In this document: positions 1 through 40,000 of the stretch, one piece after another | Numbering within the stretch: the first letter of the stretch is position 1 | Layout: the number at the start of each line of letters is the position of its first letter | From: Firmicutes bacterium HGW-Firmicutes-7 | Lineage (GTDB): Bacteria; Bacillota; Clostridia; Lachnospirales; Vallitaleaceae | DNA: 40,000 nt | NCBI GenBank assembly: GCA_002841375.1 | Contig: PGZO01000029.1 | Coordinates: 1 to 40,000, forward strand | Direction of reading: 5' to 3' | Made by a program: the position numbers and the translations under genes | The notes under the pieces: model-generated | Databases searched by the model: none | What the model was told of the DNA's origin: nothing | What the model saw: only the letters and a program-made list of their open reading frames with translations

Positions 1-98
1 ACAAACGATATAAGTTTATTTTTGGTCATCTGCTTTATTTTTAGTAAAAAAAGGAAGCATCGCTCGCTACTAAAAGTAGTTTTGCGACACCCCCTTTT

Positions 99-341
99 TT
101 AAACCTTATATTGTCCTAACTTGTAGCATGTAATTTCAATTAGCTCATTCATTCTTGCATTTGCTTCTTCATATTCAAATATTAAATTTTTATCCTCCAA
201 GCATCTACTAATTTTATTAAATAATGCTATGCATTTCTGTGATAGTAGATTATATTCATTATTCTCCCCAAGTTCATTTGCGCATATCTTGTTTATGTAC
301 TCAATTAATTCTCCCTCAAAAGCTTTACCTTTACTCTCCAT
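99..341 (-). CDS. hypothetical small helical protein (element-end cargo)
   Basis: The ORF track gives 99..392. I prefer the internal ATG at 341 because GGAAGGAGA lies 5 nt upstream. No family recognised. Confidence 0.4.
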   Translation of the reverse strand: MESKGKAFEGELIEYINKICANELGENNEYNLLSQKCIALFNKISRCLEDKNLIFEYEEANARMNELIEITCYKLGQYKV

Positions 342-522
342 TCTATTCTCCTTCCGACTACACCCTAAAACGTTCGCTTGTTGCTGGTCCAAAATTACAA
401 ACGTATGTTTTTATAAATTAATTTATTTTATTTTTCCTCCTCGTTTTCTCTTTTTTTAATAAAATATTAACATTTATTTATTTGTCGTATTATATCATAT
501 AAACCGTCTATTATGGTAGACA

Positions 523-732
523 TCATTCGATTTTAAGTAATTTGTTTTCAATATTTTCAACTGAAACTTGAAAAGCTTTTGCAATTTTAACATAATTAGT
601 AAGTGTTGGTTCAGAGAATCCATTTTCATAATTGTTAAGTGAACTTCGGCTTACGCCCGAATAATACTCAAGGTCTCTTAATGACCAGTTCAGTTTCAGC
701 CTCATGGTTCTTATGTCAAGGTACACTTTCAC
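523..732 (-). CDS. XRE-family helix-turn-helix transcriptional regulator
   Basis: 69 aa. LKLNWSLRDLEYYSGVSRSSLNNYENG is a typical Cro/C1-type HTH signature. Confidence 0.75.
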   Translation of the reverse strand: MKVYLDIRTMRLKLNWSLRDLEYYSGVSRSSLNNYENGFSEPTLTNYVKIAKAFQVSVENIENKLLKIE

Positions 733-850
733 TAAGTGATCACTCCTATTGTCTCACTCTCCATAATCCTTAAACGAATATACATATGTCGTATACTAGC
801 AAATACTGCCTGTTATAAATAGGAATGGTATATTTATAGAGGGTGATTAT

Positions 851-985
851 TTGCGCATTAAATCCACTACTACCATTTCTGAAATCCTAGAATATATGAA
901 AATAATAGCTATAAAAGAAAGCATTAATATTAATGATCTTATTGAGGATCAAAACGAAATATATGATATACCAATAACTCTTTAG
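851..985 (+). CDS. possible 44-aa small protein (ribbon-helix-helix-like?), TTG start
   Basis: Not in the track (<60 aa). AGAGGGTGA lies 4 nt before the TTG. It translates to RIKSTTTISEILEYMKIIAIKESININDLIEDQNEIYDIPITL and is divergent from the 523..732 HTH gene. Confidence 0.2.
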   Translation: MRIKSTTTISEILEYMKIIAIKESININDLIEDQNEIYDIPITL

Positions 986-1077
986 GCATTTAGAATTAAT
1001 CCCGATTAATAATGTCGTATAATTTATGTCTATAGTATATCTTAAAATGTTTATGTACACTAGGCCTTATTATTTCT

Positions 1078-1407
1078 TTATGTATTGTTATTAGAAAGAA
1101 ATTGTTCTACTGTTTGTCCATCTTTTGTTAACTCTATTTTTATATATTTAACTGCAGACTCTATCCATTCTGTTATTTTGCGCTGAGGAACAAATATTCT
1201 AATAATTAAAGGAAGCTTTTCATATATTACGGTCATAACTTCAATGAATTTCAATTTGCCAGCACCTGATCCCCAATTGATTTCAGCTTGGATTACTAAG
1301 CCTAAGATAATGTTTTTTACCATCCTTTTTTGCCCGAAGTACCATAATAAGCCAAGCGTGCAAATAAAGATAATTGATACTATGATATTTAATGTTAATC
1401 TATCCAT
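1078..1407 (-). CDS. holin, LL-H-family-like
   Basis: 109 aa with a single N-terminal TM (IIVSIIFICTLGLLWYF), then AEINWGSGAGKLKF...WIESAVKYI, which resembles LL-H type holins. It lies immediately downstream of the endolysin and abuts it. Confidence 0.55.
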   Translation of the reverse strand: MDRLTLNIIVSIIFICTLGLLWYFGQKRMVKNIILGLVIQAEINWGSGAGKLKFIEVMTVIYEKLPLIIRIFVPQRKITEWIESAVKYIKIELTKDGQTVEQFLSNNNT

Positions 1408-2082
1408 TTATGTTCCCAATCCTTTCTTTTTCAATAGTTGATAGAATCTGTACAAGTAACACATTGTTCTAATTTCTTCTTCCGAATCAACTTTACCATC
1501 ATTAATTCCATTGGCTACAGACCAATCCCACGCTTCTTTCCCCCATTTAGGGACCTCAATAACTTTAACTTTTGTTTCCGCCACATTTAACATCTCCATT
1601 GTTGGATTAGATGTTGTGATCACCTCCGGTTTAATCTCTCTTAAAAACGGCTCTGGATTAATGGATCCTATTGTTTTACTATCTGCTGTTATTTCAAACG
1701 ACACTGTATTGCCCTCAATAAGTCTGAAATGCAAATGTGCAGCTGTTGATGTTCCTGTATTACCCATTTTGCCTACTACTTGACCAGCCTTAACAGTTTG
1801 TCCTACTTTAAGGGTTAGTCCTTGCATGTGCCCGTAAAGTGTGCAAAATCCGTCATGTTGAATTGCTATGTAATAACCATAACCTTTCGTTACTCCACCA
1901 CCATTGATTTTACTAATAATTACGATACCGTCAGCTACTGCATAGAGGTTATCACCTTCAACACCAGGCTTAATTCCTCCGATGTCTACCCCATCGTGAA
2001 AAGCTCCCCAACGTGGTCCAAATGGGCTTGTAATCCTTTTTGAATCTGTTGGCCATCTATTTAATTTAATCATATTTAACAC
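1408..2082 (-). CDS. M23/LytM-family zinc metallopeptidase (endolysin)
   Basis: Carries the HDGVDIG (HxxxD) and GNTGTSTAAHLHF (HxH) motifs. It occupies the lysis position at the distal end of the tail operon. Confidence 0.85.
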   Translation of the reverse strand: MLNMIKLNRWPTDSKRITSPFGPRWGAFHDGVDIGGIKPGVEGDNLYAVADGIVIISKINGGGVTKGYGYYIAIQHDGFCTLYGHMQGLTLKVGQTVKAGQVVGKMGNTGTSTAAHLHFRLIEGNTVSFEITADSKTIGSINPEPFLREIKPEVITTSNPTMEMLNVAETKVKVIEVPKWGKEAWDWSVANGINDGKVDSEEEIRTMCYLYRFYQLLKKKGLGT

Positions 2083-2131
2083 CTCAAATCTTTATCATTT
2101 TTTAATGAAGATATACTAATGGAGTAAGGTT

Positions 2132-2236
2132 TTAAGTAATTCCTAGTATATAAAAGATAAATAAAGTCACTAAAGCAAAATAAATAGTTACGCCTATAAA
2201 TATCTTTTTAGAAAGCTCAATCTTCTTGTGTTTCAT
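2132..2236 (-). CDS. possible 34-aa single-TM peptide in lysis cassette
   Basis: Hand translation gives MKHKKIELSKKIFIGVTIYFALVTLFIFYILGIT. GAAGG lies ~9 nt upstream, and the ORF overlaps the end of 2217..2522 by 20 nt. Below the track cutoff. Confidence 0.25.
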   Translation of the reverse strand: MKHKKIELSKKIFIGVTIYFALVTLFIFYILGIT

Positions 2237-2522
2237 CTTCAATAGCCTTCTCGTGTGTCATCTTACACTTTAATTTGATTAACCCAATTTCTTCTGAATT
2301 CCTATCAATCCTATTGTCAAAATCAAGCAACATAGTTTCTATCTTAAGAAGTCTTTCGTTGGTTTGAAATTGCTGATTATTAATATTGTTTAATGATATG
2401 GCAATCTTTGAATAAATCTTAATAATCGCAACGATTGTTATAACTAGGGTACTTAATATCGATAAAATTGCTAATATCAAATTAAAATTTATTGTTACAG
2501 TCATAAGCATCTCCTTCCTCAT
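2217..2522 (-). CDS. membrane-anchored coiled-coil protein (XhlA position, inverted topology)
   Basis: 101 aa with an N-terminal TM (LILAILSILSTLVITIVAII) and a heptad-like C-terminal half. It lies between the fibre accessory genes and the endolysin. Confidence 0.5.
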   Translation of the reverse strand: MRKEMLMTVTINFNLILAILSILSTLVITIVAIIKIYSKIAISLNNINNQQFQTNERLLKIETMLLDFDNRIDRNSEEIGLIKLKCKMTHEKAIEDETQED

Positions 2523-2578
2523 TAAAAGAGAGCTATAAAAGCTCTCTAGTATGGTAATATTTACTTCGCAATATGTTC

Positions 2579-2716
2579 CTATGCAGTTATTAAGTTTTGT
2601 CTGTCTTTTTCAATTAAATAAACCTCTATACCATCCTTTAGATCGGGACGTTTTCCAATAACGTAATCATATGTATAAGCTTCATCAATAATTCTTTGGC
2701 CTAAATAATTCGCCAT
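2579..2716 (-). CDS. 45-aa small phage protein (XkdX position)
   Basis: Hand translation gives MANYLGQRIIDEAYTYDYVIGKRPDLKDGIEVYLIEKDRQNLITA. A strong AGGAGGT lies 8 nt upstream, and the ORF is tightly packed after 2720..3007. Confidence 0.45.
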   Translation of the reverse strand: MANYLGQRIIDEAYTYDYVIGKRPDLKDGIEVYLIEKDRQNLITA

Positions 2717-2719
2717 AAT

Positions 2720-3007
2720 TTACATACCTCCTAATTCATCTAGTGCTCGCTTCATAAGTTCCACGTCTGTTTTAAGCTTAGCTAACTGGTCTTGCTCTGG
2801 CATAACGTGATTCTCATTAACTATAAACTGTCCGTTAACGTATTTATGCGTCTGCGGTGCTACACCTTGGAGTATCTCGGTAACTTCCACAATATCAAAT
2901 TCTTCAGCATAAATAACACGATCATCTACTAAAATACCGTCCTCAATAATTTCTGTTGTAGTACAAATATCAATTATTATACCTTCTTCATTTAGTAATA
3001 GTTTCAT
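2720..3007 (-). CDS. tail-fibre accessory/chaperone-position protein (XkdW position)
   Basis: 95 aa and acidic, lying 3 nt after the tail fibre gene. The call rests on position only. Confidence 0.45.
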   Translation of the reverse strand: MKLLLNEEGIIIDICTTTEIIEDGILVDDRVIYAEEFDIVEVTEILQGVAPQTHKYVNGQFIVNENHVMPEQDQLAKLKTDVELMKRALDELGGM

Positions 3008-3010
3008 GGT

Positions 3011-4732
3011 TTACCTCCAATCATAAAATTTTTTAATTTGACTACTTGTACCATTTTGCAATGCTAACCCATGTGCCCTTTTTGAATATTCAATATAGGA
3101 CGCTTCTAACGTGTCATTTGTTTGTTTATATACTGCTATAGTTCTATTTGTTGCAATTGCCGCTAGTTTTCCCCAATGAGGTGTAGTTAGCAACGAAGTT
3201 TCAAGGTCTTTTGTTACAGTAGTGTCTCCAATACTTAAAACAGCTAAAACATTTGAGTTAGAATGAGTAATCAGCACTTTATCTATATCCATTAAAACAG
3301 AAGATAAGACAGCACCATTATTAAATGACGTTGCTGCTACAACTAATGTAGTCTGAGGTGTTATAACATTCCCGCTTATAGCCAATAATAACGCTGTAGT
3401 ATAATAACCATTCTGAGAATTACATACTAATAACAAAACCTTGGTTGCACTAATAGCTACTAAAGAGCAGAATTGTGGTTTAATAGCAGTAACACCAGTA
3501 ATCGTATAAGCAGTACCTTTTGATATTGTATTAGATACTGTATTGACAGTCAAAACTACCGCTTTTGTCTGATACATCAATAGTAACTTATTAGTATTAA
3601 ATAAAATAACATCACCAGGTGTAGAAGCCACCGCTTCAATTACGAGTGTGTACCATGCACCCAAGGTTGTTCCTGAAGCAGCCAGTATTAGTGAGGTGGT
3701 GTAATTGCTATTTAATCCATCTCTATACACAACTAAAGCTTTATCTGTAGTTACTTTAGTTATTACTAATTCATACATTCGTCCCCCTGTAATTTGTATG
3801 GTACTACCTTTTGTTACAGCATTAGTTGTTGTATTAACAGTCAAAACCATGCCCTGTCCACCACCTACAGATGAATCAAATGCTAATATAGCTTTGTTAG
3901 TACTAATTAATGTTAATCCCACAGTAGCAATGCCAGCAGCTGTATCACATGTAAGAATACCACCTTTAGTTATAGATGTTTCACTTACAATTAACACTAA
4001 GGCATAAAGATAACTACTACTCCCTAGGTATGTTACTAGTACTCTGGTATCATCTATAGTTACTGCATTAACCTGACTAGTCATGGCTATTAAATTTTTC
4101 CCAATAACTCTTTCTTCTATTTTTCTTGATACTGGATTAGCCTTATTGTTAATAAATTCTACGAGGTCACCTGCATTGATAGTATTACCTGCTTCAATTT
4201 GATATTCAGCTATTAGGGCATTTATTTTTGCCCCTTCTCCTCTAGGGGCTAATACAAAAAAATCATTTGTGGCATCATATATACCTCGATAAAATCCCGG
4301 TTCTAAATCACCGCTTCCTAATACCGTTCCATCAGCTCCCCTTAAACTTTTTACGCCTGTTTCAGTGGCATTAATAGTTACTGCTCCAGTATTAGCTGCT
4401 GTTTGTTGCCATTCAACGTAATTTCCAGTTATAAGCGTAAAGCCTAGCTTATTGATTGCTATAGCATTTGCTGTGCCTGTGTTTTGAAGGTATTTAATGC
4501 TAGACAGTTGTGTGGTAACTGTATCAACACTTGACTGACTTGCAGCTCCTGCAAGTTTCTCTTTTTCTTCAGTTGTATAGTCATTAGTTGAAAGACCTTT
4601 ACCATCAACTTTTTCTACTCGGTTTCCCATAGCTTGGTCAATAATATCAAGGTTGGCGTTTATTTTTTCTATATTATAATTCTCGTTTGGATCATCTTTT
4701 GTTAGACCTATATTAGTAGTTTGTGTAGCCAT
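3011..4732 (-). CDS. tail fibre / receptor-binding protein
   Basis: 573 aa. The N-terminus TNIGLTKDDPNENYNIEKINANLDIID and the GKGLSTNDYTTEEKEKLAG motif are typical of Firmicute phage fibres. The C-terminal ~390 aa is a repeated blade-like motif. Confidence 0.8.
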   Translation of the reverse strand: MATQTTNIGLTKDDPNENYNIEKINANLDIIDQAMGNRVEKVDGKGLSTNDYTTEEKEKLAGAASQSSVDTVTTQLSSIKYLQNTGTANAIAINKLGFTLITGNYVEWQQTAANTGAVTINATETGVKSLRGADGTVLGSGDLEPGFYRGIYDATNDFFVLAPRGEGAKINALIAEYQIEAGNTINAGDLVEFINNKANPVSRKIEERVIGKNLIAMTSQVNAVTIDDTRVLVTYLGSSSYLYALVLIVSETSITKGGILTCDTAAGIATVGLTLISTNKAILAFDSSVGGGQGMVLTVNTTTNAVTKGSTIQITGGRMYELVITKVTTDKALVVYRDGLNSNYTTSLILAASGTTLGAWYTLVIEAVASTPGDVILFNTNKLLLMYQTKAVVLTVNTVSNTISKGTAYTITGVTAIKPQFCSLVAISATKVLLLVCNSQNGYYTTALLLAISGNVITPQTTLVVAATSFNNGAVLSSVLMDIDKVLITHSNSNVLAVLSIGDTTVTKDLETSLLTTPHWGKLAAIATNRTIAVYKQTNDTLEASYIEYSKRAHGLALQNGTSSQIKKFYDWR

Positions 4733-5268
4733 TATGTTATCACTCCTTCCCTTAGTTGGCTATGCGTGTATGCGCTTAGCTGCTCGTGAGTATAAACACT
4801 CAATACCTGATGAGTTCTATAAATATATTCAAAGTCAAAGCTAAGATGTGCCGGTTTAATTTCCTCAATAGTTAGCGTTAAATCTGCCATATTACATGGT
4901 ATACCCAAGGTCCCTACAAACTTAACAGTGAAGCGGTAATTTGAATTATCTTCTATGACCTCAACTTCTCCGTTACTATAGGCCTTTGCAACATCTACTA
5001 TCATTTGCTTTGTAACAGTTCCAATGCCTCTTATCTTTGCTTTTATTCGTTCACGCCTAAACGTATTACTCTTTGATACATCAACTTCTAAACCATAAAT
5101 AGATTCATATCTACTTAATAAGGCTGTTGCAGTTTCAATAAAACATTGATCTATGGTTTCATCAAAGTTGGCAGCAAGAATATTAATGTCAGTACTTAGT
5201 ATGTTCTGTAGCTCTCCCATTGTAGTATTTTCAGCATAATAGCTAGGCAAAAGCGTCATTAAGTCCAT
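4732..5268 (-). CDS. XkdU/YmfQ-like baseplate-distal tail protein (DUF2313-like)
   Basis: 178 aa. LLPSYYAENTTMGELQNILSTDINIL...LSRYESIYGL resembles the DUF2313 family, and the gene follows baseplate J. Confidence 0.7.
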   Translation of the reverse strand: MDLMTLLPSYYAENTTMGELQNILSTDINILAANFDETIDQCFIETATALLSRYESIYGLEVDVSKSNTFRRERIKAKIRGIGTVTKQMIVDVAKAYSNGEVEVIEDNSNYRFTVKFVGTLGIPCNMADLTLTIEEIKPAHLSFDFEYIYRTHQVLSVYTHEQLSAYTHSQLREGVIT

Positions 5269-5269
5269 A

Positions 5270-6289
5270 CTACACCTCCTCTGTCAATGTGATAGTTCCA
5301 GCTATCGGCATTTCAGTATTCAAAATTGTAACGTTAGCAGTACCACTATTAATTAGCAAATTGGCGTAATCCGCTACACCTGGTGAGGATAGTAACATAC
5401 TTCCAATCTTTGCACAGCTTACACTATAGGATTCAAATACAGTTTCCTTAAGATATGATGTAAATACGGTTGTAAACTTTGATACCACATCTGCAAATAA
5501 CATTGTACCATCTAGTATTATATCAGCACTAACAGAGATCTCTTTGCTTGTAGGACTGTCTACTGTGACGGTGGATCCTATTGGCCTTACTATCTCAATA
5601 TAATCATAAACCGTTGTTTCCAATCCTTCATCTATAGCCATATTGTTATCTACTACCATTACCTTTACAGTACCTGGTCCATCCCACAAAGGAAACACTT
5701 TCGCATCTCCTACACCTGGTACTTCAAGCGCCCATTCTTTATAATGATCAGTATTACCTGATGTACTAGGTACCTGTATTTGCAAATTGAACCTCTTTCT
5801 TAGATTTTGGTCTGTTTCTTCATCAGAACCGCTAGTAATAATATCTGTTAAAGTGGCGGTAACACCTCCTACATTGTCAATGTTATCAAGTACTCCAGCG
5901 TAAGTATTGCCTATATCACCTAATTGCTCACAAGTAGCACTGTATTGATTTTCAGAAAGTAGCGCTGTTATTTCATACGTTGTATCATTTAAACCCCATC
6001 TCACACCAATGCTAACAGCTCCGGAAGTAGTAATTTTTCTAACTGCATATGTAGCAGCTTTTCTTGTAATCCCGTAGTCAGCGACCACACGATCTAAATA
6101 TTCACCGACTGCAGTATCTCCTGAGACTAGATCAATAAAATTGTTCAAATTAAAATAGTTCTGGGTTAGTTGATAAGCACAAGGAGCCAATGCGTCATAG
6201 ATTACAGATCCCTCTCTTTTGTCAACATCATTTGTAACACGGCTTAACATATCGCTTAATATGTTTTCATAAGTCATATTTTCAAACAC
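5270..6289 (-). CDS. baseplate J-like protein (XkdT-like)
   Basis: 339 aa. EGSVIYDALAPCAYQL and SGSDEETDQNLRKRF are baseplate-J-like motifs, in conserved synteny. Confidence 0.8.
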   Translation of the reverse strand: MFENMTYENILSDMLSRVTNDVDKREGSVIYDALAPCAYQLTQNYFNLNNFIDLVSGDTAVGEYLDRVVADYGITRKAATYAVRKITTSGAVSIGVRWGLNDTTYEITALLSENQYSATCEQLGDIGNTYAGVLDNIDNVGGVTATLTDIITSGSDEETDQNLRKRFNLQIQVPSTSGNTDHYKEWALEVPGVGDAKVFPLWDGPGTVKVMVVDNNMAIDEGLETTVYDYIEIVRPIGSTVTVDSPTSKEISVSADIILDGTMLFADVVSKFTTVFTSYLKETVFESYSVSCAKIGSMLLSSPGVADYANLLINSGTANVTILNTEMPIAGTITLTEEV

Positions 6290-6684
6290 TAGATATTCAC
6301 CTCCTTACTTATGGTTAGTTCTCCATAAATACTTATTACATCAAATTTACAAAGCATTTGGTCACCATTAACAGTAATCTTAAAATTATCAACACTTTCA
6401 ATTCTGCTGTCCTGGAGCAAACACTCCCTGATTCTTCGTTTTATTTCTATTTTTACATAAATTTGATCTTCACCAATAAGACTTTCAAGTTCAACCCCAT
6501 AAGAAAAACTATATATTGGATACTCAAATTTTTCTGTATTTAGTACTTTAAATATAGCTTGTTCTAATGCTATCAGATTGTCAGCATAACCTTGAATCTT
6601 ATTATCTGATAACTTGTATGTCCTAGATGTTTCAAAGTCTTCCATAATCTTTAGATTAACGTCAATTTGGCTGTTTGGTATCAC
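6289..6684 (-). CDS. XkdS-like baseplate protein (DUF2634-like)
   Basis: 131 aa. Size and synteny fit, and it shares an ATGA-type overlap junction with neighbouring genes. Confidence 0.6.
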   Translation of the reverse strand: MIPNSQIDVNLKIMEDFETSRTYKLSDNKIQGYADNLIALEQAIFKVLNTEKFEYPIYSFSYGVELESLIGEDQIYVKIEIKRRIRECLLQDSRIESVDNFKITVNGDQMLCKFDVISIYGELTISKEVNI

Positions 6685-6911
6685 TTAACCACCTCCAGTA
6701 TATAAAATTGTTGTCCTCCATGATTTCTTAAAAGCCTTACTTTGTTACCAACAATTACAGAGCTTTTGAGGTTTCCGATTACAAGCTCATTAGGGATGGT
6801 AAGCTTATCACTAATTTTTATTCCACTGCTTGTAACCGTTCCTAATATGATATCGCACAAGCTTACATTGTTTAGATAGTTGTTTACTATTGTTTTTATC
6901 TCGTGTATCAT
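6681..6911 (-). CDS. XkdR-like small baseplate protein (DUF2577-like)
   Basis: 76 aa with 4-nt overlaps on both sides, in XkdQ-R-S synteny. Confidence 0.5.
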   Translation of the reverse strand: MIHEIKTIVNNYLNNVSLCDIILGTVTSSGIKISDKLTIPNELVIGNLKSSVIVGNKVRLLRNHGGQQFYILEVVK

Positions 6912-7837
6912 ACCATTACCTCCAAACTCATTGTGTGATTAGGTAGAAATTTGTGAGTAACTTCTTTAACAATAAGCCTTTTATTTAGTTCTATATCTGA
7001 TATCAAGCCATAAAAGCTAGCTCCAGCACAGATACTTGTATCTCCTAGGCACTCTAATCTTAATGTCTCTTGCTCTTTATTATAAAAACTAAGTAACTTT
7101 TCAGCCTTTTCATTCGCCTGTGAAGCGTTCGTTTTACTATCCATTACTTCAAAGTACTGTAATGTCCCAAATTTTGAAACAGAATTCACATCGTTTTTAA
7201 CGTGAAAATTATAGGTATCCTTGATACGTATTTTAACCTGATTATAAAAGCCGTCATCTATGGACTTCTCGTATCCAAAGTCATATGCAAGACTTTCATC
7301 TCCAAGAATCAAATTAAGCTGTAGCTCTTCCAAGTATCTAATAGCAATACTTCCAAATTCATCACGCAAGCAGTATTTCTTACCTGTGTCTACCAAAGTA
7401 TCACTTATAGTAGTATAAATGATATCTAACCACGTTTTATCTTCATGTACTCTTGTTTTAGGTAATACATATTTGGTGTCAGTAATCGAGCCTTTCTTAA
7501 GTCGTAATTGATTACACATTCTCGTAGTAAGAGTTGTAATGGAATCATCTTTAACAACTATTGTATCTTTTGCTTTGCAATACCTTAGTTGATCATACGC
7601 CGTAACACTAATTTCTTTACCTTTGTTTCTGCTGACTCTAAATACAAAACCATAAAAAATATTAGCATTATTATATTTAAAACTTACAATACTACCATTC
7701 TTTATTACTAAATCATCATTTATATATTTGAATTCCAGCTTGCTACATCCATTATTTAACACATCTTTGTAAGATATATCTGTTACGAGCTCGCTTATGT
7801 CATATGTCGTTTCATCAACTTTTATTAAAAATTCCAT
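6908..7837 (-). CDS. XkdQ/YqbQ-like baseplate hub-associated protein
   Basis: 309 aa, lying between the LysM protein and the XkdR-like gene as in PBSX-type tails. Confidence 0.65.
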   Translation of the reverse strand: MEFLIKVDETTYDISELVTDISYKDVLNNGCSKLEFKYINDDLVIKNGSIVSFKYNNANIFYGFVFRVSRNKGKEISVTAYDQLRYCKAKDTIVVKDDSITTLTTRMCNQLRLKKGSITDTKYVLPKTRVHEDKTWLDIIYTTISDTLVDTGKKYCLRDEFGSIAIRYLEELQLNLILGDESLAYDFGYEKSIDDGFYNQVKIRIKDTYNFHVKNDVNSVSKFGTLQYFEVMDSKTNASQANEKAEKLLSFYNKEQETLRLECLGDTSICAGASFYGLISDIELNKRLIVKEVTHKFLPNHTMSLEVMV

Positions 7838-7847
7838 AACATCACTC

Positions 7848-8522
7848 CTAACTAGGTATTGTTAGCTTTTGTCCAGGGTATATTAGATTTGCATTCTTAA
7901 TTATGCTTTTATTTGCATTATATATTTTAGAATACTTAGATCCATCACCGTAATACTTTTTTGCAATCGCCCACAAACTATCACCACTTTTAACAACATA
8001 GTATCCAGTGTTTTTAGGATTGGTTATGGTGCTAGTAGGTATAACTAGCTTAGTAGCTAATGCTTCATCTCCACTATTGACGGTAACAACATTAAATTGC
8101 TTATCGTATTTTTTATATTCTAGGAGCTTAAAAGAAATATATTTATCTCCTTCCTCCCCTGCCTTTTCAGTAATAGTAAGACTTTCTATTAATACCTCAG
8201 TGACAATATCATCTTCCACACCATTATGAGCAATAAAACCTACTGAAGTAAGTTCATTTCTCCACTTTTCAAAAAGCGTCAGGTAATAATCTGCTGCTTT
8301 AAAATCCCCTGCTGTTTCTACATAAATATGCGCTTTACTTGGAAACTCACATTCAAAGCTATACTGTTTCAGTTCCATGTGAACTGGAACTGCTATTTGA
8401 CCGCTCTTAAGTACCTCGTACTTTTGTATTGCTTGAGTACTCGTTATCTCTAATTGTTCTGGATTAGTAGGGAGTCTATAAGTTTTATCATCATAGTCAA
8501 AAAATACGGCATAATTACTCAT
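7848..8522 (-). CDS. LysM-domain tail protein (XkdP-like)
   Basis: Carries a C-terminal LysM motif, YVVKSGDSLWAIAKKYYGDGSKYSKIYNANKSIIKNANLIYPGQKLTIP. The gene follows the tape measure. Confidence 0.85.
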   Translation of the reverse strand: MSNYAVFFDYDDKTYRLPTNPEQLEITSTQAIQKYEVLKSGQIAVPVHMELKQYSFECEFPSKAHIYVETAGDFKAADYYLTLFEKWRNELTSVGFIAHNGVEDDIVTEVLIESLTITEKAGEEGDKYISFKLLEYKKYDKQFNVVTVNSGDEALATKLVIPTSTITNPKNTGYYVVKSGDSLWAIAKKYYGDGSKYSKIYNANKSIIKNANLIYPGQKLTIPS

Positions 8523-9895
8523 TAATCATAAACCCCCTCACCTGACATTGAAATTTCTTCTTGCAATATTTTATTAATTCGTCCTGCTACCTTATCAGCA
8601 TCTGCCGTTTCGTGTACATCCCCAAATGTTATACTAATATTAGGTGCCAAGGTATTACTTGCTATCTTTGCAACATAATCTCTTTCAGCCACATCTTTAA
8701 GATATTGCAAATCCTCGTCTGACATATCAACTTTAACAGCACCATTTATTCCAGTTCCTTGGACTGTTTTTGGCTCGCGCCTAGAGCCATCACCGCTTAA
8801 ATCTGCTTCACCTGCCCCTGTCATTTTATCAGTTAAAGAGCTAATCCCATCACCAATCTTATTAGCAACATTCTTTCCTGTATCACTGCCTTTGGTATAA
8901 GCGACAGAGTAATCCATAAATTCTTTAGTTTTAACAAATTCCTTCAGATCAGCTTCACTCTTGATATTTGCAGATTCAGCTGCAAATTTATTTTTTAATC
9001 CGGTAATATTACTTGTAATATCAACCTTGACACCAGGTATTTTATTTAAAAGATCTTCAATGCCTTGAGCCATAGTCTCAATAAATCCTAATACATTAAC
9101 CATTAGATCGTAAAATAAAGTTTGTACCGAAGCTATGGGATTACTAAATACATTTCCAAAGAAGTTGATAAAAGCAGCAACAGCGTTCCATATATAAACA
9201 AAGCCATTATAGAAATGTCCAACAAATGTACCAACAATACCACCAATTACTCCAAAAATCTCTTCCCATGTGCCTCCAAGACTCGTTATAGCAGTAATTA
9301 CAAGAACAATAATCCCTATTATGAGTGTTAATGGCCACGCAGCTACTAGCCATGCTGCAGCGCTTGCTAAGATTGAAGGTATCATAGCTAAGATTGGAGG
9401 TAACATACCCCATAAACTTGTTAATATCCCCGCAAGTAGAACAGTTCCAACAAAAGCTAACATGGGTCCTATGATACTCCATCCATTAATAATACTATCT
9501 ATTAACCACACTGCTGCTTTTGCTACTATATTAAATCCTATAATTAAGACGTCAATAAACTGTTGAAAGCCATCAGTATTAAATAACTCACTCATTTTAT
9601 TCTTAACGGGTGCGAAAGCTTTTTGAACTTTACTCCCAATCTCTTCCATTACCTCATCAGGTACCAAACTAGTCACAGCCTTGCCTACTTTACTTAAGAT
9701 TCCGACTAAGCCACCAATTTGGCCAAGTGCATCCTTAGCACTTGCTCCTGAGGCTTCTAGCTTTTTATTCAACGTATCCGTAGAGCCACTAGCATTTAAT
9801 ATCTTTTCAGATGCTTCATCTGTTTTTTTATTAACCGCATCTATAGTGGTTGTATAACCATCAAATAACAAAACCATTGCTGAGAGAGTTGCCAT
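8522..9895 (-). CDS. tail tape measure protein (short, 457 aa)
   Basis: Sits after the chaperone. It has helical N- and C-terminal parts and a long central Gly/Ala/Ile-rich hydrophobic block, typical of Firmicute tape measures. Confidence 0.8.
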   Translation of the reverse strand: MATLSAMVLLFDGYTTTIDAVNKKTDEASEKILNASGSTDTLNKKLEASGASAKDALGQIGGLVGILSKVGKAVTSLVPDEVMEEIGSKVQKAFAPVKNKMSELFNTDGFQQFIDVLIIGFNIVAKAAVWLIDSIINGWSIIGPMLAFVGTVLLAGILTSLWGMLPPILAMIPSILASAAAWLVAAWPLTLIIGIIVLVITAITSLGGTWEEIFGVIGGIVGTFVGHFYNGFVYIWNAVAAFINFFGNVFSNPIASVQTLFYDLMVNVLGFIETMAQGIEDLLNKIPGVKVDITSNITGLKNKFAAESANIKSEADLKEFVKTKEFMDYSVAYTKGSDTGKNVANKIGDGISSLTDKMTGAGEADLSGDGSRREPKTVQGTGINGAVKVDMSDEDLQYLKDVAERDYVAKIASNTLAPNISITFGDVHETADADKVAGRINKILQEEISMSGEGVYD

Positions 9896-10482
9896 TTATC
9901 GTCTCCCTCCCTTCGCTTTTATTTTTCTTGCTTCTTCTTGTTCTTTTTCACATCTTGTTTGGATACTTGCATATATAAAAGCCTTCTCCCTCTCATTCAT
10001 TGTAGCTAGCGTAGAAGGGAGAATATGTAGTTTTTGTAGTGCAAAGTGCGCTAAGTTAAATTCAGCGTCACCTTGCTTGATTAGTTTTTTACTTCTTCTA
10101 TATCCTCGTTAATATCCTGATCTAATCCGCTTAACTCTTGTACAGCTTGTGCTAGTTCTGCATACTCACCAACATACAGCATTTTCTGCAGCAAAGAAGA
10201 GTCTCCAAGAACACCATACGCCTTTTGTAATTCAGAACTAGTTAAATCCGGAAATATAACTGCACTAGCAGTCATTGCCTGTACATAATCAGCTCTATTA
10301 AAGGTTTCTACCCCTTTTTTATCTTTCTTAGTATATTTCTTGATCAGATAGCAGTTTTCTTCCTGAGTGACTGGTTTGATAACAAATGGAACAGGTTTTC
10401 CATCCTCCATAAATCTATTTGAAACAATAACCTCTTTATTTTCTACTAGACATGGATTCAAAAACGCTTTTAATGAACTCAT
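9896..10482 (-). CDS. tail assembly chaperone, -1 frameshift-extended form (G/GT analogue)
   Basis: A -1 slip at A_AAA_AAC (10090..10084) opens a 62-codon frame, KLIKQGDAEFNLAHFALQKLHILPSTLATMNEREKAFIYASIQTRCEKEQEEARKIKAKGGRR. That frame has no start codon of its own near its 5' end, and it stops (TAA 9898..9896) directly against the tape-measure ATG. Confidence 0.65.
10081..10482 (-). CDS. tail assembly chaperone, short form (XkdN-like)
   Basis: 133 aa with an acidic C-terminus, lying between the tube and tape measure genes. It ends ...GTA AAA AAC TAA. Confidence 0.75.
   Translation of the reverse strand: MSSLKAFLNPCLVENKEVIVSNRFMEDGKPVPFVIKPVTQEENCYLIKKYTKKDKKGVETFNRADYVQAMTASAVIFPDLTSSELQKAYGVLGDSSLLQKMLYVGEYAELAQAVQELSGLDQDINEDIEEVKN
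10084..10090 (-). promoter_or_regulatory. programmed -1 ribosomal frameshift slippery heptamer A_AAA_AAC
   Basis: In the zero frame this reads GT[A AAA AAC] TAA, which fits the X_XXY_YYZ rule. Confidence 0.6.
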
Positions 10483-10543
10483 ATAGTTCCTCCTTAAATA
10501 TTTGTTAGATAATTCAAGCTAGAAAAGAGAGCATAATGCCCCC

Positions 10544-11017
10544 TTATCTGTAATTTTCAGGTAAATTAAAATAACTTAATCCTTCCAAATCATCAAAAGT
10601 GAAGTCAGTTTCGATAGTAATTGGATCATCTGATTGATCGTCTAAATTGCAAATTGGTATTGTTTTTAATAATACATTGCTCATTACGACTTCTTGTGTA
10701 CCAATCGTAGACTGATCATCTAGATTTTTAACTTGCAGTTTAAGACCCCCAAATTTACCGTTCTTAATATAATCAATCGCAAGCTTAAGCATATCAGAAT
10801 TCATAAAATACATAGTCATACTTCCTGTACCCTCTGCCCCAATAACTTTATGCTGCGTCATTCTATGTCCTAGCATATTTCTTGTTTGTACATTTAGATC
10901 TAATTGAGCTTTTAAACTAGATATTTCGAATAACTCTCTATTAGCTCCTTCAATAGTGATAAATGCTGTACCCTCTTTAGAGGATATCGTATCTGCTAAT
11001 CTTACATAATTGTCCAT
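10544..11017 (-). CDS. tail tube protein (XkdM-like)
   Basis: 157 aa, immediately after the sheath gene. SKEGTAFITIEGANRELFEISSLKAQLDL resembles XkdM-type tube proteins. Confidence 0.8.
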   Translation of the reverse strand: MDNYVRLADTISSKEGTAFITIEGANRELFEISSLKAQLDLNVQTRNMLGHRMTQHKVIGAEGTGSMTMYFMNSDMLKLAIDYIKNGKFGGLKLQVKNLDDQSTIGTQEVVMSNVLLKTIPICNLDDQSDDPITIETDFTFDDLEGLSYFNLPENYR

Positions 11018-11034
11018 GCTTTAATCCTCCTTTC

Positions 11035-12078
11035 TTAGAATAAATTTACAGTAATATACATCTTTTCAACTGAATCTACCGGTTGAATATAACATTCAAT
11101 AACAACTGCATCTGAATCAATTCCTTTTGTTACTGTTACATCTTCAGGCAGAAAATTTTGTATAGCAGACAATCTCTGTAATTCATTGAAGTATTCAATT
11201 AAAGTTGCCCTTAGCAAAGACCTGCCATCGGTATTGTTATTAACTTTACCGATATAGTTTGATTCGAAAATCTCAACGATATCATTATTGATTCCATCAA
11301 GTGTACGAATAACCTTATTCTTAGTAAATTGTTTGCCCTTATCAACTGAAATGGTGGTTAAAGAGTTAATATCATATACTGCTGTAACATTTTGTACGGT
11401 ATCAACTTTAAAGATGAACTTACCTTCAGTAATAGCTGTTTCCATTTCGTTTTTGGTCATTCTTGGCATTACATCAACGGCCCCTACATACTTCTGACCT
11501 GTATTAGATTTATTAATGTTTGCACCTGCTGTAACACCAGCCACCCAAGCTGTAACTTGTGCTGCTGTTAGCGTAGTTGCATCTGACAATTCAATGCTCT
11601 GTGTAACGTTAATAACGCCTTCATAATCTCCTACATAATCAGCAAGTACTGCCTGTACCTTAACGCCTTCATCCTCTCTCATAGCTTCAATCCATGTTGC
11701 GATAGCAAGCTTATTCGCATCATAGGTTACACCTTCATAGGGATACGCCAAAGTGTTAAATATTAATGTTCTAAGAGCTACTAATGAAGTTGTAATTGCT
11801 TCTGCATTATGTGCTATACCTAAATTATAAACAAGCACTGTTTTAGCACATTTTAACGCTTCATTGACAAGTAACTTATCAGCAGCTGTAGATCCTGTTG
11901 GATAATCATTTTCTGTTGCAGTAATTGTGTAAATATCCCCAACAGCTCCTACACTCATTTCTTGTAAAAGAATTACAATGCCTCTTTCCCCAGGTGTAAT
12001 GGAAAGCGGAGCATTCGTCTTGATATTAATGTAAGCACCTGGTAAAACCTTATTTTGACTTGTCCATGTTCCTGCCAT
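11035..12078 (-). CDS. contractile tail sheath protein (XkdK-like)
   Basis: 347 aa. The N-terminus MAGTWTSQNKVLPGAYINIKT is typical of XkdK-type sheaths, and a tube gene follows. Confidence 0.85.
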   Translation of the reverse strand: MAGTWTSQNKVLPGAYINIKTNAPLSITPGERGIVILLQEMSVGAVGDIYTITATENDYPTGSTAADKLLVNEALKCAKTVLVYNLGIAHNAEAITTSLVALRTLIFNTLAYPYEGVTYDANKLAIATWIEAMREDEGVKVQAVLADYVGDYEGVINVTQSIELSDATTLTAAQVTAWVAGVTAGANINKSNTGQKYVGAVDVMPRMTKNEMETAITEGKFIFKVDTVQNVTAVYDINSLTTISVDKGKQFTKNKVIRTLDGINNDIVEIFESNYIGKVNNNTDGRSLLRATLIEYFNELQRLSAIQNFLPEDVTVTKGIDSDAVVIECYIQPVDSVEKMYITVNLF

Positions 12079-12079
12079 G

Positions 12080-12568
12080 TTATTCCTCCGTTCTTGTGGT
12101 TATTTGTGGTTGCTGCATCTTAACATAGTTTTGTTCAATCATTTCTGAATAATTGATATCAAAGGTAAAATGCAACACGTTATCTGTGATGGTTACTTTC
12201 TTATTTAGGACCCGATAAGAATTAATAAGGTCAAATCCTCTAAACAATGCTAATTGGACCGCTAAGCAATCTGCTCTAATCTCCGTAGTACCCTTATCAC
12301 TGAAATAGGCAACATCAAAAGAAAGTAAGCTTTTGAACTTAACATTCATTCGTTTGCTATAATCCTGTCCAATAAGTACAATCAAGAAAGATGGCTTATT
12401 GAGAGGAATATCCTCTTCATAAATTGTATACTCAGGATAAAGTTCTAATAATTTATCTACTATTGCTTGCCTAACACTACTTATCATACTTCTATTCACC
12501 CTCTCTACTTCTTTCTTAAACTCATTTGAAAGTTCTTTTTCAACAACTTTAATTGTATGATTTAACAT
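12080..12568 (-). CDS. putative tail completion/terminator protein (XkdJ position)
   Basis: 162 aa. It is the only ORF between the late regulator and the sheath, and sits 1 nt from the sheath start. The call rests on position only. Confidence 0.35.
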   Translation of the reverse strand: MLNHTIKVVEKELSNEFKKEVERVNRSMISSVRQAIVDKLLELYPEYTIYEEDIPLNKPSFLIVLIGQDYSKRMNVKFKSLLSFDVAYFSDKGTTEIRADCLAVQLALFRGFDLINSYRVLNKKVTITDNVLHFTFDINYSEMIEQNYVKMQQPQITTRTEE

Positions 12569-12653
12569 TGTATATAAGTTTTTAACCTAATATCATATTA
12601 ACACGACCAAAAACCCAAATCCACGTCATCATTACGTCAAACCCTATAAAGCC

Positions 12654-13208
12654 TTATTTTATCAGCTTTGTAGCTCCTATTCCAAATAAAAGCACACTCA
12701 TTTCTTGTATCATGTCAAGCTCATAACGGTCAGCTGTTCGCTCAGAAATATTCAATTTTTCGGATGCTATAATTATTTTATCTCCTCTAGGCAACTTACA
12801 ACTATTAGGATCTAAATATAATATATTGAGTACCTCAAACTTTTCAGGTGTACCCGCTTGAATCATGCTGTTTTGTATCACACTTATACACGAATCAATA
12901 TGCCGTACCATTACATAGGTCCGTGATTTAGTCCTTACAATAGATTCGATGATTATATTCTCCTGTAAGGCTTCTACTAGTTCACCTATGCCAAGCATAT
13001 ACACATCATTACAGAGATCATCAAGCGCATTACCACAGTGTTCTTTAAGGTCATTATAATGTTTAAGAAGCACTCTTGTATTCCTAAACACAGTTTTCTT
13101 CTCTGTTTTCTCCTCTTGCTGTTTGTATAATTTAACTGCTTCTTGGGCGACCTCTAAAGCAAATTCCCTATTTATCGTATTGGTGTTTTTCTTCTGCACT
13201 AATATCAC
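12654..13208 (-). CDS. ArpU/sigma-like late-gene transcriptional regulator (Xpf position)
   Basis: LLKHYNDLKEH near the N-terminus and a C-terminal region-4-like HTH (LNISERTADRYELDMIQEMSVLLFG). The true start is probably the second GTG at 13199, which lies 9 nt after GGAGA. Confidence 0.45.
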   Translation of the reverse strand: MILVQKKNTNTINREFALEVAQEAVKLYKQQEEKTEKKTVFRNTRVLLKHYNDLKEHCGNALDDLCNDVYMLGIGELVEALQENIIIESIVRTKSRTYVMVRHIDSCISVIQNSMIQAGTPEKFEVLNILYLDPNSCKLPRGDKIIIASEKLNISERTADRYELDMIQEMSVLLFGIGATKLIK

Positions 13209-13354
13209 TCTCCTATTTCGTATTTATTAATTCTTGATTTAACACAGTAATTACCTTATCCTGAATTATAATTTATCCTCTAAGTCCATTAAAACGTCCT
13301 TATCAACCCCAGCTCGAACCACTAAATGGTGAATTATAACCTTCTAAAACCTTT

Positions 13355-14224
13355 TTAATCCTCCTCATTATTTTCGTCTAATACCATTTCCATAGCCTTT
13401 TTTTCTATCTTATCAAAGTCATAATTACGCTGTTCAAAGTTGATAAACTTGTTGGTACTAGACTTGTCCCTCTTTTCATTTTTTTTAGATTTTGAATTAT
13501 CAACGTCACCTCTAGTCTTATAATTATTATTTTTCCATGCCAAACAGATAGTTTCTATATATTTCCATGATCTTTTATTGTAGTCATTTGCTTGTTCAAT
13601 GGCATAACAGACTAAATCTTCACCAATATCATCAACTGCAACCTTTATCTTTTTAATTATTGATGGTGGTATGGTTCCTATGTTCTGCTCATAATACTGA
13701 AATGGATTATGTTTAGTAGTAGATAATATATTTAGTTCTTCTTCTAGTTCTTCTTCTAGTTCTTCTTCTAGTTCTTCTTCTAGTTCTTCTTCTGCTACGT
13801 TACTCTCCGTTACTGTAACGTTACAAGTAACGTTACTATTTATTAATTTTTGTCTATGCTTTGCAACCCTTATTCTTGTTTGTTCCCTAACCTTTTCTAA
13901 TGTTTCTATGTTCTGATGCTTTTCCCAATTTGACACATAGTACGTATTATTAATAATTTCAATCATTTCAAATCTTTCAAATACTTCAAGTGCCATCTTT
14001 ATAGTCATTAATGGTCTGTTAAATATACTACTTAACATTTCATTGTTGTATTGTATCCTATCATTTAGCATTAGTAGGCCACTTCTATTTGTTCTTCCAG
14101 CTAAACAAAGTATCTTTAACCAAATTACTAGTAGGGTATCAGATTCAGGCATATTTTCAATTAATCTTATTTTTTCATCGTCAAATATATTAGTTACTAT
14201 TTTTATCCATTTAACATCTGCCAC
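13355..14224 (-). CDS. phage replisome organiser / DnaD-domain protein
   Basis: The N-terminus VKWIKIVTNIFDDEKIRLIENMPESDTLLVIWLKILCLAG matches the replisome-organiser N-domain. The C-terminal part is DnaD-like (FQYYEQNIG...RSWKYIETICLAWKNN). Confidence 0.8.
   Translation of the reverse strand: MADVKWIKIVTNIFDDEKIRLIENMPESDTLLVIWLKILCLAGRTNRSGLLMLNDRIQYNNEMLSSIFNRPLMTIKMALEVFERFEMIEIINNTYYVSNWEKHQNIETLEKVREQTRIRVAKHRQKLINSNVTCNVTVTESNVAEEELEEELEEELEEELEEELNILSTTKHNPFQYYEQNIGTIPPSIIKKIKVAVDDIGEDLVCYAIEQANDYNKRSWKYIETICLAWKNNNYKTRGDVDNSKSKKNEKRDKSSTNKFINFEQRNYDFDKIEKKAMEMVLDENNEED
13733..13792. repeat. perfect 12-bp tandem repeat x5 (tagttcttcttc), encoding (EEEL)5
   Basis: Counted directly. 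It lies in the linker of the DnaD-like protein. Confidence 0.95.
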
Positions 14225-14239
14225 TTTATCACCTCAGTA

Positions 14240-14791
14240 TTATTTGTGAACTAACCAAACCCTTTTCTGCTGCACCCCCCACTCTTGGGCTTGATCCAAA
14301 TTAGATATGTAAAGGTCAATACAATTACCCTTAATCCCACCGCCTTTGTCCTGTACAAACCTATATCCAACATCTTCTATGTACACCCATGTATTGAGAG
14401 GTAACACGTCCCAATCTGCAGCTATAGTCAAATCTTCTTGAACTGTTGCTCCTGATGCTGTTATTCCAAACGCTGGATCACCAGGATACTTGCCTGTAGA
14501 TTCAAATCCTGCCGTATAGGCTGTAATCTTGAATTCTCCTATTTCATCAAGTATCCAACTATCACAAGGAGTGCTAGTGTCGACATTACAAAAGCAAGAG
14601 TCAGGGCTTTTAAAAATATCACCTTCAATTGAAACGCTTGTATCATTTTCTTTCTTATGTTCGTAAGATTGTCCTCTCGATTTTCCATAAACAAACCCTC
14701 CTGCTATAAAAATTAGTAGTGTAGCCATAATTAAAAGAATCGTTAGTGCTTTATCTATTTTTCGTATAGTCATAGAATTCAGTTCGAACAC
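14240..14791 (-). CDS. membrane-anchored 3D-domain protein (MltA/RlpA-like fold)
   Basis: N-terminal TM (ALTILLIMATLLIFIAGGFVY) plus FKITAYTAGFESTGKYPGDPAFGITASGATV...IAADWDVLP...GGGIKGNCIDLY, a 3D-domain pattern. Confidence 0.75.
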   Translation of the reverse strand: MFELNSMTIRKIDKALTILLIMATLLIFIAGGFVYGKSRGQSYEHKKENDTSVSIEGDIFKSPDSCFCNVDTSTPCDSWILDEIGEFKITAYTAGFESTGKYPGDPAFGITASGATVQEDLTIAADWDVLPLNTWVYIEDVGYRFVQDKGGGIKGNCIDLYISNLDQAQEWGVQQKRVWLVHK

Positions 14792-14972
14792 CTTCCTTTC
14801 TGCTTATGTACATAGCACATTTATAACCTAATGATGAAATATTCCTTACTAATACTCTGCAATAATTAGTTCCCTTTTTGTTCCAGTCACAATTATTACA
14901 TGATTTTGGTTCAGAGGTTTTACCTTCCATTTTCACTTCACAATCTTTCTGTATTGTGTCGCCAGTTAACAT
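14751..14972 (-). CDS. small Cys-rich protein (73 aa)
   Basis: The track ORF is 14751..15032. The ATG at 14972 lies 2 nt past the cro-like stop, with GGGTGGG upstream. The protein contains CNNC...C...C. Confidence 0.35.
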   Translation of the reverse strand: MLTGDTIQKDCEVKMEGKTSEPKSCNNCDWNKKGTNYCRVLVRNISSLGYKCAMYISRKEGVRTEFYDYTKNR

Positions 14973-14976
14973 ATTA

Positions 14977-15246
14977 TCAACCCACCCTTTGTGTCTTATT
15001 CGACACCTCTTCTCCGTAAAAAATTTCATCAATAGTTAATGGAGACTCGCCTTTTTTTAATAATTCTTTATTAATATAATCTCTAATAATTTCACATTCA
15101 TCCAGTCCCCAACCTTGCACTCCATTCTCCTTTTTACTGTAATGGCTACGAGAAATACCAATTAGTTTAGAGAAATCGATTTGTGTAACATTAATTTTCT
15201 GTCTCAAATATCTAAGCTTTAAATATTTAATTTTTTTAATTTTCAT
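14977..15246 (-). CDS. cro-like XRE-family HTH regulator
   Basis: 89 aa with the HTH LRQKINVTQIDFSKLIGISRSHYSKKENG. It is the first gene of the leftward operon and is divergent from the cI-like gene. Confidence 0.75.
   Translation of the reverse strand: MKIKKIKYLKLRYLRQKINVTQIDFSKLIGISRSHYSKKENGVQGWGLDECEIIRDYINKELLKKGESPLTIDEIFYGEEVSNKTQRVG
14991..15006. promoter_or_regulatory. candidate operator GTGTCTTATTCGACAC
   Basis: GTGTC-N6-GACAC palindrome within the 3' end of the cro-like gene. Confidence 0.3.
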
Positions 15247-15264
15247 AACATCAGCTCCTTTAAT

Positions 15265-15280
15265 GTGTCTTATCCGATAC
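15265..15280. promoter_or_regulatory. candidate operator GTGTCTTATCCGATAC
   Basis: Imperfect palindrome just downstream of the leftward -10. It is related to the sites at 14991 and 16282. Confidence 0.35.
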
Positions 15281-15284
15281 CGTT

Positions 15285-15312
15285 ATTATATCACCCACCC
15301 ATTATTTGTCAA
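15285..15312 (-). promoter_or_regulatory. leftward (lytic-direction) sigma-A promoter
   Basis: The minus strand reads TTGACA-16 nt-TATAAT, with TG one base upstream of the -10 (TGATATAAT). It lies 39 nt upstream of the cro-like ATG. Confidence 0.6.
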
Positions 15313-15343
15313 TCACTAAAGTACATTATTGGAAACTTTTTTA

Positions 15344-15371
15344 TTTACAATATGATATTTTAGTGTATAAT
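15344..15371 (+). promoter_or_regulatory. rightward promoter for cI-like gene
   Basis: TTTACA-16 nt-TATAAT on the plus strand, back-to-back with the leftward promoter. Confidence 0.5.
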
Positions 15372-15405
15372 TAACATATAATAAGTGACTGTGGAGGCTA
15401 TTCAA

Positions 15406-15762
15406 ATGAATGTATATGGTGAAAATTTAAAAAAACTTAGAAGAGAAAAAGGATCTAGTCAAGAAGAGATTGCTAGATTTGCAGAAATTAAATCTAAATC
15501 TACGATATCTAAGTATGAACGTGGTGATATAATGCCTGCATTAGACGTTGCCAAAAAAATTGCGGATTTCTTTGGCGTATCAGTTGACTCTATGACTATA
15601 AGAACTCAAATTATAGAAAACACTATTACAGAACGAAACTCAAAAGAACTTATTGGGCTTCCTAAGGAGTATATTAATGCAATTAAAATAGCTTATAACA
15701 ATAACATTTCTCCTGAAAAATTAATTGAACTCATTGACTTTACAACTAAACTAAGAAAGTAG
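15406..15762 (+). CDS. cI-like XRE-family repressor
   Basis: HTH LKKLRREKGSSQEEIARFAEIKSKSTISKYERG. The track starts at GTG 15385, but the ATG at 15406 has GGAGG 8 nt upstream. Confidence 0.8.
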   Translation: MNVYGENLKKLRREKGSSQEEIARFAEIKSKSTISKYERGDIMPALDVAKKIADFFGVSVDSMTIRTQIIENTITERNSKELIGLPKEYINAIKIAYNNNISPEKLIELIDFTTKLRK

Positions 15763-15770
15763 GTGTGATC

Positions 15771-16271
15771 ATGAGTATTTATCAGCGTGAAAGTGATAAA
15801 CGGTGGGTAGTCTGTGTTAAACTACCTTCTGAGGATGGTAAGCGAAAAAGAAAATACGTTTATGCTAATTCTGAAAAAATAGTTAAAAGACATAGCAACT
15901 AATCCTGCAAATATGTATCCCTTCCTAAAAGCGTTACTTATAAGCCTGAAATTTATAACGAGGAAAAATTTAATAGTCTTTTAGATACAGTTAGGGGTAC
16001 ATTTGACGAAATACCGATATTGCTTGCTGGTTGTGTTGGGTTAAGACGTGGAGAAATATTTGGATTAAGATGGAAAGATATTGACTTTAAGGCTAGAACG
16101 ATATCTGTAGTTGAAACTGTCGTTGCGTGGCTTAAAGTTAAAAAACCAAAAACTGAAGCCAGCGAAAGATTAGGCCATGCTGATACGATGCACGAAGATG
16201 CTGCAAGTAAGTTAGAAGCAGCTTTTACAAAGAAGTCTGACAGCCATTTTGACAGCCAAAAAACGAATTAA
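15771..16271 (+). pseudogene. tyrosine integrase relic (in-frame stop plus internal deletions)
   Basis: A 43-codon arm-type N-terminus (MSIYQRESDKRWVVCVKLPSEDGKRKRKYVYAN...) runs into TAA at 15900. The same frame continues with catalytic-domain fragments (LLAGCVGLRRGEIFGLRWKDIDF, then directly ERLGHAD). About 166 codons remain, against the ~350-400 expected for an intact integrase. Confidence 0.8.
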
Positions 16272-16281
16272 CATATGCAAC

Positions 16282-16297
16282 ATATCTTATCCGACAC
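16282..16297. promoter_or_regulatory. candidate operator-like site ATATCTTATCCGACAC
   Basis: Third related copy, embedded in the larger inverted repeat aacatatg...catatgtt just after the integrase relic. Confidence 0.25.
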
Positions 16298-16380
16298 ACA
16301 TATGTTCCATACATGAACCTCACTAAATGCATTATTGTTAGGAAGTGACGGAAAATCGAGTTTATTTTTCGACACTACAA

Positions 16381-16421
16381 CTAGGCTGGGGGTTGAGGGT
16401 TCAAGTCCCTTCTCTTGTGTT
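16381..16421 (+). repeat. tRNA 3'-half-like att repeat, copy 1
   Basis: GAGGG-TTCAAGT-CCCTT forms a T-arm with a canonical T-loop, followed by a 7-nt acceptor-like strand. There is no cloverleaf 5' half upstream. It shares an exact 18-mer, agtcccttctcttgtgtt, with copy 2. Confidence 0.6.
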
Positions 16422-16538
16422 CAGTATTTAAAAGGCTTTTTAGCATATATTATATGGAAAGGTCAATCTTGTGTTGCATTCAATAGTATATAATAATTAA
16501 TACTATTAATTTTGCAGCATATCTTATATTGAGTAATT

Positions 16539-17429
16539 TTATACTTCTCTATCAAATATGTAAACTCTACAAAATTCATTTACTTTAATTTTCCCTATAT
16601 CATCAATATATTGATATGTTTTCTCAATACCTTCAAATACACGATCCAATCCAAGTTCTTTATCTAATGCTTTTTTATTATTGATAATATTATATACTCT
16701 AATCCACTTAGGTTTGATTCCAATAAATGATATTTTTATTTTGAAATCATTCACTTTACTTTTTACATTAGTATTATGTAGTATAACAATATAATCTTTA
16801 CCAAAATTTATACAATTATATTTATTATAGCTAATGTCAAATCCAAATTTTTCTCCCTTCACTAACCTTTTGTTTAGTGTAGGGATTATAAGATTTTTCT
16901 TTAGTCCTTCAGAACCTTGCATAATTGGAGTAATTGACTTTAATTTATTTGGATCGTTTAATATATCATAAGCCTTAAAATTACTATCTTTTAAAATAGA
17001 ACTGTTGTCAGAAATATTAACAACTGGAAGTCCTTCTACACTTTTATTCCCCACAAAAACCCCTTTATATATGTTACTATAATAAACATCATTACCTTTA
17101 ATTGTAATGTCTTTTTGTATATCTCCATATTTAAAACCAAATATAGTACGTTCAACCTTTAATCTATATATATTATATGCATCTATTCGAATACCTTCTA
17201 ATTCCAAATATTCTTGATCAGCATTTTTACAGTTTTTGTATATCAAAAAAACATAAATTACGGTAAATAGACCCAACATATAAAACACTACTGATTGAGT
17301 TAAATAATTAGTAAAAATAGATGTTTCTGCGATAAACTTATCATGAACGGCAAAAACATCTGCAACAAGACTCAGACATCCCACACAATAAAAAATTAAC
17401 TTTTTACCTCTTATCTGTAATTTATCCAT
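16539..17429 (-). CDS. orphan 2-TM membrane protein with unknown ~220-aa C-terminal domain
   Basis: 296 aa with two N-terminal hydrophobic helices (LIFYCVGCLSLVADVFAV, VVFYMLGLFTVIYVFLIY). No family recognised. It lies in an AT-rich islet between the att copies. Confidence 0.6.
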   Translation of the reverse strand: MDKLQIRGKKLIFYCVGCLSLVADVFAVHDKFIAETSIFTNYLTQSVVFYMLGLFTVIYVFLIYKNCKNADQEYLELEGIRIDAYNIYRLKVERTIFGFKYGDIQKDITIKGNDVYYSNIYKGVFVGNKSVEGLPVVNISDNSSILKDSNFKAYDILNDPNKLKSITPIMQGSEGLKKNLIIPTLNKRLVKGEKFGFDISYNKYNCINFGKDYIVILHNTNVKSKVNDFKIKISFIGIKPKWIRVYNIINNKKALDKELGLDRVFEGIEKTYQYIDDIGKIKVNEFCRVYIFDREV

Positions 17430-17511
17430 AAAATCCCTTTCTTAAATTATCAATACTTATAACTAGATATTTAATTACTTTTTTATTTTTTGATAAAAGA
17501 TACTTTCATTA

Positions 17512-17610
17512 TTATAATACTTTCTTATTACCTCCTTGTCCACCACCATCCCCGTCTCCTAATTGCAAGTAAATATAACAGTTGATGCATTTAATAATAT
17601 TATATTTCAT
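17512..17610 (-). CDS. possible 32-aa Cys/Gly-rich peptide
   Basis: Hand translation gives MKYNIIKCINCYIYLQLGDGDGGGQGGNKKVL. AAAGGATGA lies ~5 nt upstream. It is on the same strand as the 296-aa gene and upstream of it. Confidence 0.2.
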   Translation of the reverse strand: MKYNIIKCINCYIYLQLGDGDGGGQGGNKKVL

Positions 17611-17998
17611 GTAATCATCCTTTCTTATTCATTAAATATCTAGTCATAACTAGCACAATCATTAAAAACATTACAATTGATATGGTCTAACTTTAAAAGT
17701 ATAACATTGACTAGCATATTTATTATTTTAGTAGCTCTCACATCAAATGAAGTTTTTTCACCGAGGGCTAAGTTTGAATCTTATCATTATTTCGCATTTT
17801 TTCTCTCGTATATATCACTGGTTGTCAATACCCTCTCCAATTTTTATCTCTAAAAAAATTATAGTATACTTCCTTGCATTATACAAGTAAATTTTATAAT
17901 TTTAGATTAAAATTCCAATATATGCTGTATTCTAATTAACCTGAAATTGTAGATCCAAATCATATATTCTATTAAACTGGAAACGCCGAAGCTTTCCT

Positions 17999-18039
17999 CT
18001 ATAATTGGGGTCGAAGGTTCTAGTCCCTTCTCTTGTGTT
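17999..18039 (+). repeat. tRNA 3'-half-like att repeat, copy 2 (degenerate T-arm)
   Basis: By hand alignment, 33 of 41 positions are identical to copy 1, including the exact 18-mer at 18022..18039. A terminator follows. Confidence 0.6.
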
Positions 18040-18047
18040 AATCGATT

Positions 18048-18088
18048 AAGGACAGCATTTTGCAAGAAGATGCTGTCCTTTTATTTTA
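18048..18088 (+). terminator. rho-independent terminator
   Basis: The stem pairs aaggacagcat with atgctgtcctt and is followed by ttattttat. It sits 9 nt after att copy 2. Confidence 0.65.
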
Positions 18089-18135
18089 TACCTTTATTGA
18101 TTTTTCTTCGTTCTATGACCAAATACTGCTTCCAC

Positions 18136-18573
18136 TTATTTTATGCCAATCTCTATAGAATATTTAACAGAAGCTTTGTTTTTAGATTTTATAGAGAATT
18201 TCCAATGCTCGCCAGCTAAAAGCGAACCAAAATCTTCTGTAATTGTCTCTACTAGTTCATCTTCTTGATTATAGAAGTTAATTATTAGCACTACTGGGGA
18301 TATTTTTGATCGGCTAATGTTTCCCATATCCCCTATTACAAAAAGGAATCCTGAGCCATCTAAGTCACTGTTATGTTCGAATATTTTCAGTTTTCCTACT
18401 GCAGGTTCAGCGGTAATAATTTTGACTTCCTCCTGAGGCTGAAGGATTTCATCTTCCTTTTGTTCTTCAACCTTCTTATCTACATCTTCGCTAGGCTTAA
18501 GTGCATACATTATGATGATAATTATTGATAATAGGAAAAAACCTGTTAGAACCCCCAGTAAGTACTTCGCCAC
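18136..18573 (-). CDS. membrane-anchored protein with beta-rich ectodomain (FxLYD-like?)
   Basis: 145 aa with an N-terminal TM, an acidic linker and a beta-rich C-terminal domain. The family assignment is tentative. Confidence 0.5.
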   Translation of the reverse strand: MAKYLLGVLTGFFLLSIIIIIMYALKPSEDVDKKVEEQKEDEILQPQEEVKIITAEPAVGKLKIFEHNSDLDGSGFLFVIGDMGNISRSKISPVVLIINFYNQEDELVETITEDFGSLLAGEHWKFSIKSKNKASVKYSIEIGIK

Positions 18574-18630
18574 TTTGGCACCTCGTTTCTACATAGTACT
18601 AATATGATATTTTCCGCATTATTCTCCCTT

Positions 18631-19374
18631 TTATTCACAATAATAATCTTCATGGACAGTAACTGCTTGACTTCCCATATACTTCCAATAATTCGCAAAG
18701 TCCTTTCGATTATATTTAATATTCTTTCCAACTAATGGATCATTTACAATAACTTGGGTATCTGTATAACCAATGAGAACTAATGCATGTTCCGGTATCT
18801 TCCATATTACTTTATTGCCTCTTTCATCAATCCATGAAGCGTTTATGGATGGTTTTCTCATATTAATAGTAGCCCAAACAATGATTGGACGATTGCTATC
18901 AATCACTTTAAGCAAATCGTCAAAGCTACATCCCGTCAAATCATCTGCTGGCAAATATGTATTGATAATATTTGCAATAGGCTTATGAAAAACACCAAAC
19001 CCAGATTTTTTGTATGGGTCTCCAACAAACTCATAATCTGGGTTTCCACCTATTAATTTATCGCCACTTTGATACGGTAACTTACCTTTTGGAAGCGCAT
19101 CAGCTATATTTTCCATGGTAACATCCATACCAACCCACTGTAGTAACATAGCCGTAGCCGCAGCTTCACAGCCTGTAGGAAGTAAAGGATTCTGATAGAC
19201 CATTGGTACATCCTGAATAGGATTATTTAATGAAAAGTTGCTTACCCTCAACCTCATATCGCTAGGCGTTAAGCAACTAAGTAAATAGTAAATGATAGCA
19301 ATCCCTAAAAGAAGACGAACAAATTCGTCCTTATTAATTTTTCTCTTTGGAATGACAATAATAAGGTCCCTCAT
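18631..19374 (-). CDS. peptidase C39-like (YvpB/BtrH-like) cysteine peptidase, membrane-anchored
   Basis: QNPLLPTGCEAAATAMLLQW is a Cys-motif context, and EHALVLIGY supplies a His. An N-terminal TM is present. Confidence 0.7.
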   Translation of the reverse strand: MRDLIIVIPKRKINKDEFVRLLLGIAIIYYLLSCLTPSDMRLRVSNFSLNNPIQDVPMVYQNPLLPTGCEAAATAMLLQWVGMDVTMENIADALPKGKLPYQSGDKLIGGNPDYEFVGDPYKKSGFGVFHKPIANIINTYLPADDLTGCSFDDLLKVIDSNRPIIVWATINMRKPSINASWIDERGNKVIWKIPEHALVLIGYTDTQVIVNDPLVGKNIKYNRKDFANYWKYMGSQAVTVHEDYYCE

Positions 19375-19454
19375 TTCGGCTCCATTACTATTACATCTCT
19401 AAAAAATATATGCGTAGTAATTTTGTACCTATTCTCAATTATAAAGAACTTCAT

Positions 19455-19486
19455 ATAAAAAAGCGTTCTAAGAACGCTTTTTTATT
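19455..19486. terminator. bidirectional hairpin terminator
   Basis: aaaaaagcgttc-taa-gaacgctttttt, overlapping the hsp20 stop codon. Confidence 0.65.
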
Positions 19487-19925
19487 GAATTTCAATATTC
19501 CTAGCTGTTGATTGAATGACTTCAGCCTTTGGTAACCTTAATGTAAGAATGCCTTCTTCAAGCTTAGCATCAATTTCATCTGCTTTAACATTATCAAGCT
19601 TAAAGCTTCTTTTCATATTTACAGCTCTTCTTTCTTTCCTTACATAATTATCTTTTTCTTCATTCACTTCTTCTTTTCTTTCAACGAGTATGGTTAGTAC
19701 ATCACTTTCAATGCCTATGTTAATTTCATCCTTTTTAATGCCTGGTACCTCTGCGATAATTAAATAAGCATTTGGATCTTCTTTAATGTCAATATGCATG
19801 GACCCATACCTATTACTAAGATAAGGAAGAAAAGGTTCATCAAAAAAGCCATCAAAGAACTTGTCAATGTCCAAAAAATTGTTATTTGCTAGGTCGTTTC
19901 TTTTAATTGTCGATAATCCAAACAT
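19482..19925 (-). CDS. Hsp20/alpha-crystallin small heat-shock protein
   Basis: 147 aa. The alpha-crystallin domain reads DIKEDPNAYLIIAEVPGIKKDEINIGIESDVLTI...GILTLRLPK. Confidence 0.9.
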   Translation of the reverse strand: MFGLSTIKRNDLANNNFLDIDKFFDGFFDEPFLPYLSNRYGSMHIDIKEDPNAYLIIAEVPGIKKDEINIGIESDVLTILVERKEEVNEEKDNYVRKERRAVNMKRSFKLDNVKADEIDAKLEEGILTLRLPKAEVIQSTARNIEIQ

Positions 19926-20008
19926 AAATTACACCTCCAAAAATGAATTAATATTGTTATTTTCTATACTATATTTTTATCATAATTAAATGATGTTTTC
20001 AAATTCTG

Positions 20009-20035
20009 TTAGCACTCATTACAGGTGAGTGCTAA
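20009..20035. promoter_or_regulatory. CIRCE element (HrcA operator)
   Basis: TTAGCACTC-attacaggt-GAGTGCTAA is a perfect match to the CIRCE consensus, 84 nt upstream of the hsp20 start. Confidence 0.85.
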
Positions 20036-20194
20036 CAATTATTGGTAGTTATCCTCCTCTACCTTAAATTTTCACAAAAATGCTCACTTTCTCTTTATAT
20101 TTCTCGTGTTTTGATTAAGTTTAGCATTTATTAATGTATATCTTTTTTTCTCCTTGGTTAAACTATACTGAATATAATATAAGGAGGTATTTAA

Positions 20195-20422
20195 ATGAGT
20201 AAGCTCCCAGTAAATGAAATATTATCCATCAGTAAGCTTGTCCAAATGGAGACAAGTGCTTTAGCAGTTTCAAAAGCAGGCTTAAAAGCCATAACTGATG
20301 AAGAGTTAAGAACACAAGCAAAATCTGGCATCCATGCAGGTGAAGCAAGAATCAAAGGACTTCAACAGTTTATTGTAGATAACGATGTGATTTATCACGC
20401 AGAGGAGGGAACAACAATATGA
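20195..20422 (+). CDS. small protein co-transcribed with CotF-like gene
   Basis: 75 aa. AAGGAGG lies upstream, and there is a 4-nt overlap with the next gene. Confidence 0.5.
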   Translation: MSKLPVNEILSISKLVQMETSALAVSKAGLKAITDEELRTQAKSGIHAGEARIKGLQQFIVDNDVIYHAEEGTTI

Positions 20423-20745
20423 GTAATCCATATGATGGTGTTTACGGAATTGATGATGATAAGAATAATAGATCCGATGATTTTACAGTTAACGAAGCGA
20501 TAGCTCATAATACAATTGCATCAACTGCAGCATCTGCAAATGCCTATTTAATGGCTACACTTGAAGCCACCACCCCAGAAGTACGAAGAATACTAAACGA
20601 ATATACAACACAAAGCATCCAAGCAAATGCAACGATGACTGAACTTTCGGTCAAAAAGAATTGGATAAGCCCTAATAATTCGCCAGAAGATCTACTTAGA
20701 ACTTCCATCACTCAATCTCAAGTTGTCTTAGATTCATTATCATAA
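20419..20745 (+). CDS. Coat F domain-like (spore coat protein F family) protein
   Basis: 108 aa. ANAYLMATLEATTPEVRRILNEY...KKNW resembles the CotF-domain pattern. Confidence 0.5.
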   Translation: MSNPYDGVYGIDDDKNNRSDDFTVNEAIAHNTIASTAASANAYLMATLEATTPEVRRILNEYTTQSIQANATMTELSVKKNWISPNNSPEDLLRTSITQSQVVLDSLS

Positions 20746-20833
20746 CTACTTTCTACTTTATAAATTGTTTTAATATTAACAGTGCTAAGACTCAATAAGG
20801 TACGGTCGTATAGAGAATACGAAGGGTAAAAAT

Positions 20834-20880
20834 GAAAAGAGTAGGTGTTCGTCTTTGAACACCTACTCTTTTCATTTTAT
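20834..20880. terminator. bidirectional terminator between convergent genes
   Basis: A 17-bp stem pairs gaaaagagtaggtgttc with gaacacctactcttttc, with flanking A and T runs. Confidence 0.7.
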
Positions 20881-20884
20881 ATAT

Positions 20885-21874
20885 TTATCTTTCTTCTCTA
20901 AAATACGGAACACTTAATCCTTTTGGTGGAGAATTTTCTTTTGATTTTTTCATAGAACTAATGACTAAAACTATAATCGTAATAAGATATGGTAGCATAT
21001 CAAGTAGATTCTGTGAAATGTTCAAGTGCTGAAGTCTAAATCCTATAATACTTAGACCACCAAAAAGATAGGCACCAATAGTAGCTTTATAAGGATTCCA
21101 TTTGCAAAAAATAACTAAGGCGATTGCGATCCAACCACGTCCTGCAGTAATATTTTCTTGCCATTGCGGCACTTCAACTACTGCTAAATAAGCTCCACCT
21201 AGTCCACATAATGCTCCTCCAATAAGGATATGAACGTACTTATATAAATTAATATTGATACCTGAAGCGTCTGCCGCTGAAGGATTTTCACCAACCGCTC
21301 GAAGATTTAAGCCAGTTTTCGTATGAAATAAGTATATTCCAAGAACAATTGCCATTATATAACCAAAGTACACAAAAATATCCTGGACAAAAAAAACTTG
21401 TCCAATAACTGGAATTTTGCTTAATAATGGTATTTGAATTGGATCATAAAATGCTATAACATTCTCTGGCATTTTTTGACCTATGAAATTGGTCCCTAAA
21501 TAGCTTGATAGCCCCGTTCCAAAAATGGTTAATGCTAAACCTGAAACAACTTGATTTGCTCTAAGGGTAATCGTTAGAAACCCGTAAATAAGTGCTGCTA
21601 ATGCGCCTGCAATGACTGCCCCTATAATAGCCATTATAGGATTTTTTGTAATAAAGCCAGCGCCAAAACCTGCTACCGCACCTATTAACATCATCCCCTC
21701 GACCCCAAGGTTAAGATTGCCCGCTCTTTCTGTTATTAACTCACCTAAGGTTGCAAATAATAAAGGCGTTCCTGCTATAACTACAGCAACCAAAAAAGAT
21801 GTTCCCATAAAAATCTTAGCAAAAATCAATAAGAGGCATATAACAATAGTCCATAGTACGGAGGATTTTTTCAT
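20885..21874 (-). CDS. ABC transporter permease (BMP/nucleoside uptake family)
   Basis: 329 aa, polytopic. Last gene of the BMP lipoprotein-ATPase-permease-permease operon. Confidence 0.85.
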   Translation of the reverse strand: MKKSSVLWTIVICLLLIFAKIFMGTSFLVAVVIAGTPLLFATLGELITERAGNLNLGVEGMMLIGAVAGFGAGFITKNPIMAIIGAVIAGALAALIYGFLTITLRANQVVSGLALTIFGTGLSSYLGTNFIGQKMPENVIAFYDPIQIPLLSKIPVIGQVFFVQDIFVYFGYIMAIVLGIYLFHTKTGLNLRAVGENPSAADASGININLYKYVHILIGGALCGLGGAYLAVVEVPQWQENITAGRGWIAIALVIFCKWNPYKATIGAYLFGGLSIIGFRLQHLNISQNLLDMLPYLITIIVLVISSMKKSKENSPPKGLSVPYFREER

Positions 21875-22947
21875 TGTTTAACCTCCTTCACCAATTTATT
21901 GATCTGGTTTGTAAATACTATTTTGTATTGAACAAAAAATTCACTACCAATGACAAAAAACAAGATCATACTTTGAAGGACCTTGGCAGCAGATTGTGGA
22001 ATTTGATACGCGGTTTGAATAAAACTGCCCCCTTTAATCATTGCTGCAAAAAGTATAGAAACTGGCAATACTACAATTGACTTTAATCCTGAAAGCCATG
22101 TAGTAATAATTGCAGTATACCCATATCCGGCAGATAATTGAGACGTTAACGTTTGATTTACCGCAGAAGCCTCCATCATACCTACAATTCCACAAATTCC
22201 TCCACTTACAAAAAGTGATGTAATAATAATTTTTTTCACATTCATCCCAGCATATCGTGCCGTATCAACACTCTCACCAACTACAGTGATTTCATAGCCT
22301 CTTTTTGAACGATTCATGAAAATCGTTACAACAATTATTATTGCAATTGCAATAATCCAACCAGCATGAATACCAAATACTTTTGGTAAAATGGCATTAT
22401 CTGTAAAATTAGCGATTTTCGGAAACCCCATAGACTTTGGATCTCTCCATGGCCCATATTGTAAAAATGTAATCCATTTAATTGCTATATAGTTCATCAT
22501 TAACGTAATGATGGTTTCATTTGTGTCAAAGCGTACCTTTAAAACTGCTGGTATGAGTGCCCATAGGCCACCTCCGATAAATCCTCCCACAAACATAAGT
22601 GGTAATAATAATAATTTAGGAAGTTCTATAAAATTAAGAGCAATAAAGCTCGCCACAAAGGCGCCCATTAATATTTGCCCTTCAGCGCCAATATTCCAAA
22701 ATTTCATTTTAAAGGCAATTAAAATACCGATGGAGGTTACTATAAGCGGAATAGATATCGTAAGTGTATCTTTAATTCTATAAGCTGACCCAAAAGCGCC
22801 ATCAATCATGGATACGTATACGTCCAACGGATTATGACCTAATAATAAAATAAATATTGCCGAAACAAGCAGTGCCAATATTATCGCAGACGTTCTAATA
22901 AAAACCGCCTTCTTCGTTGTCATATCTGTTCTCTTTGTCATTCTCAT
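21871..22947 (-). CDS. ABC transporter permease (BMP/nucleoside uptake family)
   Basis: 358 aa, polytopic, with 4-nt overlaps with both neighbours. Confidence 0.85.
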   Translation of the reverse strand: MRMTKRTDMTTKKAVFIRTSAIILALLVSAIFILLLGHNPLDVYVSMIDGAFGSAYRIKDTLTISIPLIVTSIGILIAFKMKFWNIGAEGQILMGAFVASFIALNFIELPKLLLLPLMFVGGFIGGGLWALIPAVLKVRFDTNETIITLMMNYIAIKWITFLQYGPWRDPKSMGFPKIANFTDNAILPKVFGIHAGWIIAIAIIIVVTIFMNRSKRGYEITVVGESVDTARYAGMNVKKIIITSLFVSGGICGIVGMMEASAVNQTLTSQLSAGYGYTAIITTWLSGLKSIVVLPVSILFAAMIKGGSFIQTAYQIPQSAAKVLQSMILFFVIGSEFFVQYKIVFTNQINKLVKEVKQ

Positions 22948-24470
22948 ACGATATCCACCTCCACTGGTCCTTTTTCTCCAGCCATCATCAATCCAAGCTG
23001 TTCTTTTGTAACGTCACTCGAAGAGACAATTCCAGTGATTTCTCCATCACATAATACCATAATTCGATCACATAACTCTAATAGAACATCCAAATCTTCT
23101 CCAATAAATAATATTGCAACTTCTTTTTGTTTCTGTTCGTTAATTAAATCATATATTGTATGCGAAGCACCAATGTCTAATCCACGAACGGCATAAGCTG
23201 TTATTAACACATGGGGATTCGTTTCTATTTCTCGTCCAATTAGCACCTTTTGAATATTCCCACCAGATAGTTGTTTAACTGGATGATGAATACCTGGTGT
23301 TTTAATCTCGAGACGTTCGATCATCTCTTCACATTTTTTCATGATGGGCTTACGTTTAATGAAAAATCCTTTTTGATTATGATGTTCCTTTAAAAGGAAA
23401 TTATCAACCATATCCATAGATGCAACAAGACCCATGCCAAGGCGGTCTTCCGGAATAAAACTCATACTGATTCCCTTTTTAATAATATCACGAGGTGATT
23501 TTCCGACAAGATTCTCCTCTTCATAAAGAATTTCACCACTATCTATGGGGTATAAGCCTGCTATACTTTCACATAGCTCCTTTTGTCCACTACCTGCAAC
23601 ACCAGCAACACCCAATATTTCTCCAGCATATAAATTAAAGGTTAAGCCATTTAATACTTTAACCTGATCAATATCTGTTGCATTTAACTCTTTTATTTTT
23701 AGAACTGCAGGTCCTCTTTGAACATTTGGACGTTCAATGGATAAATCAACAGCTTTACCTACCATTAAATCCGTAAGCTCTTTTGGTGAAGTTTCTTTTG
23801 TGTTTAATGTTCCAACTGTCGTTCCTTTTCTAAGAACCGTTACTCTATCAGAAACCTCCATAACCTCATGAAGTTTATGTGTAATTATAATAATTGCACA
23901 CCCTTCCTTGGCCATGTTTTTAATTATTTTAAAGAGCTTCTTTGTCTCTTGAGGGGTAAGCACGGCTGTTGGCTCATCCATAATTAAAATGTCTGCACCT
24001 TGATACAATACCTTAAGAATTTCAACAGCTTGTTTCTCACCTATGGACATATCATAAATTTTTTTGTTTGGATCTACCGCTAGTCCAAATTGATTGGCAA
24101 TTTTTTTTATTTGTTCAGATAATTCCTTATCTTTCATAAAAAATTTGCCACTCTGTCCCATGATTACATTTTCTTTAGCTGTTTGAACTTCTACCAATTT
24201 ATAATGCTGATGAATCATACCAATTCCTTTTTGAATAGAATCCTTAGGTGAGTTTATTTTCACTTCATGCCCATGGATATAAATAGAACCGCTGTCAGGT
24301 TTATAAATACCTGACAGCATGTTCATTAATGTGCTTTTCCCTGCGCCATTTTCACCAAGCAACGCATGAATCTCACCTTTATTTACTTCAAAATTAATAT
24401 GATCATTTGCCTTAACTGTACCAAATATTTTGCTTATTTCTTCCATCTTTACAAAAACATTTTGATTCAT
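22944..24470 (-). CDS. ABC transporter ATP-binding protein, duplicated ATPase domains
   Basis: Walker A GENGAGKST, a signature-like LSIGEKQ / LSGGNIQK, and Walker B ILIMDEPT. It is 508 aa. Confidence 0.9.
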   Translation of the reverse strand: MNQNVFVKMEEISKIFGTVKANDHINFEVNKGEIHALLGENGAGKSTLMNMLSGIYKPDSGSIYIHGHEVKINSPKDSIQKGIGMIHQHYKLVEVQTAKENVIMGQSGKFFMKDKELSEQIKKIANQFGLAVDPNKKIYDMSIGEKQAVEILKVLYQGADILIMDEPTAVLTPQETKKLFKIIKNMAKEGCAIIIITHKLHEVMEVSDRVTVLRKGTTVGTLNTKETSPKELTDLMVGKAVDLSIERPNVQRGPAVLKIKELNATDIDQVKVLNGLTFNLYAGEILGVAGVAGSGQKELCESIAGLYPIDSGEILYEEENLVGKSPRDIIKKGISMSFIPEDRLGMGLVASMDMVDNFLLKEHHNQKGFFIKRKPIMKKCEEMIERLEIKTPGIHHPVKQLSGGNIQKVLIGREIETNPHVLITAYAVRGLDIGASHTIYDLINEQKQKEVAILFIGEDLDVLLELCDRIMVLCDGEITGIVSSSDVTKEQLGLMMAGEKGPVEVDIV

Positions 24471-24485
24471 TTGGCAAAACTCCTA

Positions 24486-25616
24486 TTATTGTTCTATTTT
24501 TCCTTCAACACCTTTAACAAACCAGTTGATGCTTAACATTTCTTCATCTGTCATTTTAACACCTTCTGCTACTTTTACTTCACCAGCTTGGTCGTAAAGT
24601 GGTCCTTCAAAAATATATTCTGAACCATCTAATATTTTTGCTGTTGCAGCATCTACAGCTTCTGCTGCACCTTCTGGCGCGTTTGCTGTAAGTGGTGCTA
24701 AACGAACAATGTCCTCAGCCATACCTTCCCAATAAGCATGAGAAGTAAACGTACCATCTATTACTGCTTGGGTTTGAGCTACGTAGTAAGGTCCCCAGTT
24801 CCAAATAGGTGCAGTCATATAAGCTTTAGGTGCCATCGTACTCATATCTGTATTATAACCAATTGAAAAAGCGCCTCTTTCTTCTGCCGCTTGTTGAGGT
24901 CCAGTTGTATCTTGATGTTGCGCAATAATATCAACACCACCATCTAATAATGCAATTGCAGCTTCCTTCTCTTTAGCAGGATCATACCATGTTGAAGTCC
25001 ATGTTACTTTAACAACAACATCCGGATTAACAGATTGTGCGCCTAAAGTAAATGCGTTGATTCCACGGACAACTTCTGGAATTGGGAATGCAGCAACATA
25101 TCCAATCTCATTTGTTTCAGTTTTTAGTCCAGCTACAATACCTGATAAATATCTTGCTTGATATATTCTACCAAAATAGTTTGCCATATTGTCTGTCGTT
25201 AGATACCCTGAACAATGGAAAAACGCTACTTCAGGATATTCTTTTGAAATTTTAGCAACATAGTCCATATATCCAAAGCTTGTTGCAAAAATAGCCGTTG
25301 CACCTTGGTCAATCATATTTCTAATTTCTTGTTCAACATCTTGAGTTTCTGGAACTGATTCTTTGTATATTGTTTTAACGCCCAATTGTTCCTCAAGGTA
25401 TAATCTTCCTTGATCATGTGCATAAGTATATCCACCATCTCCAATTGGTCCAACATAGATAAAGCCTACGATCATATCTTTTGCTGCTTCATTTACCTCT
25501 GGTGTTTCATTGTTTGGTGTTTCATTGTTTGGCACTTCTGTTTCTGGTGTTTTACCACATCCAGCTAATGCTACTACTAATGTAAGTGCTAATAATAACG
25601 AAATTAGTTTTTTCAT
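24486..25616 (-). CDS. BMP-family (Med/PnrA-like) substrate-binding lipoprotein
   Basis: Lipobox VALAGCG. The mature part matches the basic-membrane-protein family (VGFIYVGPIGDGGYTYAHD...). Confidence 0.9.
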   Translation of the reverse strand: MKKLISLLLALTLVVALAGCGKTPETEVPNNETPNNETPEVNEAAKDMIVGFIYVGPIGDGGYTYAHDQGRLYLEEQLGVKTIYKESVPETQDVEQEIRNMIDQGATAIFATSFGYMDYVAKISKEYPEVAFFHCSGYLTTDNMANYFGRIYQARYLSGIVAGLKTETNEIGYVAAFPIPEVVRGINAFTLGAQSVNPDVVVKVTWTSTWYDPAKEKEAAIALLDGGVDIIAQHQDTTGPQQAAEERGAFSIGYNTDMSTMAPKAYMTAPIWNWGPYYVAQTQAVIDGTFTSHAYWEGMAEDIVRLAPLTANAPEGAAEAVDAATAKILDGSEYIFEGPLYDQAGEVKVAEGVKMTDEEMLSINWFVKGVEGKIEQ

Positions 25617-25690
25617 TGTTTCCTCCTGAAATTTAAATGTTTTGGCTTTTTACTAGATCATCCTGAGTAAAGACCAAAGTTAATGGTTGT

Positions 25691-26263
25691 TTAGTTCATA
25701 AAGGTGACTTGCCCATTCTTGAAGCGATCAACAATTACTAATGATTCTAATTGCACATTTTGCTCCCTTAACAATTTTCCACCCTCTTGAAAGCCTTTTT
25801 CAATAACAATACCGATGCCTTCAACTGTTGCACCAGCTTGTTGAACAATATCGGTTAATGCTAAGGCAGCTTTACCATTTGCTAGAAAATCATCCAGAAT
25901 CAAAACCCGATCCCCTTCGTGTATGTATCGTTTAGATACTTGAATGTCATAGGTTTTTTGTTTAGTAAAAGAGTATACTTGACTTTTGTATGTGTCTACA
26001 TCAAGATTTCTAGATTCAGTTTTTTTAGCAAACACAACTGGAACTTTGAAATAAAGTGCAGCAATTGATGCTATTGCAATGCCTGAAGCTTCAATCGTAA
26101 GGATCCTTGTAATGCGTTTACCCTCAAATCTTTTATAAAACTCTTGTCCAATTTCTTCAAATAGTTGAATATCAAGTTGATGGTTTAGGAAAGAATCTAC
26201 TTTAAGAACCTCTTCGGAGGCAACTCTTCCTTCTTCTAGTATTCTCTTTTTCAAAGACTCCAT
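25691..26263 (-). CDS. xpt: xanthine phosphoribosyltransferase
   Basis: 190 aa. LKVDSFLNHQLD...VLILDDFLANG is the PRPP-binding motif. A purine riboswitch lies upstream. Confidence 0.9.
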   Translation of the reverse strand: MESLKKRILEEGRVASEEVLKVDSFLNHQLDIQLFEEIGQEFYKRFEGKRITRILTIEASGIAIASIAALYFKVPVVFAKKTESRNLDVDTYKSQVYSFTKQKTYDIQVSKRYIHEGDRVLILDDFLANGKAALALTDIVQQAGATVEGIGIVIEKGFQEGGKLLREQNVQLESLVIVDRFKNGQVTFMN

Positions 26264-26342
26264 TAATATTTCTCCCTTATGCGATACTTTTCCGTCAATA
26301 AAATTCTTGTTCCTTGAATAAAAAGGTAGAACTTTCCTACTG

Positions 26343-26464
26343 GGGTTGTAGTGTCAAAAGTAAGTTCGTTCTAATTCTCACACAACATATAGCGATGATT
26401 AAAGCATCCATGCACTATATGTTGTGCAAGAAAGAACAACTATATACTTTTGACACTATAACCC
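26343..26464. repeat. MITE-like near-palindromic element, copy A (degenerate)
   Basis: Its reverse complement aligns to copy B (28981..29102) with ~11 substitutions and 2 single-base indels over 122 nt by hand alignment. The terminal inverted repeats are gggttgtagtgtcaaaagta and tacttttgacactataaccc. Confidence 0.85.
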
Positions 26465-26471
26465 TATTGGA

Positions 26472-26500
26472 TAAAAAAAACTCTGCATGTGCAGAGTCCT
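26472..26500 (-). terminator. rho-independent terminator in xpt leader
   Basis: The minus strand reads GGACTCTGCACATGCAGAGT followed by T8. It lies ~85 nt downstream of the aptamer. Confidence 0.6.
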
Positions 26501-26582
26501 TACAAAATATGCATTCATAATTAGAAATCCTCTTTTAAAAATACAAAAAGGAAAACTAAATAAGCAATACATATCTTGCATG

Positions 26583-26654
26583 AACTCGTAGCCTTTAACT
26601 ATTTGAGGTAGTTTGTAGAAACATTTGAACCATATTTTCAAATTTATACGAGTT
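26583..26654 (-). promoter_or_regulatory. purine riboswitch aptamer (guanine-type C at discriminator position)
   Basis: The minus strand reads AACUCGUA-UAAAU-UUGAA-AAUAUGG-UUCAA-AUGUUUCUAC-AAACUA-CCUCAAA-UAGUU-AAAGGC-UACGAGUU. It aligns without gaps to the B. subtilis xpt aptamer (as I recall it) through UAUAA, AUAUGG and GUUUCUAC. P1 is 8 bp. Confidence 0.7.
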
Positions 26655-26784
26655 ATTGTATGTGTTTTTATTGGTAGCTATGCATTTTATGCAAAGTACT
26701 ACTTCTGCATTTTAATACAAATTAACTATAAAATCAAGCTTTTTCTTAACAGAATGCTGTAGCATTTAATAATAATGCTTTAGG

Positions 26785-27891
26785 TTAGAAACTCAAGCTG
26801 TTATTTCCCAAGTAAGCTAAAACCTGCTCAATATTTCCTTTAAATTTAATTTTATGTTTACTTTTTTGTATTTGATAATTGTACATCGGGTCATAATAAT
26901 CTCTTAGGAGTGTTTCTATCCAGTTTTTGTGTGCTTCGTAACATCCTGAATAATAAATTTGCTCTTGATAGGCTAGTTCAAACAAGTCTAATACATGCTT
27001 ATAGCGATCGCCTCCAAGTCTATTTTTAACTCTGCCTAGGCTACTACGGATATAGTTAGCCCATTCATTTAGCCCCTCCTTATCTTGATAGGTGCCAATA
27101 TAGCGCTCTTGGGACTGTATAACATATTCTTTCATGGTATTTAAAACACGCTCTTCAAAAGGAACTTCAAGAATAATTAAATCACCCGAACTGAAAAACT
27201 CAACCAATGGTTTAGGCAGATTACATCTTCCGACATTTCTCCCTTCGTCCTCTAAAATCATGGTTCTATAAGCTTTATTTTTATGTTTTATTAACGCTGC
27301 AGCAAGATTGTTTTCAAAGTTTATTTGTGTAGGTTGTGGCGTCACATGTTTACCAAATGATGACCCTCTATGGTTAGCTAATTCCTCAAGATCTATCGCA
27401 TTCTCAAGGTTCTTAAGCAAAGTAGTTTTACCTGCTCCTGTACATCCTCCTATTAAAACTGGTTTGCTGATTTGTTGTGCTGGTTCAAGTGCGCCCATAA
27501 GATAATTTCTATAAGCCTTGTACCCGCCTTCAAGACGACTTATTTCTTTACCTGTTACTTCTGCAATCCACTGTTGGCTAATCTGAGAACGTAGCCCACC
27601 TCTAAAGCAATAGATCATACTACTTGGATATTCCTCTAAATGTTTTTTCCAAGCGTCCACACGTTCTTGTTTTATTTCACCTGATACCAACTGATGACCT
27701 AATTTGACAGCCTCTTCATTACCTTTTTCTTTATAACATATACCTACTTTATGTCTTTCTTCATCATTCATTAATGGTAAGTTAACCGCATTTATAAACG
27801 CACCTTTTTCAAACTCTATTGGTGCGCGTACATCAATAAGTGGAATTTCTTCAATAACAATCTTTTTATAATCCTTACATGTACTATCCAT
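26785..27891 (-). CDS. selU: tRNA 2-selenouridine synthase
   Basis: N-terminal rhodanese domain (LIDVRAPIEFEKGAFINAVNLPLMNDEER...YCFRGGLRSQ) plus P-loop GGCTGAGKT. It is adjacent to selD. Confidence 0.85.
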   Translation of the reverse strand: MDSTCKDYKKIVIEEIPLIDVRAPIEFEKGAFINAVNLPLMNDEERHKVGICYKEKGNEEAVKLGHQLVSGEIKQERVDAWKKHLEEYPSSMIYCFRGGLRSQISQQWIAEVTGKEISRLEGGYKAYRNYLMGALEPAQQISKPVLIGGCTGAGKTTLLKNLENAIDLEELANHRGSSFGKHVTPQPTQINFENNLAAALIKHKNKAYRTMILEDEGRNVGRCNLPKPLVEFFSSGDLIILEVPFEERVLNTMKEYVIQSQERYIGTYQDKEGLNEWANYIRSSLGRVKNRLGGDRYKHVLDLFELAYQEQIYYSGCYEAHKNWIETLLRDYYDPMYNYQIQKSKHKIKFKGNIEQVLAYLGNNSLSF

Positions 27892-27892
27892 A

Positions 27893-28927
27893 TTATATAA
27901 TCCTAATTAATTTTTCAAATCGTTCACATGTCTGCCCAATAGATTGTAGTTGCAAGCCAGCTGCAGACGTTATTTCTAACAGCTCTGAAACCCCTTCTTT
28001 TTTAACAATTACAAGTAATCCACCTGAAGTTTGGGCATCACATAAAATGTACGTTTGTTCTTCAGTCATTTCCTCAATCGTATGCCCATAGCTTTTAAAG
28101 TTATTTTTTGTACCTCCAGATATACAATCCATTTCAAGATATTTTTTTGTATTGGGTAGCAATGGAACTTTATCATACTGAATTATAGCTGAAATACCAC
28201 TTCCTTCGCATACTTCACCCAAGTGGCCAAGCAGCCCAAATCCAGTAACGTCTGTCAATGCAACTACGCTTTCTAATGCGGATAGATCGTTGCCAATTTT
28301 ATTTAAAGTACTCATAGCATCAATCGCCACATCAATATGTCCAGGCTCTATTTTTTTCCTCTTTTGTGCCGTTGTTATAATTCCAATGCCAAGTGGCTTG
28401 GTCAGGAATATTTCGCAGTCTGGAACTGCTTTATTATTTTGTTTCAACCTTTTATTATCAACAATTCCCGTTACAGCTAGTCCAAAAATTGGCTCTGGTG
28501 AATCAATGGAATGCCCTCCTGCAAGAGGAATTCCTGCTTCACTACAAGCTGTTCGTCCACCTTCAATAACCTCTCTGGCGATTTCTGGTGCTAATACGTT
28601 AACTGGCCATCCAAGTATTGATATTGCCATCAATGGTTTTCCACCCATTGCATAAATATCACTAATCGCATTTGTCGCAGCAATCTTTCCAAAAGTAAAT
28701 GGATCATCTACGATTGGCATAAAAAAATCCGTTGTACTTAAAACGGAAGTACCATTTCCCAAATCAAATGCAGCTGCATCATCTTTACTGCTATTACCTA
28801 CTAGAAGCTTTGGGTAGATTTTTGATGTCTCTTGTGTTGTTTTTAGTATTGTCTCCAAAACTGCTGGGGAGATTTTGCATCCACAACCAGCACCATGACT
28901 ATATTCTGTTAGTTTAATTTTTTCCAT
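27893..28927 (-). CDS. selD: selenide, water dikinase (Cys-type)
   Basis: [21 protein letters not shown], with codons TGT and TGC and no TGA. The track ORF extends to 29050 only because it reads into repeat B. AAGGAA precedes the ATG at 28927. Confidence 0.9.
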
Positions 28928-28967
28928 TTTGACATTCCTTTGTATAATAAAATAATTGGTTAATAAT

Positions 28968-28995
28968 ATTATAACATATATGGTTGTAGTGTCAA
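28968..28995 (-). promoter_or_regulatory. hybrid promoter for selD: -35 inside repeat B terminus, -10 in flank
   Basis: The minus strand reads TTGACA (28995..28990)-16 nt-TATAAT (28973..28968), with a TGT extension. It lies 40 nt upstream of the selD ATG. Confidence 0.55.
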
Positions 28996-29102
28996 AAGTA
29001 TATAGTTGTTCTTTCTTACACAACATATGGTGCATGGATGCTTTAACCATGCACCATATGTTGTGTAAGAATTAGAACATCTTACTTTTGACACTACAAC
29101 CA
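28981..29102. repeat. MITE-like near-palindromic element, copy B (well preserved)
   Basis: The perfect 20-bp terminal inverted repeats are tggttgtagtgtcaaaagta and tacttttgacactacaacca. A perfect 22-bp inner stem pairs ttacacaacatatggtgcatgg with ccatgcaccatatgttgtgtaa, and an asymmetric internal loop lies between the outer and inner stems. Confidence 0.9.
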
Positions 29103-29187
29103 TAAATTCAATCATATTTTTTTCCATAAATACCTTCTTTCTTCATTTCTTCTCAATAAATAAGTACGGTAGTGTTACATTCTGTTT

Positions 29188-29871
29188 TCACATTTGATAA
29201 AAATCTCCTGCAAGCGCTTTCAGTTCTTCCTTTTTCATTATTATTATTGTTTTACCCTTTTTATCAATGATTTGATCTCTTACTAGTTTGATCAACATTC
29301 GATTAAGATGCCTATAACTAGTTCCTAGTAACTCTGCTAAATCTGAATAATTCGATTCGATCTCACAAATATTATTTTCATTTTGTATATTTTCAATAAT
29401 ATAACTTGAAAGCCTTGCCTCTAAGGGATATAAGTTCATTGATGATTTATACGTAATTGAATCTAATTTTTGGGCAAGATGATTTCCTAAAAACCTTAAA
29501 AAAACAACATTATTAATTCCGTATAGTCTTACAAGTTTCATAGGTATTCCAATGCAGACGCTATTTTCTAAAGCTTCTACGAAAACGCGATATTGATTAT
29601 AATGAAACACCTCAACATCTCCAAGTACATTAAGGGGTTGATAGAATCTTAAAAGTGATTTTTTACCATTTTCTAATAATGTATATATTTTAGCCTTACC
29701 CTCTACAAAATAATAAAAATATGCAACTTCTTGTTCTGTTTGACAAATATAATCGCCTTTCTCAAAGGTGTGAAGCTCACAATGCATAATAAGCTCCTTA
29801 CCAATGACATTCTCTAATTCATACTTGTGCATATATTCCAAAATTTTATTTTTATCCTCAATAATCTTCAT
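29188..29871 (-). CDS. Crp/Fnr-family transcriptional regulator
   Basis: 227 aa with an N-terminal cNMP-binding-like beta-roll and a C-terminal HTH (DLAELLGTSYRHLNRMLIKL). Confidence 0.8.
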   Translation of the reverse strand: MKIIEDKNKILEYMHKYELENVIGKELIMHCELHTFEKGDYICQTEQEVAYFYYFVEGKAKIYTLLENGKKSLLRFYQPLNVLGDVEVFHYNQYRVFVEALENSVCIGIPMKLVRLYGINNVVFLRFLGNHLAQKLDSITYKSSMNLYPLEARLSSYIIENIQNENNICEIESNYSDLAELLGTSYRHLNRMLIKLVRDQIIDKKGKTIIIMKKEELKALAGDFYQM

Positions 29872-29966
29872 GCGCAGCTCCTTAACATGACATATGTCCT
29901 ATTTTTTTTATTGTAACAATGTTTTAATTACTTTACAACAATACAATACATAAAAAGGAGTTAAAA

Positions 29967-30389
29967 ATGTATAAATATCTTGCAATACTTAACGGCTTGC
30001 TTATTTCTATAATGGTGCTTCTAAATGGCACCCTTGCAAAAGCAACCGGTTTATATTTTTCTCTTTTAATCATCAATGGTCTTTGCTTAATTATTGTAAT
30101 ACTTATTATTATAATAAAAAAAATTCCTATTAAGGATATTCTTACGCTTCCTAAATACTTATACTTTGTTGGTATTCTTGGTCTAGCAAATATTACTATG
30201 AATAATATAAGCTTTATCAACCTGGGCGCAACCTTAACAATGGGACTCGTTTTATATGGACAATTACTTTCCTCAATTATAATTGATTTTGGTGGCTTTT
30301 TTGGGCTAAAAAAACAACCCTTTCATCCTAAGAAGATAATAGGTATAGTAATCATGTCCTTAGGAATTCTAATTATGGTTATATATTAA
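29967..30389 (+). CDS. DMT-superfamily half-transporter (DUF606/YdcZ-like)
   Basis: 140 aa with ~4 TM helices. It is paired with a second half-size paralogue. Confidence 0.65.
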   Translation: MYKYLAILNGLLISIMVLLNGTLAKATGLYFSLLIINGLCLIIVILIIIIKKIPIKDILTLPKYLYFVGILGLANITMNNISFINLGATLTMGLVLYGQLLSSIIIDFGGFFGLKKQPFHPKKIIGIVIMSLGILIMVIY

Positions 30390-30403
30390 ATCGGAGGTGT
30401 ATC

Positions 30404-30847
30404 ATGTATATTCCAATAGCCATTTTTTCTGGTTTTACAGTAATTATTAGCATAATAATGCTTGGGAGTATTAACAAAAAGGTTGGATTAATGCCAACTA
30501 CTCTTGTAAACTTTGGCGCAGGTACGATAGGATCTATCTTAATTCTCTTGTTAGTAAAAGACTTTAATATAGAAATCTTGAAAAATGTTCCAATCTACCT
30601 TTATTTTGGTTCTGTGGTAGTAATAGCCATTACGATGTTAAATGGAACGATTATTAATAACATACCTGCTGTATATACAACCATGTTGGTATTCATTGGT
30701 CAATTAGTTGCTGGTATGCTTATTGATTATTTTAGACTTAATCAATTTTCTCCTGGTGATTTGGTCGGAGGGATTGTTGTGCTATTGGGTCTACTTTATA
30801 ATAGCAAAGTAAATACCCCAGATCTAGTAGAAACAAATATTGAATAG
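30404..30847 (+). CDS. DMT-superfamily half-transporter (DUF606/YdcZ-like)
   Basis: 147 aa with ~4 TM helices, forming a tandem pair with the upstream gene. Confidence 0.65.
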   Translation: MYIPIAIFSGFTVIISIIMLGSINKKVGLMPTTLVNFGAGTIGSILILLLVKDFNIEILKNVPIYLYFGSVVVIAITMLNGTIINNIPAVYTTMLVFIGQLVAGMLIDYFRLNQFSPGDLVGGIVVLLGLLYNSKVNTPDLVETNIE

Positions 30848-30891
30848 TTGGTTATAGTGTGTTTTCTACCATATAAAAGTCAAAATCTTCG

Positions 30892-30917
30892 AAGCGTTCA
30901 CAATGAACGCTTTTTAT
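30892..30917 (+). terminator. rho-independent terminator
   Basis: aagcgttca-caa-tgaacgctt followed by tttt. Confidence 0.65.
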
Positions 30918-31028
30918 TATTAATAATTTAATGATTAAAGTAACTTTTATATTGTTAATACTATCAATATGTGGTATTCTATGTATGCAAATGCTTTGAT
31001 AATCAAACTATTAATAAGGAGTAATGAA

Positions 31029-32090
31029 ATGAATATACCTAAAATGAAAATCGGTGATCTTACTTTTAAGATACCTATTATACAAGGTGGTATGGGTGTT
31101 GGCGTCTCACGTTCTTCTTTAGCTTCAGCTGTTGCAAATGAAGGCGGCTTAGGAGTAATCTCTGGTGCCCAAATTGGTTTTGAAGAATTAGACTTTGAAA
31201 CAAATTCTAAGGAAGCAAACATTCGATCCTTAAAAAATGAAATAAGAAAAGCAAAGGAAAATAGTCCAGACGGTTTTATTGGTGTAAATCTCATGGTTGC
31301 CATGAAAAATTATGCAGAAATGGTTAAAGCCGCTGTTGAAGCAAAAGTAGATGTTATTATATCTGGTGCCGGTCTGCCTCTTGACTTACCTGCACTTGTA
31401 GATAATACAAAGGTCAAAATTATACCAATTGCATCTTCACTAAAAGCTGCAAGAATAATTACCACCTCTTGGCGCAAAAATTACAATAGAGAAGCTGATG
31501 CAATCATCATTGAAGGTCCTGAAGCAGGAGGACATCTAGGTTTTAAGTATAATGAATTGATCGAACACAAAACAGAAAGCCTTGAATCTATCGTAGTACA
31601 AGTCATTGACTATCTTAAAGACTTGGGAAAAGATGTCCCTGTTATTGCAGCGGGTGGTATCTTTAATGGTTCAGATATTGGTAAATTTTTGAAAATGGGT
31701 GCATCTGGCGTTCAAATGGCAACTAGATTTGTAACAACTCCTGAATGTGATGCTAGTGATGAATTTAAAATGGCATACATAAATGCAAAGAAAGAAGATA
31801 TTGTCATTACCAACAGCCCTGTAGGTCTACCCGGTAGAGCACTACACAATAACTTTTTAAAAAAATTAGAGATCACAAAAAAGGAAGCTGTTACCAAATG
31901 CTATACTTGCCTCAACCATTGTAACCCAGCAGAAACACCCTATTGTATAACAAAAGCCCTTGTTAATTCTGTTAAAGGAAATGTTCAAGACGGATTATTA
32001 TTTGTTGGTAGCAATGTTTACAAATGTAATAAAATGGAATCAGTAAAAGAAATTATCTCTAGTTTAATGTTTGAATTACAGACCGTTTAA
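31029..32090 (+). CDS. NAD(P)H-dependent flavin oxidoreductase, nitronate monooxygenase (NMO/FabK-like) family
   Basis: IPIIQGGMGVGVSRSSLASAVANEGGLGVISG and ...IIEGPEAGGHLG motifs. The ATG at 31029 has AAGGAG 8 nt upstream, whereas the track start at 30969 lacks an RBS. Confidence 0.8.
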   Translation: MNIPKMKIGDLTFKIPIIQGGMGVGVSRSSLASAVANEGGLGVISGAQIGFEELDFETNSKEANIRSLKNEIRKAKENSPDGFIGVNLMVAMKNYAEMVKAAVEAKVDVIISGAGLPLDLPALVDNTKVKIIPIASSLKAARIITTSWRKNYNREADAIIIEGPEAGGHLGFKYNELIEHKTESLESIVVQVIDYLKDLGKDVPVIAAGGIFNGSDIGKFLKMGASGVQMATRFVTTPECDASDEFKMAYINAKKEDIVITNSPVGLPGRALHNNFLKKLEITKKEAVTKCYTCLNHCNPAETPYCITKALVNSVKGNVQDGLLFVGSNVYKCNKMESVKEIISSLMFELQTV

Positions 32091-32126
32091 CTATTGCTTA
32101 TGCAGAAGTTTCCTAAGTAAAGAAGA

Positions 32127-32156
32127 AAGTCCTCTACCCCTTTAGGTAGGGGACTT
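32127..32156. terminator. bidirectional hairpin between convergent genes
   Basis: aagtcc-t-ctacc...ggtag-g-ggactt. Confidence 0.5.
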
Positions 32157-32619
32157 ACCTTCTTACTCTTAAGATGATTCCATCATTCGCCTTCTGCAAA
32201 TTCTTTGTGGACATTTTAGCCAATGCTTTTTCTGATCCCCCTCCGGTATAAACAAGCTCCTTTTCCATGACCCTTGAATCAATTATATACGTCGCTTCAA
32301 ATCCAAAAGATGGAACACCACCACATACGTAACCTGTCTTATCAAGTATTTCTTCTGCTGTTGCAACTCTAACTGATTCAACATTTAGTGCTTTAGCAAC
32401 TCTAGAAGTGCTCACACGATCTTCACCTTTTACAATAACTAAAATCAAATTCTCTTTATCATCAATCAAGCAAATATTTTTCACAATTTCATCTTCTGAT
32501 ACACCTAGCGCAATCGCAGCTTCTGCAACAGAATGACATGATTCTTTAAATATTAATTGCTCTGCCTCAATATTACTTTCTTCTATGTATTTTCTTAGTT
32601 TTTCTTCATATAGTTTCAT
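32155..32619 (-). CDS. YbaK/EbsC-family aminoacyl-tRNA editing domain protein
   Basis: 154 aa. HSVAEAAIALGVSEDEIVKNICL...GYVCGGVPSFGF is a YbaK-like pattern. Confidence 0.7.
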   Translation of the reverse strand: MKLYEEKLRKYIEESNIEAEQLIFKESCHSVAEAAIALGVSEDEIVKNICLIDDKENLILVIVKGEDRVSTSRVAKALNVESVRVATAEEILDKTGYVCGGVPSFGFEATYIIDSRVMEKELVYTGGGSEKALAKMSTKNLQKANDGIILRVRR

Positions 32620-32791
32620 TCTCTTCTCCCTTTATATTCAACCCAAATATCTTGTTTTTATTTATTGGTTATTTTTACCTTCAATTATACACTTGTTCGC
32701 CATACAAATAAAGTTTTTTATCATTTGATAATTTCAAGTATAAAAAACGATTATAATTACTACAATAAAGGTTATGTAAAGGAGTGTTTAG

Positions 32792-32980
32792 ATGAAAAGA
32801 ATATTATTTTACTCAATCTTTGTTATTCTGTACGTTTTAGTAACTTTTTTTGGTTTAGGGCCTGCTTTAATGGCTGATGGAACAAATAAAGAACGGCTTT
32901 ACACCTTAATTGTTGTCTTAATGCTCTACGGTATACTTACTATAGCCCTTCTATGGCTTAAACGAAAATCCAATGAATAA
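32792..32980 (+). CDS. small 2-TM membrane protein
   Basis: 62 aa. AAAGGAG lies 8 nt upstream, and the hairpin aaaagccttgtcaaaggctttt follows the gene. Confidence 0.5.
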   Translation: MKRILFYSIFVILYVLVTFFGLGPALMADGTNKERLYTLIVVLMLYGILTIALLWLKRKSNE

Positions 32981-33059
32981 AACAGACTAAAAGCCTTGTC
33001 AAAGGCTTTTAGTCTTGAACCCCCTATTTAAATAATAGTAGGGGCCTTACTTCGTTAGG

Positions 33060-33854
33060 TTAAACCACTTCATTTCTAACACGATTAATTAAATCGCCAA
33101 CACCTTCAAATACATATTTAGGAGAATACGGAAATGCATCAATGCCTTCTCTGCTCGTCACACCACTTAAAACTAATGCGGTATCAATACCTGATTCAAT
33201 TCCTGCTACAATATCTGTATCCATCCGATCTCCAATAATCATTGTTTCTTCCACTGTACATCCAAGCTTTAACATCGCTTCTCGCATCATTAACGGATTA
33301 GGCTTACCTATGTAATAGGCTTGCTTACCAGTCGTTAATTCTATAGGTGCCATAAGTGCTCGTGTCGCTGGTATAATCCCTTTTTCTGAAGGTCCAGTAA
33401 GGTCTGAATTGGTACCAATCAACTTCGCACCATTTACTACGAGATGTACTGCAAGCTCAATTTTTTCAATATTGTACGTTCTTGTTTCTCCAACAATTAC
33501 ATAATCTGGATCGATATTGTTCATCGAAAATCCCTCATCATATATTGCCTTAGTAAGTCCATTCTCACCAATAACAAATGCACTACCATTTGGGCATTGG
33601 CTTGATAAAAAGCTTGCCGTTGCTAATGCACTGGTGTAAAAATGATCTTCTTCAACTTCAATACCTAACCTAGCGAGCTTTTCAGCGAGTTCTCTAGGTG
33701 ATCTCTCACTGCTGTTTGTAAGAAATAGGAATTCTCTATCTACTTCCTTTAACCAATTTACAAATTCTTTTGCACCTGGCAACAAATTATTTCCATGATA
33801 TATGACACCATCCATATCACAGATGAATCCTTTTTTGTTTACTATTTCCTTCAC
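33060..33854 (-). CDS. HAD-IIA family hydrolase (NagD/YutF-like sugar phosphatase)
   Basis: Motifs FICDMDGVIYHG, FLTNSS and ...GDRMDTDI. Confidence 0.85.
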   Translation of the reverse strand: MKEIVNKKGFICDMDGVIYHGNNLLPGAKEFVNWLKEVDREFLFLTNSSERSPRELAEKLARLGIEVEEDHFYTSALATASFLSSQCPNGSAFVIGENGLTKAIYDEGFSMNNIDPDYVIVGETRTYNIEKIELAVHLVVNGAKLIGTNSDLTGPSEKGIIPATRALMAPIELTTGKQAYYIGKPNPLMMREAMLKLGCTVEETMIIGDRMDTDIVAGIESGIDTALVLSGVTSREGIDAFPYSPKYVFEGVGDLINRVRNEVV

Positions 33855-33917
33855 TTATATTCCTCCATTCGATTTCGTACTAATCCAGTGCTTTTGTTCT
33901 TTTTATTCATTAACTAC

Positions 33918-34799
33918 TTAATCATTATAATCTTGAAGCAATTGAAACAACACCTGTGTTCCATCATTTTCCAATCCATCACTAGCAAGTTGATCATATA
34001 GGCTTTTTGCTAACGCTAGTCCCGGTGTGCTAAATCCCATTTCCTTTGCCTCAGACAATGCAATACTCATATCCTTAATAAAGTGCTTAACATAAAAGCC
34101 TGGTTCAAAATCTCCTTTAACCATTCTAGGCGCCAAGTTATTTAATGACCAGCTTCCTGCTGCACCAGCTCCAATACTTTTTAGAACGATTTCTGGAACA
34201 AGCCCAGCGTTTTTTGCATAAACCATCGCCTCACATACCCCAATCATATTTGATGCAATGGCTATTTGATTACACATTTTGGTATGCTGACCAGCTCCAG
34301 CCTCTCCCTGCCACACAATGTTATTACCCATACATTCAAATAGATCTTTTGTCTTTTCAAAAATATCAAAATTTCCACCTACCATAATAGCTAACGTTCC
34401 ATTTCTAGCACCAATATCTCCTCCTGAAACTGGGGCATCTAATGCATTGATGCCTTTCTTCTTTGCAACTTTATATATTTCTTTTGCTAAGGAAGGCTTT
34501 GATGTTGTCATATCAATAATCGTGCTACCAGGCTTTGCATTTTCAATAATACCATCGTCTCCGAAATAAATCTCTTCAACATCTGCAGGATAGCCAACCA
34601 TCGTAATGATAATGTCAGCTTCCCTAGCAATCTCCCCAACTGTGTCCATCCAAATCGCACCATTTTCAATTAAATCATCTGCTCTTGACTTGGTTCTATT
34701 ATAAACAAATACCTTATATTCACCCTGTAAAAGATGTAACGCCATACTTTTCCCCATTACTCCTGTTCCAACAAAACCAATCTTAATATTGTTTTTCAT
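33918..34799 (-). CDS. NAD(P)-dependent oxidoreductase, 3-hydroxyisobutyrate dehydrogenase/GarR family
   Basis: N-terminal Rossmann fold IGFVGTGVMGKSMA, plus DAPVSGG and GAGQHTKMCNQ motifs. Confidence 0.85.
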   Translation of the reverse strand: MKNNIKIGFVGTGVMGKSMALHLLQGEYKVFVYNRTKSRADDLIENGAIWMDTVGEIAREADIIITMVGYPADVEEIYFGDDGIIENAKPGSTIIDMTTSKPSLAKEIYKVAKKKGINALDAPVSGGDIGARNGTLAIMVGGNFDIFEKTKDLFECMGNNIVWQGEAGAGQHTKMCNQIAIASNMIGVCEAMVYAKNAGLVPEIVLKSIGAGAAGSWSLNNLAPRMVKGDFEPGFYVKHFIKDMSIALSEAKEMGFSTPGLALAKSLYDQLASDGLENDGTQVLFQLLQDYND

Positions 34800-35070
34800 A
34801 TATTTGACCTCCTACACTGTTATCTTAATTAACTTTAAGTATATAGCATATCATAAGGATAGGCAATAAAAAGCCACATTATGCATTGCTTCACCGATGA
34901 TAATAGTGTATATTGGCTATATATTGATCATTTTTTGTTAAGAATAATGTAAGAGTTATATAGAGGGTTTTGTTAATATTACTTGCTAATATAAAGAAAA
35001 GGCAGGTGGTTAATGATACAAAACCTCCGCGTTCGCTACGGTTAAATTAAAAATAATGGAGGTTCTTGAA

Positions 35071-35766
35071 ATGAGTTCACTAAATATTTTAGTATGTGAT
35101 GATGAAATTGCAATTGTCGATGCATTAGAAATCTATCTTAAACAAGAAAACTACGGAGTATTAAAAGCCTATACAGGTACACAAGCGCTAAAAGTATTAT
35201 CGGAAAATGACATACACTTAATAATATTAGATATTATGATGCCAGATTTAGACGGATTAGCAACAACACTTAAGATCAGAGAAACACTCAATATCCCTAT
35301 TATTCTTTTATCTGCAAAATCTGAAGATACAGATAAAATAATCGGGTTAAACTTCGGCGCTGATGATTATGTCACAAAACCCTTTAACCCATTAGAACTA
35401 CTAGCAAGGGTTAAATCTCAAATGCGTCGTTATACTGCGCTCGGTAGTATTGCCGAAAAAACAAACGTATTAAAAACTGGTGCGCTTGAATTAGACCAAG
35501 ATACAAAAGAACTTCGCTTAGATGACGAACCGATTAAGCTAACTGCAACAGAATATGGAATCGTCAAGCTTCTAATGGAAAATTTGGGAAGAGTATTTTC
35601 TATTAATCAAATCTATGAACGGGTCTGGAATGAGCCCTCCTTTTCTGCTGAAAATACAGTTGCTGTTCATATAAGACGTATTAGAGAAAAGATAGAGATC
35701 AACTCCAAAGACCCTAAATATTTAAAGGTGGTGTGGGGTATTGGATACAAAATCGAAAAATATTAG
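35071..35766 (+). CDS. OmpR-family response regulator
   Basis: Receiver domain (ILVCDDE...ILDIMMPDLDG...SAKSE) plus a winged-helix C-terminal domain (...YLKVVWGIGYK). The ATG at 35071 has GGAGG 8 nt upstream; the track start is 35056. Confidence 0.9.
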   Translation: MSSLNILVCDDEIAIVDALEIYLKQENYGVLKAYTGTQALKVLSENDIHLIILDIMMPDLDGLATTLKIRETLNIPIILLSAKSEDTDKIIGLNFGADDYVTKPFNPLELLARVKSQMRRYTALGSIAEKTNVLKTGALELDQDTKELRLDDEPIKLTATEYGIVKLLMENLGRVFSINQIYERVWNEPSFSAENTVAVHIRRIREKIEINSKDPKYLKVVWGIGYKIEKY

Positions 35767-37759
35767 ATATGCGTTAGGAACAAAAATAGCCGCAACTATT
35801 TTAGCTTGGATCTGTTTTCTAAGTGCTTCTGGAAGCGGATTGTATTTGTTAGATCACAATGAAGAACTAACTAGTAAAAGTTATTTTGATACTTCTAGTT
35901 TTCAACTTGAATTTTCAAATCTTTTACATAATGTTATTGAATTAAACACCTTTCTTATTGACGAAGAGACAATTAAATCATCTGGCCAAGAACACAAAAT
36001 AATACAAAATAATTTAATGCGTTTAAATAGAATTAACCAACATTTATCTGATACAGTAAATTTTTTCTTTTTAGTAATTGATACGAACACGAATGAACAA
36101 ATGACAAATATTCAGTCACCAGATAAAATAAAATTTATTGAAGATATGCCTTTTAATGTTTATTATAATGAATATGATTCAATGTATACAACCTCTTATG
36201 ATTCAAGATATCATTATTATTATGATTTTAATTCGATGCTAGCAGGAACAAATTATGAGGTTTATGCTTCCGTTCAAGAACCTTTGCAAATTGGTGATAT
36301 ATTTTATGAATCAAATATTACTTATAATCAAGTGAAAGCAACCATTCAAAATATAATTATTCTTGGCATTGCTTCTTTTATTATATTATTAGCATGCATT
36401 ATTTATCTTGTTTGGGTAACAGGAAAACGAGAAAAAGGAGGAAACATCGTCTTAATTTTTGTGGATAAAATCTATACTGATATACATCTCTTACTCGTTA
36501 TTATAGCAGCAATGATCTCTATTGCTCTCATTGGCCAATTTTCTTATTATGGCAGTACCGAGACTATTATTGCCGCTTCTATAATACTTGCATTTGATTT
36601 TTGGATTGGTATAAGCTACTTTCTTTCAATGATTAGACAGATTAAAAACAAACAGTTAATTACCAATTCCTTAACTTATACGATATTAAAAACGTTTACA
36701 AATTTTATAAAAATGTGTTTTGATGGTAAGGTTTTTAAGGTATGGCTTATGTTTTTACTACTAGTTTACGCTGGTATTAACAGTATTGTATTTGCTCTAT
36801 CCCTACTTGGAGGCAGAATTAACTTCCTAGCTGGATTGATCTTTCTCATGTTTTTCAACACCCTCATACTTATATTTTTAGGCAAATCGCTTGCCTCTCT
36901 ATCAATAATAATGGAATCAACAGAGGAATTATCAAAAGGAAATTTAGATTATAAATTAAATTCTTCTAAAATTTCAATTGCTTTTATAAATCTTGCTGAG
37001 AATCTTCAAAGCATCCAAATGGGGCTAAAAAAAGCAGTAGCAGAAGCAATAAAAGGTGAGAGAATGAAAACAGATCTAATTACAAATGTTTCTCATGACT
37101 TGAAAACACCGCTAACTTCAATTGTCACTTATGTAGACCTTCTAAAAAAAGAAGCGCTTGATAACGAGATCGCTAACGGATATGTTGATATATTAGAAGA
37201 AAAATCTAGTAGGCTTAAAAATTTAATAGAAGATTTGATTGAAGCAAGTAAGGCTTCAAGTGGAAACTTAACTGTGAAATTTGAAAAAGTTGATTTACAC
37301 GAACTCGTACTCCAAACATGTGGTGAATATGAAGAATTAATTAAATCATCTGAATTAGATATTCGCATAAATTCAGAATTTCCCACTCTTGTTACTGCCG
37401 ACGGTAAATATATGTGGCGTATTATAGAAAATTTAATGTCTAATGTTATCAAATACTCTCTTAAGAATTCTAGAGTATATATAGACATTATCCAAACAAC
37501 TACACATGGTCAAATAACTGTAAAAAATATTTCTGCAACGGCACTTGATATTTCACCCGAACAATTGACTGAAAGATTTATACGAGGTGACTCTTCAAGA
37601 ACTACTGAAGGCTCAGGCTTAGGGTTGTCTATAGCCCAAAGCTTAACTACCCTTCAAGGTGGTATATTCAAAATTGAAATTGACGGGGATTTATATAAAG
37701 CAACTGTATCGTTACCTTTGTGGATTTCACAATCTACAGATAATGAAGAAAATGATTAA
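35741..37759 (+). CDS. sensor histidine kinase with large multi-TM N-terminal domain
   Basis: H-box VSHDLKTPLTSI plus N and G boxes (NLMSNVIKYS, GSGLGLSIA). It has a TTG start and overlaps the response regulator gene. Confidence 0.9.
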   Translation: MDTKSKNIRYALGTKIAATILAWICFLSASGSGLYLLDHNEELTSKSYFDTSSFQLEFSNLLHNVIELNTFLIDEETIKSSGQEHKIIQNNLMRLNRINQHLSDTVNFFFLVIDTNTNEQMTNIQSPDKIKFIEDMPFNVYYNEYDSMYTTSYDSRYHYYYDFNSMLAGTNYEVYASVQEPLQIGDIFYESNITYNQVKATIQNIIILGIASFIILLACIIYLVWVTGKREKGGNIVLIFVDKIYTDIHLLLVIIAAMISIALIGQFSYYGSTETIIAASIILAFDFWIGISYFLSMIRQIKNKQLITNSLTYTILKTFTNFIKMCFDGKVFKVWLMFLLLVYAGINSIVFALSLLGGRINFLAGLIFLMFFNTLILIFLGKSLASLSIIMESTEELSKGNLDYKLNSSKISIAFINLAENLQSIQMGLKKAVAEAIKGERMKTDLITNVSHDLKTPLTSIVTYVDLLKKEALDNEIANGYVDILEEKSSRLKNLIEDLIEASKASSGNLTVKFEKVDLHELVLQTCGEYEELIKSSELDIRINSEFPTLVTADGKYMWRIIENLMSNVIKYSLKNSRVYIDIIQTTTHGQITVKNISATALDISPEQLTERFIRGDSSRTTEGSGLGLSIAQSLTTLQGGIFKIEIDGDLYKATVSLPLWISQSTDNEEND

Positions 37760-37825
37760 AATAATATTTATAAAAATGAACCAATTAATTCCATATTTAA
37801 AGTAGTTTTTTAGTAGTTTTTCTAC

Positions 37826-37855
37826 TTGATAATCATTATCATTTAATAGTATAAT
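37826..37855 (+). promoter_or_regulatory. sodA promoter
   Basis: TTGATA-18 nt-TATAAT, 60 nt upstream of the ATG. Confidence 0.5.
37827..37841. promoter_or_regulatory. Fur-family 7-1-7 box TGATAATCATTATCA
   Basis: Perfect TGATAAT-n-ATTATCA inverted repeat, overlapping the -35/spacer of the sodA promoter. Confidence 0.7.
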
Positions 37856-37914
37856 GTGTTTAATAAGTGGTCTTACCACATTGATTAACATTTTATGAAA
37901 GAGGAGATGATATT

Positions 37915-38517
37915 ATGTTTAAACTACCAGAATTAACTTACGCATATGATGCGCTAGAACCATATATAGATGCACGTACGATGGAAACACATCATTCTAA
38001 GCATCATCAAGCATATGTAAATAATCTTAATGCAGCATTAGAAAACCTCAAAGAATTATCGACTAGAAGTATTGAAGAATTGCTAGAAGACCTGAATAAT
38101 CTTCCAGCACAGAGCCACTGGGCTATAAGAAATAATGGTGGTGGCCATTATAATCATAGCTTTTTCTGGCAACTATTAAATAAAGATGGTGCAAAAGAGC
38201 CCGGTGGTAAATTAAGAGATAAAATTAATGCTACCTTCGGAGATTTTGAAACTTTTAAAATTAAATTTAAAGCAGCGGCCCTAACTCGCTTTGGAAGTGG
38301 TTGGGCATGGCTTGTTGTTAATAGAGAATCAGATTTAGAAATCCTGTCTACGCCAAATCAGGATACCCCTTTATCTGATGGCAAAAAGCCGCTTCTTGCT
38401 TTAGATGTATGGGAGCATGCATATTATTTACTCTACACAAATAAGAGAGCTGATTACATTGACAATTGGTGGAATGTTGTAGATTGGAATAAGGTTGAGG
38501 AGTTGTATAATAAATAA
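37915..38517 (+). CDS. sodA: Fe/Mn superoxide dismutase
   Basis: LPELTYAYDALEPYIDARTMETHHSKHH...DVWEHAYYL. Confidence 0.95.
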   Translation: MFKLPELTYAYDALEPYIDARTMETHHSKHHQAYVNNLNAALENLKELSTRSIEELLEDLNNLPAQSHWAIRNNGGGHYNHSFFWQLLNKDGAKEPGGKLRDKINATFGDFETFKIKFKAAALTRFGSGWAWLVVNRESDLEILSTPNQDTPLSDGKKPLLALDVWEHAYYLLYTNKRADYIDNWWNVVDWNKVEELYNK

Positions 38518-38533
38518 AAATAAATTTTCATTT

Positions 38534-38567
38534 AAAGCCTTAGTTTTTAATAACTAGGGCTTTTATT
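38534..38567 (+). terminator. rho-independent terminator after sodA
   Basis: The stem pairs aaagccttagtt with aactagggcttt and is followed by tatt. Confidence 0.55.
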
Positions 38568-38734
38568 ATGTCCCCAACCTTAAACTATATGTTACCCATC
38601 GCTATAAATTTGCAGACAACCTCCTGCTTTTAAGAAGTCTAAATTCATTATACACTTGCATGTTATCTTCTAGTTTAGTATTATAAATTAATAAACTATT
38701 GCATAAACTTTGAAATTATTAAGGAGATGACTTT

Positions 38735-40000
38735 ATGTCTGAAATACAGATAAATTCAGGAATGCCCGCTCTTGACGAAATTATTAATCATATTTGGTTG
38801 GGTGATAATGTAGTATGGAAGGTAGACACTTTAGAAGATTACATTCAATATGCTCGGGCTTTTGCTTCAACTGCTAAAAAAGAAGGGCGAAAAATACTCT
38901 ATATTAGATTTGCTTCGCATGTACCCATTATTGAAGATACTAATGGAATCGAAGTTTACGTATTAGATTCTTCTCTAGGATTTCAGCATTTTTCCTTTGA
39001 AATATATAATATCATTACAGAAGCAGGCAAAGAAGCCTTTTATGTTTTCGACTCTCTTTCATCGCTACAGCAAACCTGGGCAACCGATTTAATGATTGGA
39101 AATTTTTTTGCGGTTACTTGCCCCTATTTATTTTCATTAGATACAGTGGCTTATTTTTGCATACTCCGTAAACACCATGATTGGGCAACCGTATCTAGAA
39201 TACTAGATACAACGCAAGTTATGATTGATTTAAGTTCCTCTGATGATGGTCAAGTGGTCCAACCAAAAAAAGCTTGGCATAGAGATTCACCTACTATGTT
39301 TTTACCCCATATATGGTCAGGGCAGAAGCTGATCTCTCAAACGGATGGATTACATCATATTTTGCGTCTACCAAACCCTATTACACATAAGTTAGATTAT
39401 TGGGAACAGCTATTTATTAAAGCAGAATCACTACGATGGTCTAATCCAGAAAAAGCAGATGTTGAGAGAATGATTACTAGATTGTGTACGCTTTTACTTG
39501 GAAAAGACGAGAAAATATTAGCGCTTGCTCAAAAGCATTTTACCTTAGAAGACTTATTAGGTATTCGTAATCGTATGATTGGCACTGGCTATATCGGTGG
39601 AAAATCAGTTGGAATGCTTTTAGCTAGACGAATACTATGTGGTGAAAACAAAGGTGAGAAAACAGCTGCAAACTTGCAAAAAGATTCTCTATATATTGGT
39701 TCTGACGTATGGCAAACGTTTTTAATTCATAATGGCTTATGGTTATTACATATGCAACAGCGTTCTGAACCTGGGTATTTTACGCTAGCTCAGGAGTTGT
39801 ATGATAAAATTCTTGTAGGTAGTTTTCCTGCTATTATTATGAGCCAATTCGAGCAAGCTTTAGATGCTTTAGGCCGAACGCCCATTATTATTCGTTCAAG
39901 CAGTTTACTTGAAGATGGTTATGGCAACGCATTTGCAGGCAAATATCAAAGTGTATTTTGTGCAAACCAAGGCGATGCTCAACAACGCATGGAATCTTTC
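38735..40000 (+). CDS. PEP/pyruvate-binding (PPDK_N-like) domain protein with ~270-aa N-terminal extension, partial (3' end outside window)
   Basis: Absent from the track. My hand translation found it open to the window edge. AAGGAG lies 8 nt upstream. MIGTGYIGGKSVGMLLA and IIIRSSSLLEDGYGNAFAGKYQS are PPDK_N-type motifs. Confidence 0.75.
   Translation, partial: MSEIQINSGMPALDEIINHIWLGDNVVWKVDTLEDYIQYARAFASTAKKEGRKILYIRFASHVPIIEDTNGIEVYVLDSSLGFQHFSFEIYNIITEAGKEAFYVFDSLSSLQQTWATDLMIGNFFAVTCPYLFSLDTVAYFCILRKHHDWATVSRILDTTQVMIDLSSSDDGQVVQPKKAWHRDSPTMFLPHIWSGQKLISQTDGLHHILRLPNPITHKLDYWEQLFIKAESLRWSNPEKADVERMITRLCTLLLGKDEKILALAQKHFTLEDLLGIRNRMIGTGYIGGKSVGMLLARRILCGENKGEKTAANLQKDSLYIGSDVWQTFLIHNGLWLLHMQQRSEPGYFTLAQELYDKILVGSFPAIIMSQFEQALDALGRTPIIIRSSSLLEDGYGNAFAGKYQSVFCANQGDAQQRMESF

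Follow-up and report, generated by a model that had tools for sequence, protein, structure and literature searches.

A block of genes in the uncultured groundwater bacterium 'Firmicutes bacterium HGW-Firmicutes-7' encodes a complete contractile tail of the type found in PBSX (a defective prophage, or phibacin, of Bacillus subtilis) and in diffocin (the R-type bacteriocin of Clostridioides difficile, CD1359-CD1376, a proven tailocin; PMC10996793), and has no head module. This prophage remnant of ~15 kb, whose open reading frames (ORFs) were compared with Pfam and PHROGs, occupies positions 1078-16421 (minus strand) of the window, that is, of the whole 40,000 nucleotides of DNA that were analysed. 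The order is an early region, then the tail genes, then an M23 peptidase with small membrane proteins; across the ~14 kb taken up by the genes for regulation, tail and lysis there is not a single lesion. The original prediction, made from the sequence, had been a tailocin-type cluster, and that reading is supported by the full tail, the intact switch, the absence of head, packaging and connector genes without pseudogene debris, and the decay of the integrase. Judged from its genes, the cluster would be a domesticated, prophage-derived R-type tailocin locus that is fixed in the chromosome, a reading to which we give a probability of about 0.6. Its identity as a tailocin locus is credible, as is its place as a further example, in an uncultured groundwater Firmicute, of a class already known.

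The tail module and the missing head

The Xkd/diffocin-type tail genes (Table 1) form an uninterrupted set, and their products are equal in length to those of head-bearing relatives, except for the tape measure, which is unusually short (457 amino acids versus the 565-817 typical of relatives). All ORFs that had been named were present at their predicted positions, and the Pfam and PHROGs assignments agreed with the proposal of a complete Xkd-type tail set. Among solved structures, the best match of the tube is XkdM. The true start of the terminator is probably M28 (at 12487), where a ribosome-binding site is located, giving a protein of 135 amino acids like those of its relatives. The frameshift proposed for the chaperone gene was also borne out: the frame before the shift (10081-10482) contains a canonical signal, with the slippery sequence A_AAA_AAC at 10090-10084, and the -1 frame comprises 62 codons, its stop abutting the ATG of the tape measure gene. 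In the hub, Pfam matched YQBQ as the sole family and no hydrolase domain, and a comparison with PDB sequences gave no match.

The interval between the late regulator and the sheath holds the terminator ORF alone, as had been proposed. Neither this ORF (by Pfam) nor the regulator, which is of a late-regulator type according to a profile search of its family, is a capsid or terminase protein; nor did Pfam and PHROGs find any terminase, portal, protease or capsid family in the element. Moreover, when 26 head, packaging and connector proteins of related phages were compared with the 40 kb by tblastn, the best E value was 0.02, over 29 residues. The head and connector genes have been precisely removed, and no remnant of them is left in the 40 kb; this absence covers the window, and the assemblies found contain no sequence left of position 1. 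An independent assembly (L002) shows the identical junction between regulator and terminator; the junction is found again in L039, a related headless cluster whose regulator is 63% identical, and it fits the NCBI locus tags, which run from CVV02_15160 (fibre) to CVV02_15225 (regulator), or 13 genes.

The C-terminal part of the fibre (about residues 203-551) is predicted to form a seven-bladed beta-propeller. Two small ORFs follow, of which orf95 (2720-3007) has a counterpart (E 7e-14) in the tail module of a siphovirus, again alongside the same receptor-binding domain; the other, of 45 amino acids (2579-2716), had no matches in similarity searches. The 101-amino-acid protein likewise gave none in a family search. 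A homologue of the 109-amino-acid protein (79% identical) lies directly 3' of the endolysin gene in an unrelated siphovirus, and by this position the protein is a predicted member of the lysis module. No holin family was recognised among the single-transmembrane proteins that flank the M23 peptidase.

Table 1. Features of the cluster, with positions in the window
Feature	Position	Strand	Basis
109-aa protein, one transmembrane segment	1078..1407	-	phrog_15303
Endolysin candidate	1408..2082	-	Peptidase_M23
101-aa protein, N-terminal transmembrane segment and coiled coil	2217..2522	-	holin/XhlA-like candidate, by position only
Two small ORFs after fibre	2579..3007	-	orf95 and 45-aa ORF
Tail fibre / receptor-binding protein, 573 aa	3011..4732	-	common N-terminal fibre motif; predicted C-terminal propeller
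Mu Gp48-like wedge protein (Tri1, XkdU-like)	4732..5268	-	Pfam/PHROGs
Baseplate_J wedge protein (Tri2)	5270..6289	-	Baseplate_J; diffocin CD1371 2.6e-42, full length
Sheath initiator, gp25-like	6289..6684	-	Pfam/PHROGs
Probable central spike, XkdR position	6681..6911	-	weak DUF2577 match; phrog_579
Baseplate hub, YqbQ/XkdQ type, 309 aa	6908..7837	-	YQBQ, E 3e-91
LysM tube initiator ('tube tail', XkdP-like)	7848..8522	-	phage gp61 tail tube initiator 1e-12; CD1367 3e-8
Tape measure protein, 457 aa	8522..9895	-	phrog_1068, E 9e-66
XkdN-type tail assembly chaperone with -1 frameshift extension	9896..10482	-	XkdN-type domain; frameshift signal
Tail tube	10544..11017	-	DUF2001; XkdM 1.5e-18; CD1364 1e-6
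Contractile sheath, 347 aa	11035..12078	-	three sheath domains; DSY3957 5e-84; diffocin CD1363 1e-32
Tail terminator/collar	12080..12568	-	Phage_tail_terminator_8
Conserved promoter-like non-coding element	12577..12653	-	same in relatives
Predicted late regulator reg184, 184 aa	12654..13208	-	phrog_1558; sigma-region-4/DUF1492-like family
DnaD-like replisome organiser	13355..14224	-	Phage_rep_org_N and DnaB_2
3D-domain (MltA-like) cell-wall hydrolase candidate, membrane-anchored, early operon	14240..14791	-	3D domain E 1e-13; PHROG peptidase families
Cro-like HTH_3 protein, early operon gene 1	14977..15246	-	Pfam
Divergent promoter/operator region	15247..15384	.	promoter and inverted-repeat search
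cI-like HTH repressor candidate, 125 aa	15385..15762	+	HTH_31/HTH_3/HTH_19 matches
Tyrosine-integrase relic, ~167 codons, one frame	15771..16271	+	weak Phage_integrase Pfam match; alignment
att-like 33-nt repeat, resembles tRNA T-arm and acceptor 3' end	16389..16421	+	91% identical direct repeats

Switch, predicted late regulator and integrase relic

Of the regulatory functions originally proposed, the cI/cro-like switch proved to consist of two divergent HTH_3 genes with consensus promoters. The promoter of the repressor gene reads TTTACA-16-TATAAT (15344-15371), and that of the minus strand (15312-15285) is a perfect TTGACA-16-TATAAT plus a TG extension; the same region contains a 22-nt inverted repeat (15314-15335/15344-15365). 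A domain search detected no peptidase domain on the repressor candidate, and a search for a LexA box that might regulate the switch found none. The DnaD-like protein was confirmed by its domain matches; it carries an (EELE)n tract, and no helicase, loader or primase gene stands alongside it. Its gene is kept intact though it would be superfluous for a fully domesticated tailocin, an observation that counts against the tailocin reading. The same is true of the failure to find a LexA box, a repressor peptidase domain or a holin family, of the short tape measure, and of a hub that is devoid of the hydrolase domain seen in diffocin.

The late regulator had been called 'ArpU/sigma-like'. The sigma-like part of this description agrees with the Sigma70_r4 and DUF1492 matches in the family; the ArpU part falls for lack of any ArpU match. 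The protein itself had no match in Pfam or NCBIfam. Among the 66 members of its family, Sigma70_r4_2 was found in 21, DUF1492 in 11 and Phage_antitermQ, weakly, in 8. Its predicted structure (pLDDT 87) had region 4 of SigL as its sole meaningful match, with a probability of 0.8-0.9 but an E value of about 2. In L038, a complete phage, a 42%-identical homologue is flanked by RusA and the small terminase, a position before the terminase that fits the RinA/ArpU/DUF1492 super-family of late regulators, and the homologue in L039 directly precedes the terminator, sheath and tube genes. From its sequence context, the layout in relatives looks Q-antiterminator-like.

Directly 3' of the reg184 gene is the conserved promoter-like element, with a box AATGATGACGT (12633-12623) and an extended -10-like sequence CGTGTTAATATG (12605-12594). 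The element occurs only once in the window, and the same element is found 3' of the regulator homologues in L038, L039 and a further locus, L040. The deletion has left this late promoter element fused to the first tail gene.

The integrase was rightly described as a relic. It has shrunk from roughly 1.1 kb to ~167 codons, is interrupted by an in-frame stop after codon 43, carries large internal deletions, and lacks both HxxR and the catalytic Tyr region; no excisionase was recognised in the element. Judging by this dead integrase, the element is fixed in the chromosome and not self-mobile. The right end of the element, formerly placed at 16271, is corrected to the att-like repeat, which is its probable right boundary. 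A degenerate second copy of the repeat is located at 18007-18039 (0 matches expected by chance).

Relatives and alternative readings

Related tail modules (68-78% sheath identity) were found in ~30 informative Clostridia genomes, a set of species-representative loci that was gathered via an intact sheath and is biased toward intact tail modules. About two thirds of these loci are complete prophages whose head genes come just before the terminator gene; in the 14 related prophages for which the whole upstream sequence was available, the head module immediately adjoins that gene on its upstream side. Eleven of the ~30 loci are headless, with differing deletion end points and at least three other regulator types, and in a tree of tail proteins they are interspersed among head-bearing loci; this recurrence favours the tailocin reading. 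The closest relatives of the cluster are temperate myovirus prophages, for example those of Clostridium sp. Cult2 (L007) and Caloranaerobacter azorensis DSM 13643 (L013), which have the same tail module, with ~55-80% identity (sheath up to 78%) and the same order and lengths from the terminator to the Gp48-like protein. Unlike the cluster, they have genes for the small and large terminase, an SPP1-type portal, MuF, a scaffold, a Gp13-like capsid protein and connectors, all of them directly before the terminator gene. Their early regions also differ from that of the cluster.

A single head deletion might also have left a recently truncated, functionless remnant, not yet decayed in its other parts, that forms no particles and confers no benefit. 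We consider this unlikely, though it deserves serious attention. The integrase has suffered several independent lesions, versus none in the 14 kb that encode tail, regulation and lysis, and the deletion took exactly the head and connector genes and joined the late promoter element to the first tail gene. In favour of a remnant, part of a replication module is retained together with a switch of phage type, and the search of the locus gave no LexA box as an inducing signal. At least 11 other genomes, and L039 as well, show the same outcome with varied end points and regulators, albeit as headless relatives ascertained via an intact sheath. A remnant would also fit the fact that the known copies of the element are all 99-100% identical (the nearest tail relatives being 78% identical and in other contexts), so that purifying selection since the loss of the head is not measurable.

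It is improbable that the element is still transmissible, whether through head genes to the left of the window within an att-bounded element or, like a satellite, through a helper phage in trans. Its left boundary does lie beyond the assemblies found, all of which stop near position 1 (the source contig runs on for 42 nt past the window), but all head-bearing relatives have their head genes in the interval from late regulator to terminator, and none has them after the lysis genes; the same holds for the phage homologue of the regulator. In addition, in a phage that has a homologue of the holin-like gene, two small ORFs come after the lysis cassette, and next a 394-amino-acid ORF on the reverse strand, which aligns with the integrase relic and after which there are no ORFs of structural-gene size. 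A replication-initiator gene is retained, and the window contains no complete tRNA, not even the intact one with which the att-like repeat would be expected to pair; against this, the integrase is dead, and neither a small terminase nor a pac-related gene is present in the window. Finally, that this headless, chromosomally encoded contractile apparatus is an extracellular injection system (Afp/PVC/MAC-like) delivering protein effectors, and not a pore-forming bacteriocin, is very hard to credit, as Pfam, PHROGs and NCBIfam searches revealed no AAA+ ATPase, PAAR/VgrG-type spike, Afp16-type cap or effector/toxin gene, and the cluster has a phage-type frameshifted chaperone and tape measure, an XkdP/Q/R/S/T/U baseplate, a lysis cassette, a cI/cro switch and temperate myovirus prophages as its nearest relatives.

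Proposed mode of action and known systems

If the locus is a tailocin, as we prefer to read it, we infer that the cI-like/cro-like switch with its divergent consensus promoters would hold it silent. Derepression would turn on the early operon, coding for the Cro-like protein, the 3D-domain hydrolase, the DnaD-like protein and the late regulator. The latter would then act on the promoter-like element just downstream of its own gene, giving rise to one 11.5-kb late transcript for the complete contractile tail, the fibre and its accessory proteins, the M23 peptidase and the small membrane proteins. Headless tails might assemble and be freed by lysis of the producer cell, and may kill related bacteria that bear the receptor of the fibre through sheath contraction and membrane puncture, like R-pyocins and diffocins.

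The Xkd-type tail module is shared with PBSX and with the Yqb homologues of the skin element, and the gene order of PBSX (terminator at the XkdJ position, K, M, N, O, P, Q, R, S, T, U, fibre, small ORFs, lysis) is that of the cluster. In PBSX, a small sigma-like regulator, Xpf, whose gene lies just upstream, drives the late genes, and reg184, just upstream of the late genes, appears to be placed in the same way. PBSX still has its terminase, portal, protease and capsid genes, and it packages host DNA (13 kb), whereas these head and packaging genes have no counterpart in the cluster (tblastn, 40 kb).

Diffocin, like the cluster, is specified by a contractile-tail locus that has no head genes and belongs to a Gram-positive anaerobe. 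Its parts map one to one on those of the cluster: collar, sheath, tube, tape measure, tube tail, hub, spike, sheath initiator and Tri2/Tri1 wedge (PMC10996793). The homologues (CD1371, CD1363, CD1367 and CD1364; Table 1) are in the same order and are distant; this resemblance favours the tailocin reading. The diffocin hub, CD1368 (581 amino acids), has fused lytic transglycosylase and endopeptidase domains (PMC10996793), which the smaller hub of the cluster lacks; the 3D-domain protein and the M23 peptidase are here separate genes. The cluster further differs from diffocin in its tape measure (457 versus 817 amino acids), its fibre of 573 amino acids with a predicted beta-propeller domain, its host, and the retention of a cI/cro switch, a DnaD-like gene and an integrase relic.

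Clostocin O, the C. beijerinckii tailocins and the R-pyocins are inducible headless contractile particles that are released by lysis and whose killing specificity is set by the fibre (PMC10538166). The tailocin loci of solventogenic Clostridium are ~40-kb prophages with complete head modules, and a review states that capsid genes in Gram-positive tailocin loci appear conserved (PMC10538166). In having no head module, the cluster resembles the R-pyocin loci and differs from those of solventogenic Clostridium.

A headless locus and its boundary

The locus is a headless contractile tail locus of the PBSX/diffocin type in an uncultured host, HGW-Firmicutes-7, an unclassified, metagenome-assembled Bacillota genome. 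The original prediction of a headless contractile-tail cluster was correct, and all of the ORFs that it named are found in the window (G+C ~33%). Pfam and PHROGs reveal a minus-strand tail series without gaps (table). The interval between the late-regulator-type gene and the sheath gene, predicted to have room for a single ORF, holds the tail terminator alone; its probable real start is M28 at 12487, where a ribosome-binding site is present, giving 135 aa, the same length as in relatives. When the whole 40 kb was searched by tblastn with 26 terminase, portal, MuF, scaffold, capsid and connector proteins of related phages, the best match to any head, packaging or connector gene had an E-value of 0.02 over 29 residues. 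Thus, the predicted lack of terminase, portal and capsid genes holds, and the head genes are absent with no pseudogene left.

The integrase is indeed a relic, a single plus-strand frame of ~167 codons after the cI-like gene, with a stop after codon 43. Most of its core-binding domain is gone, 'KPKTEASER' runs straight into 'LGHAD', and no Tyr motif is left. Located 118 nt downstream of this relic is a 33-nt sequence resembling a tRNA T-arm and acceptor 3' end, and the probable right boundary of the element is at 16421. ARAGORN found no tRNA gene in the window, which places the left att copy, along with an intact tRNA, presumably beyond the contig end; an Rfam search of the att-like repeat gave no tRNA or tmRNA. 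Every assembly found ends ~40 nt left of the window, as judged from a look-up of the last genes, and the left boundary is not visible. A second copy of the repeat, 91% identical and followed by an intrinsic terminator, encloses with the first a 1.6-kb segment whose sole ORF (296 aa) has no Pfam, PHROG or PADLOC match. This segment looks like a second mini-island, or its remnant, at the same attachment site, the outer repeat copy being degenerate. PADLOC detected no defence system among the flanking unknown ORFs, and the host genes to the right encode a C39-like peptidase, HSP20, spore coat protein F and ABC transporter components, with a purine riboswitch.

A tailocin is the best-supported reading of the locus, with a probability of about 0.6. 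The main alternative, an inert and recently truncated prophage, is rather unlikely; dN/dS is uninformative, since the known copies are either 99-100% identical or share no more than 78% identity and sit in different contexts. Two window proteins match proteins of HGW-Firmicutes-7 (regulator, CVV02_15225; fibre, CVV02_15160; 99-100% identity); the ENA metagenome contig k141_3557 (52,504 bp) is identical to the window, position 1 of which lies 42 nt from the contig end. A supply of head genes from elsewhere is improbable, and an eCIS, whose hallmark genes are missing, is hardly credible.

Coordinates of features in the window and in related loci
Feature	Coordinates	Strand	Details
80-aa ORF	99-341	-	at contig end; sub-threshold Pfam match to colicin/pyocin immunity (E 0.0025, 18.3 bits, cut-off 21.2)
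69-aa HTH_3 gene	523-732	-	adjoins 80-aa ORF; both downstream of lysis genes
Lysis end		-	transmembrane/coiled-coil protein, M23 peptidase, 109-aa protein with one transmembrane segment
45-aa ORF	2579-2716	-	small ORF after fibre
orf95	2720-3007	-	small ORF after fibre
Fibre	3011-4732	-	573 aa
Sheath initiator, Baseplate_J, Mu Gp48-like protein		-	consecutive (Pfam/PHROGs)
XkdR-position protein		-	76 aa; weak DUF2577 match
YqbQ-type hub		-	309 aa; 3e-91
LysM protein		-	after tape measure
Tape measure	8522-9895	-	phrog_1068, 9e-66
Slippery heptamer A_AAA_AAC	10090-10084	-	chaperone 3' end
XkdN-type chaperone		-	3' to tube (Pfam/PHROGs)
Tube		-	DUF2001; after sheath
Sheath		-	after tail terminator
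Tail terminator	12080-12568	-	PF20765
Promoter-like element, window	12577-12653	-	occurs once in the window, at 12594-12633
Promoter-like element, L038	10547-10740
Promoter-like element, L039	1869-2060
Promoter-like element, L040	3293-3336
Late regulator	12654-13208	-	184 aa
12-nt tandem repeat	13733-13793		5-6 units, in DnaD-like gene
Early promoter	15312-15285	-	TTGACA-16-TATAAT with TG extension
33-nt repeat	16389-16421
296-aa ORF	16539-17429	-
33-nt repeat, second copy	18007-18039
Purine riboswitch	26569-26671	-	Rfam RF00167, 68 bits; outside element, upstream of host genes
Phage_scaffold, L025	5867-6322
Phage_scaffold, L026	9006-9575
Phage_scaffold, L027	8832-9389
Phage_scaffold, L028	8728-9384
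Nuclease toxin gene, L023	5828-6652		WHH/colicin-DNase type
MuF-like protein, L013	3795-5321		C-terminal Ntox50 toxin-type domain, E 6e-22
MuF-like protein, L005	3877-5613		sub-threshold RelA_SpoT-like C-terminal match (E 2.4e-4, 21.8 bits, cut-off 27)

Tail proteins, fibre and known systems

The chaperone and tape measure genes show the classical G/GT-type frameshift layout: after the slippery heptamer the -1 frame is open for 62 codons, and its TAA abuts the tape-measure ATG. With 457 aa the tape measure is short (most relatives have 565-817 aa) and matches just positions 283-705 of the 706-residue PHROG profile, predicting an unusually short tail, with a rough length estimate of 70 nm. The N-terminal 40-60 residues of the fibre are widely shared (Mtd_N/PTR-type fibre motifs), and the remainder has few homologues, at 29-31% identity. 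Its C-terminal domain (residues ~203-551) is confidently predicted to be all-beta (pLDDT ~85), and its Foldseek matches are seven-bladed beta-propellers (LGI1 EPTP, Sec12, WD40 proteins and PLL lectin; E down to 8e-11). The closest fibre homologue belongs to the tail module of a siphovirus, where Dit and a Gp37-like protein precede it, and the 99-aa ORF 3' of it is a homologue of orf95 (E 7e-14). The receptor-binding protein and orf95 thus form a cassette moving between tail types, and orf95 is a plausible fibre chaperone; for the 45-aa ORF no relative was detected. The 109-aa lysis protein had no match in a viral_contigs scan, and the sole match of a single metagenome scan was an unrelated siphovirus sharing this holin-like gene and the endolysin C-terminus.

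To our knowledge, experimentally established Gram-positive R-type tailocins are few, the diffocin being the only widely recognised one. In a sequence comparison with solved structures, the sheath matched the prophage sheaths DSY3957 and Lin1278 first and then diffocin CD1363 (1e-32), the tube PBSX XkdM (1.5e-18) and CD1364 (1e-6), Baseplate_J diffocin Tri2 CD1371 over its full length (2.6e-42), and the LysM protein the tail-tube initiator of a C. difficile phage together with CD1367. The component list given in the diffocin cryo-EM study (PMC10996793) corresponds one to one to the cluster, the hub being the exception: lytic-transglycosylase and endopeptidase domains are part of the diffocin hub (PMC10996793) and are lacking from the 309-aa hub here. 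Separate genes of the cluster encode a 3D-domain (MltA-like) protein and an M23 peptidase. The best sheath identity to deposited phages is 42.5% (Clostridium phage Makh22 and the C. tetani phiCT phages); Makh22 was rejected as a headless case, its short record being a partial genome that includes a major head protein.

The cluster by itself opens no new category. Compact (15 kb), of the PBSX type and fully headless, it is a ready candidate both for production in a heterologous host and for engineering of the fibre; it offers an identifiable regulator-promoter unit and a modular receptor-binding protein with a predicted beta-propeller.

Early region, late regulator and promoter-like element

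Two divergent HTH genes with near-perfect promoters are separated by a 22-nt inverted repeat. Further products of the early operon are a membrane-anchored 3D-domain protein, the late regulator and a protein with Phage_rep_org_N and DnaB_2 domains, between which lies an (EELE)n acidic tract encoded by the 12-nt tandem repeat. LexA/Cheo boxes are as frequent in the window as expected by chance, with none in the switch region. These early genes were not found in the tail-related loci.

A search of 5.8 billion proteins yielded just three diverged relatives of the regulator, and an exhaustive HMMER search gave a family of 290 representatives. Among 66 aligned members, matches were to Sigma70_r4_2 (21), DUF1492 (11), Sigma70_ECF (11) and, weakly, Phage_antitermQ (8). 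The predicted structure is all-helical (pLDDT 87), and its sole structurally sensible fold match is sigma region 4 of SigL (3hug; probability 0.8-0.9, target TM-score ~0.78), with a non-significant E-value. In the complete phage L038, a 42% homologue is located between RusA and the small terminase, the canonical late-activator position. In the short contig L039, a 63% homologue comes after ImmA-HTH and is followed by the tail terminator, sheath, tube and chaperone; this is another headless cluster, with the junction of the window but a different, 438-aa sheath.

Directly 3' of the regulator stop codon, a conserved non-coding element is present in all four loci (the window, L038, L039 and a third homologue-bearing locus, L040). 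It consists of a box, AATGATGACGT, and an extended -10-like motif, (C/G)GTGTTAATATG, at a fixed spacing, and is promoter-like. A strong intrinsic terminator follows in L038 (-40.9 kcal/mol, z-score -6.6) and L039, a layout resembling lambda Q, PR' and tR', whereas no comparably stable hairpin follows in the window (z -1.9). The regulator may be either an activator/sigma factor or an antiterminator, and we infer that, through the head deletion, the first tail gene became fused to the late promoter region.

Head loss in related tail modules

A sheath scan of one genome per GTDB species gave 33 loci from diverse Clostridia, a set collected through an intact sheath, which decayed tail modules would escape. 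Sheath identity is 68-78% for most loci and 49% for two, and gene order and lengths from the terminator to the Gp48-like protein are conserved in all 33. In 14 loci with full upstream sequence, a head module adjoins the terminator gene on its upstream side, as shown by Pfam for L007, L013 and L005 and by tblastn for the others of the 14. It comprises small and large terminase, SPP1-type portal, MuF, scaffold, Gp13-like capsid protein and connectors. Head or connector genes are also present in five loci that are shorter or more distant (L015, L018, L029, L035 and L036). Eleven are headless (L006, L009, L016, L019, L022, L023, L025, L026, L027, L028 and L033). Their upstream regions hold host genes, among them LysR, radical SAM, DegV and Mn catalase, together with small sigma-like regulators that belong to three or more unrelated types. 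Four of the 11 (Anaerocolumna and others) keep a lone scaffold homologue, their sole head-module gene, immediately upstream of the terminator gene.

A neighbour-joining tree built on six concatenated tail proteins, star-like and without support values, has the headless loci scattered among the head-bearing ones. This scatter and the difference in end points indicate that heads were lost several times independently, with the whole tail module spared each time. It is possible, at slightly below even odds, that in anaerobic Clostridia a single temperate PBSX-like myovirus tail lineage has been converted repeatedly into compact headless tailocins with the layout 'late regulator - late promoter - tail - lysis', in about one third of species-representative loci, with different regulators and deletion end points and some keeping only the scaffold gene. 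The window would then be one instance of a so far undescribed pattern.

According to a review of clostridial tailocins (PMC10538166), R-type particles such as clostocin O, boticin P and the C. beijerinckii particles are widespread, their loci keep complete head modules, and the tailocin loci of Gram-positive bacteria seem to conserve capsid genes. The present cluster, like its 11 headless relatives, is a genomic counter-example. Repeated head loss, if true, would contradict this published impression and would also supply many natural combinations of tail and receptor-binding protein. The recurrent loss across Clostridia and the conserved regulator-promoter unit are the most interesting by-products of the analysis. 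Because headless relatives occur in cultured Clostridia, including Anaeromicropila populeti 743A and Anaerocolumna aminovalerica DSM 1283, there is an experimental route to how often, and via which deletions, prophages turn into tailocins.

Toxin-type sequences were also seen in related loci. In Anaeromicropila populeti (L023), the headless tail cluster has the nuclease toxin gene close by on its upstream side, and the MuF-like minor head proteins with toxin-type (L013) or RelA_SpoT-like (L005) C-terminal matches belong to related intact prophages.

Follow-up and report, generated by a model that had tools for sequence, protein, structure and literature searches.

Two copies of a 122-base repeat lie in opposite orientations on either side of the selenium genes selD and selU in the window, the 40-kb stretch of DNA that we analysed from the uncultured groundwater bacterium Firmicutes bacterium HGW-Firmicutes-7. 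The locus raises two questions: what the repeat is, and whether the inverted pair has anything to do with the genes that it brackets. Our analysis indicates that the repeat is probably a new, low-copy, MITE-like family, and that the pair around selD-selU, with similar probability, arose incidentally when two copies inserted independently in neighbouring intergenic regions. The element is of a known sort; this member of it is previously undescribed. The two copies (A and B) and the genes closest to them are the following.

25691..26263, minus strand: xpt (xanthine phosphoribosyltransferase; NF006671, 281.5 bits)
26343..26464, end 1 to end 2 on the minus strand: copy A, an imperfect hairpin (RNA MFE -62.5 kcal/mol, z -12.0)
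26785..27891, minus strand: selU / mnmH (tRNA 2-selenouridine synthase; NF008751, 497 bits)
27893..28927, minus strand: selD (selenide, water dikinase; Cys form; NF002098, 528.7 bits)
28981..29102, end 1 to end 2 on the plus strand: copy B, a near-perfect hairpin (RNA MFE -79.3 kcal/mol, z about -17.4)
29188..29871, minus strand: upstream gene for a CRP/FNR-family (YeiL-like) regulator, with copy B 86 nt after its stop codon

The neighbour genes are the yeiL-like gene, a DMT transporter gene, xpt and an ABC transporter gene.

We found that both copies have the anatomy of a non-coding palindrome with terminal inverted repeats. The parts of each copy are listed here.

26343..26362: end 2 of A, the terminal inverted repeat nearer xpt
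26445..26464: end 1 of A, the terminal inverted repeat nearer the riboswitch; one mismatch (GGTTATAG)
28981..29000: left terminal inverted repeat of B, TGGTTGTAGTGTCAAAAGTA, with an outward-facing TTGACA on its reverse complement
29013..29071: inner stem of B, a perfect 25 bp with a 9-nt loop (arms 29013-29037 and 29047-29071)
29083..29102: right terminal inverted repeat of B

The original prediction had placed both elements correctly and had described the perfect 20-bp terminal inverted repeats of B as we find them; the inner stem of B, which it gave as a perfect 22 bp, is actually 25 bp long with a loop of 9 nt. The terminal repeats match at 19 of 20 positions in A and at 17 of 19 in a third copy, from Vallitalea (described below). 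As had been proposed, A aligns to B as its reverse complement, with 91.7% identity over 121 nt. Asymmetric internal loops lend the element a polarity, and by this polarity the two copies are genuinely inverted relative to each other, again as claimed. Their hairpins are far more stable than those of shuffled sequences (z -12 to about -17.5). The terminal 19-mer GGTTGTAGTGTCAAAAGTA, allowing at most one mismatch, occurs four times in the window (0.02 expected), and the window holds no copies other than A and B.

The claim that the element has no coding capacity also held. Its length is 120-122 nt across the three copies, and most frames are interrupted by stops. The sole open frame is a spurious 68-aa ORF, for which a full HMMER search found no homologue among 1.84 billion representative proteins. 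A word-indexed protein search with the spurious ORFs returned nothing relevant and revealed no further copies. These repeat-derived ORFs include a false 41-residue N-terminal extension of SelD.

Each copy is flanked by its own short direct repeat. The original prediction had suggested looking for target-site duplications, and the candidates in the window are these.

26337..26343: candidate duplication of A, left, CTACTGG
26464..26470: candidate duplication of A, right, CTATTGG (6/7 match to left)
28976..28981: candidate duplication of B, left, ATATAT
29102..29107: candidate duplication of B, right, ATAAAT (5/6 match to left)

The Vallitalea copy is flanked by ATAGTT and ATAGCT (5/6 match). All three copies therefore have imperfect direct repeats of 6-7 bp, with one mismatch each, directly abutting GGTT...AACC. 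The background probability of such repeats was 1.2-1.6% and 0.2-0.4% per copy, and ~1e-5 for all three jointly; the length of the duplication (6 or 7) shifts with where the element borders are drawn. If the borders are drawn as NGGTT...AACCN', the flanks become TA/TA (B), TA/CA (A) and GT/TA (Vallitalea), and a TA duplication with these ends may be an alternative. With GGTT...AACC borders, the 6-7-bp repeats are a better fit than TA.

We found a homologous element, 120 nt long, in a MAG of Vallitalea sp., where two paralogous hypothetical genes flank it at a locus unrelated to those in the window. The 27-nt end 1 of this element is identical to that of the window copies and its interior has diverged, a pattern expected if only the ends are selected, for recognition by a transposase. 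One copy is visible in that MAG, and the 20 kb around it contain no second element. Orthologous sites offered little for comparison: the closest relatives of the host are just 72-74% identical and are not syntenic, and the gene flanking the Vallitalea copy has just one homologue outside that MAG, at 49% identity and with a spacer that does not align.

A scan of 185,579 reference genomes (the host MAG is not among them) with the 19-mer terminus gave 13 single matches, about the number expected by chance, and the full element only in Vallitalea. Three matches in Methanococcoides are one orthologous coding sequence and not copies of the element, and those in Thermoanaerobacterium and Clostridiales fold no better than shuffles. 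Metagenome matches to a relaxed paired-core pattern (at least 50 loci) proved to be an unrelated 22-nt unit, TAGTGTCAAAAGAGACCTA..., repeated in tandem or inverted arrays; this pattern is too short for its matches to be informative about true family members. In a viral collection the 19-mer matched only collagen-like coding repeats, and two stricter patterns had zero matches. BLASTN against plasmid and phage collections found nothing at E <= 0.01 and, at E <= 10, only chance matches within genes. Neither a cognate transposase nor a full-length IS whose ends match turned up in the window, at the loci around the copies, or in the plasmid, phage and viral collections, and a search with the terminal motif found no relevant literature.

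The assembly of the host sample points indirectly to additional copies. Independent Logan contigs from this sample (run SRR3546456) match the window at 100% identity, and every one of them ends within the elements. At both ends of A, the contigs break exactly 30 nt (k-1) inside GGTT...AACC. A single 31-mer common to A and B accounts for only one of the four break points. The hairpin alone is not the cause of the breaks, because a Logan contig traverses the single Vallitalea copy unbroken. The break points would imply at least one further context for the element in the host sample; in principle, strain SNPs at the element borders could produce them instead. A further 12 kb of unbroken Logan contig contains no copies, which brings the visible count for the host to two over at least 52 kb. 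No empty-site allele of A or B was seen in the SRR3546456 contigs, which cross both flank-element junctions without a branch.

Together, the terminal inverted repeats, the lack of coding capacity, the direct repeats at each copy, the Vallitalea homologue at an unrelated locus and the Logan break points argue for a MITE-like element. A non-autonomous transposable element, one of the possibilities raised in the original prediction, is thus the best-supported reading. Like prokaryotic MITEs in general, the repeat is small (under about 300-500 bp) and non-coding, with terminal inverted repeats and a flanking (here imperfect) repeat at each copy. We infer that a transposase recognising the conserved ends (GGTTRTAGTGTCAAAAGTA) would mobilise the family in trans. 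Each copy would have entered its own intergenic site separately, duplicating ~6 (possibly 7) bp of target. Both insertions would be old, since there is a mismatch in each duplication and A and B share only 92% identity.

Copy B lies upstream of selD, where it forms part of a predicted promoter.

28968..28995, minus strand: predicted hybrid sigma-70 promoter for selD (12/12 consensus match plus TG)

The predicted -35 (TTGACA, 28995-28990) lies inside the terminal repeat of B. It is separated by a 16-nt spacer from a predicted extended -10 (TGtTATAAT, 28976-28968) in the flanking DNA, 41 nt upstream of selD. The 40 kb contain two perfect sigma-70 promoters including this one, compared to 0.11 expected (0.0075 with the TG), and an insertion at random would have a 0.4% chance of finding a perfect -10 at a suitable distance. 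B would have landed in the selD promoter region, its TTGACA pairing with a native extended -10, and the resulting consensus promoter would drive selD-selU. No -35 can be recognised in the reconstructed empty site. For this reason, judging from the sequence, the insertion probably raised selDU transcription. Donation of half a promoter by an element is an effect already known, not a new mechanism. The hybrid promoter had gone unnoticed in the original prediction.

The leader of xpt carries copy A as a simple insertion. The copy lies downstream of two regulatory features.

26470..26499, minus strand: riboswitch terminator hairpin GGACTCTGCACATGCAGAGT plus T8
26569..26671, minus strand: guanine-type purine riboswitch aptamer of xpt (RF00167, 68.3 bits; gathering score 37)

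Copy A starts 5 nt past the T-run of the terminator and 80 nt ahead of the xpt start codon. By inspection, there is no -10-like hexamer at 16-18 nt in the direction of xpt, and the promoter predictions include none there. Copy A would therefore create no promoter and leave riboswitch control in place. When the riboswitch permits read-through, copy A would be transcribed as a 122-nt hairpin within the xpt leader, where it may be neutral or a substrate for RNase III. The position of copy A inside a riboswitch-controlled leader was likewise not part of the earlier description.

Similar effects are familiar from other elements. IS257/IS26, IS1 and IS2 carry an outward -35 in a terminal repeat that creates hybrid promoters with native -10 sequences. 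This is the mechanism proposed for B, with TTGACA suitably spaced from a native -10. However, these insertion sequences are autonomous, 0.8-1.3 kb long and encode a transposase, whereas the element described here is 122 bp and non-coding.

Closer in form are the CREE/NEMIS elements of Neisseria, which are also non-coding intergenic palindromes with terminal inverted repeats (CREE are about 100-155 bp). The end of CREE begins TATAGTGG and has TATAGTG in common with the GGTTATAGTG of the present element, which is probably a coincidence. In Correia elements, a -35 borne by the element joins native sequence to form a promoter, and the hairpins are cut by RNase III (PMC2649163; PMC10969869). The predicted arrangement at B is like the CREE "Black promoter", in which native sequence completes an outward -35 carried by the end of the element. 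Transcription as a long hairpin would be a second likeness, RNase III cleavage being a feature of CREE (PMC2649163; PMC10969869). There are also clear differences. CREE provides part of the -10 as well as the -35; at B the whole extended -10 is native. CREE duplicates TA (sometimes CA), whereas the flanking repeats here are best read as 6-7 bp. CREE is present in hundreds of copies and has a Neisseria-specific 26-bp terminal inverted repeat and core sequence, with an IHF site in its long forms, whereas the present element is low-copy as far as is visible. The host phylum and the sequence differ as well, and the resemblance is functional only.

Enterobacteria carry ERIC/IRU elements, and Streptococcus pneumoniae carries RUP/BOX/SPRITE. 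These are imperfect palindromes close to the present element in size (ERIC about 127 bp, RUP about 107 bp) that lie in transcribed intergenic regions, and their hairpins affect mRNA stability (PMC10969869; see also PMC3049150). Rfam and similarity searches revealed no sequence relationship between these families and the present element. ERIC- and RUP-type families are high-copy in one genus; in contrast, the present family is low-copy and is seen in two genomes of Clostridia type, uncultured or marine, that are distant from each other.

We considered other explanations for the repeat. The original prediction had named an unrecognised structured RNA family as its alternative. On such a reading selection for the fold would maintain the repeat, either as a small RNA or as a cis-regulatory hairpin, and it would not be a transposon. 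We regard this as unlikely. It is true that the hairpins are extremely stable, that copy A is transcribed in the xpt leader in the end 1 to end 2 orientation, and that the non-Watson-Crick pairs in this orientation are G.U seven times and A.C once. Compensatory changes, for which a check had been proposed, are also present. Between the window copies and Vallitalea, 11 of 54 stem pairs kept their pairing through two-sided changes, which is not predicted for a purely decaying transposon. However, the pairing table rests on three sequences, and the arms of a palindrome can co-evolve by template switching, a correction that could also produce these double changes. A and B are opposed relative to the single local direction of transcription, and the genes next to the Vallitalea copy run antisense to it. 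The symmetry is that of DNA terminal inverted repeats, accompanied by flanking direct repeats, and the three loci have no function in common. No Rfam family matched the element at threshold: only generic long-hairpin miRNA models were hit (E about 0.01; 29.7 bits compared to a gathering score of 100), and only the neighbouring purine riboswitch passed.

A broader version, to which we give about as little credence, is that the repeat is a low-copy hairpin module selected for its fold as single-stranded nucleic acid and not a decaying relic. The 27-nt identical ends, the 11 double-change pairs and the 7 to 1 ratio of G.U over A.C suggest this reading. If it is true, fold selection would indicate a new mobile regulatory hairpin or a single-strand-specific recombinase site in anaerobic Firmicutes.

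Slightly less probable still is that the repeat is a palindromic protein-binding site or a single-stranded-DNA recombination site (operator, attC-like or REP-like) and does not derive from a DDE transposon. The ends are highly conserved across genera, the interior is variable yet paired, the asymmetric bulges are conserved and the copy number is low, all of which would suit such a site. However, no integrase, RAYT or regulator is consistently near the copies, the copies do not form an array with a common orientation, and 120 nt is far longer than REP units. By inspection, the GTTGTAG of the ends does not fit the attC GTTRRRY. An attC site was rejected because the ends GGTTGTAG / CTACAACC are unlike RYYYAAC / GTTRRRY cores, the copies are inverted and there is no adjacent integrase. 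A REP unit and an invertible switch were likewise rejected on the end sequence, the orientation and the absence of a recombinase.

It is very improbable that the inverted pair is a composite or invertible unit that moves or flips selD-selU, as the original prediction had suggested it could be. The inverted copies do lie 2.5 kb apart on either side of these genes, and 122 bp at 92% identity could permit rare homologous inversion. The selD-selU neighbourhood also differs in every relative examined, but at 72-74% identity altered neighbourhoods are expected anyway. In MITE-flanked composite units (e.g., integron mobilisation units), two small inverted-repeat elements surround cargo genes of the accessory kind, and a target duplication is common to the outer ends. 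In contrast, the outer flanks of A..B match at no more than two positions at any length, and each copy has its own repeat. No recombinase gene is adjacent or found among the neighbours. The copies do not flank exactly the two-gene selenium module, as had been stated, since the 2.5-kb segment also holds the guanine riboswitch, promoter region and terminator of xpt, which itself lies outside. The supposed cargo would thus include the regulatory leader of an external gene, and moving or flipping the segment would uncouple xpt from its riboswitch. Finally, relatives carry a tight selD-selU pair with other neighbours and no element. Without a shared outer duplication, and with relatives that have selD-selU but lack the element, composite mobilisation is unsupported.

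Equally improbable is that A and B are an immobile, functionless local inverted duplication: only two copies are directly visible, near each other and 92% identical, but this would not account for the homologue at an unrelated Vallitalea locus, the sharp GGTT...AACC borders with a separate flanking repeat for each copy, or the Logan break points, which need other contexts for the terminal 30-mers of the element.

The reading as a MITE-like element adds a family for the poorly sampled deep-subsurface and marine Clostridia-type bacteria. It also carries warnings for annotation: the repeat gives rise to spurious ORFs and the false extension of SelD, it could pass for the boundary of a selenium-gene cassette, and it breaks short-k assemblies. 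Copy B offers a testable textbook case in which the end of a mobile element would give a consensus -35 to an operon for selenophosphate and tRNA selenouridine. Copy A would be a second textbook effect in the same 3-kb stretch, an insertion tolerated in a riboswitch leader without bypass of its control.

We found that the repeat pair in the window is a genuine repeat. Both predicted copies of the hairpin element are present:

26343-26464, minus strand: copy A, 122 nt, inverted relative to copy B
28981-29102, plus strand: copy B, 122 nt, inverted relative to copy A

Copy A matches the reverse complement of copy B at 91.7% identity over 121 aligned nt. Copy B has the perfect 20-bp terminal inverted repeats (TIRs) originally described (TGGTTGTAGTGTCAAAAGTA), and its inner stem, which closes a 9-nt loop, is likewise perfect, but is 25 bp long rather than 22 bp. 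End 1 of the element reads ...AAAAGTATATAGTTG and end 2 reads ...AAAAGTAAG...TCTAAT. The internal loops between these ends and the inner stem are asymmetric, so the element has polarity. Four occurrences of the 19-nt terminus were counted across the window (0.02 expected), and no third copy or fragment was found within these 40 kb. As single strands, copy B folds at -79 kcal/mol (z -17 relative to shuffled sequence) and copy A at -62.5 kcal/mol (z -12). With DNA folding parameters, both copies again fold far better than shuffles.

Imperfect direct repeats immediately abut all three copies analyzed, that is, A, B and a homologue in a Vallitalea sp. MAG:

copy A: CTACTGG left, CTATTGG right (6/7 match)
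copy B: ATATAT left, ATAAAT right (5/6 match)
Vallitalea copy: ATAGTT left, ATAGCT right (5/6 match)

Comparable matches flank 0.2-1.6% of random positions, or about 1e-5 for the three together. We interpret these sequences as marks left by a transposase-type insertion that duplicated about 6 bp of target. The element border may lie one base further outward, with a TA duplication.

The homologue came from searching 185,579 reference genomes, a set that lacks the host MAG, with the 19-nt terminus; this gave 13 single matches, roughly the number expected by chance. One was genuine, a 120-nt element with both termini (L008:1355-1474). Its end 1 is identical over 27 nt and the end 2 motif, AAGTTC..TCTAAT, is also the same; its inner hairpin has diverged in sequence with pairing complete. 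Its locus (L075 10001-11470) is unrelated to selenium or purines: the element lies in a 201-nt spacer that separates a tandem pair of paralogous hypothetical genes, which encode 209 and 212 aa, are 65% identical and have no Pfam domain. The remaining matches were rejected as family members, being coding sequence or folding no better than shuffles. The flanking direct repeats and the homologue at an unrelated locus, observed together with the anatomy described here, support the suggestion of a non-autonomous transposable element.

Such an element would be mobilized in trans by a transposase that binds the conserved ends. The search for a cognate transposase, or a full-length IS, with matching ends found none in the window, the fetched loci, or plasmid, phage and viral collections. 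Protein collections contained no spurious ORFs betraying other copies. At least 50 JGI metagenome contigs (Ga0315899, Ga0315905, Ga0315908, Ga0115006, Ga0209230; L018-L067) carry dense arrays of a ~22-nt unit, TAGTGTCAAAAGAGACCTAnnn, in direct and inverted orientation. These were rejected as members; they are an unrelated 22-nt repeat family with only a 12-mer in common.

Assembly breaks point indirectly to additional copies of the element in the host sample. Run SRR3546456 yields three independent Logan contigs that match the window at 100% identity, and every one terminates within the elements. At both ends of copy A, the breaks lie exactly 30 nt (k-1, k = 31) inside GGTT...AACC. Only one 31-mer is common to A and B, accounting for one of the four break points, so the terminal 30-mers at the other three must recur in another context of the sample. 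Such a hairpin alone does not break assembly, since a Logan contig from another run crosses the single Vallitalea copy uninterrupted. No empty-site allele was visible in SRR3546456; its contigs pass the flank-element junctions without branching. The contig starting in copy A terminates at a 12-nt tandem repeat, AGAAGAACTAGA (about 5 copies, 13733-13793), inside an ORF at 13355-14224 (minus). Separately, an 83-aa gene at about 16020-16271 (L001 10103-10354), about 10 kb from copy A, has a weak Phage_integrase (tyrosine-recombinase) match and adjoins an HTH_31/XRE-type gene; it may be what is left of an integrated element.

The element had alternatively been proposed to be an unrecognized structured RNA family, for which compensatory changes rather than simple decay would be expected. 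In the three sequences, 11/54 stem pairs were kept through changes on both sides. In their alignment (A1: A, B and L008:1355-1474), the non-Watson-Crick stem pairs are strand-biased, with seven G.U versus one A.C in the end 1 to end 2 orientation, and the two strands of the Vallitalea copy consequently differ in folding energy (-56 versus -40 kcal/mol). This bias could come from strand-specific selection or from C-to-T mutation bias. However, no Rfam family matches the element; relative to the one direction in which the locus is transcribed, A and B have opposite orientations; and in Vallitalea the element is antisense to its neighbors. The arms of a palindrome can correct each other via template switching. 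Because of this and because there are three sequences, the RNA signal counts as a lead rather than as evidence that the element functions as RNA.

The local genes are all on the minus strand, in this order:

29871-29188, minus: YeiL-like CRP/FNR regulator
copy B
28927-27893, minus: selD, Cys form
27891-26785, minus: selU/mnmH
26671-26569, minus: guanine-type purine riboswitch aptamer (RF00167, 68 bits versus a gathering score of 37)
about 26499-26470, minus: terminator hairpin with a T8 run, after the aptamer
copy A
26263-25691, minus: xpt, with a BMP-family ABC transporter next

The riboswitch, absent from the original prediction, governs xpt and the transporter. Copy A begins 5 nt past the T-run of its terminator, and is a plain insertion in the xpt leader between terminator and start codon. 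The longest selD ORF (27893-29050, minus; 385 aa) opens within copy B. The true start is the ATG at 28927 (344 aa; matching SelD models full-length), and automatic annotation could add a false 41-residue N-terminal extension to SelD.

The copies had been thought to flank exactly a selenium module and possibly to mobilize or invert it, but neither the cassette nor a composite or invertible unit around selD-selU is supported: the segment also holds the xpt promoter region, aptamer and terminator, so that moving or flipping it would part xpt from its riboswitch; its outer flanks share at most two identities at any length and each copy owns a duplication, which indicates two separate insertions; no recombinase gene adjoins the elements; and in three relatives selD-selU is a tight pair with entirely different neighbors and no element. 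The SelU protein of the window matches, at 100% identity, one recorded at NCBI for the MAG Firmicutes bacterium HGW-Firmicutes-7, which is placed in unclassified Bacillota and whose contig is 52.5 kb long; the next SelU relatives are only 72-74% identical. Rare inversion of the segment by homologous recombination would escape the Logan contigs, which stop inside the repeats.

A promoter scan predicted a hybrid selD promoter on the minus strand (TTGACA, 28995-28990; 16-nt spacer; TGtTATAAT, 28976-28968), 41 nt upstream of the selD ATG, with its -35 within the copy B TIR and its extended -10 in native flank. Perfect 12/12 promoters number only two in the 40 kb, against an expectation of 0.11, or of 0.0075 once the TG extension is included. 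The second is a sigma-70 match, TTGACA-N17-TATAAT, with its -35 from 15312 (minus). A perfect -10 would be correctly spaced for a random insertion in 0.4% of cases. In the reconstructed empty site (element and one duplication copy removed), an A-run occupies the -35 position, so the native selD promoter was probably extended -10 only. Copy B would then have brought in a consensus -35 on insertion, most likely increasing transcription of selD-selU. IS hybrid promoters follow the same logic, as does the Correia "Black promoter" (PMC2649163).

At the other site, no -10-like hexamer lies 16-18 nt from the xpt-facing TTGACA of copy A, so riboswitch control of xpt is not bypassed. Upon riboswitch read-through, copy A would be transcribed as a long leader hairpin, which could be an RNase III substrate by analogy with the hairpins of Correia and ERIC elements (PMC10969869). 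Our results indicate that the element is a low-copy, newly found bacterial MITE-like palindromic element, of a kind that is itself well known, and that a promoter-donating effect of copy B on selD is plausible.
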